Positions 1 to 64,000 of a DNA stretch of 64,000 nucleotides are shown here, one piece after another. Numbering within the stretch: position 1 is the stretch's first letter; every line of letters begins with the position of its first letter. The stretch is from Amphiscolops sp. MND2022. Taxonomy: Eukaryota. The stretch covers positions 12,402,001 through 12,466,000 of the forward strand of contig OZ076409.1 in the NCBI GenBank assembly GCA_964187785.1, written 5' to 3'. The notes beneath the pieces are model-generated. The model was not told the DNA's origin, ran no database searches, and was given only the letters and a program-made list of their open reading frames with translations. A program made the translations under genes and the position numbers.

Positions 1-3000
1 GAGAGAACTTATCCCCTATGGAAGTATACTGACGTAAACCATTTTGAGAGTTAAAGACATTTGAAAAGTTAAAATGCTGGAAAAAATCAAAAAATTTTCG
101 AACCGAGAGAACTTATCCTCTATGTAAGTATACTGAAGTAAGTCGTCATTTTGAGAGTTCAAGACAAAGGAGAAAATAAAACGCTTGACAATCAACAAAT
201 TTTCAAACCGACAGATTTTTTTCCATATAGAAGTACACTAAAGTAAGCCATTTTGAGAGTTAAAAACAAATAAAAACTAAAATGCTGGACATAATCAACT
301 ACTTTTCAAACCGACAGACTTTATTCCCTATGGAAGTACACTAATGTAAGCCATTTTGAGAGTTAAAGACAATTGAAAAGTTAAAATGCTGGAAATATTC
401 AACAATTTTTAGAATTGACAGACCTTATCACCTATGGAAGTACACTAAAAAGAGTCATTTTGACAGTTCAAAACAAATAAAAAACCAAAATGCTGGACAT
501 AATCAACGATTTTTCAAACCGACAGGGCTTATCACCTTTGGAAGTGCACTAAAGTGAGTCAATTTGAGAGTTGAAGACAAATGAAAAAAACAAAAATGCT
601 GGACATAATCAACAATTTTTCAAACCGACAGGGCTTATCACCTATGGAAGTACACTAAAGTAAGCCATTTTGAGAGTTAAAGACAATTGAAAAGTTAAAA
701 TGCTGGAAACAATCAACAATTTTTAGAAATGACAGAACTTATCACCCATGGAAGTACACTAAAGTGAGTCATTTTGAGAAATCAAGACAAATGAAAAACC
801 AAAAAGCTGGACATAATCAACAATTTTTCAAACTGAGAGATCTTATCAACTATGGAAGTATACTGAAGGAAGCCATTTTAAGAGTTGATGACATTTGAAA
901 AGTTAAAATGCTGAAAAAAATCAAAAAAATTTCAAACCGAGAGATCTTATCTCCTATATAAATATACTGAAGTAAGCCATTTTGAGAGGTCAAGACAAAT
1001 GAAAACCTAAAATGCTTGACATATTCAACAATTTTTCAAACCGACAGAATTTATTCCATATAGAAGTACACTAAAGTGAGTCATTTTGAGAGTTGAAGAC
1101 AAATAAAAAACCAAAATGCTGGACATAATCAACAATTTTTCAAACCGAGAGAACTTATCCCCTATGGAAGTATACTGAAGTAACCCATTTTGAGAGTTAA
1201 AGACATTTGAAAAGTTAAAATGCTGGAAAAAATCAAAAATTTTCGAACCGAGAGAACATATCCTCTATGTAAGTATACTGAATTAAGTCATTTTGAGAGT
1301 TCAAGACAAAGGAAAACATAAAACGCATGACAATCAACAATTTTTCAAACCGACAGATTTTTTTCCCTATAGAAGTACACTAAAGTAAGCCATTTTGAGA
1401 GTTAAAAACAAATAAAAACTAAAATACTGGACATAATCAACTACTCTTCAAACCGACAGAATTTATTCCCTATTGAAGTACACTAAAGTAAGCCATTTTG
1501 AGAGTTGAAGACAATTGAAAAGTTAGAATGCTGGAAATATTCAACAATTTTTAGAAACGACAGAACTTATCACCTATGGAAGTACACTAAAAAGAGTCAT
1601 TTTGACAGTTCAAGACAAATAAAAAACCAAAATGCTGGACATAATCAACAATTTTTCAAACCGACAGGGCTTATCACATATGGAAGTATACTAAAGTGAG
1701 TCATTTTGAGAGGTAAAGACAAATTAAAAACCAAAAAGCTGGACATAATCAACAATTTTTCAAACCGAGAGAACTTATCCCCAATGGAAGTACACTGAAG
1801 TAAGCCATTTTGAGAGTTAAAGACATTTGAAAAATCAAAATGCTGGAAAAATTCAAAAATTTTTCGAACCGAGAGAACTTATCCTCTATGTAAGTATACT
1901 GAATTAAGTCATTTTGAGAGTTCAAGACAAAGGAAAATATAAAACGCTTGACAATCAACAATTTTTCAAACCGACAGATTTTATTCCATATAGAAGTACA
2001 CTAAAGTAAACCATTTTGAGAGTTAAAAACAAATAAAAACTAAAATGCTGGACATAATCAACTACTTTTCAAACCGACAGAATTTATTCCCTATGGAAGT
2101 ACACCAATGTAAGCCATTTTGAGAGTTAAAGACAATTGAAAAGTTAAAATGCTGGAAATATTCAACAATTTTTAGAATTGACAGACCTTATCACCTATGG
2201 AAGTACACTAAAAAGAGTCATTTTGACAGTTCAAGACAAATAAAAAACCAAAATGCTGGACATAATCAACAATTTTTCAAACCGAGAGAACTTATCCCCT
2301 ATGGAAGTATACTGAAGTAACCCATTTTGAGAGTTAAAAACAAATGAAAACTAAAATGCTGGACATAATCAACTACTCTTCAAACCGACAGAATTTATTC
2401 CCTATTGAAGTACACTAAAGTAAGCCATTTTGAGAGTTAAAGACAATTGAAAAGTTAGAATGCTGGAAATATTCAACAATTTTTAGAAACGACAGAACTT
2501 ATCACCTATGGAAGTACACTAAAAAGAGTCATTTTGACAGTTCAAGACAAATAAAAAACCAAAATGCTGGACATAATCAACAATTTTTCAAACCGACAGG
2601 GCTTATCACCTATGGAAGTATACTAAGGTGAGTCATTTTGAGAGGTAAAGACAAATTAAAAACTAAAAAGCTGGACATAATCAACAATTTTTCAAACCGA
2701 GAGAACTTATCCCCAATGGGAGTATACTGAAGTAAGCCATTTTGAGAGTTAAAGACATTTGAAAAATCAAAATGCTGGAAAAATTCAAAATTTTTTCGAA
2801 CCGAGAGAACTTATCCCCTATGTAAGTATACTGAAGTAAGCCATTTTGAGAGTTCAAGACATTTGAAAAGTTAAAATGCTGGAAAAAATCAAAAATTTTC
2901 GAACCGAGAGAACTTATCCTCTATGTAAGTATACTGACGTAAACCATTTTGAGAGTTAAAGACATTTGAAAAGTTAAAATGCTGGAAAAAATCAAAAATT

Positions 3001-3639
3001 TTCGAACCGAGAGAACTTATCCTCTATGTAAGTATACTGAAGTAAGTCATTTTGAGAGTTCAAGACAAAGGAAAAAATAAAACGCTTGACAATCAACAAT
3101 TTTTCAAAACGACAGATTTTATTCCATATAGAAGTACACTGAAGTAAACCATTTTGAGAGTTAAAAACAAATAAAAACTAAAATGCTGGACATAATCAAC
3201 TACTTTTCAAACCGACAGAATTTATTCCCTATGGAAGTACACCAATGTAAGCCATTTTGAGAGTTAAAGACAATTGAAAAGTTAAAATGCTGGAAATATT
3301 CAACAATTTTTAGAATTGACAGACCTTATCACCTATGGAAGTACACTAAAAAGAGTCATTTTGACAGTTCAAGACAAATAAAAAACCAAAATGCTGGACA
3401 TAATCAACAATTTTTCAAACCGACAGGGCTTATCACCTATGGAAGTACACTAAAATGAGTCATTTTGAGAGGTAAAGACAAGTGAAAAACTAAAATTCTG
3501 GACATAATCAACTTTTTTTCAAACCGACAGAACATATTCCCTATGGTAGTACACTAAAGTAAGCCATTTTGAGAGTTGAAGACAATTGAAAAGTTAAAAT
3601 GCTGGAAATAATCAACAATTTTTAGAAACGACAGAACTT

Positions 3640-6560
3640 ATCACCTATGGAAGTACACTAAAGTGAGTCATTTTGAGAGTTGAAGACAAATAAAAAACCA
3701 AAATGCTGGACATAATCAACAATTTTTCAAGCCGACAGAGCTAATCACCTATGGAAGTACACTAAACTGAGTCAATTTGAGAGTTAAAGACAAATGAAAA
3801 AAACAAAAATGCTGGACATAATCAACAATTTTTCAAACCGACAGGGCTTATCACCTATGGAAGTACACTAAAGTAAGTCATTTTGAGAGGTAAAGACAAA
3901 TTAAAAACCAAAAAGCTGGACATAATCAACAATTTTTTAAACCGAGAGAACTTATCCCCAATGGAAGTATACTGAAGTAAGCCATTTTGAGAGTTAAAGA
4001 CTTTTGAAAAATCAAAATGCTGGAAAAAATTGAAAATTTTTCCAATCGAGAGAACTTATACCCTATGTAAGTATAGTGAAGTAAGTCATTTTGAGAGTTC
4101 AAGACAAAAGAAAACCTAAAGTGCTTGACAATCAACAATTTTTTAAACCGATAGAATTTATTCTATATAGAAGTACACTAAAGTAGGCCATTTTGAGATT
4201 TAAAAACAAATAAAAACTAAAATGCTGGACATAATCAACTACTTTTCAAACCGACAGACTTTATTCCCTATGGAAGTACACTAATATAAGCCATTTTGAG
4301 AGTTAAAGACAATTGAAAAGTTAAATTGCTGGAAATATTCAACAATTTTTAGAATTGACAGACCTTATCACCTATGGAAGTACACTAAAGTGAGTCATTT
4401 TGAGAGTTGAAGACAAATAAAAAACCAAAATGCTGGACATAATCAACAATTTTTCAAGCCGACAGAGCTAATCACCTATGGAAGTACACTAAACTGAGTC
4501 AATTTGAGAGTTAAAGACAAATGAAAAAAACAAAAATGCTGGACATAATCAACAATTTTTCAAACCGACAGGGCTTATCACCTATGGAAGTACACTAAAG
4601 TAAGTCATTTTGAGAGGTAAAGACAAATTAAAAACCAAAAAGCTGGACATAATCAACAATTTTTTAAACCGAGAGAACTTATCCCCAATGGAAGTATACT
4701 GAAGTAAGCCATTTTGAGAGTTAAAGACTTTTGAAAAATCAAAATGCTGGAAAAAATTGAAAATTTTTCCAATCGAGAGAACTTATACCCTATGTAAGTA
4801 TAGTGAAGTAAGTCATTTTGAGAGTTCAAGACAAAAGAAAACCTAAAGTGCTTGACAATCAACAATTTTTTAAACCGATAGAATTTATTCTATATAGAAG
4901 TACACTAAAGTAGGCCATTTTGAGATTTAAAAACAAATAAAAACTAAAATGCTGGACATAATCAACTACTTTTCAAACCGACAGACTTTATTCCCTATGG
5001 AAGTACACTAATATAAGCCATTTTGAGAGTTAAAGACAATTGAAAAGTTAAATTGCTGGAAATATTCAACAACTTTTAGAATTGACAGACCTTATCACCT
5101 ATGGAAGTACACTAAAGTGAGTCATTTTGAGAGTTGAAGACAAATAAAAAACCAAAATGCTGGACATAATCAACAATTTTTCAAGCCGACAGAGCTAATC
5201 ACCTATGGAAGTACACTAAACTGAGTCAATTTGAGAGTTAAAGACAAATGAAAAAAACAAAAATGCTGGACATAATCAACAATTTTTCAAACCGACAGGG
5301 CTTATCACCTATGGAAGTACACTAAAGTAAGTCATTTTGAGAGGTAAAGACAAATTAAAAACCAAAAAGCTGGACATAATCAACAATTTTTTAAACCGAG
5401 AGAACTTATCCCCAATGGAAGTATACTGAAGTAAGCCATTTTGAGAGTTAAAGACATTTGAAAAATCAAAATGCTGGAAAAAATTGAAAATTTTTCCAAT
5501 CGAGAGAACTTATCCCCTATGTAAGTATAGTGAAGTAAGTCATTTTGAGAGTTCAAGACAAAAGAAAACCTAAAGTGCTTGACAATCAACAATTTTTTAA
5601 ACCGATAGAATTTATTCTATATAGAAGTACACCAAAGTAGGCCATTTTGAGATTTAAAAACAAATAAAAACTAAAATTCTGGACATAATCAACTTTTTTT
5701 CAAACCGACAGAACATATTCCCTATGGTAGTACACTAAAGTAAGCCATTTTGAGAGTTGAAGACAATTGAAAAGTTAAAATGCTGGAAATAATCAACAAT
5801 TTTTAGAAACGACAGAACTTATCACCTATGGAAGTACACTAAAGTGAGTCATTTTGAGAGTTGAAGACAAATAAAAAACCAAAATGCTGGACATAATCAA
5901 CAATTTTTCAAGCCGACAGAGCTAATCACCTATGGAAGTACACTAAACTGAGTCAATTTGAGAGTTAAAGACAAATGAAAAAAACAAAAATGCTGGACAT
6001 AATCAACAATTTTTCAAACCGACAGGGCTTATCACCTATGGAAGTACACTAAAGTGAGTCATTTTGAGAGGTAAAGACAAATTAAAAACCAAAAAGCTGG
6101 ACATAATCAACAATTTTTCAAACCGAGAGAACTTATCCCCAATGGAAGTATACTGAAGTAAGCCATTTTGAGAGTTAAAGACATTTGAAAAATCAAAATG
6201 CTGGAAAAAATCAAAATTTTTCCAATCGAGAGAACTTATCCCTATGTAAGTATAGTGAAGTAAGTCATTTTGAGAGTTCAAGACAAAAGAAAACCTAAAG
6301 TGCTTGACAATCAACAATTTTTTAAACCGATAGAATTTATTCTATATAGAAGTACACTAAAGTAGGCCATTTTGAGATTTAAAAACAAATAAAAACTAAA
6401 ATGCTGGACATAATCAACTACTTTTCAAACCGACAGACTTTATTCCCTATGGAAGTACACTAATATAAGCCATTTTGAGAGTTAAAGACAATTGAAAAGT
6501 TAAATTGCTGGAAATATTCAACAATTTTTAGAATTGACAGACCTTATCACCTATGGAAGT
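3640..6560. repeat. 7-mer higher-order repeat (727 bp, ~4 copies) within the satellite
   Basis: Marker GCCGACAGAGCTAATCACCT at 3731, 4458, 5185 and 5912 (spacing 727). Near-identical spurious ORFs at 3926, 4653 and 5380 have the same offset. Confidence 0.93.
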
Positions 6561-9500
6561 ACACTAAAAAGAGTCATTTTGACAGTTCAAAACAAATAAA
6601 TAACCAAAATGCTGGACATAATCAACGATTTTTCAAACCGACAGGGCTTATCACCTATGGAAGTACACTAAAGTGAGTCATTTTGAGAGGTAAAGACAAA
6701 TTAAAAACCAAAAAGCTGGACAAAATCAACAATTTTTCAAACCGAGAGAACTTATCCCCAATGGAAGTATACTGAAGTAAGCCATTTTGAGAGTTAAAGA
6801 CATTTGAAAAATCAAAATGCTGGAAAAAATCAAAATTTTTTCAAACCGAGAGAACTTATCCCCTATGTAAGTATACTGAAGCAAGCCATTTTGAGAGTTC
6901 AAGACAAATAAAAAACCAAAATCCTTGACATAATCAACAATTTTTCAAACCGAGAGAACTTATCCCCTATGGAAGTATACTGACGTAAACCATTTGAGAG
7001 TTAAAGACATTTGAAAAGTTAAAATGCTGGAAAAAATCACAAATTTTTCGAACCGAGAGAACTTATCCTCTATGTAAGTATACTGAAGTAAGTCGTCATT
7101 TTGAGAGTTCAAGACAAAGGAGAAAATAAAACGCTTGAAAATCAACAATTTTTCAAACCGACAGATTTTATTCCATATAGAAGTACACTAAAGTAAGCCA
7201 TTTTGAGAGTTAAAAACAAATAAAAACTAAAATGCTGGACATAATCAACTACTTTTCAAACCGACAGACTTTATTCCCTATGGAAGTACACTAATGTAAG
7301 CCATTTTGAGAGTTAAAGACAATTGAAAGGTTAAAATGCTGGAAATATTCAACAATTTTTAGAATTGACAGACCTTATCACCTATGGAAGTACACTAAAA
7401 AGAGTCATTTTGACAGTTCAAAACAAATAAAAAACCAAAATGCTGGAAATAATCAACGATTTTTCAAACCGACAGGGCTTATCACCTATGGAAGTACACT
7501 AAAGTGAGTCATTTTGAGAGGTAAAGACAAGTAAAAAACTAAAATTCTGGACATAATCAACTGTTTTTCAAACCGACAGAACATATTCCCTATGGAAGTA
7601 CACTAAAGTAAGCCATTTTGAGAGTTGAAGACAATTGAAAAGTTAAAATGCTGGAAATAATCAACAATTTTTAGAAACGACAGAACTTATCACCTATGGA
7701 AGTACACTAAAGTGAGTCATTTTAAGAGTTGAAGACAAATGGAAAACCAAAATGCTGGACATAATCAACAATTTTTCAAGCCGACAGAGCTTATCACCTA
7801 TGGAAGTACACTAAAGTGAATCATTTTGAGAGTTAAAGACAAATGAAAAAAACAAAAATGCTGGACATAATCAACAATTTTTCAAGCCGACAGAGCTTAT
7901 CACCTATGGAAGTATACTGAAGTAAGCCACTTTGAGAGTTTGAGACATTTGAAAAATTAAAATGCTGGAAAAAATCAAAATTTTTTCAAACCGAGAGAAC
8001 TTATCCCCTTTGTAAGTATACTGAAGTAAGCCATTTTGAGAGTTCAAGACAAATAAAAAACCGAAATCCTTGACATAATCAACAATTTTTCAAACCGAGA
8101 GAACTTATCCCCTATGGAAGTATACTGAAGTAAACCATTTTGAGAGTTAAAGACATTTGAAAAGTTAAAATGCTGGAAAAAATCAAAATTTTTTTGAACC
8201 GAGAGAACTTATCCTCTATGTAAGTATTCTGAAGTAAGTCATTTTGAGAGTTCAAGACAAAGGAAAACCTAAAATACTTGACAATAAACAATTTTTCAAA
8301 CCAATTGAATTTATCCCATTTAGAAGTACACTAAAGTAAGCCATTTTGAGAGTTAAAAACAAAAAAACTAAAATTCTGGACATAATCAACTATTTTTCAA
8401 ACCGACAGAACATATTCCCTATGGAAGTACACTAAAGTAAGCCATTTTGAGAGTTGAAGACAATTGAAAAGTTAAAATGCTGGAAAAAATCACAAATTTT
8501 TCGAACCGAGAGAACTTATCTTCTATGTAAGTATACTGAAGTAAGTCGTCATTTTGAGAGTTCAAGACAAAGGAGAAAATAAAACGCTTGACAATCAACA
8601 ATTTTTCAAACCGACAGATTTTATTCCATATAGAAGTACACTAAAGTAAGCCATTTTGAGAGTTAAAAACAAATAAAAACTAAAATGCTGGACATAATCA
8701 ACTACTTTTTAAACCGAGAGAATTTATCCCCTATGTAAGTGTACTGAAGTAAGCCATTTTGAGAGTTAAAGACAATTGAAAAGTTAAAATGCTGGAAATA
8801 TTCAACAATTTTTTAGAATTGACAGACCTTATCACCTATGGAAGTACACTAAAAAGAGTCATTTTGACAGTTCAAAACAAATAAAAAACCAAAATGCTGG
8901 ACATAATCAACGATTTTTCAAACCGACAGGGCTTATCACCTATGGAAGTACACTAAAGTGAGTCATTTTGAGAGGTAAAGACAAGTAAAAAACTAAAATT
9001 CTGGACATAATCAACTGTTTTTCAAACCGACAGAACATATTCCCTATGGAAGTACACTAAAGTAAGCCATTTTGAGAGTTGAAGACAATTGAAAAGTTAA
9101 AATGCTGGAAATAATCAACAATTTTTAGAAACGACAGAACTTATCACCTATGGAAGTACACTAAAGTGAGTCATTTTAAGAGTTGAAGACAAATGGAAAA
9201 CCAAAATGCTGGACATAATCAACAATTTTTCAAGCCGACAGAGCTTATCACCTATGGAAGTACACTAAAGTGAGTCATTTTGAGAGTTAAAGACAAATGA
9301 AAAAAACAAAAATGCTGGACATAATCAACAATTTTTCAAGCCGACAGAGCTTATCACCTATGGAAGTATACTGAAGTAAGCCACTTTGAGAGTTTGAGAC
9401 ATTTGAAAAATTAAAATGCTGGAAAAAATCAAAATTTTTTCAAACCGAGAGAACTTATCCCCTTTGTAAGTATACTGAAGTAAGCCATTTTGAGAGTTCA

Positions 9501-12500
9501 AGACAAATAAAAAACCAAAATCCTTGACATAATCAACAATTTTTCAAACCGAGAGAACTTATCCCCTATGGAAGTATACTGAAGTAAACCATTTTGAGAG
9601 TTAAAGACATTTGAAAAGTTAAAATGCTGGAAAAAATCAAAATTTTTTTGAACCGAGAGAACTTATCCTCTATGTAAGTATTCTGAAGTAAGTCATTTTG
9701 AGAGTTCAAGACAAAGGAAAACCTAAAATACTTGACAATAAACAATTTTTCAAACCAATTGAATTTATCCCATTTAGAAGTACACTAAAGTAAGCCATTT
9801 TGAGAGTTAAAAACAAAAAAACTAAAATTCTGGACATAATCAACTATTTTTCAAACCGACAGAACATATTCCCTATGGAAGTACACTAAAGTAAGCCATT
9901 TTGAGAGTTGAAGACAATTGAAAAGTTAAAATGCTGGAAAGAATCAACAATTTTTAGAAACGACAGAACTTGTCACCTATGGAAGTACACTAAAGTGAGT
10001 CATTTTGAGAGTTAAAGACAAATAAAAAACCAAAATGCTGGACATAATCAACAATTTTCAAAGCCGACAGAGCTCATCACCTATGGAAGTACACTAAAGT
10101 GAGTCATTTTGAGAGTTAAAGACAATTAAAAAACCAAAATGCTGGAATTAATCAACAATTTTTCAAACCGACAGAACTTATCCCCTATGGAAGTATACTG
10201 AAGTAAGCCATTTTGAGAGTTAAAGACATTTGAAGAGTTAAAATGCTGGAAAAAATCAAATTTTTTTCAAACCGAGAGAACTTATCCCCTATGTTAGTAT
10301 ACTGAAGTAAGCCATTTTGAGAGTTCAAGACAAAAGAAAACCTAAAATGCTTGACAATCAACAGTTTTTCAAACCGACAGAATTTATTCTATATAGAAGT
10401 ACACTAAAGTAAGCCATTTTGAGAATTAAAACCAAATAAAAAACTAAAATGCTGGACATAATCAACAATTTTTCAAATCGACAGAACTTATCCCCCATGG
10501 AAGTATACTAAAGTAAGCCATTTTGAGAGTTAAAGACATTTGAAAAAGTAAATTGCTGGACCTAATCAACATTTTTTCAAACCGACAGAACTTATCCCCT
10601 ATGGAAGTATACTGAAGTAAGCCCTTTTGAGAGTTTGAGACAAATAAAAAACCAAAATGCTGTACCTAATCAACAATTTTTCAAACCGAGAGAACTTATC
10701 CCCTATGGAAGTATACTGAAGTAAGCCATTTTGAGAGTTTGAGACATTTGAAAAGTTAAAATGCTGGAAAAAATCAAAAAAATTTCAAACCGAGAGAACC
10801 TTTTTTCTATATAAATATACTGAAGTAAGCCATTTTGAGAGTTCAAGACCCAAAAAGCTTAACATAATCAACAATTTTTCAAACCGACAGAGTTTATTCC
10901 ATATAGAGGTACACTAAAGTGAGTCATTTTGAGAGTTAGAGACAAATAAAAAACCAAAATGCTGGACATAATCAACAATTTCTCAAACCGAGACAACTTA
11001 TCCCCTATGGAAGTATACTGAAGTAAGCCATGTTGAGAGTTAAAGACATTTGAAAAGTTAAAATGCTGGAAAAAATCAAAAATTTTTCGAACCGAGAGAA
11101 CTTATCCTCTATGTAAGTATACTGAAGTAAGTCGTCATTTTGAGAGTTCAAGACAAAGGAGAAAATAAAACGCTTGACAATCAACAATTTTTCAAACCGA
11201 CAGATTTTATTCCATATAGAAGTACACTAAAGTAAGCCATTTTGAGAGTTAAAAACAAATAAAAACTAAAATGCTGGACATAATCAACTACTTTTCAAAC
11301 CGACAGACTTTATTCCCTATGGAAGTACACTAATGTAAGCCATTTTGAGAGTTAAAGACAATTGAAAAGTTAAAATGCTGGAAATATTCAACAATTTTTA
11401 GAATTGACAGACCTTATCACCTATGGAAGTACACTAAAAAGAGTCATTTTGACAGTTCAAAACAAATAAAAAACCAAAATGCTGGACATAATCAACGATT
11501 TTTCAAACCGACAGGGCTTATCACCTATGGAAGTACACCAAAGTGAGTCATTTTGAGAGGTAAAGACAAATTAAAAACTAAAAAGCTGGACATAATCAAC
11601 AATTTTTCAAACCGAGAGAACTTATCCCCAATGGGAGTATACTGAAGTAAGCCATTTTGAGAGTTCAAGACAAAAGAAAACCTAAAATGCTTGACAATCA
11701 ACAGTTTTTCAAACCGACAGAATTTATTCTATATAGAAGTACACTAAAGTAAGCCATTTTGAGAATTAAAACCAAATAAAAAACTAAAATGCTGGACATA
11801 ATCAACAATTTTTCAAATCGACAGAACTTATCCCCCATGGAAGTATACTAAAGTAAGCCATTTTGAGAGTTAAAGACATTTGAAAAAGTAAATTGCTGGA
11901 CCTAATCAACATTTTTTCAAACCGACAGAACTTATCCCCTATGGAAGTATACTGAAGTAAGCCATTTTTAGAGTTTGAGACAAATAAAAAACCAAAATGC
12001 TGTACCTAATCAACAATTTTTCAAACCGAGAGAACTTATCCCCTATGGAAGTATACTGAAGTAAGCCATTTTGAGAGTTTGAGACATTTGAAAAGTTAAA
12101 ATGCTGGAAAAAATCAAAAAAATTTCAAACCGAGAGAACCTTTTTCCTATATAAATATACTGAAGTAAGCCATTTTGAGAGTTCAAGACCCAAAAAGCTT
12201 AACATAATCAACAATTTTTCAAACCGACAGAGTTTATTCCATATAGAGGTACACTAAAGTGAGTCATTTTGAGAGTTAGAGACAAATAAAAAACCAAAAT
12301 GCTGGACATAATCAACAATTTCTCAAACCGAGAGAACTTATCCCCTATGGAAGTATACTGAAGTAAGCCATGTTGAGAGTTAAAGACATTTGAAAAGTTA
12401 AAATGCTGGAAAAAATCAAAAATTTTTCGAACCGAGAGAACTTATCCTCTATGTAAGTATACTGAAGTAAGTCGTCATTTTGAGAGTTCAAGACAAAGGA

Positions 12501-15500
12501 GAAAATAAAACGCTTGACAATCAACAATTTTTCAAACCGACAGATTTTATTCCATATAGAAGTACACTAAAGTAAGCCATTTTGAGAGTTAAAAACAAAC
12601 AAAAACTAAAATGCTGGACATAATCAACTACTTTTCAAACCGACAGACTTTATTCCCTATGGAAGTACACTAATGTAAGCCATTTTGAGAGTTAAAGACA
12701 ATTGAAAAGTTAAAATGCTGGAAATATTCAACAATTTTTAGAATTGACAGACCTTATCACCTATGGAAGTACACTAAAAAGAGTCATTTTGACAGTTCAA
12801 AACAAATAAAAAACCAAAATGCTGGACATAATCAACGATTTTTCAAACCGACAGGGCTTATCACCTATGGAAGTACACTAAAGTGAGTCATTTTGAGAGG
12901 TAAAGACAAGTAAAAAACTAAAATTCTGGACATAATCAACTGTTTTTCAAACCGACAGAACATATTCCCTATGGAAGTACACTAAAGTAAGCCATTTTGA
13001 GAGTTGAAGACAATTGAAAAGTTAAAATGCTGGAAATAATCAACAAATTTTAGAAACGACAGAACTTATCACCTATGGAAGTACACTAAAGTGAGTCATT
13101 TTAAGAGTTGAAGACAAATAGAAAACCAAAATGCTGGACATAATCAACAATTTTTCAAGCCGACAGAGCTTATCACCTATGGAAGTACACTAAAGTGAGT
13201 CATTTTGAGAGTTAAAGACAAATGAAAAAAACAAAAATGCTGGACATAATCAACAATTTTTCAAGCCGACAGAGCTTATCACCTATGGAAGTATACTGAA
13301 GTAAGCCACTTTGAGAGTTTGAGACATTTGAAAAATTAAAATGCTGGAAAAAATCAAAATTTTTTCAAACCGAGAGAACTTATCCCCTTTGTAAGTATAC
13401 TGAAGTAAGCCATTTTGAGAGTTCAAGACAAATAAAAAACCGAAATCCTTGACATAATCAACAATTTTTCAAACCGAGAGAACTTATCCCCTATGGAAGT
13501 ATACTGAAGTAAGCCATTTTGAGAGTTAAAGACATTTTAAGAGTTAAAATGCTGGAAAAAATCAAATTTTTTTCAAACCGAGAGAACTTATCCCCTATGT
13601 TAGTATACTGAAGTAAGCCATTTTGAGAGTTCAAGACAAAAGAAAACCTAAAATGCTTGACAATCAACAATTTTTCAAACCGACAGAATTTATTCTATAT
13701 AGAAGTACACTAAAGTAAGCCATTTTGAGAATTAAAACCAAATAAAAAACTAAAATGCTGGACATAATCAACAATTTTTCAAACCGACAGAACATATTCC
13801 CTATGGAAGTACACTAAAGTAAGCCTGTTTGAGAGTTGAAGACAATTGAAAAGTTAAAATGCTGGAAAGAATCAACAATTTTTAGAAACGACAGAACTTG
13901 TCACCTATGGAAGTACACTAAAGTGAGTCATTTTGAGAGTTAAAGACAAATAAAAAACCAAAATGCTGGACATAATCAACAATTTTTAAAGCCGACAGAG
14001 CTTATCACCTATGGAAGTACACTAAAGTGAGTCATTTTGAGGGTTAAAGACAAATAAAAAACCAAAATGCTGGACATAATCAAAAATTTTTCAAACCGAC
14101 AGAACTTATTCCCTATGGAAGTATACTGAAGTAAGCCATTTTGAGAGTTAAAGACATTTGAAGAGTTAAAATGCTGGAAAAAATCAAATTTTTTTCAAAC
14201 CGAGAGAACTTATCCCCTATGTTAGTATACTGAAGTAAGCCATTTTGAGAGTTCAAGACAAAAGAAAACCTAAAATGCTTGACAATCAACAATTTTTCAA
14301 ACCGACAGAATTTATTCTATATAGAAGTACACTAAAGTGAGTCATTTTGAGAGTTAAAGACAAATAAAAAACCAAAATGCTGGACATAATCAACAATTTT
14401 TAAAGCCGACAGAGCTTATCACCTATGGAAGTACACTAAAGTGAGTCATTTTGAGGGTTAAAGACAAATAAAAAACCAAAATGCTGGACATAATCAACAA
14501 TTTTTCAAATCGACAGAACTTATCCCCCATGGAAGTATACTAAAGTAAGCCATTTTGAGAGTTAAAGACATTTGAAAAAGTAAATTGCTGGACCTAATCA
14601 ACATTTTTTCAAACCGACAGAACTTATCCCCTATGGAAGTATACTGAAGTAAGCCATTTTGAGAGTTTGAGACAAATAAAAAACCAAAATGCTGTACCTA
14701 ATCAACAATTTTTCAAACCGAGAGAACTTATCCCCTATGGAAGTATACTGAAGTAAGCCATTTTGAGAGTTAAAGACATTTTAAGAGTTAAAATGCTGGA
14801 AAAAATCAAATTTTTTTCAAACCGAGAGAACTTATCCCCTATGTTAGTATACTGAAGTAAGCCATTTTGAGAGTTCAAGACAAAAGAAAACCTAAAATGC
14901 TTGACAATCAACAATTTTTCAAACCGACAGAATTTATTCTATATAGAAGTACACTAAAGTAAGCCATTTTGAGAATTAAAACCAAATAAAAAACTAAAAT
15001 GCTGGACATAATCAACAATTTTTCAAACCGACAGAACATATTCCCTATGGAAGTACACTAAAGTAAGCCTGTTTGAGAGTTGAAGACAATTGAAAAGTTA
15101 AAATGCTGGAAAGAATCAACAATTTTTAGAAACGACAGAACTTGTCACCTATGGAAGTACACTAAAGTGAGTCATTTTGAGAGTTAAAGACAAATAAAAA
15201 ACCAAAATGCTGGACATAATCAACAATTTTTAAAGCCGACAGAGCTTATCACCTATGGAAGTACACTAAAGTGAGTCATTTTGAGGGTTAAAGACAAATA
15301 AAAAACCAAAATGCTGGACATAATCAAAAATTTTTCAAACCGACAGAACTTATTCCCTATGGAAGTATACTGAAGTAAGCCATTTTGAGAGTTAAAGACA
15401 TTTGAAGAGTTAAAATGCTGGAAAAAATCAAATTTTTTTCAAACCGAGAGAACTTATCCCCTATGTTAGTATACTGAAGTAAGCCATTTTGAGAGTTCAA

Positions 15501-18500
15501 GACAAAAGAAAACCTAAAATGCTTGACAATCAACAATTTTTCAAACCGACAGAATTTATTCTATATAGAAGTACACTAAAGTGAGTCATTTTGAGAGTTA
15601 AAGACAAATAAAAAACCAAAATGCTGGACATAATCAACAATTTTTAAAGCCGACAGAGCTTATCACCTATGGAAGTACACTAAAGTGAGTCATTTTGAGG
15701 GTTAAAGACAAATAAAAAACCAAAATGCTGGACATAATCAACAATTTTTCAAATCGACAGAACTTATCCCCCATGGAAGTATACTAAAGTAAGCCATTTT
15801 GAGAGTTAAAGACATTTGAAAAAGTAAATTGCTGGACCTAATCAACATTTTTTCAAACCGACAGAACTTATCCCCTATGGAAGTATACTGAAGTAAGCCA
15901 TTTTGAGAGTTTGAGACAAATAAAAAACCAAAATGCTGTACCTAATCAACAATTTTTCAAACCGAGAGAACTTATCCCCTATGGAAGTATACTGAAGTAA
16001 GCCATTTTGAGAGTTTGAGACATTTGAAAAGTTAAAATGCTGGAAAAAATCAAAAAAAAATTCAAACCGAGAGAACCTTTTTCCTATATAAATATACTGA
16101 AGTAAGCCATTTTGAGAGTTCAAGACCCAAAAAGCTTAACATAATCAACAATTTTTCCAACCGACAGAGTTTATTCCATATAGAGGTACACTAAAGTGAG
16201 TCATTTTGAGAGTTAGAGACAAATAAAAAACCAAAATGCTGGACATAATCAACAATTTCTCAAACCGAGAGAACTTATCCCCTATGGAAGTATACTGAAG
16301 TAAGCCATTTTGAGAGTTAAAGACATTTGAAAAGTTAAAATGCTGGAAAAAATCAAAATTTTTTCAAACCGAGAGAACTTATCTCCTATAAAAGTATACT
16401 GAAGTAAGCCATTTTGAGAGTTCAAGACAAAAGAAAAACTAAAATGCTTGACAATCAACAATTTTTGAAACCGACAGAATTTATTCCATATATAAGTACA
16501 CCACAGTAGGCCATTTTGAGAGTTAAAAACAAATAAAAACTAAATTGCTGGACATATTCAACTATTTTTCAAACCAACAGAACTTGTCCCCTATAGAAGT
16601 ACACTAAAGTAAGCCATTTTGAAAGTTAAAGACAATTGGAAAGTTAAAATGCCGAAAATAATCAACAATTTTTAGAAACGACAGAACTTATCATTTATGG
16701 AAGTACACTAAAGTGAGACATTTTGAGAGTTCAAGATAAATGAAAAACCAAAATGCTGGACATAATCAACAATTTCTCAAACCGAGAGAACTTATCCCCT
16801 ATGGAAGTATACTGAAGTAAGCCAATTGGAGAGTTAAAGACATTTGAAAAGTTAAAAAGCTGGAAAAAATCAAAATTTTTTCAAACCGAGAGAACTGATC
16901 CTCTATAAAAGTATACTGAAGTAAGCCATTTTGAGAGTTCAAGACAAAAAAAATCTAAAATGCTTGACAATCAACAATTTTTGAAACCGACAGAATTTAT
17001 TTCATATAGAAGTACACTAAAGTAAGCCATTTTGAGAGTTAAAAACAAATGAAAACCAAAATGCTGACATAATCAACTACTTTTCAAACCAACAGAACTT
17101 GTCCCCTATAGAAGTACACTAAAGTAAGCCATTTTGAGAGTTAAAGACAATTGGAAAGTTAAAATGCCGAAAATAATCAACAATTTTTAGAAACGACAGA
17201 ACTTATCATTTATGGAAGTACACTAAAGTGAGACATTTTGAGAGTTCAAGATGAGAAAAACCAAAATGCTGGACATAATCAACAATTTCTCAAACCGAGA
17301 GAACATATCCCCTATGGAAGTATACTGAAGTGAGCCAATTTGAGAGTTAAAGACATTTGAAAAGTTAAAATGCTGGAAAAAATCAAAATTTTTTCAAACC
17401 GAGAGAACTGATCCCCTATAAAAGTATACTGAAGTAAGCCATTTTGAGAGTTCAAGACAAAAGAAAATCTAAAATGCTTGACAATCAACAATTTTTGAAA
17501 CCGACAGATTTTATTCCATATAGAAGTACACTAAAGTAAGCCATTTTGAGAGTTAAAAACAAATAAAAACCAAAATGCTGACATAATCAACTACTTTTCA
17601 AACCAAAAGAACTTGTCCCCTATAGAAGTACACTAAAGTAAGCCATTTTGAGAGTTAAAGACATTTGAAAAATCAAAATGCTGGAAAAAATTGAAAATTT
17701 TTCCAATCGAGAGAACTTATCCCCTATGTTAGTATACTGAAGTAAGCCATTTTGAGAGTTCAAGACAAAAGAAAACCTAAAATGCTTGACAATCAACAAT
17801 TTTTCAAACCGACAGAATTTATTCTATATAGAAGTACACTAAAGTAAGCCATTTTGAGAATTAAAACCAAATAAAAAACTAAAATGCTGGACATAATCAA
17901 CAATTTTTCAAACCGACAGAACATATTCCCTATGGAAGTACACTAAAGTAAGCCTGTTTGAGAGTTGAAGACAATTGAAAAGTTAAAATGCTGGAAAGAA
18001 TCAACAATTTTTAGAAACGACAGAACTTGTCACCTATGGAAGTACACTAAAGTGAGTCATTTTGAGAGTTAAAGACAAATAAAAAACCAAAATGCTGGAC
18101 ATAATCAACAATTTTTAAAGCCGACAGAGCTTATCACCTATGGAAGTACACTAAAGTGAGTCATTTTGAGGGTTAAAGACAAATAAAAAACCAAAATGCT
18201 GGACATAATCAAAAATTTTTCAAACCGACAGAACTTATTCCCTATGGAAGTATACTGAAGTAAGCCATTTTGAGAGTTAAAGACATTTGAAGAGTTAAAA
18301 TGCTGGAAAAAATCAAATTTTTTTCAAACCGAGAGAACTTATCCCCTATGTTAGTATACTGAAGTAAGCCATTTTGAGAGTTCAAGACAAAAGAAAACCT
18401 AAAATGCTTGACAATCAACAATTTTTCAAACCGACAGAATTTATTCTATATAGAAGTACACTAAAGTGAGTCATTTTGAGAGTTAAAGACAAATAAAAAA

Positions 18501-21500
18501 CCAAAATGCTGGACATAATCAACAATTTTTAAAGCCGACAGAGCTTATCACCTATGGAAGTACACTAAAGTGAGTCATTTTGAGGGTTAAAGACAAATAA
18601 AAAACCAAAATGCTGGACATAATCAACAATTTTTCAAATCGACAGAACTTATCCCCCATGGAAGTATACTAAAGTAAGCCATTTTGAGAGTTAAAGACAT
18701 TTGAAAAAGTAAATTGCTGGACCTAATCAACATTTTTTCAAACCGACAGAACTTATCCCCTATGGAAGTATACTGAAGTAAGCCATTTTGAGAGTTTGAG
18801 ACAAATAAAAAACCAAAATGCTGTACCTAATCAACAATTTTTCAAACCGAGAGAACTTATCCCCTATGGAAGTATACTGAAGTAAGCCATTTTGAGAGTT
18901 TGAGACATTTGAAAAGTTAAAATGCTGGAAAAAATCAAAAAAAAATTCAAACCGAGAGAACCTTTTTCCTATATAAATATACTGAAGTAAGCCATTTTGA
19001 GAGTTCAAGACCCAAAAAGCTTAACATAATCAACAATTTTTCCAACCGACAGAGTTTATTCCATATAGAGGTACACTAAAGTGAGTCATTTTGAGAGTTA
19101 GAGACAAATAAAAAACCAAAATGCTGGACATAATCAACAATTTCTCAAACCGAGAGAACTTATCCCCTATGGAAGTATACTGAAGTAAGCCATTTTGAGA
19201 GTTAAAGACATTTGAAAAGTTAAAATGCTGGAAAAAATCAAAATTTTTTCAAACCGAGAGAACTTATCTCCTATAAAAGTATACTGAAGTAAGCCATTTT
19301 GAGAGTTCAAGACAAAAGAAAAACTAAAATGCTTGACAATCAACAATTTTTGAAACCGACAGAATTTATTCCATATATAAGTACACCACAGTAGGCCATT
19401 TTGAGAGTTAAAAACAAATAAAAACTAAATTGCTGGACATATTCAACTATTTTTCAAACCAACAGAACTTGTCCCCTATAGAAGTACACTAAAGTAAGCC
19501 ATTTTGAAAGTTAAAGACAATTGAAAAGTTAAAATGCCGAAAATAATCAACAATTTTTAGAAACGACAGAACTTATCATTTATGGAAGTACACTAAAGTG
19601 AGACATTTTGAGAGTTCAAGATAAATGAAAAACCAAAATGCTGGACATAATCAACAATTTCTCAAACCGAGAGAACTTATCCCCTATGGAAGTATACTGA
19701 AGTAAGCCAATTGGAGAGTTAAAGACATTTGAAAAGTTAAAAAGCTGGAAAAAATCAAAATTTTTTCAAACCGAGAGAACTGATCCTCTATAAAAGTATA
19801 CTGAAGTAAGCCATTTTGAGAGTTCAAGACAAAAAAAATCTAAAATGCTTGACAATCAACAATTTTTGAAACCGACAGAATTTATTTCATATAGAAGTAC
19901 ACTAAAGTAAGCCATTTTGAGAGTTAAAAACAAATGAAAACCAAAATGCTGACATAATCAACTACTTTTCAAACCAACAGAACTTGTCCCCTATAGAAGT
20001 ACACTAAAGTAAGCCATTTTGAGAGTTAAAGACAATTGGAAAGTTAAAATGCCGAAAATAATCAACAATTTTTAGAAACGACAGAACTTATCATTTATGG
20101 AAGTACACTAAAGTGAGACATTTTGAGAGTTCAAGATAAATGAAAAACCAAAATGCTGGACATAATCAACAATTTCTCAAACCGAGAGAACATATCCCCT
20201 ATGGAAGTATACTGAAGTGAGCCAATTTGAGAGTTAAAGACATTTGAAAAGTTAAAATGCTGGAAAAAATCAAAATTTTTTCAAACCGAGAGAACTGATC
20301 CCCTATAAAAGTATACTGAAGTAAGCCATTTTGAGAGTTCAAGACAAAAGAAAATCTAAAATGCTTGACAATCAACAATTTTTGAAACCGACAGATTTTA
20401 TTCCATATAGAAGTACACTAAAGTAAGCCATTTTGAGAGTTAAAAACAAATAAAAACCAAAATGCTGACATAATCAACTACTTTTCAAACCAAAAGAACT
20501 TGTCCCCTATAGAAGTACACTAAAGTAAGCCATTTTGAGAGTTAAAGACAATTGAAAAACTAAAATGCTGAAATAATCAAAAATTTTTAGAAACGACAGA
20601 ACATATCACTTATGGAAGTACACTAAAGTGAGTCATTTTGAGAGTTCAAGACAAAAGAAAAACCAAAATGCTGGACATATTCAACAATTTTTCAAACTGA
20701 GAGAACTTATCCCTCATGGAAGTATACTGAAGTAAGCCATTTTGAGAGTTCAAGACAAAGGAAAATCTAAAATGCTTGACAATCAACAGTTTTTGAAACC
20801 GACAGAATTTATTCCATATATAAGTACACTACAGTAAGCCATTTTGAGAGTTAAAAACAAATAAAAACTAAAATGCTGGACATAATCAACTTTTTTTCAA
20901 ACAAACAGAACTTGTCCCCTATAGAAGTACACTAAAGTAAGCCATTTTGAGAGTTCAAGACAATTGAAAAGTTAAAATGCTGGAAATAATCAACAATTTT
21001 TAGAAACGACAGAACTTATCATTTATGGAAGTACACTAAAATGAGTCATTTTGAGAGTTCAAGACAAATAAAAAACCAAAATGCTGGACATATTCAACAA
21101 TTTTTCAAACTGAGAGAACTTATCCCTCATGGAAGTATACTGAAGTAAGCCATTTTGAGAGTTCAAGACAAAGGAAAATCTAAAATGCTTGACAATCAAC
21201 AGTTTTTGGAAACCGACAGAATTTATTCCATATATAAGTACACTACAGTAAGCCATTTTGAGAGTTAAAAACAAATAAAAACTAAAATGCTGGACATAAT
21301 CAACTTTTTTTCAAACAAACAGAACTTGTCCCCTATAGAAGTACACTAAAGTAAGCCATTTTGAGAGTTCAAGACAATTGAAAAGTTAAAATGCTGGAAA
21401 TAATCAACAATTTTTAGAAACGACAGAACTTATCATTTATGGAAGTACACTAAAGTGAGACATTTTGAGAGTTCAAGATAAATGAAAAACCAAAATGCTG

Positions 21501-24500
21501 GACATAATCAACAATTTCTCAAACCGAGAGAACATATCCCCTATGGAAGTATACTGAAGTGAGCCAATTTGAGAGTTAAAGACATTTGAAAAGTTAAAAT
21601 GCTGGAAAAAATCAAAATTTTTTCAAACCGAGAGAACTGATCCCCTATAAAAGTATACTGAAGTAAGCCATTTTGAGAGTTCAAGACAAAAGAAAATCTA
21701 AAATGCTTGACAATCAACAATTTTTGAAACCGACAGATTTTATTCCATATAGAAGTACACTAAAGTAAGCCATTTTGAGAGTTAAAAACAAATAAAAACC
21801 AAAATGCTGACATAATCAACTACTTTTCAAACCAAAAGAACTTGTCCCCTATAGAAGTACACTAAAGTAAGCCATTTTGAGAGTTAAAGACAATTGAAAA
21901 ACTAAAATGCTGAAATAATCAAAAATTTTTAGAAACGACAGAACATATCACTTATGGAAGTACACTAAAGTGAGTCATTTTGAGAGTTCAAGACAAAAGA
22001 AAAACCAAAATGCTGGACATATTCAACAATTTTTCAAACTGAGAGAACTTATCCCTCATGGAAGTATACTGAAGTAAGCCATTTTGAGAGTTCAAGACAA
22101 AGGAAAATCTAAAATGCTTGACAATCAACAGTTTTTGAAACCGACAGAATTTATTCCATATATAAGTACACTACAGTAAGCCATTTTGAGAGTTAAAAAC
22201 AAATAAAAACTAAAATGCTGGACATATTCAACTTTTTTTTAAACAAACAGAACTTGTCCCCTATAGAAGTACACTAAAGTAAGCCATTTTGAGAGTTCAA
22301 GACAATTGAAAAGTTAAAATGCTGGAAATAATCAACAATTTTTAGAAACGACAGAACTTATCATTTATGGAAGTACACTAAAATGAGTCATTTTGAGAGT
22401 TCAAGACAAATAAAAAACCAAAATGCTGGACATAATCAACAATTTTTCAAACCGAGAGAACTTATCCCCAATGGAAGTATACTGAAGTAAGCCATTTTGA
22501 GAGTTAAAGACATTTGAAAAGTTAAAATGCTGGAAAAAATCAAAATTTTTTCAAACCGAGAGAACTGATCCCCTATAAAAGTATACTGAAGTAGGCCATT
22601 TTGAGAGTTCAAGACAAAGAAAAATCTAAAATGCTTGACAATCAACAATTTTTGAAACCGACAGATTTTATTCCATATAGAAGTACACTAAAGTAAGCCA
22701 TTTTGAGAGTTAAAAACAAATAAAAACCAAAATGCTGACATAATCAACTACTTTTCAAACCAAAAGAACTTGTCCCCTATAGAAGTACACTAAAGTAAGC
22801 CATTTTGAGAGTTAAAGACAATTGAAAAACTAAAATGCTGAAATAATCAAAAATTTTTAGAAACGACAGAACATATCACTTATGGAAGTACACTAAAGTG
22901 AGTCATTTTGAGAGTTCAAGACAAAAGAAAAACCAAAATGCTGGACATATTCAACAATTTTTCAAACTGAGAGAACTTATCCCTCATGGAAGTATACTGA
23001 AGTAAGCCATTTTGAGAGTTCAAGACAAAGGAAAATCTAAAATGCTTGACAATCAACAGTTTTTGAAACCGACAGAATTTATTCCATATATAAGTACACT
23101 ACAGTAAGCCATTTTGAGAGTTAAAAACAAATAAAAACTAAAATGCTGGACATATTCAACTTTTTTTCAAACAAACAGAACTTGTCCCCTATAGAAGTAC
23201 ACTAAAGTAAGCCATTTTGAGAGTTCAAGACAATTGAAAAGTTAAAATGCTGGAAATAATCAACAATTTTTAGAAACGACAGAACTTATCATTTATGGAA
23301 GTACACTAAAATGAGTCATTTTGAGAGTTCAAGACAAATAAAAAACCAAAATGCTGGACATAATCAACAATTTTTCAAACCGAGAGAACTTATCCCCAAT
23401 GGAAGTATACTGAAGTAAGCCATTTTGAGAGTTAAAGACATTTGAAAAGTTAAAATGCTGGAAAAAATCAAAATTTTTTCAAACCGAGAGAACTGATCCC
23501 CTATAAAAGTATACTGAAGTAGGCCATTTTGAGAGTTCAAGACAAAGAAAAATCTAAAATGCTTAACAATCAACAATTTTTGAAACCGACAGAGTTTATT
23601 CCATATAGAAGTACACTAAAGTAAGCCATTTTGAGAGTTAAAAACAAATAAAAACTAAAATGCTGACATAATCAACTACTTTTCAAACCAACAGAACTTG
23701 TCCCCTAAAGAAGTACACTAAAGTAAGCCATTTTGAGATTTAAAGACAATTGAAAAGTTAAAATGCTGGAAATAATCAACAACTTTTCAAACCGAGAGAA
23801 CTTATCCCCTATAAAAGTATACTGAAGTAAGCCATTTTGAGAGTTCAAGACAAAGGAAAATCTAAAATGCTTAACAATCAACAATTTTTGAAACCGACAG
23901 AAATTATTCCATATATAAGTACACTACAGTAAGACATTTTGAAAGTTAAAAACAAATAAAAACTAAAATGCTGGACATAATCAACTATTTTTCAAACCAA
24001 CAGAACTTGTCCCCTATAGATGTACACTAAAGTAAGCCATTTTGAGAGTTAAAGACAATTGAAAAGTTAAAATGCTGAAAATAATCAACAATTTTTGGAA
24101 ACGACAGAACTTATCATTTATGGAAGTACACTAAATTGAGTCATTTTGAGAGTTCAAGACAAATGAAAAACCAAAATGCTGGACATAATCAACAATTTCT
24201 CAAACCGAGAGATTTTATCCCCTATGGAAGTATACTGAAGTAAGCCATTTTGAGTTAAAGACATTTGGAAAATTAAAAAGCTGGAAAAAATCAAAAATTT
24301 TTCAAACCGAGAGAACTTATCCCCTATGTAAGTATACTGAAGTAAGTCATTTTGAGAGTTCAAGACAAATGAAAACCTATAATGCTTGACAATCAACAAT
24401 TTTTCAAACCGACAGAATTTATTCTATATAGAAGTACACCAAAGTAAGCCATTTTGATAGTTAAAAACAAATAAAAACTAAAATGCTGGACATAGTCAAC

Positions 24501-27500
24501 TATTTTTCAAACCGAGAGAACTTATCCACTATGGAAGTACACTAAAGTAAGCCATTTTGAGAGTTAAAGACACTTGAAAAGTTAAAATGCTGGAAATATT
24601 CAACAATTAGTAGAAACGACAGAACTTATCACCTAAGGAAGTACACTAAAGTGAGTCATTTTGAGAGTTGAAGGAAAAAAAAACCAAAATGCTGGACATA
24701 ATCAACAATTTTTCAAACCGACAGAACTTATCCACTATGGAAGTATACTGAAGTCAGCCATTTTGAGTTAAAACAATTGAAAATTTAAAATGCAGGAAAT
24801 AGTCAACAATTTTTCAAACCGAGAGAACTCATCCCCTATGGAAGTACACTAAAGTAAACCATTTTGAGAGTTAACGACAAATAAAAACCTAAAATGCTTG
24901 TCATAATCAACAATTTTTCAAATCGAGGAAACTTATCCATTATGGAAGTACACTAAAGTAAGCCATTTTGAGAGTTAAAGACACTTGAAAAGTTAAAATG
25001 CTGGAAATATTCAACAATTAGTAGAAACGACAGAACTTATCATCTAAGGAAGTACACTAAAGTGAGTCATTTTGAGAGTTGAAGGAAAACAAAAAAACCA
25101 AAATCCTGGACATAATCAACAATTTTTCAAACGGACAGAACTTATCCACTATGGAAGTATACTGAAGTAAGCCATTCTGAGTTAAAGACATTTGAAATTT
25201 TAAAATGCAGGAAATAATCAACAATTTTTCAAACCGAGAGAACTCATCCCCTATGGAAGTACACTAAAGTAAGCCATTTTGAGAGTTAAAGACAAATAAA
25301 AACCTAAATTGATTGACAATCAACAATTTTTCAAACCGGCTGAACTTATTCTATATAGAAGTACACTAAAGTAAGCCATTTTGAGAGTTAAAAACAAATA
25401 AAAAGGTAAAATGCTGGACCTAATCAACAATTTTTCAAATCGACAGAACTTATCCTCTATGGAAGTATACTGAAGTAAGCCATTTTGAGGTGAAGACATT
25501 TGAAAATTTAAAATGCTGAAAAAAATCAAAATTTTTTCAAACCGAGAGAACTGATCCCCTATAAAAGTATACTGAAGTAAGCCATTTTGAGAGTTGAAGA
25601 CAAAGAAAAATCTAAAATGCTTAACAATCAACAATTTTTGAAACCGACAGAATTTATTCCATATAGAAGTACACTAAAGTAAGCCATTTTGAGAGTTAAA
25701 AACAAATAAAAACTAAAATGCTGACATAATCAACTACTTTTCAAACCAACAGAACTTGTCCCCTATAGAAGTACACTAAATTAGGCCATTTTGAGAGTTA
25801 AAGACAATTGAAAATTTAAAATCCTGGAAATAATCAACAACTTTTCAAACCGAGAGAACTTATCACTTATGGAAGTATACTGAAGTAAGCCATTTTGAGT
25901 TAAAGACATTTGAAAAGTTAAAATGCTGGAAAAAATCAAAAGTTTTTCAAACCGAGAGAACTTATCCCCTATAAAAGTATACTGAAGTAAGCCATTTTGA
26001 GAGTTCAAGACAAAGGAAAATCTAAAATGCTTGACAATCAACAATTTTTGAAACCGACAGAATTTATTCCATATATAAGTACACTACAGTAAGCCATTTT
26101 AAGAGTTAAAAACAAATAAAAACTAAAATGCTGGACATAATCAACTATTTTTCAAACCAACAGAACTTGTCCCCTATAGAAGTACACTAAAGTAAGCCAT
26201 TTTGAGTGTTAAAGACAATTGAAAAGTTAAAATGCTGAAAATAATCAACAATTTTTAGAAACGACAGAACTTATCATTTATGGAAGTACACTAAAGTGAG
26301 TCATTTTGAGAGTTCAAGACAAATGAAAAACCAAAATGCTGGACATAATCAACAATTTCTCAAACCGAGAGATTTTATCCCCTATGGAAGTATACTGAAG
26401 TAAGCCATTTTGAGTTAAAGACATTTGGAAAGTTAAAATGCTGGAAAAAATCAAAAATTTTTCAAACCGAGAGAACTTATCCCCTATGTAAGTATACTGA
26501 AGTAAGTCATTTTAAGAGTTCAAGACAAATGAAAACCTATAATGCTTGACAATCAACAATTTTTCAAACCGACAGACTTTATTCTATATAGAAGTACACC
26601 AAAGTAAGCCATTTTGATAGTTAAAAACAAATAAAAACTAAAATGCTGGACATATTCAACTATTTTTCAAACCGAGAGAACTTATCCACTATGGAAGTAC
26701 ACTAAAGTAAGCCATTTTGAGAGTTGAAGACACTTGAAAAGTTAAAATGCTGGAAATATTCAACAATTAGTAGAAACGACAGAACTTATCACCTAAAGAA
26801 GTACACTAAAGTGAGTCATTTTGAGAGTTGAAGGAAAATAAAAAACCAAAATGCTGGACATAATCAACAATTTTTCAAACCGACAGAACTTATCCACTAT
26901 GGAAGTATACTGAAGTAAGCCATTCTGAGTTAAAAACATTTGAAAATTTAAAATGCAGGAAATAGTCAACAATTTTTCAAACCGAGAGAACTCATCCCCT
27001 ATGGAAAAACACTAAAGTAAGCTATTTTGAGAGTTAACGACAAATAAAAACCTAAAATGCTTGTCATAATCAACAATTTTTCAAATCGAGGAAACTGATC
27101 CACTATGGAAGTACACTAAAGTAAGCCATTTTGAGAGTTAAAGACACTTGAAAAGTTAAAATGCTGGAAACATTCAACAATCAGTAGAAACGACAGAACT
27201 TATCACCTAAAGAAGTACACTAAAGTGAGTCATTTTGAGAGTTGAAGGAAAACAAAAAAACCAAAATCCTGGACATAATCAACAATTTTTCAAACCGACT
27301 GAACTTATTCTATATAGAAGTACACTAAAGTAAGCCATTTTGAGAGTTAAAAACAAATAAAAAGGTAAAATGCTGGACCTAATCAACAATTTTTCAAATC
27401 GACAGAACTTATCCTCTATGGAAGTATACTGAAGTAAGCCATTTTGAGGTGAAGACATTTGAAAATTTAAAATGCTGGAAAAAATCAAAATTTTTTCAAA

Positions 27501-30500
27501 CCGAGAGAACAGATCCCCTATCAAAGTATAGTGAAGTAAGCCATTTTGAGAGTTCAAGACAAAGAAAAATCTAAAATGCCTAACAATCAACAGTTTTTGA
27601 AACCGACAGAATTTATTCCATATAGAAGTACACTAAAGTAAGCCATTTTGAGAGTTAAAAACAAATAAAAACTAAAATGCTGACATAATCAACTACTTTT
27701 CAAACCAACAGAACTTGTCCCCTATAGAAGTACACTAAATTAAGCCATTTTGAGAGTTAAAGACAATTGAAAAGTTAAAATGCTGGAAATAATCAACAAC
27801 TTTTCAAACCGAGAGAACTTATCACTTATGGAAGTATACTGAAGTAAGCCATTTTGAGTTAAAGACATTTGAAAAGTTAAAATGCTGGAAAAAATCAAAA
27901 GTTTTTCAAACCGAGAGAACTTATCCCCCATAAAAGTATACTGAAGTAAGCCATTTTGAGAGTTCAAGACAAAGGAAAATCTAAAATGCTTGACAATCAA
28001 CAATTTTTGAAACCGACAGAATTTATTCCATATATAAGTACACTACAGTAAGTCATTTTGAGAGTTAAAAACAAATAAAAACTAAAATGCTGGACATAAT
28101 CAACTATTTTTCAAACCAACAGAACTTGTCCCCTATAGAAGTACACTAAAGTAAGCCATTTTGAGAGTTAAAGACAATTGAAAAGTTAAAATGCTGAAAA
28201 TAATCAACAATTTTTAGAAACGACAGAACTTATCATTTATGGAAGTACACTAAAGTGAGTCATTTTGAGAGTTCAAGACAAATGAAAAACCAAAATGCTG
28301 GACATAATCAACAATTTCTCAAACCGAGAGATTTTATCCCCTATGGAAGTATACTGAAGTAAGCCATTTTGAGTTAAAGACATTTGGAAAGTTAAAATGC
28401 TGGAAAAAATCAAAAATTTTTCAAACCGAGAGAACTTGTCCCCTATGTAAGTATACTGAAGTAAGTCATTTTGAGAGTTCAAGACAAATGAAAACCTATA
28501 ATGCTTGACAATCAACAATTTTTCAAACAGACAGACTTTATTCTATATAGAAGTACACCAAAGTAAGCCATTTTGATAGTTAAAAACAAATAAAAACTAA
28601 AATGCTGGACATATTCAACTATTTTTCAAACCGAGAGAACTTATCCACTATGGAAGTACACTAAAGTAAGCCATTTTGAGAGTTAAAGACACTTGAAAAG
28701 TTAAAATGCTGGAAATATTCAACAATTAGTAGAAACGACAGAACTTATCACCTAAAGAAGTACACTAAAGTGAGTCATTTTGAGAGTTGAAGGAAAATAA
28801 AAAACCAAAATGCTGGACATAATCAACAATTTTTCAAACCGACAGAACTTATCCACTATGGAAGTATACTGAAGTAAGCCATTCTGAGTTAAAAACATTT
28901 GAAAATTTAAAATGCAGGAAATAGTCAACAATTTTTCAAACCGAGAGAACTCATCCCCTATGGAAAAACACTAAAGTAAGCTATTTTGAGAGTTAACGAC
29001 AATTAAAAACCTAAAATGCTTGTCATAATCAACAATTTTTCAAATCGAGGAAACTGATCCACTATGGAAGTACACTAAAGTAAGCCATTTTGAGAGTTAA
29101 AGACACTTGAAAAGTTAAAATGCTGGAAACATTCAACAATCAGTAGAAACGACAGAACTTATCACCTAAGGAAGTACACTAAAGTGAGTCATTTTGAGAG
29201 TTGAAGGAAAACAAAAAAACCAAAATCCTGGACATAATCAACAATTTTTCAAACGGACAGAACTTATCCACTATGGAAGTATACTGAAGTAAGCCATTCT
29301 GAGTTAAAGACAAATAAAAACATAAAATGCTTGACAATCAACAATTTTTCAAACTGACTGAACTTATTCTATATAGAAGTACACTAAAGTAAGCCATTTT
29401 GAGAGTTAAAAACAAATAAAAAGGTAAAATGCTGGACCTAATCAACAATTTTTCAAATCGACAGAACTTATCCTCTATGGAAGTATACTGAAGTAAGCCA
29501 TTTTGAGGTAAAGACATTTGAAAAGTTAAAATGCAGGAAATAATCAACAATTTTTCAAACCAAGAGAACTCATCCCCTATGGAAGTACACTAAAGTGAGC
29601 CATTTTGAGAGTTCAAAACAAATGAAAACCTAAAATGCTTGACAATCAACACTTTTTTAAACCTACAGAATTTATTCCATATAGAAGTACAATAATGTAA
29701 GCCATTTTGAGAGTTAAAAACAAATAAAAACCTAAATGCTGGATATAATCAATTATTTTTCAAACCGACAGAACTTTTTCTCTATAGAAATACACTAATG
29801 TAAGCCATTTTGAGAACTAAAAACAATTGAAAAGTTAAAATGCTGGAAATAATCATCAATTTTTAGAAACGACAGAACTTATCACCTATGGAAGTACACT
29901 AAAGTGAGTCATTTTGAGAGTTAAAGACAGAACACCAAAATGCTGGACATAATCAACAGTTTTCCAAACCGACAAAGCTTATCACCTATGGAAGTACACT
30001 AAAAAGAGTCATTTTGAAAGTTAAAGACAAATAAAAAACCGAAATGCTGGACATAATGAACAATTTTTCAAAACGAGAGAACTTATCCCCTATTGAAGTA
30101 TACTGAAGTAAGCCATTTTGAGTTAAAGACATTTGAAAAGTTAAAATGTTGGAAAAAATCAACAAATTTTCAAACCGAGAGAACTTATCCCCTATGTAAG
30201 TATACTGAAGTAAGCCATTTTGAGAGTTCGAGACAAATGAAAACCTATAGTGCTTGACGAACAACAATTTTTCAAACCGAAAGAATTTATTCCAAATAGA
30301 AGTACAGTAAAGTAAGCCATTTTGAGAGTTAAAAACAAATGAAAACTAAAATGCTGGACATAATCAACTTTTTTTCAAACCGAGAGAACTTATCCACTAT
30401 GGAAGTACACTAAAGTAAGCCAATTTGAGAGTTAAAGACACTTGAAAAGTTAAAATGCTGGAAATATTCAACAATTAGTAGAAACGACAGAACTTATCAC

Positions 30501-32239
30501 ATAAGGAAGTACACTAAAGTGAGTCATTTTGAGAGTTGAAGAAAAATAAAAAACCAAAATGCTGGACATTATCAAAAATTTTTCAAACCGACAGAACTTA
30601 TCCCCTATGTAAGTATACTGAAGTAAGCCATTTTGAGAGTTCGAGACAATTGAAAACCTATAGTGCTTGACAAGCAACAATTTTTCAAACCGAAAGAACT
30701 TATTCCATATAGAAGTACAATAAAGTAAGCCATTTTGAGAGTTAAAAACAAATGAAAACTAAAATGCTGGACATAATCAACTATTTTTCAAACCGAGAGA
30801 ACTTATCCACTATGGAAGTACACTAAAGTAAGCCAATTTGAGAGTTAAAGACACTTGAAAAGTTAAAATGCTGGAAATATTCAACAATTAGTAGAAACGA
30901 CAGAACTTATCACATAAGGAAAAACACTAAAGTGAGTCATTTTGAGAGTTGAAGAAAAATAAAAAACCAAAATGCTGGACATTAACAAAAATTTTTCGAA
31001 CCGACAGAACTTATCCACTATGGAAGTATACTGAAGTGAGCCATTCTGAGTTAAAAACATTTGAAAAGGTAAAATGCAGGAAATAATCAACAATTTTTCA
31101 AACCGAAAGAACTCATCGCCTATGGAAGTACACAAAAGTAAGCCATTTTGAGAGTTAACGACAAATAAAAACCTAAAATGCTTGTCATAATCAACAATTT
31201 TTCAAACCGAGGAAACTTATCCCCTGTGGAAGTACACTAATGTAAGCCATTTTTAGAGTTAAAGACAAATAAAAACCTAAAATGCTTGACAATCAACAAT
31301 TTTTTAAACAGACTGAACTTATTCTATATAGAAGTACACTAAAGTAAGCCATTTTGAGAGTTAAAGACAAATAAAAAGTTAAAATGCTGGACTTAATCAA
31401 CAATTTTTCAAATCGACAGAACTTATCCTCTATGGAAGTATACTGAAGTAAGCCATTTTGAGTTAAAGACATCTGAAAAGTTAAAATGCAGGAAATATTC
31501 AACAATTTTTCAAACCGAGAGAACTTATCCCCTATGGAAGTACACTAAAGTGAGCCATTTTGAGAGTTCAAGACAAATGAAAACTTAAAATGCTTGACAA
31601 TCAACACTTTTTCAAACCGACAGAATTTATTCCATATAGAAGTACAATAATGTAAGCCATTTTGAGAGTTAAAAACAAATAAAAACTTAAATGCTGGATA
31701 TAATCAACTATTTTTCAAAACGATAGAACTTTTTCCCTTTAGAAATACACTAAAGTAAGCCATTATGAGAACTAAAAACAATTGAAAAGTTAAACTGCTG
31801 GAAATAATCATCAATTTTTAGAAACGACAGAACTTATCACCTATGGAAGTACACTAAAGCGAGTCATTTTGAGGGTTAAAGACAAAACACCAAAATGCTG
31901 GACATAATCAACAGTTTTCGAAACCGACAAAGCTTATCACCTATGGAAGTACACTAAAAAGAGTCATTTTGAGAGTTAACGTCAAATAAAAAACCGAAAT
32001 GCTGGACATAATCAACAATTTTTCAAACCGAGAGATTTTATCCCCTATGGAAGTATACTGAAGTAAGCCATTTTGAGTTAAAGACATTTGAAAAGTTAAA
32101 ATGCCTGAAAAAATCAAAAAATTTTCAAACCGAGAGATCTTATCCCCTATGTAAGTATACTGAAGTAAGCCATTTTGAGAGTTCGAGACAAATGAAAACC
32201 TATAGTGCTTGACAAACAACAATTTTTCAAACCGACAGA

Positions 32240-35200
32240 ACTTATCCCCTTTGGAAGTATACTGAAGTAAGCCATTCTGAGTTGAAGACATTTGAAAAGT
32301 TAGTATGTAGGAAATAAACAACAATTTTTCAAACCAAGAGAACTTATTTCATATAGAAGTACACTAAAACAAGCCATTTTGAGAGTTAAAGACAAACAAA
32401 AAACTAAACTGATGGACATAATCAACAATTTTTTTAATCAACAGAACTTATCCCCTATGGAAGTATACTGAAGTAAGCCATTTTGAGTGTTAAAGACATT
32501 CGAAAAGTTAAATTGCTGGACATAATCAACAATTTTTCAAACCGAGAGAACTTATTCCTTATAGAAGTACACTAAAACAAGCCATTTTGAGAGTTAAAGA
32601 CAAACAAAAAACTAAACTGATGGACATAATCAACAATTTTTCAAACCGACAAAACTTATCCCCTATGGAAGTATACTGAAGTAAGCCATTTTGAGAGTTA
32701 AAGACATTCAAAAAGTTAAATTGCTGGACATTATCAACAATTTTTCAAACCGAGAGAACTTATTTCATATAGAAGTACACTAAAACAAGCCATTTTGAGA
32801 GTTAAAGACAAACAAAAAACTAAACTGATGGACATAATCAACAATTTTTTAAATCAACAGAACTTATCCCCTATGGAAGTATACTGAAGTAAGCCATTTT
32901 GAGTGTTAAAGACATTCGAAAAGTTAAATTGCTGGACATAATCAACAATTTTTCAAACCGAGAGAAATTATTCCACATAGAAGTACACTAAAGTAAGTCA
33001 TTTTGAGAGGTAAAGACATTTGAAAAAATAAAATGCTAGAAATATTCAACAATTTTTCAAACCAAGAGAATTTATGCCATATGGAAGTACACTAAAATAA
33101 GCCATTATGATAGTTAGAGAAGATAAAAACCTAAAATGCTGGACCTAATCAACAATTTTTCAAATTAACAGAACTTATCCTCTATGGAAGTACACTAAAG
33201 TAAGCCACTTTGAGAGTTAAAGACGAATAAAAAACTAAAATGCTGGACCTAATCAACATTTTTCCAAACCGGCAGAACTTATCCTCTATGGAAGTATACT
33301 GAAGTAAGCCATTTTGAGAGTTAAAGACTTTTGAAAAAAGAATGCTGGAAATATTCAACAATTTTTCAAACCGAGAGAAATTATCTCCTATGGAAGTACA
33401 CTAAAGTAAACCATTTTGAGAGTTAAAGACAAATGAAAACCTAAAATGCTGGACCTAATCAACAATTTTTCAAATCGACAGAACTTATTCTCTATGGAAG
33501 TACACTAAAGTAAGCCATTTTGAGAGTTAAAGACAGATAAAAAACTAAAATGCTGGACCTAATCAACATTTTTCCAAACCGGCAGAACTTATCCTCTATG
33601 GAAGTATACTGAAGTAAGCCATTTTTAGAGTTAGACTTAAATGCTGGACCTAATCAACAATTTTTCAAACCGACAGAACTTATCCCCTATGGAAGTATAC
33701 TGAAGTAAGCCATTTTGAGAGTTAAAGACATTGGAAAAGTTAAATTGCTGGACATAATCAACAATTTTTCAAACCGAGAGAACTTATTTCATAAAGAAGT
33801 ACACTAAAATAAGCCATTTTGAGAGTTAAAGACAAATAAAAAACTAAAATGATGGACATAATCAACTTTTTTTCAAACCGACAGATCTTATCCCCTATGG
33901 AAGTACACTAAAGTAAGCCATTTTGAGAGTTAAAGACACTTGGAAAGTTAAAATTCTGGAAACATTCAACAATTTTTAGAAACGACAGAACTTATCACCT
34001 TTGGAAGTATACTGAAGTAAGCCATTCTGAGTTGAAGACATTTGAAAAGTTAGTATGTAGGAAATAAACAACAATTTTTCAAACCAAGAGAACTTATTTC
34101 ATATAGAAGTACACTAAAACAAGCCATTTTGAGAGTTAAAGACAAACAAAAAACTAAACTGATGGACATAATCAACAATTTTTTTAATCAACAGAACTTA
34201 TCCCCTATGGAAGTATACTGAAGTAAGCCATTTTGAGTGTTAAAGACATTCGAAAAGTTAAATTGCTGGACATAATCAACAATTTTTCAAACCGAGAGAA
34301 CTTATTCCTTATAGAAGTACACTAAAACAAGCCATTTTGAGAGTTAAAGACAAACAAAAAACTAAACTGATGGACATAATCAACAATTTTTCAAACCGAC
34401 AAAACTTATCCCCTATGGAAGTATACTGAAGTAAGCCATTTTGAGAGTTAAAGACATTCAAAAAGTTAAATTGCTGGACATTATCAACAATTTTTCAAAC
34501 CGAGAGAACTTATTTCATATAGAAGTACACTAAAACAAGCCATTTTGAGAGTTAAAGACAAACAAAAAACTAAACTGATGGACATAATCAACAATTTTTT
34601 AAATCAACAGAACTTATCCCCTATGGAAGTATACTGAAGTAAGCCATTTTGAGTGTTAAAGACATTCGAAAAGTTAAATTGCTGGACATAATCAACAATT
34701 TTTCAAACCGAGAGAAATTATTCCACATAGAAGTACACTAAAGTAAGTCATTTTGAGAGGTAAAGACATTTGAAAAAATAAAATGCTAGAAATATTCAAC
34801 AATTTTTCAAACCAAGAGAATTTATGCCATATGGAAGTACACTAAAATAAGCCATTATGATAGTTAGAGAAGATAAAAACCTAAAATGCTGGACCTAATC
34901 AACAATTTTTCAAATTAACAGAACTTATCCTCTATGGAAGTACACTAAAGTAAGCCACTTTGAGAGTTAAAGACGAATAAAAAACTAAAATGCTGGACCT
35001 AATCAACATTTTTCCAAACCGGCAGAACTTATCCTCTATGGAAGTATACTGAAGTAAGCCATTTTGAGAGTTAAAGACTTTTGAAAAAAGAATGCTGGAA
35101 ATATTCAACAATTTTTCAAACCGAGAGAAATTATCTCCTATGGAAGTACACTAAAGTAAACCATTTTGAGAGTTAAAGACAAATGAAAACCTAAAATGCT

Positions 35201-35745
35201 GGACCTAATCAACAATTTTTCAAATCGACAGAACTTATTCTCTATGGAAGTACACTAAAGTAAGCCATTTTGAGAGTTAAAGACAGATAAAAAACTAAAA
35301 TGCTGGACCTAATCAACATTTTTCCAAACCGGCAGAACTTATCCTCTATGGAAGTATACTGAAGTAAGCCATTTTTAGAGTTAGACTTAAATGCTGGACC
35401 TAATCAACAATTTTTCAAACCGACAGAACTTATCCCCTATGGAAGTATACTGAAGTAAGCCATTTTGAGAGTTAAAGACATTGGAAAAGTTAAATTGCTG
35501 GACATAATCAACAATTTTTCAAACCGAGAGAACTTATTTCATAAAGAAGTACACTAAAATAAGCCATTTTGAGAGTTAAAGACAAATAAAAAACTAAAAT
35601 GATGGACATAATCAACTTTTTTTCAAACCGACAGATCTTATCCCCTATGGAAGTACACTAAAGTAAGCCATTTTGAGAGTTAAAGACACTTGGAAAGTTA
35701 AAATTCTGGAAACATTCAACAATTTTTAGAAACGACAGAACTTAT
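32240..35745. repeat. Near-exact 1750-bp tandem duplication (17-mer HOR x2) within the satellite
   Basis: GTTGAAGACATTTGAAAAGTTAGTATGTAG at 32281 and 34031. The downstream private variants recur in the same order. Confidence 0.9.
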
Positions 35746-38700
35746 CACCTATTGAAGTACACTAAAGTGAATCTTTTCGAGAGTTAGAGAAAAATAAAAA
35801 CCAAAATTCTGGACATAATCAACATTTTTTCAAACCGACAGAACTTATCCCCTTTGGAAGTATACTGAAGTAAGCCATTCTGAGTTGAAGACATTTGAAA
35901 AGTTAACATGCAGGAAATATACAACAATTTTTCAAACCGAGAGAACTTATTCCCTATAGAAGTACACTAAAGTAAGCCATTTTGAGAGTTAAAGACAAAT
36001 AAAAAACTAAAATGCTGGACCTAATCAACAATTTTTCAAACCGACAGAACTTATTCCCTATGGAAGTATACTGAAGTTTGCCATTTTGAGAGTTAAAGAC
36101 AATTGAAAAGTTAAAATGCTGGTAATATTCAACAATTTTCTGAAACGAAAGAGCTTATCACCTATGGAAGTACACAAAAGTGAGTCATTTTGAAAGTTAA
36201 AGACAAAAAACCAAAATGCTGGACATAATCAACATTTTTCCAAACCGGCAGAACTTATCCTCTATGGAAGTATACTGAAGTAAGCCATTTTGAGAGTTAG
36301 ACTTAAATGCTGGACCTAATCAACAATTTTTCAAACCGACAAAACTTATCCCCTATGGAAGTATACTGAAGTAAGCCATTTTGAGAGTTAAAGACATTCG
36401 AAAAGTTAAATTGCTGCACATATTCAACAATTTTCCCAACCGAGAGAACTTATTTCATATAGAAGTACACTAAAATAAGCCATTTTGAGAGTTAAAGACA
36501 AATAAAAAACTAAACTGATGGACATAATCAACAATTTTTCAAACCAACAGAACTTATCCCCTATGGAAGTATACTGAAGTAAGCCATTTTGAGAGTTAAA
36601 GACATTCGAAAAGTTAAATTGCTGGACATAATCAACCATTTTTCAAACCGAGAGAACTTGTTCCATATAGAAGTACACTAAAGTAAGCCATTTTGAGAGG
36701 TAAAGATAATTGAAAAAATAAAATGCTGGAAAGATTCAACAATTTTTCAAACCAAGAGTATTTATCCCATATGGAAGTACACTAAAGTAAGCCATTTTGA
36801 GAGTTAAAGAAAATAAAAACCTAAAATGCTGGACCTAATCAACAATTTTTCAAATTAACAGAACTTATCCTCTATGGAAGTACACTAAAGTAAGCCACTT
36901 TGAGAGTTAAAGACGAATAAAAAACTAAAATGCTGGACCTAATCAACATTTTTCCAAACCGGCAGAACTTATGCTCTATGGAAGTATACTGAAGTAAGCC
37001 ATTTTGAGAGTTAAAGACTTTTGAAAAAATAAAATGCTGGAAATATTCAACAATTTTTCAAACCGAGAGAAATTATCTCCTATGGAAGTACACTAAAGTA
37101 AGCCATTTTGAGAGTTAAAGACAAATGAAAACCTAAAATGCTGGACCTAATCAACAATTTTTCAAATTAACAGAACTTATCCTCTATGGAAGTACACTAA
37201 AGTAAGCCATTTTGAGAGTTAAAGACAGATAAAAAACTAAAATGCTGGACCTAATCAACATTTTTCCAAACCGGCAGAACTTATCCTCTATGGAAGTATA
37301 CTGAAGTAAGCCATTTTGAGAGTTAGACTTAAATGCTGGACCTAATCAACAATTTTTCAAACCGACAGAACTTATCCCCTATGGAAGTATACTGAATTAA
37401 GCCATTTTGAGAGTTAAAGACATTGGAAAAGTTAAATTGCCGGACATAATCAACAATTTTTCAAACCGAGAGAACTTATTTTATATAGAAGTACACTAAA
37501 ATAGGCCATTTTGAGAGTTAAAGACAAATAAAAAACTAAAATGATGGACATAATCAACTATTTTTCAAACCGACAGATCTTATCCCCTATGCAAGTACAC
37601 TAAAGTAAGCCATTTTGAGAGTTAAAGACACTTGGAATGTTAAAATTCTGGTAAAATTCAACAATTTTCTGAAACGAAAGAGCTTATCACCTATTGAAGT
37701 ACACTAAAGTGAGTCGTTTCGAGAGTTAGAGAAAAATAAAAACCAAAATTCTGGACATAATCAACATTTTTTCAAACCGACAGAACTTATCCCCTTTGGA
37801 AGTATACTGAAGTAAGCCATTCTGAGTTGAAGACATTTGAAAAGTTAACATGCAGGAAATATACAACAATTTTTCAAACCGAGAGAACTTATTCCCTATA
37901 GAAGTACACTAAAGTAAGCCATTTTGAGAGTTAAAGACAAATAAAAAACTAAAATGCTGGACCTAATCAACAATTTTTCAAACCGACAGAACTTATTCCC
38001 TATGGAAGTATACTGAAGTTTGCCATTTTGAGAGTTAAAGACAATTGAAAAGTTAAAATGCTGGTAATATTCAACAATTTTCTGAAACGAAAGAGCTTAT
38101 CACCTATGGAAGTACACTAAAGTGAGTCATTTTGAAAGTTAAAGACAAAAAACCAAAATGCTGGACATAATCAACATTTTTCCAAACCGGCAGAACTTAT
38201 CCTCTATGGAAGTATACTGAAGTAAGCCATTTTGAGAGTTAGACTTAAATGCTGGACCTAATCAACATTTTTTCAAACCGACAAAACTTATCCCCTATGG
38301 AAGTATACTGAAGTAAGCCATTTTGAGAGTTAAAGACATTCGAAAGTTAAATTGCTGGACATAATCAACAATTTTCCAAACCGAGAGAACTTATTTCATA
38401 TAGAAGTACACTAAAATAGGCCATTTTGAGAGTTAAAGACAAATAAAAAACTAAACTGATGGACATAGTCAACAATTTTTGAAACCAACAGAACTTATCC
38501 CCTATGGAAGTATACTGAAGTAAGCCATTTTGAGAGTTAAAGACATTCGAAAAATTAAATTGCTGGACATAATCAACAATTTTTCAAACCGAGAGAACTT
38601 ATTTCATATAGAAGTACACTAAAATAAGCCATTTTGAGAGTTAAAGACAAATAAAAAACTAAAATGATGGACATAATCAACTATTTTTCAAACCGACAGA

Positions 38701-41700
38701 TCTTATCCCCTATGGAAGTACACTAAAGTAAGCCATTTTGAGAGTTAAAGACACTTGGAAAGTTAAAATTCTGGAAACATTCAACAATTTTTAGAAACGA
38801 CAGAACTTATCACCTATTGAAGTACACTAAAGTGAATCTTTTCGAGAGTTAGAGAAAAATAAAAACCAAAATTCTGGACATAATCAACATTTTTTCAAAC
38901 CGACAGAACTTATCCCCTTTGGAAGTATACTGAAGTAAGCCATTCTGAGTTGAAGACATTTGAAAAGTTAACATGCAGGAAATATACAACAATTTTTCAA
39001 ACCGAGAGAACTTATTCCCTATAGAAGTACACTAAAGTAAGCCATTTTGAGAGTTAAAGACAAATAAAAAACTAAAATGCTGGACCTAATCAACAATTTT
39101 TCAAACCGACAGAACTTATTCCCTATGGAAGTATACTGAAGTTTGCCATTTTGAGAGTTAAAGACAATTGAAAAGTTAAAATGCTGGTAAAAATCAACAA
39201 TTTTTTGAAACGAAAGAGCTTATCACCTATGGAAGTACACTAAAGTGAGTCATTTTGAAAGTTAAAGACAAAAAACCAAAATGCTGGACATAATCAACAT
39301 TTTTCCAAACCGGCAGAACTTATCCTCTATGGAAGTATACTGAAGTAAGCCATTTTGAGAGTTAGACTTAAATGCTGGACCTAATCAACATTTTTTCAAA
39401 CCGACAAAACTTATCCCCTATGGAAGTATACTGGAGTAAGCCATTTTGAGAGTTAAAGACATTCGAAAAGTTAAATTGCTGGACATAATCAACAATTTTC
39501 CAAACCGAGAGAACTTATTTCATATAGAAGTACACTAAAATAAGCCATTTTGAGAGTTAACGACAAATAAAAAACTAAACTGATGGACATAATCAACAAT
39601 TTTTCAAACCAACAGAACTTATCCCCTATGGAAGTATACTGAAGTAAGCCATTTTGAGAGTTAAAGACATTCGAAAAGTTAAATTGCTGGACATAATCAA
39701 CCATTTTTCAAACCGAGAGAACTTGTTCCATATAGAAGTACACTAAAGTCAGCCATTTTCAGAGGTGAAGAATTTTGAAAAAATAAAATGCTGGAAATAT
39801 TCAACAATTTTTCAAACCAAGAGTATTTACTCCATATGGAAGTACACTAAAGTAAGCCATTTTGAGAGTTAAAGAAAATAAAAACCTAAGATGCTGGACC
39901 TAATCAACAATTTTTCAAATTGACAGAACTTATCCTCTATGGAAGTACACTAAAGTAAGCCACTTTGAGAGTTAAAGACAGATAAAAAACTAAAATGCTG
40001 GACCTAATCAACATTTTTCCAAATCGGCAGAAGTTATCCTCTATGGAAGTATACTGAAGTAAGCCATTTTGAGAGTTAAAGACTTTTGAAAAAATAAAAT
40101 GCTGGAAATATTCAACAATTTTTCAAACCGAGAGAAATTATCTCCTATGGAAGTACACTAAAGTAAGCCATTTTGAGAGTTAAAGACAAATAAAAACCTG
40201 AAATGCTGGACCTAATCAACAATTTTTCAAATCGACAGAACTTATCCTCTATGGAAGTACACTAAAGTAAGCCATTTTGAGAGTTAAAGACAGATAAAAA
40301 ACTAAAATACTGGACCTAATCAACATTTTTCCAAACCGGCAGAACTTATCCTCTATGGAAGTATACTGAAGTAAGCCATTTTGAGAGTTAGACCTAAATG
40401 CTGGACCTAATAAACAATTTTTCAAACCGACAGAACTTATCCCCTATGGAAGTATACTGAAGTAAGTCATTTTGAGAGTTAAAGACATTGGAAAAGTTAA
40501 ATTGCTGGACATAATCAACAATTTTTCAAACCGAGAGAACTTATTTCATATAGAAGTACACTAAAATAAGCCATTTTGAGAGTTAAAGACAAATAAAAAA
40601 CTAAAATGATGGACATAATCAACTATTTTTCAAACCGACAGATCTTATCCCCTATGGAAGTACACTAAAGTAAGCCATTTTGAGAGTTAAAGACACTTGG
40701 AAAGTTAAAATTCTGGAAACATTCAACAATTTTTAGAAACGACAGAACTTATCCTCTATGGAAGTATACTGAAGTAAGCCATTTTGAGAGTTAGACTTAA
40801 ATGCTGGACCTAATCAACAATTTTTCAAACCGACAAAACTTATCCCCTATGGAAGTATACTGAAGTAAGCCATTTTGAGAGTTAAAGACATTCGAAAAGT
40901 TAAATTGCTGGACATAATAAACAATTTTCCAAACCGAGAGAACTTATTTCATATAGAAGTACACTAAAATAAGCCATTTTGAGAGTTAAAGACAAATAAA
41001 AAACTAAACTGATGGACATAATCAACAATTTTTCAAACCAACAGAACTTATCCCCTATGGAAGTATACTGAAGTAAGCCATTTTGAGAGTTAAAGACATT
41101 CGAAAAGTTAAATTGCTGGACATAATCAACCATTTTTCAAACCGAGAGAACTTGTTCCATATAGAAGTACACTAAAGTAAGCCATTTTGAGAGGTAAAGA
41201 TTTTTGAAAAATAAAATGCTGGAAATATTCAACAATTTTTCAAACCAAGAGTATTTATCCCATATGGAAGTACACTAATGTAAGCCATTTTGAGAGTTAA
41301 AGACGAATAAAAAACTAAAATGCTGGACCTAATCAACATTTTTCCAAACCGGCAGAACTTATCCTCTATGGAAGTATACTGAAGTAAGCCATTTTGAGAG
41401 TTAAAGACTTTTGAAAAAATAAAATGCTGGAAATATTCAACAATTTTTCAAACCGAGAGAAATTATCTCCTATGGAAGTACACTAAAGTAAGCCATTTTG
41501 AGAGTTAAAGACAAATGAAAACCTAAAATGCTGGACCTAATCAACAATTTTTTAAATCGACAGAACTTATCCTCTATGGAAGTACACTAAAGTAAGCCAT
41601 TTTGAGAGTTAAAGACAGATAAAAAACTAAAATGCTGGACCTAATCAACATTTTTCCAAACCGGCAGAACTTATCCTCTATGGAAGTATACTGAAGTAAG

Positions 41701-44700
41701 CCATTTTGAGAGTTAGACTTAAATGCTGGACCTAATCAACAATTTTTCAAACCGAGAGAACTTATTCCCTATAGAAGTACACTAAAGTAAGCCATTTTGA
41801 GAGTTAAAGACAAATAAAAAACTAAAATGCTGGACCTAATCAACAATTTTTCAAACCGACAGAACTTATTCCCTATGGAAGTATACTGAAGTTTGCCATT
41901 TTGAGAGTTAAAGACAATTGAAAAATTAAAATAATGGTAATAATCAACAATTTTCTGAAACGAAAGAGCTTATCACCTATGGAAGTACACTAAAGTGAGT
42001 CATTTTGAAAGTTAAAGACAAAAACCAAAATGCTGGACATAATCAACATTTTTCCAAACCGGCAGAACTTATCCTCTATGGAAGTATACTGAAGTAAGCC
42101 ATTTTGAGAGTTAGACTTAAATGCTGGACCTAATCAACGATTTTTCAAACCGACAAAACTTATCCCCCATGGAAGTATACTGAAGTAAGCCATTTTGAGA
42201 GTTAAAGACATTCGAAAAGTTAAATTGCTGGACATAATCAACAATTTTCCAAACCGAGAGAACTTATTTCATATAGAAGTACACTAAAATAGGCCATTTT
42301 GAGAGTTAAAGACAAATAAAAAACTAAACTGATGGACATAATCAACAATTTTTCAAACCAACAGAACTTATCCCCTATGTAAGTATACTGAAGTAAGCCA
42401 TTTTGAGAGTTAAAGACATTCGAAAAGTTTAATTGCTGGACATAATCAACCATTTTTCAAACCGAGAGAACTTGTTCCATATAGAAGTACACTAAAGTAA
42501 GCCATTTTGAGATGTAAAGATTTTTGAAAAAATAAAATGCTGGAAATATTAAACAATTTTTCAAACCAAGAGTATTTATCGCATATGGGAGTACACTAAA
42601 GTAAGCCATTTTGAGAGTTAAAGAAAATAAAAACCTAAATGCTGGACCTAATCAACAATTTTTCAAACCGACAGAACTTATCCCCCATGGAAGTATACTG
42701 AAGTAAGCCATTTTGAGAGTTAAAGACATTGGAAAAGTTAAATTGCTGGACATAATCAACAATTTTTCAAACCGAGAGAACTTATTTCATATAGAAGTAC
42801 TCTAAAATAAGCCATTTTGAGAGTTAAAGACAAATAAAAAACTAAAATGATGGACATAATCAACTATATTTCAAACCGACAGATCTTATCCCCTATGGAA
42901 GTACACTAAAGTAAGCCATTTTGAGAGTTAAAGACACTTGGAAAGTTAAAATTCTGGAAACATTCAACAATTTTTAGAAACGACAGAACTTATCACCTAT
43001 TGAAGTACACTAAATTGAGTCTTTTCGAGAGTTAGAGAAAAATAAAAACCAAAATTCTGGACATAATCAACATTTTTTCAAACCGACAGAACTTATCCCC
43101 TTTGGAAGTATACTGAAGTAAGCCATTCTGAGTTGAAGACATTTGAAAAGTTAACATGCAGGAAATATACAACACTTTTCCAAACCGAGAGAACTTATTC
43201 CCTATAGAAGTACACTAAAGTAAGCCATTTTGAGAGTTAAAGACAAATAAAAAACTAAAATGCTGGACCTAATCAACAATTTTTCAAACCGACAGAACTT
43301 ATCCCCTATGGAAGTATACTGAAGTAAGCCATTTTGAGAGTTAAAGACAATTGAAAAGTTAAAATGCTGGTAATAATCAACAATTTTCTGAAACGAAAGA
43401 GCTTATCACCTAATGAAGTACACTAAAGTGAGTCATTTTGAAAGTTAAAGACAAAAAACCAAAATGCTGGACATAATCAACATTTTTCCAAACCGGCAGA
43501 ACTTATCCTCTATGGAAGTATACTGAAGTAAGCCATTTTGAGAGTTAGACTTAAATGCTGGACCTAATCAACAATTTTTCAAACCGACAAAACTTATCCC
43601 CTATGGAAGTATACTGAAGTAAGCCATTTTGAGAGTTAAAGACATTCGAAAAGTTAAATTGCTGGACATAATCAACAATTTTCCAAACCGAGAGAACTTA
43701 TTTCACATAGAAGTACACTAAAATAAGCCATTTTGAGAGTTAAAGACAAATAAAAAACTAAACTGATGGACATAATCAACAATTTTTCAAACCAACAGAA
43801 CTTATCCCCTATGGAAGTATACTGAAGTAAGCCATTTTGAGAGTTAAAGACATTCGAAAAGTTAAATTGCTGGACATAATCAACCATTTTTCAAACCGAG
43901 AGAACTTGTTCCATATAGAAGTACACTAAAGTAAGCCATTTTGAGAGGTAAAGATTTTTGAAAAAATAAAATGCTGGAAATATTCAACAATTTTTCAAAC
44001 CAAGAGTATTTATCCCATATGGAAGTACACTAAAGTAAGCCATTTTGAGAGTTAAAGAAAATAAAAACCTAAGATGCTGGACCTAATCAACAATTTTTCA
44101 AATTGACAGAACTTATCCTCTATGGAAGTACACTAAAGTAAGCGACTTTGAGAGTTAAAGACAGATAAAAAACTAAAATGCTGGACCTAATCAACATTTT
44201 TCCAAATCGGCAGAAGTTATCCTCTATGGAAGTATACTGAAGTAAGCCATTTTGAGAGTTAAAGACTTTTGAAAAAATAAAATGCTGGAAATATTCAACA
44301 ATTTTTCAAACCGAGAGAAATTATCTCCTATGGAAGTACACTAAAGTAAGCCATTTTGAGAGTTAAAGACAAATAAAAACCCGAAATGCTGGACCTAATC
44401 AACAATTTTTCAAATCGACAGAACTTATCCTCTATGGAAGTACACTAAAGTAAGCCATTTTGAGAGTTAAAGACAGATAAAAACTAAAATGCTGGAACTA
44501 ATCAACATTTTTCCAAACCGGCAGAACTTATCCTCTATGGAAGTATACTGAAGTAAGCCATTTTGAGAGTTAAAGACATTTGAAAAGTTGAATTGCTGGA
44601 CATAATCAACAATTTTTCAAATCAACAGAACTTATCCCCTATGGAAGTATACTGAAGTAAGCCATTTTGAGAGTTAAAGACATTTGAAAAGTTAAATTGC

Positions 44701-45428
44701 TGGACCTAATCAACAATTTTTCAAACCGACAGAACTTATCCCCTATGGAAGTATACTGAAGTAAGCCATTTTGAGAGTTAAAGACGTTTGAAAAGATAGA
44801 TTGCTGGACCTAATCAACAATTTTTCAAACCGACAGAACTTATCTCCTATGGAAGTACACTAAAGTAAGCCATTTTGAGAGTTAAAGACAAAAAAAACCT
44901 AAAATGCTGGACCTAATCAACAATTTTTCAAATCAACAGAACTTATCCCCTATGGAAGTACACTAAAGTAAGCCATTTTGAGAGTTAAAGACAGACAAAA
45001 AACTAAAATGCTGGACCTAACTAACAATTTTCCAAACCGGCGGAACTTATCCTCCATGGAAGTATACTGAAGCCATTTTGAGAGTTAGACTTAAATGCTG
45101 GAACTAATCAACAATTTTTCAAACCGACAGAACTTATCCCCTATGGAAGTATACTGAAGTAAGCCATTTTGAGGAATAAAGACATTTGAAAAGTTAAATT
45201 GCTGGACAGAATCAACAATTTTTCAAACCAAGAGAACTTATTCCATTTAGAAGTACACTAAAACAAGCAATTTTGAGACTTTAAGGCAAATAAAAAACTA
45301 AAATGCTGGACATAATCAACAATTTTTCAAACCCAAAAAACTTATCCCCTATGGAACTTAACAATGGTAAAAGCCCGTTATTCAAAACAATTATCCAATC
45401 AGACGTAGAATGTTCACTACACTCTTTG

Positions 45429-45515
45429 TTTTCAATAATGAAATCATATCTGGAATATCAACCCAATTCCCTCTCTCTTTCATTTTCAATAATAGAATCA
45501 TATCTGGAATATCAA
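45429..45515. repeat. Short direct repeat, 54-bp period, 2 copies
   Basis: TTTTCAATAAT(GA/AG)AATCATATCTGGAATATCAA at 45429 and 45483. Confidence 0.8.
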
Positions 45516-45940
45516 TAAAAACCCGTTCAATCAATATTTAGCGCAAAATTAATCACTGAACCAGTTTATACCGCCGTTAATTCTTCTCGGACCAAAAATA
45601 ATATAACTACTAAGCTGAATTGTCTTCGGCAGCTTGAGAAATTTAAATCTCTCGCTTACACTCACTGCCGAATACTCGCTCGCTTCATTGCACGAGAATT
45701 GAATTGTCTTCGGCAGCTTGAGAAATTTCAATCTCTCGCTTACACTCACTGCCGAATACTCGCTCGCTTCATTGCACGAAAATTGAATTGTCTTCGGCAG
45801 CTTGAGAAATTCAAATCTCTCGCTTACACTCACGGCCGAATAAAATATCTGAATTGTTCAGATCGTTCCAAAAATTGTTCTGAAAAGTAGACGTTTTCAG
45901 ATTTCAATAATATTCCTGCTAAAGCAGAAATATTAAGAAC
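45487..45940. mobile_element. Dispersed repeat (unclassified non-autonomous element), copy 1; related to 63579-63990
   Basis: Shares AATAATAGAA.CATATC, TAGCGCA.AATTAATCACT..ACCAGTTTA.ACCGCC.TTAATTCTTCT.GGAC, AATATAACTACTAAGC and TCGGCAGCTTGAGAAATTTAA.TCTC.CGCTTAC in the same order with the end of the window. Confidence 0.75.
45617..45841. repeat. 84-bp tandem repeat (~2.7 copies) with internal inverted repeat
   Basis: GAATTGTCTTCGGCAGCTTGAGAAAT starts at 45617, 45701 and 45785. Each unit has TTCGGCAG...CTGCCGAA (third copy CGGCCGAA). Confidence 0.92.
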
Positions 45941-46351
45941 GTCTTCAAGCGAAGTTCCTCAAAATTTTTTATATTTCCAAAAAACCTGGAAATTCAGAAA
46001 CAAATTCGAATTTCTGAATTTTTTGGGTGATTCAAGTTGAGGTTTTGTCTTACTTGAAAAACTGCAAATTTTCATTCGAAAGGGGTTTTGCATACCTTGA
46101 TAAATTGCTTGAAGCTTTTCGATCCGTCCAACTCATGAAGCTTTTCACAAGTATTCACTAAAATGTTTGACCTTTTTGGGTCAAGTTGAGGCTTTTTCTA
46201 TCAAAATTCAGTGACTTTTTTTCCGAAAAGCCAAGAGGATGTCAGCAGCAACTGGTGTTCAGCATTTCAACATCGAAACGTTTGATTTTTTTGCACTTTA
46301 TTGACTCATTGGGTTCATTCTGAAGTGTTTTTCTTCAGAAAAGCATACTGT

Positions 46352-46644
46352 ACACAGAGGCGAAGCGGTGCTTCGCAACACATGACGAAGACATTGATTA
46401 TTTTAATATGCGTACAAATATTATTTTAATCGCATGCGTATATATTCAACAGTTCAACTTTGTTCAATAACGTCCCTATGGCACAGTGGTCAAAACTTAT
46501 GCCGTGCAATCGGGAGGCTGCAGGTTCGAATCTCTCTGGGGTTTTGGCTCTTTTCTAAAAGGCGCTCATTATGCAGTTGACTATAGTGGAAAAAAACTTA
46601 CTTAGCTGGACTGCAATACACATTGACTTCGTCATGTGCAATAA
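46352..46644 (-). mobile_element. Helentron/DINE-1-like non-autonomous element, family A copy 1, carrying a tRNA-like cassette
   Basis: Hairpin GCGAAGC-GGT-GCTTCGC at 46360-46376. Inverted repeat CACATGACGAAGACATTG (46379) / CATTGACTTCGTCATGTG (46621-46638), 16/18 match, followed by AATAA. The same terminal 27-mer occurs at 59714. Confidence 0.65.
46472..46542 (+). pseudogene. Degenerate tRNA-like sequence (Pol III A and B boxes)
   Basis: A-box-like TGGCACAGTGG and B-box GGTTCGAATC at tRNA-like spacing. The T-stem and acceptor stem pair poorly, so it is not called a functional tRNA. Confidence 0.6.
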
Positions 46645-48447
46645 CTAGATTGTTCGCCTTTGAACGGTTTGAACTTTTTGACCTACAAAAATTTTCAGAA
46701 ATTGAACAGAATTTGCGTAAAAAACTGTATAAACGGTAACACTTTGGAATTTTTGACTTTGTTGGGTCTATTTAAGACCTATTTTTAATACAAATACATG
46801 TAACTCTTCACAAAGCCTACTGGACGACGAACTCATTTGTTGTTGAACGATTTCGAAGTTCAAATCCGCAAAAATGTCGAAAATTTTACGAGAATTGCGT
46901 TAAAAAAGTCAAAAAGTGCAAGATTTTGTGTTTTTTTACTTTTTCTGGTTGATATGTGAGATATGTGACCGATTTCTGTATTTATCCCCCAAAAACCTTC
47001 TAGAAAAAAAACTAATTCACTAAGTTCAACAAATTGACAAATATTGCAAGAAACCGGTAAAAAGCGCAAAAATTTTGGACTTCTTATCATTTTCGGAGTC
47101 AATTTAAAGTAAACTGAAAAGCCTACTAGACAACGGGTTTTTTTCTTGTTGAACGTTTCACACATTTTAATCCACGGACTTCATCGAAAACTTGAAAGAA
47201 ATTGCATAAAGTTAAAACATGGCCAATTTTGAACACGGACGGAAATTGTTGGAAAAAATTGGATCTTGAAAACTAGTTTCAAATAATTATTTCAGTGAAC
47301 GCCAACGTCGAGGTCACATTTCTAACGACGGGTTGGCCGACCAATCAGAAAAAGTCTAGACGTGTACGAAATTTATCTCGCTTCTAAGGAAAAATGCCTA
47401 ATCAATTGATCTTGGATGATAATTGCTCTCAAAACAAAAACCAATCGTGAATGAACAAAACATCAAATTGCATATCAAAACGAAGAGTTAGACTGAAATG
47501 AGAAGTCATTCAAAAAGTCACACGTTTCCAAGTTACCTTTTATAAAAATTTGGGTTTTGGATGGCGATTTATTCAGACTCAAAGTACCGACCAAATCTGT
47601 ATGGTGTATCCGAAACAGATGTTGTTGTGAATGATTGACAAGCGACAATATGAAACTTTTCAAAAAATATCAAGCTTTTGGTATCTTGACAAATGTCAAA
47701 TCTGTGCATTTTTTACGAGTACCATTTCTGAAGAAGCAAGCTAAAGTGCGACAAGTTACTAGGTGAACCTTAGAAAACGCAACGCAATAAAGCGTTTGAG
47801 CTCCCAAGTGTTTTAAATGTTTGTCAGCAAATGTATTAAAACAACTCTGAACATTACAATTCAGCTTGGTACTCATTGAAATTGGTAACTTTTTTCTAAG
47901 CCAAGAAGCTCACATACTAGGTGAACCAAAAAAGGAACGTACAAAAATTTTCGATCTCTCAAAGTTTCAATTAATTGTCAACAAAACTTTCACAACATTT
48001 TTGAACGATGCTGTCAATCATTCAAGTTGGCAACTTCACTTCGAACTTTCACGCATTAAAAGCGAGAGCAAAACGACAGGTCAAGACGTCTCGTGTTTTT
48101 ATGGTGGTTCGAGCCATCCTTACTTGAAGAAGCGATTACGTAACAGGAGCTTCATTCTAAACGACTGACTGAAAAATTGAAAGATTCTGTCTCGTGTTTA
48201 CAAATAATACGATTTTGAAGACGCAAATTTTGGTGTCTTCCGTTTTTTGTTTCACCTAGTATAAAATTTTGAACGAAAGGACTCGCTACAACGTCGACTT
48301 TTTGATAGTTCGGATCATTCTTTGAACTTTAGATTATCTAATGAGGGGATGATTGATTGACAGAGAAAGTGGAAGCTTTTCAAATGTCTTGTTTGCAAAA
48401 TTTACAATTTTGAAGAGTGGTTGCTTTGCGTGTTGTTTTTTGGATCA

Positions 48448-48553
48448 TCTATAGACCGTTTCAAAAAGTTCGCGACCGAAACCCCAATACGACATGCAGC
48501 CCCATATTGTGACAAGTACCTAGTCTAGCGAACTTCTTGAAACGGTCTATAGA
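48448..48553. mobile_element. ~102-106-bp MITE-like foldback with 24-26-bp terminal inverted repeats (also at 51795-51896 and 54479-54580)
   Basis: TATAGACCGTTTCAAAAAGTTCGC ... GCGAACTT(C/T)TTGAAACGGTCTATA. The 24-bp match is perfect in the third copy. Confidence 0.75.
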
Positions 48554-50019
48554 ATTCATGAACGTAATTACCGAGGACGGAGTTTCTGACGACTAAATAC
48601 TTTTTGTAACCAATATGAGTGTTCTGAAAGTTTCGACTTGATTTCATTGAAGGTCCGTGTGACAAGTTTTCTTTCAAAATAAAACTGGCTTTGTTTAAAG
48701 TGTCTGGTTTTAAATTTATTGGGACGATTTTCTTGTAATGGCCTTTGCCAGTTTCTTTTTAGATTCAGCAAGAAAAACGTCTATTCAAATGGTCATATCA
48801 CAGGTATTTCTTGAGAATCAGTGAGTACACATTTGTCTGATTTCGTGTTCAGCATTGTTTTTTTGGCAGCTAATCTAACAGTAACTTTTTTTCGTCAAAA
48901 TTTATTTATTAAGCATTTTAGTGTGATGATAAAACCTATCTCTTACATTTCTCGTGACGAACGAATTGATAAAAAAGGTTCAAGGACAAATGGAACTTCT
49001 TTCAAAACTTTACTCGAAATATGTGATGTTAATACATATCTTACCGTTGAGACTTCAAAGAGTCAATTTTGAGAGTAAATTTCTGCGGAAAATAGCTGCG
49101 AAAACCTGAATATAATGCAACAGACCAACTGTGTCGTTTTAAAAATCTGAGATTATAATTTCGAGAAAAAATTCGTGCTGTGGTTATTTAGGAAAGCTTC
49201 GCAAAAAAATTCACCAAGTTAGTTTTCTCAAATTATGAGGATTAAAATTCCCGATGTCAGATCTTTTTGGTTCAAGATCCAAATGTATTCTAAGGTTTGC
49301 ATTTCATTCATTATCAAAATGTCCATCACCTGTTGATTGTACCTTCATGTTTTCAGCTTTTAAGAAAATCAACATTTCCTGAAATTATTTTCTTGATGTA
49401 TGTATTCTCGACAGATAATAATGAAATTTGAACTGACAACCTTCAGCGAACTCAAACCTTTGGAGAGGAACTAACGGATGAGAAGAATGGCAAAGATTGA
49501 AGTTCAAGTTTTGAAACAGGTTTTACAGTCAAAATCGATCAAAATAGTTGGCACAAACCAAAAGTGCAGACCTAATACATATAACTTGCAAATTTTTGGT
49601 CGCGCCAGGGTCTAATTGACTGTAATGAAGTTTAGAATTTCAAAAAACCAAGTGGTTTCCAAGTTTCTAGTCAAAAGACTTATTCGATACATTTTACACA
49701 AAAAACGTCCGGAAAATGTATTCCACTACTGTGGTTCAGGTTGCTCCAAACGAGCTCTCTGCTTTCTACTGATACAGCATTCGAAAATCAAGAGTTTGTT
49801 TGCGTAAGCGTTATTTCTTTCCATCATTTTGTCTTGAAACCACGTCAGTATAACCTATGAAGTCGCTAAAAAAGCTTCAGATAAAATATGCAGACAGTCA
49901 TAGCAGTTCTAATACTCTTTGAGAAAACAGTTTACCGGTCGTGACCGAATCATCAATCATACCTCTTATTCCAAAAACCTGATTTCATGACGACACTAAT
50001 AAATCAAATATAGATCGCC

Positions 50020-50258
50020 TTTTATGGTGGCTTTTGGTAGTTTTTTTTTCAATTGACTCGAACTGACCGAAAACATGACCATCTTTTGGTTTTTGTAATG
50101 TTTCAGTTAGGAAAGTCTTGTTAGGAAACACTTTTTAGTGTTCACAAGGTTCTTCGGTTAGTTTTGACACATTTCTTCGAATCCACGCTTGGGCAAGTTC
50201 AAGACTGCTTTTTGAGCTTTAGGCGGCGCGCTGACTTCTGCCGATTCAGCCTTGTATT
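50020..50258 (+). mobile_element. Degenerate family B element inside unit U (also ~53330-53570 and ~56020-56258)
   Basis: GTGGCTTTT...TTTTTTCAAT...AACTGACC.AAA near the 5' side and CTTTTTGAGC.T.AG...GCGCTGACTT...CTTGT at the 3' side resemble 58925-59213 and 57120-57198. Confidence 0.55.
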
Positions 50259-53200
50259 CATCTTATCACACAATCGTGTTGATTGCTTAAATAAGCTAAA
50301 ATATCTAAATCCGCCATTAATTGTCACATAGTTTTCTCGACCCCAGCAAAATGATATCAGGCAAATATAACAGAAGTTGCCAACTCAGGGTAAACATATA
50401 GAAATTTATCAACCGCATTCACTGAATTAGGCCTAGTCGAATTGTGGCTAATTTCCAATTGCTAAAAAGTTTATTTTGTGCAACCATAAAAAACGGAACG
50501 CAATAAAGCGTTTGAGCTCCCAAGTGTTTTGTCATCGAAAACTTGAAAGAAATTGCATAAAGTTAAAACATGGCCAATTTTGAACACGGACGGAAATTGT
50601 TGGAAAAAATTGGAACTTGAAAACTAGTTTCAAATAATTATTTCAGTGAACGCCAACGTCGAGGTCACATTTCTAACGACGGGTTGGCCGACCAATCAGA
50701 AAAAGTCTAGACGTGTAAGAAATTTATCTCGCTTCTAAGGAAAAATGCCTAATCAATTGATCTTGGATGATAATTGCTCTCAAAACAAAAACCAATCGTA
50801 AATGAACAAAACATCAAATTGCATATCAAAACGAAGAGTTAGACTGAAATGAGAAGTCATTCAAAAAGTTCAACACACGTTCCCAAGTTACCTTTTATAA
50901 AAATTTTGGTTTTGGATGGCGGTTTATTCAGACTCAAAGTACCGACCAAATCTGTATGGTGTATCCGAAACAGATGTTGTTGTGAATGATTGACAAGCGA
51001 CAATATGAAACTTGTAAAGCTTTTGGTATCTTGACAAATTTCAAATCTGTGCATTTTTTACTAGTACCATTTCTGAAGAAGCAAGCTAAAGTGCGACAAA
51101 TTACTAGGTGAACCTTAGAAAACGGAACGCAATAAAGCGTTTGAGCTCCCAAGTGTTTTAAATGTTTGTCAGCAAATGTATTAAAACAACTCTGAACATT
51201 GCAATTCAGCTTGGTACTCATTGAAATTGGTAACTTTTTTCTAAGCCAAGAAGCTCACATACTAGGTGAACCAAAAAAGAAACGTACAAAAATTTTCGAT
51301 CTCTCAAAGTTTCAATTAATTGTCAACAAAACTTTCACAACATTTTTGAACGATGCTGTCAATCATTCAAGTTGGCAACTTCACTTCGAACTTTCACGCA
51401 TTAAAAGCGAGAGCAAAACGACCGGTCAAGACGTCTCGAGTTTTTATGGTGGTTCGAGCCATCCTTACTTGAAGAAGCGATTACGTAACAGGAGCTTCAT
51501 TCTAAACGACTGACTGAAAAATTGAAAGATTCTGTCTCGTGTTTACAAATAATACGATTTTGAAGACGCAAATTTTGGTGTCTTCCGTTTTTTGTTTCAC
51601 CTAGTATAAAATTTTGAACGAAAGGACTCGTTACAACGTCGACTTTTTGATAGTTCGGATCATTCTTTGAACTTTAGATTATCTAATGAGGGGATGATTG
51701 ATTGACAGAGAAAATGGAAGCTTTTCAAATGTCTTGTTTGCAAAATTTACAATTTTGAAGAGTGGTTGTTTTGCGTGTTGTTTTTTGGATCATCTATAGA
51801 CCGTTTCAAAACGTTCGGGACCGAAACCCCAATACGACATGCAGCCCCATATTGTGACAAGTACCTAGTCTAGCGAACTTTTTGAAACGGTCTATATAAA
51901 TCATGAACGTAATTGCCGAGGACGGAGTTTCTGACGATTAAATTTTTGTAACCATTATGAGTGTTCTGATAGTTTCGACTTGATTTCATTGAAGGTCCGT
52001 GTGACAAGTTTTCTTTCATAAGAAAAAACTGGCTTCGTTTAAAGTGTCTGGTCTTAAATTTATTGCGACGATTCTCTTGTAATGGCCTTCGCCAGTTTGT
52101 TTTCAAATTCAGCAAGAAAAACGTCTATCCAAATGGTCATATCACCGGTATTACTTGAGAATCAACGAGTAGACTTTTGTGTGATTTCGTGGTCAGCATT
52201 GTTTCTTGACAGCTAATCTAACAGTAAATTTTTTCGTCAAAATCCATTTACTAAGCATTTTTAGTGTGATGATAATACCTATCTCTTACATTTCTCACGA
52301 CGAACGAATTGATAAAAAAAAGATTCAAGGACAAGTGGAACTTCCTTCAAAATTTCATCTCGAAATCTGTGATGTTAATACATATCTTACTGTTGAGACT
52401 TCAAAGGGTCAATTTTGAGAGTAAATTTTTGCGGAAAATAGAGCGAAAACCTGAATATAGTGCAACAGACCAACTGTGTCATTTTAAAAATCTGAGATTA
52501 TAATTTCGAGAAAAGTTCCGTGCGGTGGATATTTAGGAAAGCTTCGCAAAAAAGTTCACCAAGTTAGTTTCTCAATTTTTGAGGATTAAAATTCCCGATG
52601 TCAGATCTTTTTGGTTCAAGATCCAAATGTATTCTAAGGTTTGCATTTCATTCATTATCAAAATGTCCATCACCTGTTGATTGCACCTTCATGTTTTCAG
52701 CTTTTAAGAAAGTCAACATTTCCTGAAATTATTTTCTTGATGTATGTATTCTCGACAGATAATAATGAAATTTGAATTGACAATCTTCAGCGAACTCAAA
52801 CCTTTGGAGAGGAACTAACGGATGAGAATATTGGCAAACATTGAAGTTCAGGTTTCGAAACAGGTTTTACAGTCAAAATCGATCAAAATAGTTGGCACAA
52901 ACCAAAGTGCAGACCTAATACATATAACTTGCAAATTTTTGGTCGCGCCAGGGTCTAATTGACTGTAATGAAGTTTAGAATTTCAAAAAACCAAGTGGTT
53001 TTCAAGTTTCTAGTCAAAAGATTTATTCGATACATTTTACACAAAAAACGTCCGGAAAATGTATTCCACTACTGTGGTTCAGGTTGCTCCAAACGAGCTC
53101 TCTGCTTTTTACTGATACAGCATTCGAAAATCAAGAGTTTGTTTGCTTAAGCGTTATTTCTTTCCATCATTTTGTCTTGAAACCACGCCAGTATAACCTA

Positions 53201-56200
53201 TGAAGTCAGTCATAGCAGTTCTAATACTCTTTGGGAAAACAGTTTACCGGTCGTGACCGAATCATCAATCATACCTCTTATTCCAAAAACCTGATTTCAT
53301 GACGACACTAATAATAACATATATAGATCGCCTTTTATAGTGGCTTTTGGTAGTTTTTTTTTCAATTGACTCGAACTGACCGAAAACATGACCATCTTTT
53401 GGTTTTTGTAATGTTTCAGTTAGGAAAGTCTTGTTAGGAAACACTTTTTAGTGTTCACAAGGTTCTTCGGTTATTTTTGACACATTTCTTCGAATCCACG
53501 CTTGGGCAAGTTCAAGACTGCTTTTTGAGCTTTAGGCGGTGCGCTGACTTCTGCCGATTCAGCCTTGTATTCATCTTATCACACAATCGTGTTGATTGCT
53601 TAAATAAGCTAAAATATCTGAATCCGCCATTAATTGTCACATAGTTTTCTCGACCCCAGCAAAATGATATCAGGCAAATATAACAGAAGTTGCCAACTCA
53701 GGGTAAACATATGGAAGTTTATCAACCGCATTCACTGAATTAGGCCTAGTCGAATTTTGGCTAATTTCCAATTGCTGAAAAGTTTATTTTGTGCCACCAT
53801 AGAAAACGGAACGCAATAAAGCGTTTGAGCTCCCAAGTGCTTCAAAGATTTGTCAACAAATGCATCAAAACAACTCTGAACATTACAATTCAGCTTGACA
53901 CTCATTGAAACTGGTAACTTTTTTCTAAGCCAAGAAGCTCACATACTAGGTGAACCAAAAAAGGAACGTACAAAAATTTTCGATCTCCTTAAGATTTAAT
54001 CAATTGTCAACAAAACTTTCACAATATTTTTGAACGATGCTGTCAATCATTCAAGGTGGCAACTTCATTTCGAACTTTCACGCATTAAAAGCGAGAGCAA
54101 AACGACCGGTCAAGACGTCTCGAGTTTTTGTGGTGGTTCGAGCCATCCTTACTTGAAGAAGCGATTACGTAACAGGAGCTTCATTCTAAACGACTGACTG
54201 AAAAATTGAAAGATTCTGTCTCGTGTTTACAAATAATACGATTTTGAAGACGCAAATTTTGGTGTCTTCCGTTTTTTGTTTCACCTAGTATAAAATTTTG
54301 AACGAAAGGACTCGTTACAACGTCGACTTTTTGATAGTTCGGATCATTCTTTGAACTTTAGATTATCTAATGAGGGGATGATTGATTGACAGAGAAAGTG
54401 GAAGCTTTTCAAATGTCTTGTTTGCAAAATTTACAATTTTGAAGAGTGGTTGTTTTGCGTGTTGTTTTTTGGATCATCTATAGACCGTTTCAAAAAGTTC
54501 GCGACCGAAACCCCAATACGACATGCAGCCCCATATTGTGACAAGTACCTAGTCTAGCGAACTTTTTGAAACGGTCTATATAATTCATGAACGTAATTAC
54601 CGAGGACAGAGTTTCTGACGATTAAATTTTTGTAACCATTATGAGTGTTCTGATAGTTTCGACTTGATTTCATTGAAGGTCCGTGTGACAAGTTTTCTTT
54701 CATAATAAAAACTGGCTTCGTTTAAAGTGTCTGGTCTTAAATTTATTGCGACGATTCTCTTGTAATGGCCTTCGCCAGTTTGTTTTTAAATTCAGCAAAA
54801 AAACGTCTATTCAAATGGTCATATCACCGGTATTACTTGAGAATCAACGAGTAGACTTTTGTGTGATTTCGTGTTCAGCATTGTTTCTTGACAGCTAATC
54901 TAACAGTAAATTTTTTCGTCAAAATCCATTTACAAAGCATTTTTAGTGTGATGATAATACCTATCTCTTACATTTCTCACGACGAACGAATTGATAAAAA
55001 AAAAGATTCAAGGACAAGTGGAACTTCCTTCAAAATTTCATCTCGAAATCTGTGATGTTAATACATATCTTACTGTTGAGACTTCAAAGGGTCAATTTTG
55101 AGAGTAAATTTTTGCGGAAAATAGAGCGAAAACCTGAATATAATGCAACAGACCAACTGTGTCATTTTAAAAATCTGAGATTATAATTTCGAGAAAAGTT
55201 CCGTGCGGTGGATATTTAGGAAAGCTTCGCAAAAAAGTTCACCAAGTTAGTTTCTCAAATTTTGAGGATTAAAATTCCCGATGTCAGATCTTTTTGGTTC
55301 AAGATCCAAATGTATTCTAAGGTTTGCATTTCATTCATTATCAAAATGTCCATCACCTGTTGATTGTACCTTCATGTTTTCAGCTTTTAAGAAAGTCAAC
55401 ATTTCCTGAAATTATTTTCTTGATGTATGTATTCTCGACAGATAATGAAATTTGAATTGACAATCTTCAGCGAACTCAAACCTTTGGAGAGGAACTAATG
55501 GATGAGAAAATTGGCAAACATTGAAGTTCAAGTATTGAAGCAGGTTTTACAGTCAAAATCGATCAAAATAGTTGGCACAAACCAAAGTGCAGACCTAATA
55601 CATATAACGTGCAAATTTTTGGTCGCGTCAGGGTCTAATTGACTGTAATGAAACTTAGAATTTCAAAAAACCAAGTGGTTTTCAAGTTTCTAGTCAAAAG
55701 ACTTATTCGATACATTCTACACAAAAAACGTCCGGAAAATGTATTCCACTACTGTGGTTCAGGTTGCTCCAAACGGTCTCTGCTTTTTACTGATACAGCA
55801 TTCGAAAATCAAGAGTTTGTTTGCGAAAGTGTTATTTCTTTCCATCATTTTGTCTTGAAATCACGTCAGTATGACCTATGAAGTCGCTAAAAAAGCTTCA
55901 GATAATAAATGCAGGCAGTCATAGCAGTTCTAATACTCTTTGGGAAAACAGTATCGATCATAACTCTTATTCCAAAAACCTGATTTCATGACGACACTAA
56001 TAAATCAAATATAGATCGCCTTTTATAGTGGCTTTTGGTAGTTTTTTTTCAATTCACTCAAACTGACCGAAAACATGACCATCTTTTGGTTTTTGTGATG
56101 TTTCAGTTAGGAAAGTCTTGTTAGGAAACACTTTTTAGTGTTCACAAGGTTCTTCGGATATTTTTGACACATTTCTTCGAATCCACGCTTGAGCATGTTC

Positions 56201-56584
56201 AAGACTGCTTTTTGAGCTTAAGACGGGGCGCTGACTTCTGCCGATTCAGCCTTGTATTCATCTTATCACACAATTGTGTTGATTGCTGAAATAAGCTAAA
56301 ATATCTAAATCCGCCATTAATTGTCATATAGTTTTCTCGACCCCAGCAAAATAATATCAGGCACATATAACAGAAGTTGCCAACTCAGGGTAAACATATG
56401 GAATTTTTATCAACCACATTCACTGAATTAGGCCTAGTCGAAATGTGGCTAATTTCCAATGGCTGAAAAGTTGATTTTGTACCATCTAGAACGATACAAT
56501 CAATATGGCGTTCCTGCGAACATTCGTAAGTACCACTCTCCTGTCAAACAACTTCACTTCATAGTGAATACTGGTACGATGCTA

Positions 56585-57198
56585 TTTTTAGTCGGCGCCT
56601 TTCCCTTTAAGGAAAAAAGCCCGACTATTACAGTGGCTAGTTTTTTTTTTTCGTCAGACCACAGAGCTCATCGCGTATGTACCACTTTTTACAGAAACTG
56701 ATAAGTTCATTCAGGCCAAGTTCCACCAATGCAAACTTACTGCAAAGGGTTTTTTTACCTTTTTTACGTAACCTACAAAACCGGAAGACTCCAAAGGGTC
56801 CCCCCTTTCATTTTTTTTTCGGCACTGTGCGAATTTTTTTTTCGAAAATTTTTAATTTTTCAAAAGAGTCCCCCTTCGGATTTTTTGATATCTTGCAACA
56901 GAAAGTATGTTAATGAATCCCAAAGGGTCCCCCTTATCATTTTTCGGCACTATGCGACGTTTTCGAAGTTTTTTTTTAAAAAAAATTTTTCAAAAAAAAT
57001 TTTCAAAAAAATTTTCAAAAATTTTTTTCTTTCCAGTCGAGAAAAGTGATTTTCCAGTCATATCGAGCATGAAAGGCACACTTTGGGTGTCTCGAAAGTG
57101 TTTTCAAAGCTTTTCATGAATACATCCTGGGCATATTTAGAAAACTGAGCTTTTTGAGCCTTAGATATAGCGCCGACTTTAGACGTTCCCGTCTTGTT
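56585..57198 (+). mobile_element. Helentron/DINE-1-like non-autonomous element, family B copy 1
   Basis: 5' TTTT-AGTCGGCGC (56590) with partial internal IR CGACTA. 3' GCGCCGACT (57170-57178, reverse complement) then hairpin AGACG-TTCC-CGTCT and TGTT. Internal subrepeats CCAAAGGGTCCCC...TTTTCGGCACT.TGCGA. Confidence 0.7.
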
Positions 57199-57530
57199 TT
57201 CTATTTTTCAAGAGCACAATACAATAAAGTTGGTCCCTTAACTTGAGGGTTAAAAAGTGGTGGGTGAAGCATTATCGCCGAGTACCTCTTTCTGAGAAAA
57301 TTCGAAAAACCTGCCAAGTAAATCAAAAAGGAATTCTTTGTTTTCGACGTAGTTGCAAAACATCGAAATATTCCAAAATCTAAAAGAAAGACCCTTGTCT
57401 TTTCTAGAAACATTTAAAAAGCTAAAATTACTCGAGTAACTAGAGGAGGCTCCGGATGCCTTTCAATGCTTAAAAATAGGTTTGTGATCTGGCACAAAAA
57501 TTTTTCAAGAGATACTGCCATAATGAAACT

Positions 57531-58109
57531 TTATTTCGACTTTTTCTTAGCAATTACCGAATAAAATTTATAAACTTTGTAGTTGAAAAACAATAGCAAT
57601 ACATTTATAACGTATGTAGAAACACAAACGATGCATAAATCCTTTAGCACAAAAATGAGAATTGAAGCTAAGTAAATGACCATCAAAATAGATACCACTG
57701 AAAGCTGCAAAAGCAGTTTGAGAACCTTGACGTTGTGAAAAAGTCCCAAGGCAAATTGAAGAGTGAAGAAAACAATTCCGTAAATTGAATTCGGCATGTT
57801 TAAAAAGGATTCCTCGCCCAAAATGGGAGCCACGACTCCAAAACCAGTACTGTATTGAGAGGTCAGCACATTGCTACAGGACATCCATGAGTTCAGGTCA
57901 CATAAGGCAACATAAGAGGCGTCTTCGTGTTTCGACTTTTCAACAAAAAGCGCGAATGCTGAAATGACAACCCCGAAAACGCAAAGAATTCCCTGCGAGG
58001 CTTGGTAAAGGGCTACTCTAGAACTACCGAGTTTCATGGAGGATTTTCGGCGATTGGACCTACCATCGTCCATGCTGAGACCAGCATGCATATCTGAAAT
58101 GATTGACAT
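57531..58109 (-). CDS. VKORC1: Vitamin K epoxide reductase (VKORC1/VKORC1L1 family), single coding exon
   Basis: 192-aa ORF with the family loop cysteines (YVALCDLNSWMSCSNVLTSQYSTGFG), LNMPNSIYG, the active-site CXXC plus TY motif (LCIVCVSTYVIN), four hydrophobic segments and a C-terminal di-lysine (KKKSK). The true start may be a later Met (e.g. MKLGSS). Confidence 0.95.
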   Translation of the reverse strand: MSIISDMHAGLSMDDGRSNRRKSSMKLGSSRVALYQASQGILCVFGVVISAFALFVEKSKHEDASYVALCDLNSWMSCSNVLTSQYSTGFGVVAPILGEESFLNMPNSIYGIVFFTLQFALGLFHNVKVLKLLLQLSVVSILMVIYLASILIFVLKDLCIVCVSTYVINVLLLFFNYKVYKFYSVIAKKKSK

Positions 58110-58924
58110 CGGGTTAAAATGTCACGAAGAGAAGTTTTAGTTGAGCTCAACCTCGACAGTGATTTCGTCCTCAAATGAGGATCGCGATTTTTTTGCAACC
58201 AACAAAAAATTACGAAACACAAAAAAACAAGAAAACAAAAAATGTGTCTTTCTTATCGACAATCTATTGGACGAACTGAGGTGAGTTATTTGTGTCAATA
58301 TATTTTTTTCGGGGCAAAAAAGTAACTCGAAAAAAGTGAAAATTTGCGTGACGCTTAAGCTATGAGTACGACCGGCTTTGAAGTAGCACCAACTCCCAGC
58401 CTAACTAGTGCGCATTTGAAAGCTTATGGAAAGGCTTTCAGGAACAGAAAACTGATTTGAGTTGCGGCTATTATTCGAGAAGAAATGAAGCTTTGAAAAA
58501 AAATGTTGCCAAATTTTTGTCTATTTTTCAACTCCACGGTGTACTGTCGAGGTTATAAGACGAACCAATTTCAGCCAGAAAACCCATCAAAATTTGGAAC
58601 ATGATTGATTTAACTCAAACCCGGTGAAATAATAGCTTTCACTCAACACTCCAGTGTTCCTCATCAATTCAAGGTGTAAATTCGAAATTTATCAAATAGA
58701 TGTGGAAATGAGAATGATTTTTAGAATACACTCGAGAAAAACGGAGCATTTGATTGAGTAAATTTTCCATTTGACAACAAAAACCAAACATTTAAAGAAT
58801 ATACACACAAATAAATATACAAGATAATCGGATTCACGGCAGAATTCGATGAACCCAAAATGACTACTCATCCGTTCCGCAGAAAACAAATCTATACAAT
58901 TCCTGTAAGCTGTGTCATATATAT

Positions 58925-59213
58925 TTTTAGTCGGCGCTTCATGAAGTGAAACGCGACTATTAGAGTGGCTTTTCTTTTTTTTTTCAATCCACACAAACTG
59001 ACCAAAATAGTTCTACAAAATATTATTGCACTATTTGGTCTAGCGAGCTGAACCAGAAAGGTTTTTCCTGTTTTCCCGCGTAACATACCATACGTTTTTT
59101 CGTAAAATTTTGGATTTTCGAGTACTGTAAAAGAGAATACTTGACACTTGGAAGTCTTTTTGCTATTTTTGAGCCTTGGATATGGCGCCGACTTGGGCCG
59201 GTCCCGGCTTGTT
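58925..59213 (+). mobile_element. Helentron/DINE-1-like non-autonomous element, family B copy 2
   Basis: 5' TTTT-AGTCGGCGC (58929) ... CGCGACTA. 3' TTTTTGAGCCTTGGATATG-GCGCCGACT (59185-59193), then GCCGG-TC-CCGGC and TTGTT. Both termini match 56585-57198. Confidence 0.7.
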
Positions 59214-59381
59214 AAAATTATTGCGGTGAACCCTCGATGAGTAGTCGGATTAGTTTGTATCAAGGAATCAATCAAAGTGGGCAAAAATTTCTTGTAAACC
59301 ACTTCCCAATAGTTACGTTTCGAAATCAAAAGCTAGCTTTCAGTGAACTGGCATTAGCATTTTTGGAATTCAGACTGTCAG

Positions 59382-59521
59382 TCAATTAGTCTTTTTGGAT
59401 TCTCCTTTCCGGATGTGAGCAAGCTTCTCAAAATTGCTACACAGGAGAGTTTCGAACTTGTCTTTCAGCAAAGCTCCGTCTTCCGTGAAGAACTTCTCAA
59501 TCGGGAATTCGAATTGGGCTT
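59382..59521 (-). CDS. SPCS2: Signal peptidase complex subunit 2 (SPC25 family), coding exon 3 of 3
   Basis: Acceptor TTTTTCAG, phase 1, then EAQFEFPIEKFFTEDGALL..., which resembles the SPCS2 C-terminus (human EAEFTKSIAKFFDHSGTLV, recalled). TGA at 59384-59382. Confidence 0.88.
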
Positions 59522-59713
59522 CTGAAAAACATACCATTGATAGGTTTGCAAGAAAGAGCAACTTCACACTACACGATCATGAAAGGGAGAAAATTACCCA
59601 AAGGCGAAATTACCAAGATGAGCTTTGATACTTCATATTACTTTGGATTTGAAAAACTTCACAATTGTCATTTTTCCGTTTCACAAAATCAAATGATTCC
59701 AATGCCCATTTTG

Positions 59714-60690
59714 ACACAGAGGCGAAGCCGTGCTTCGCAAACACTTGCGAAGAAAGTTGCGAACTTTTGAAGAAACCCAAATAAGCAATATCATACGGAG
59801 AGCCAAGGGTAAAAGGACATTGTTAAAATTTCATCAATTTTACGCCAAAAAATCCCGAAGGGATACCCATAAAACTCGAAAACAATTCTTCTCCAACTGG
59901 AAACAACAGAAAACCCATCTTTCTCAACCGTAAAACTTTAAAAAACAGAAAATTTCAAAAAATTTTTTGATGAAGTTCTCCGGCAAGTCGCATAGTGCCG
60001 AAAACCTTGAGCAGTGCTTTATGCTCGCAAAACGTTTCGTTTCTAGTAAAAATTGAGGGGGCTTCGATGAAAACAAATTAGAAAAAAAAGTCGCATAGAA
60101 AAAACAGCGGTCTTTAAAAAAACAAAAATCGGATATAGCGTGCTGGGCCTGAGAAAACCTAATTTTAAGACAAAAATTATTCGATTTGAAAAATCTCACA
60201 ACGCCGAAAACTGTAAAAGGGGGACACTTTGAGATTTTTTAAACATCCATTCTGTTGCAAAATTTCAAAAAAATGAAGCGAGAATTGAAAAATTTTCAAA
60301 AAGAAACGAAAAAATGAGAATTTTCAACAGTCTCATAGTGCCAAAAAATCTGAAAGAAGGGACCCTTTGGGATTTAACATTCGTTCTGTTGCAAAATACC
60401 AAAAAATGAAGGGAGGAATCTTTTGTGACATGAAAAAAAATTGCGAAAAAAAGTCAAAGCCGAAATAACGCACAAAAAATTTTGGTCAAGGGCGAGACTC
60501 GAACCCACGTCCTTCTGCTTGGCAGACCTCAAATAATCCTAATTAACCTCTATGCCAAGTGCCAGAAGTTGCGACTTGCACGGCCACAAATTCAGACTAT
60601 GCGACTTGCGGTCTGAAACGAGAGAGTTGTCGCGCGGAAAAAAAGCACACGCACTGTCCCATAACACTTGCTTATCGCAAGTGTAATAAA
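59714..60690 (-). mobile_element. Helentron/DINE-1-like non-autonomous element, family A copy 2, in SPCS2 intron 2
   Basis: ACACAGAGGCGAAGCCGTGCTTCGCAA at 59714 (26/27 identical to 46352). ACACTTGCGA at 59741 is mirrored by TCGCAAGTGT at 60675, with a neighbouring partial IR (ACACTTGC, 60664) and AATAAAA. Internal CATAGTGCC(G/A)AAAA subrepeats. Confidence 0.7.
60484..60562 (-). pseudogene. Degenerate tRNA-like sequence (A/B boxes, long-variable-arm style)
   Basis: Minus strand reads TGGCATAGAGG ... TCTGC-CAA-GCAGA ... GTGGGTTCGAGTCTCGC ... ACCA. No complete cloverleaf. Confidence 0.55.
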
Positions 60691-60810
60691 AGGTCTGTTT
60701 CAAGAGTTCTGGTGAAACGTGGGAGAAAATTTTCATTGCAAACAAACGGAGCCAGTGATACGCATAAACCGGGAAATATTTCGAGGAAACCTTGACCGTG
60801 GAAAGAGATG

Positions 60811-61349
60811 CAGTTAACTCCGTTATTTTGTATCCGGATAATTTGGATATCCGTATCCGGATAAAATCTTCGTTTAATTCGTATGTATCTGAGCCCCCAT
60901 TTCGGCCGACTAAAGTAATATCAACCGGTTAATTCGTACTTCCCATTATTTGCACTATTTCAATCGGTTCCTAGCGATACGAATGGGTAGCATATTTGAG
61001 GCCCGAAGCTAGTGTAACTTGAGGCCCGATCAATTCGGTGAATGTTAGCGTCAGATATTGTATCAGCCAATATACATTTAACTTGATTTATTTGAAGAGG
61101 TTAGCATATTTGTTGTATGGTTCGGTCGCTTCGCTCCCTTCGCCAAGTAGCAACATTGAGGCATTGAGGCATGGCCATGTGGCATGTCGCTCCGCTTCGC
61201 TTCGCTCCTGCATTTAGGGCACTAGGGGTATGTGAAATAGCTGACTACGTTATAATAATAATTTCGATGAACAAATTTTCGGGCCTCAGATAACATTTCA
61301 TTATCGGGCCTGAATAAACGTTCCCAAACGAATTAGGCGGATTCAACTG
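60811..61349. mobile_element. Possible degenerate pogo/Tc1-type MITE in SPCS2 intron 2
   Basis: Left CAGTTAACTCCG, right end reverse complement CAGTTGAATCCG flanked by TA. Internal inverted motifs GAGGCCCGA x2 versus TCGGGCCT x2, and repeated TATCCGGATA palindromes. Confidence 0.4.
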
Positions 61350-61388
61350 TATTACTAAATTTTTACATGTAATAAAATGATGCACTAC

Positions 61389-61672
61389 CTCCTTTATGAG
61401 TGCCGTTCTGTAGATTGATAGAAAACTGGAAAATGTTCTGGTACTTCTTGAGGGAAGTGGAAAACTGGAGTTTGGCCGGTGCCCCCACAACCGTCTCCAT
61501 GTCTTCGCCCTCGTACACGATGTTCTTTTCTCTCAGCACCGTGAAAAGTGTGAACACCCCCATCATGGCGAAGTAGGAGATACTGCAGATGGCCAACACA
61601 CTCTTAGACTTCGGAAACGGGTTCACGTAGTCGTAGCCCAGAGCGAACAGAGATATGGAGACTGCTACGCTA
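61389..61672 (-). CDS. SPCS2: Signal peptidase complex subunit 2, coding exon 2 of 3
   Basis: Acceptor TGTTGCAG (phase 2). Encodes ALGYDYVNPFPKSKSVLAICSISYFAMMGVFTLFTVLREKNI, matching the SPC25 DY..PFP.SK.VL..C..SYF motif. Donor GAG|GTAGTG, phase 1, compatible with exon 3. Confidence 0.92.
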
Positions 61673-61698
61673 CTGCAACAGTACAATTATCAACTTGC

Positions 61699-62020
61699 TT
61701 GACATCGCTAACGTTTTTCGCTAAACCGCTAATTTCAAAATCGCTATTTCGCTGAAAAGCTCTTTTCAAATTAATTGTTTGACTTCAAGTACGTTGAAAA
61801 ATTAAATGGTAACTTAATTGTTTTTGCAAGAGAAAATACTAGAATTTTTCATACGGGTTTTACACGGGATAGAGTTGGAAATTTTTGAAATATTCGTGTA
61901 TACTCAGAGGAAATATTGAATTTAAACAGTTAATCAGTTGTTGCTAATTTGAATCGCTAATAAAATCGCTGAAAAATTCTGAGCGGCCGCTAATTCGCTA
62001 ATTAGCGGTGTCAAAACTCT
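61699..62020. mobile_element. MITE-like element in SPCS2 intron 1
   Basis: TTGACATCGCTAA (61699) / TTAGCGGTGTCAA (~62002), 12/13 inverted match. Multiple CGCTAA motifs cluster at both ends. Confidence 0.55.
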
Positions 62021-62401
62021 GTTGTTAATAGACTATCTTTCATAGACGAACAAAGATCCTCAATAGACTATCACATGCTAAATGAGCTTTTTAATAAAAA
62101 ATATATTATTTTATGTGAGTTGCACTCAACCCCAATATCAACTGCCCAATGATCATGATAGTGATATTTCAACGAACAGTATTTCAGCTTTCTGGAACAT
62201 TGATTGGATGTTATTTTCTTTAAAATAAGAGCTTTCAATTACTGTTCGCTTCACTGACGAAAACGTACACTAAAATAGTACAACGTTCCATCATTGCTTC
62301 GGATCCACACTCCAAATACAGTTAGAAAAACTTTGACATTTATAGGGCTAGAGACATTTATAACTAGTTAGTGATTCATCATAACACGGTGCAGGACGAA
62401 C

Positions 62402-62595
62402 CTGATGAACAAACGGGTATTCATGAGCTTGAACACTTCCTCGAACTTGAGTTTGTCCAGGGCTATTTGCTTGGCGGCGTCATCGATTGCATTTTTGACT
62501 GCACTGGAGTCCCAAGGATTCACCTGGATTGCGTGGTCTTTGTCATTGGCACTTTCAGAAGACGCGGCCTCGTTTTTGGAAAAAAGAAAACCCAT
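62402..62595 (-). CDS. SPCS2: Signal peptidase complex subunit 2, coding exon 1 of 3 (predicted 205-aa protein)
   Basis: MGFLFSK...VNPWDSSAVKNAIDDAAKQI...RLFI matches the SPC25 W/YD...VKN.LDD motif. Donor CAG|GTTCGT, phase 2. Exons 194+284+140 = 618 nt, in frame. An upstream in-frame ATG also exists near 62640. Confidence 0.92.
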
Positions 62596-63578
62596 TTTGG
62601 GGTGGAAAGCCAAAACAATCTGAAATTGAATAGACGTCATCACAAGTTCAATTTTGTTCTACCAACATATCGCCTTTTTTTCGCCATAAGCATTTTAAAA
62701 TGTTCGGAACTTTTCAAACGAATTTAAAATTTCCCAAAACGTCAGATACTTGCAACTGAAATTTCTCCTGACAAGTTTAAAGCAGTAATCATTTAAAACT
62801 CCGTATTAGATGTTATGCTTATTACAAAAAACTCAAAAGACATTTTCAAAAAGTCCAGTAAGGACATTCAAAATGAGAAAATGAGGGGACAACAAAATTC
62901 AGGGGAAAGTGTTTTCACGAAAGCCACGTACTGTTGGTCTAGTGTAAAAAGAAAGCCTTAGTTTCCAATCCCACTAAGCACCCAAACTTCGTTCGCCCGA
63001 ATCGAAACTAGCAAACATGACATTTTGAAAAAAAATCAAAACCAATTTACTTTGAGACTATTAATCATGGTTCAAATCAGTTCCCAATTTCTGAACAAAC
63101 AATTCATCACCTTATAGATGGATGCAACAGCGATAAATAATGTCTCAATTTCTGGCCATTTTTCTCAACATTGTTAAATGATTTTGGGCGTACTTTTCAA
63201 TAAATTTCAACCAGTTTTTCGCTTTTTCAACATTTTCATTTCAATATTTTCAAAAGTCGACATTGATGAGCATAACTGCACCTCAAGACAGCTGACTGAA
63301 ACTGTTTGAGCATTCCAGTTTTACCGACTCATCGGAACTATATGGGGGCTTTTCGGTGCTTACATTTTTTCGAAATTTTTCACCAAATGGTCCAAACATT
63401 TTTCATGCTTTTAGATACGTTTCAAGAGCTTAAAGGATCCCCTTTACACTTTTCGGCATTGTGCGACTTTTTTTTGAAAAAATCAAAAAAAATGGCGAAT
63501 TTGCGTTTTCAATGTTTTCAGTTGGAGAAAATAGGCCCTGCGGGGCACAGTATATTTCTGCTTTTAGGGTTTCTTGTT

Positions 63579-63990
63579 CAATAATAGAAGCATATCCTAA
63601 TCTATTATATAGCGCACAATTAATCACTCTACCAGTTTACACCGCCTTTAATTCTTCTTGGACTAGAGAAAATATAACTACTAAGCGTAGACGAAGTTTC
63701 GCATTCCCAATTGAATGCAGGCGAAGCTCTCGGCGAACGAATAATTAACACTCGTTCGCTTCATCTCAATGAATTCGGCGTACGAATGTATTATTACAAC
63801 TCGCTCGTTCCAGCGCAATTGTTGTCGGCAGCTTGAGAAATTTAATTCTCACGCTTACCACTCAGTGCCGAGCAAATTGTCTAAATTTTTCAGTAGGTAC
63901 TCGAAATCACGATGAAAATTGAACTGAAAAAAGTTGAATTGTTGAGATTTTAATATTTCTGCTATCGAGGAAATAATAAAAAGGGTTTCC
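63579..63990. mobile_element. Dispersed repeat, copy 2 of the element at 45487-45940
   Basis: Collinear shared blocks (see 45487). Carries a single diverged copy of the motif that forms the 84-bp tandem at 45617. Confidence 0.72.
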
Positions 63991-64000
63991 GAGCACAAAA

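Follow-up and report, generated by a model that had tools for sequence, protein, structure and literature searches.

The first 45 kb of the window (the whole stretch of DNA that was analysed, 64,000 nucleotides) are non-coding satellite DNA, a head-to-tail array of 104-bp monomers whose shifting higher-order repeats (HORs) are best read as a record of turnover rather than a designed structure. We class the array with the heterogeneous-HOR satellites, like that of Arabidopsis, and not with the regimented alpha-satellite type. Its anatomy, register and block sizes, and the lack of a dominant period, can be read directly from the DNA. On balance, we favour a satellite that copies itself in blocks and sits in passive heterochromatin, this stretch being more probably not the kinetochore-bearing core. 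Passive heterochromatin is its likely role, a chromatin state that we infer.

TRF reports a single array in the window, at 4-45356 with period 104.

1..45356, + strand: 104-bp satellite array with a GC content of 31%; it has no end on the left within the window, and its right end is abrupt and lies inside a monomer.

Because the array leaves the window at its left end, the length of 45 kb is a lower bound. Wrap-around decomposition, a check proposed with an earlier sequence-only reading of this DNA, resolved 440 whole monomers and two end fragments in a register that is never lost. The modal length is 104 bp (264 of the 440 monomers), followed by 102 bp (76), 103 bp (51), 105 bp (11), 91 bp (11) and 106 bp (8); the rarer lengths are 100 bp (7), 101 bp (6), 94 bp (4), 99 bp (1) and 87 bp (1). 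Distinct monomers number 290, with a mean pairwise edit distance of 18.6 (~82% identity). That reading had described a satellite of more than 45 kb in one orientation, with no inversion or insertion noticed, and both points hold: no inverted segment and no minus-strand self-hit was found in the array at E<10 and word size 7, the largest insertion relative to the consensus is 2 bp, and no transposon insertion was seen over the 45 kb. The longest stop-free stretch in six frames is 135 codons. GC content is 31% in the array vs 36% in the flank, and CpG observed/expected is 0.41 vs 1.09. A methylation signature at CpG was sought among young C>T changes, which occur at 7 of 116 CpG sites vs a rate of 0.040 elsewhere, no clear excess.

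Positions 25 and 29 of the monomer occur in two tightly linked states (258 vs 173 of the 440 monomers, 9 mixed); one of these states forms an 8-bp palindrome, with no sign of function. We detected no sub-repeat inside the monomer (best 41 matches; null 95% = 44), no hairpin propensity (equally good folds in 13 of 200 shuffles), no dyad-symmetry signal (z -1.65, one dimer) and no conserved or protected protein-binding box (P=0.38 for the coldest 15-bp window). A 10.4-bp harmonic is present in WW dinucleotides at P=0.019, borderline as one of three tests, the others being AA/TT (P=0.12) and AA/TT/TA (P=0.11).

Shifting HOR periods had been read from the sequence earlier, and all 14 of the quoted values were recovered with a tolerance of +-3 bp, each at >=96% identity across at least 200 bp. 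Their order is far beyond chance: diagonal runs of at least four matching monomers number 87 (longest 27), vs a mean of 0.025 and a maximum of 1 in 200 shuffles of monomer order. A correction to that reading is that each period has only 1.4-4 copies: about 4 for 727 bp, about 3 for 928 bp, up to ~2.9 for 515 bp and up to ~2.4 for 413 bp. The periods of 1453/1454, 1340, 1244, 2885, 1959, 1750, 1942 and 1123 bp have ~2.0-2.2 copies each, and those of 2160 bp (~1.65 copies) and 4183 bp (~1.44 copies) are partial block copies, not tandem periods. The domains and the principal blocks are as follows.

1..32235, + strand: left domain, with five old monomer classes (clustering at 13-15 edits) recurring in the order A-B-C-D-E.
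3548..6465, + strand: 7-monomer (727 bp) block, the HOR unit with the most copies (about 4).
6987..9975, + strand: 14-monomer (1454 bp) duplication, ~2 copies.
10245..12961, + strand: 13-monomer (1340 bp) duplication, ~2 copies; the monomer at the junction, 11616, combines two classes in a mosaic.
13390..16058, + strand: 12-monomer (1244 bp) duplication whose copies show no difference over 1244 bp.
14786..20577, + strand: 28-monomer (2885 bp) duplication whose copies are 6 edits apart over 2780 bp.
20981..23771, + strand: 9-monomer (928 bp = 515 + 413) block, ~3 copies.
25310..29285, + strand: 19-monomer (1959 bp) duplication; a third copy, older and partial, lies 2160 bp upstream.
32236..45356, + strand: right domain, with its own variant set and alternating dimers.
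32210..35776, + strand: 17-monomer (1750 bp) duplication whose copies are 1 edit apart over 1750 bp.
34377..39748, + strand: a 19-monomer (1942 bp) duplication that overlaps one of 11 monomers (1123 bp).
38460..44493, + strand: 1.85-kb block that recurs 4183 bp downstream, the two copies differing by 32 edits over 1850 bp; no tandem period.

The A-B-C-D-E scaffold of the left domain measures 4-5 monomers (413/515 bp), and younger block duplications lie on top of it. Monomers of the right domain have a mean best match of 11-12 edits to the left domain vs ~1 within their own, and twelve of them share a common 13-bp deletion (eleven are 91 bp long and one is 87 bp). With block pairs defined as in a 325-genome centromere atlas (TRASH-style, at least 4 monomers at >=96% identity), 371 of the 440 monomers (84%) fall into 68 pairs with 43 different spacings, the largest being 119 monomers or 12.3 kb. 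An array-wide HOR period is absent by the re-implemented Fisher g test of the atlas (P=0.38, with power limited at 440 monomers); the lowest P among six sub-windows, 0.0014, is still above the atlas threshold of 0.001. Copies in the 11 pairs measured differ by graded amounts, from 0 to 32 edits. There is no age gradient: ages are patchy and without outward layering, with the youngest blocks found at 13-23 and 32-35 kb and older patches at 0-2, 29-32 and 43-45 kb.

How might such an array grow? We propose that it would expand and contract as blocks of whole monomers are copied in register in a homology-directed way, either through out-of-register repair against the sister or through unequal exchange, with point mutation between events. 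A single event would copy 1-28 adjacent monomers once and so create its own local period of 2-4 copies; overlapping successive events would produce nested, shifting HORs and a similarity that falls with distance. The repair pathway is suggested by analogy with Arabidopsis data. In mutation-accumulation lines of that plant, 35 insertions of 1-31 units with mosaic breakpoints are reported, 56 of 56 large indels were in register, and homology-directed repair is given as the cause (10.1101/2025.06.02.657473); a review ties such satellite turnover to break-induced replication (PMC12321929). In the present array, a greedy collapse that removes the youngest duplications first undoes 17 tandem events at <=3 edits, taking 440 monomers to 254 (186 removed), and 40 events at <=8 edits, taking 440 to 166 (274 removed), with blocks of 1-28 monomers. 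Mosaic junction monomers are visible, for example at 11616.

Would such events suffice? A neutral simulation used random in-register duplications, deletions and point mutation, without indels or conversion and with 12 replicates per setting. In its tuned round, two of six settings (mean block 10 and 14 monomers) bracketed all nine observed statistics; the other four missed at least one, and the observed HOR fraction lay near the upper end. A first round of 7 settings x 3 with more mutation was over-mutated and failed to match. Within the limits of this model, the simulation shows the sufficiency of duplication, deletion and mutation, and is not a proof that they acted. Sub-monomer non-allelic gene conversion is weakly indicated: both haplotypes were found in other classes for 5 of 51 difference clusters (null 1.4%), the clusters being non-independent, and 102 of 146 young changes at variable columns lead to an allele common elsewhere, a pattern that polarity errors could also yield.

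At 45356 the array ends abruptly, and a decayed outer layer of monomers is absent. The last 16 monomers differ from the consensus at 7-14 positions, one deletion-bearing unit at 26, against an array mean of 12.1; the last nine match their neighbours slightly more poorly (nearest neighbour at 2-10 edits). Duplication was active up to ~10 monomers from the edge, and no satellite remnant was found in the flank beyond it (best E 0.25). The sequence-only reading had placed this edge next to genes, which is correct: two intact genes are the nearest to the array end, at 12 and 14 kb.

57531..58091, - strand: VKORC1-type gene, intronless, 186 aa (Pfam VKOR, E 4e-27); the nearest gene, 12.2 kb from the array end.
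59382..62595, - strand: SPCS2 (signal peptidase subunit) gene (Pfam SPC25).

Does this edge belong to a centromere? It is possible, at odds that we put well below even, that the array in the window is the outermost part of the centromeric satellite of this species, with Arabidopsis-like heterogeneous HORs continuing far to the left and a monomer of ten helical turns that phases CENP-A nucleosomes. Such an edge would fit an array of at least 45 kb in one orientation that runs past the window, rich in HORs and with duplication sizes like those of CEN178. The monomer also belongs to the 100-200 bp class, which holds 128 of 263 candidate centromeric families (10.64898/2026.09.17.752431), and it shows weak WW phasing at 10.4 bp; many centromeric satellites are reported to have such phasing (PMC12321929). 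Every one of these features is, however, non-specific; the WW signal is borderline after three tests and that of AA/TT not significant, and the dyad-symmetry signal is lacking. Centromeric arrays are described as heavily invaded by transposons (10.64898/2026.09.17.752431), whereas here the 45 kb carry no insertion, the 18.6-kb flank has no recognisable transposon-coding zone, and none of 85 flank frames matched a transposon protein domain. The gene-poor, transposon-rich boundary typical of centromeres is not seen in this flank, which has two genes as well as non-coding dispersed repeats. A bolder version, which we regard as unlikely, takes the array for the live centromeric satellite of an animal lineage, one whose 104-bp monomer of ten helical turns phases CENP-A nucleosomes and whose Arabidopsis-type turnover continues as far as an abrupt edge free of transposons, with intact housekeeping genes 12 kb away and almost without a pericentromeric buffer.

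The step from HORs to a centromere, taken in the sequence-only reading, proved weak. HORs are simply block duplications by the TRASH definition (PMC10199239); they were detected in 76 of the 171 species for which Sanger data existed (PMC4053949), are prevalent across the 263 candidate families (10.64898/2026.09.17.752431), are also carried by a subtelomeric satellite (PMC5737874), and arise in our neutral simulation. Because they are common and also found outside centromeres, they are not diagnostic of one, and the features of this window do not establish centromere identity. The proposed mechanism is nevertheless compatible with a centromere and does not exclude one, the same mutational spectrum having been measured in real centromeres.

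We give little credence to the idea that reads tiled out of register during assembly created the youngest duplications, or much of the HOR order, as artefacts. Two duplications are indeed identical or nearly so, with 0 edits in 1244 bp and 1 in 1750 bp, but divergence between most copies is graded and reaches 32 edits; young variants comprise 323 substitutions vs 19 indels, unlike noisy-read error; and the duplications nest consistently, with rare deletions inherited together (94-bp x4, 91/87-bp x12). On the strength of this graded divergence, the excess of substitutions and the consistently inherited deletions, we argue that the HOR order is real. Hardly credible at all is a regimented HOR centromere of the primate type, formed by layered expansion and ageing layer by layer toward the edge: diverged monomers (~82%) within near-identical blocks, linked states at positions 25/29 that recall A/B monomer types, and a distinct right domain would suit it, but no period exceeds ~4 copies, the Fisher g test finds none either overall or in a sub-window, young and old blocks are interspersed, edge monomers equal the rest in closeness to the consensus with no remnant beyond, and a CENP-B box is absent (with <=1 mismatch allowed, the motif has 0 matches in the array and 1 in the flank, 3.0 expected).

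The block-copying satellite that we favour most resembles CEN178 of Arabidopsis thaliana. Whole-monomer block duplications are in register in both, of 1-28 monomers here vs 1-31 in CEN178 (10.1101/2025.06.02.657473), and both have mosaic junction monomers, heterogeneous spacing without a long-range period, and local blocks of similarity (10.64898/2026.09.17.752431). They differ in monomer length (178 bp vs 104 bp here) and in host, apparently an animal here; our array is free of transposon insertions over 45 kb, with genes 12-14 kb from its edge, and is described here from those 45 kb of DNA sequence, whereas CEN178 arrays are known at megabase scale and by CENH3 occupancy. With primate alpha satellite it shares diverged monomers inside near-identical multi-monomer blocks, two main monomer states and AT-richness (PMC12321929), but it has no single many-copy HOR, no age layering, no divergent monomeric flank and no CENP-B box. 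Of the two likenesses drawn in the sequence-only reading, that to the organisation of CEN178 stands, and that to the domain layering of alpha satellite is not supported: the dominant period, the young-centre/old-edge gradient, the decayed edge layer and the CENP-B box are all absent here. MarmoSAT, a subtelomeric satellite, likewise combines a nucleosome-scale monomer and HORs without a demonstrated centromere function; it has a simple dimeric HOR, in contrast to the many nested periods seen here in sequence, and has been localised by FISH (PMC5737874).

Is the monomer new? A literature search found no prior description of it, and the main text of the centromere atlas mentions 104 bp for the plant Luzula only (10.64898/2026.09.17.752431). 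Exact-pattern scans gave 0 matches in metagenome contigs (two patterns), prokaryote genomes and viral contigs, where an animal satellite is not expected. Satellites are given a half-life of about 12 My, and lineage-specific sequences are to be expected (10.64898/2026.09.17.752431). We tentatively regard this one as undescribed-looking yet ordinary. Its significance as it stands is small, surveys having already revealed such satellites and heterogeneous HORs to be widespread; it offers a clean teaching case of neutral local duplication that yields shifting HOR periods, with block sizes as measured in a plant. If centromeric, it would mark the centromere in a lineage with poor annotation, and its close neighbourhood of centromere and genes, unusually tight, would allow study of how the spreading of CENP-A and heterochromatin is arrested.

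Animal VKORC1 genes mostly contain introns. The VKOR protein of the window is identical to one on record (P0007), and its close relatives are ENA proteins at 99, 77, 55 and 51% identity, which are likewise whole single-frame calls and so suggest intron loss in VKORC1 across a fast-evolving clade; VKOR proteins of scorpion, annelid, limpet, rotifer, snake, insects and choanoflagellate are all about 39-50% identical. In a tree of 69 rows, from which proteins outside 140-260 aa or beyond P0070 were excluded, the window protein falls into a 9-row clade with ENA proteins (support 100/98, the bootstrap not being fully converged). SPCS2 has exons at 62595-62402, 61672-61389 and 59521-59382 (- strand) with GT-AG introns and an open frame of 205 aa; an alternative donor 3 bp further on gives 206 aa. 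Searches for relatives of SPCS2 returned no matches. These surroundings mark the host as a eukaryote and, most likely, an animal; the word invertebrate in the sequence-only reading is plausible.

The flank between the array and these genes holds a further tandem repeat.

47181..56491, strand not assigned: 3.35-kb non-coding tandem unit, ~2.8 copies, 94-95% identical, outside the satellite.

This unit has no Pfam, Rfam or tRNA match, and no relation was found between the 104-bp monomer and the flank repeats. A 49-bp direct repeat inside the unit, at 47766-47814 and 50482-50530, sits at junctions; recombination between its copies would explain the shorter third unit. Short dispersed repeats also lie beyond the array edge. 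One element has two copies, at 45535-45939 and 63606-63982, the copy adjoining the array edge carrying an internal 84-bp sub-repeat (2.7 copies, 96%). Motifs resembling tRNA boxes, possibly SINE heads, were noticed by eye at 46480-46560 (+) and 60480-60540 (-); neither ARAGORN nor Rfam returned anything there, and Rfam had no match in 44000-64000. A/T-rich dispersed repeats form an inverted pair (56791-56958 / 60203-60452, 71-79% identical) that flanks VKORC1 and the last SPCS2 exon. One flank repeat may resemble acoel worm DNA.
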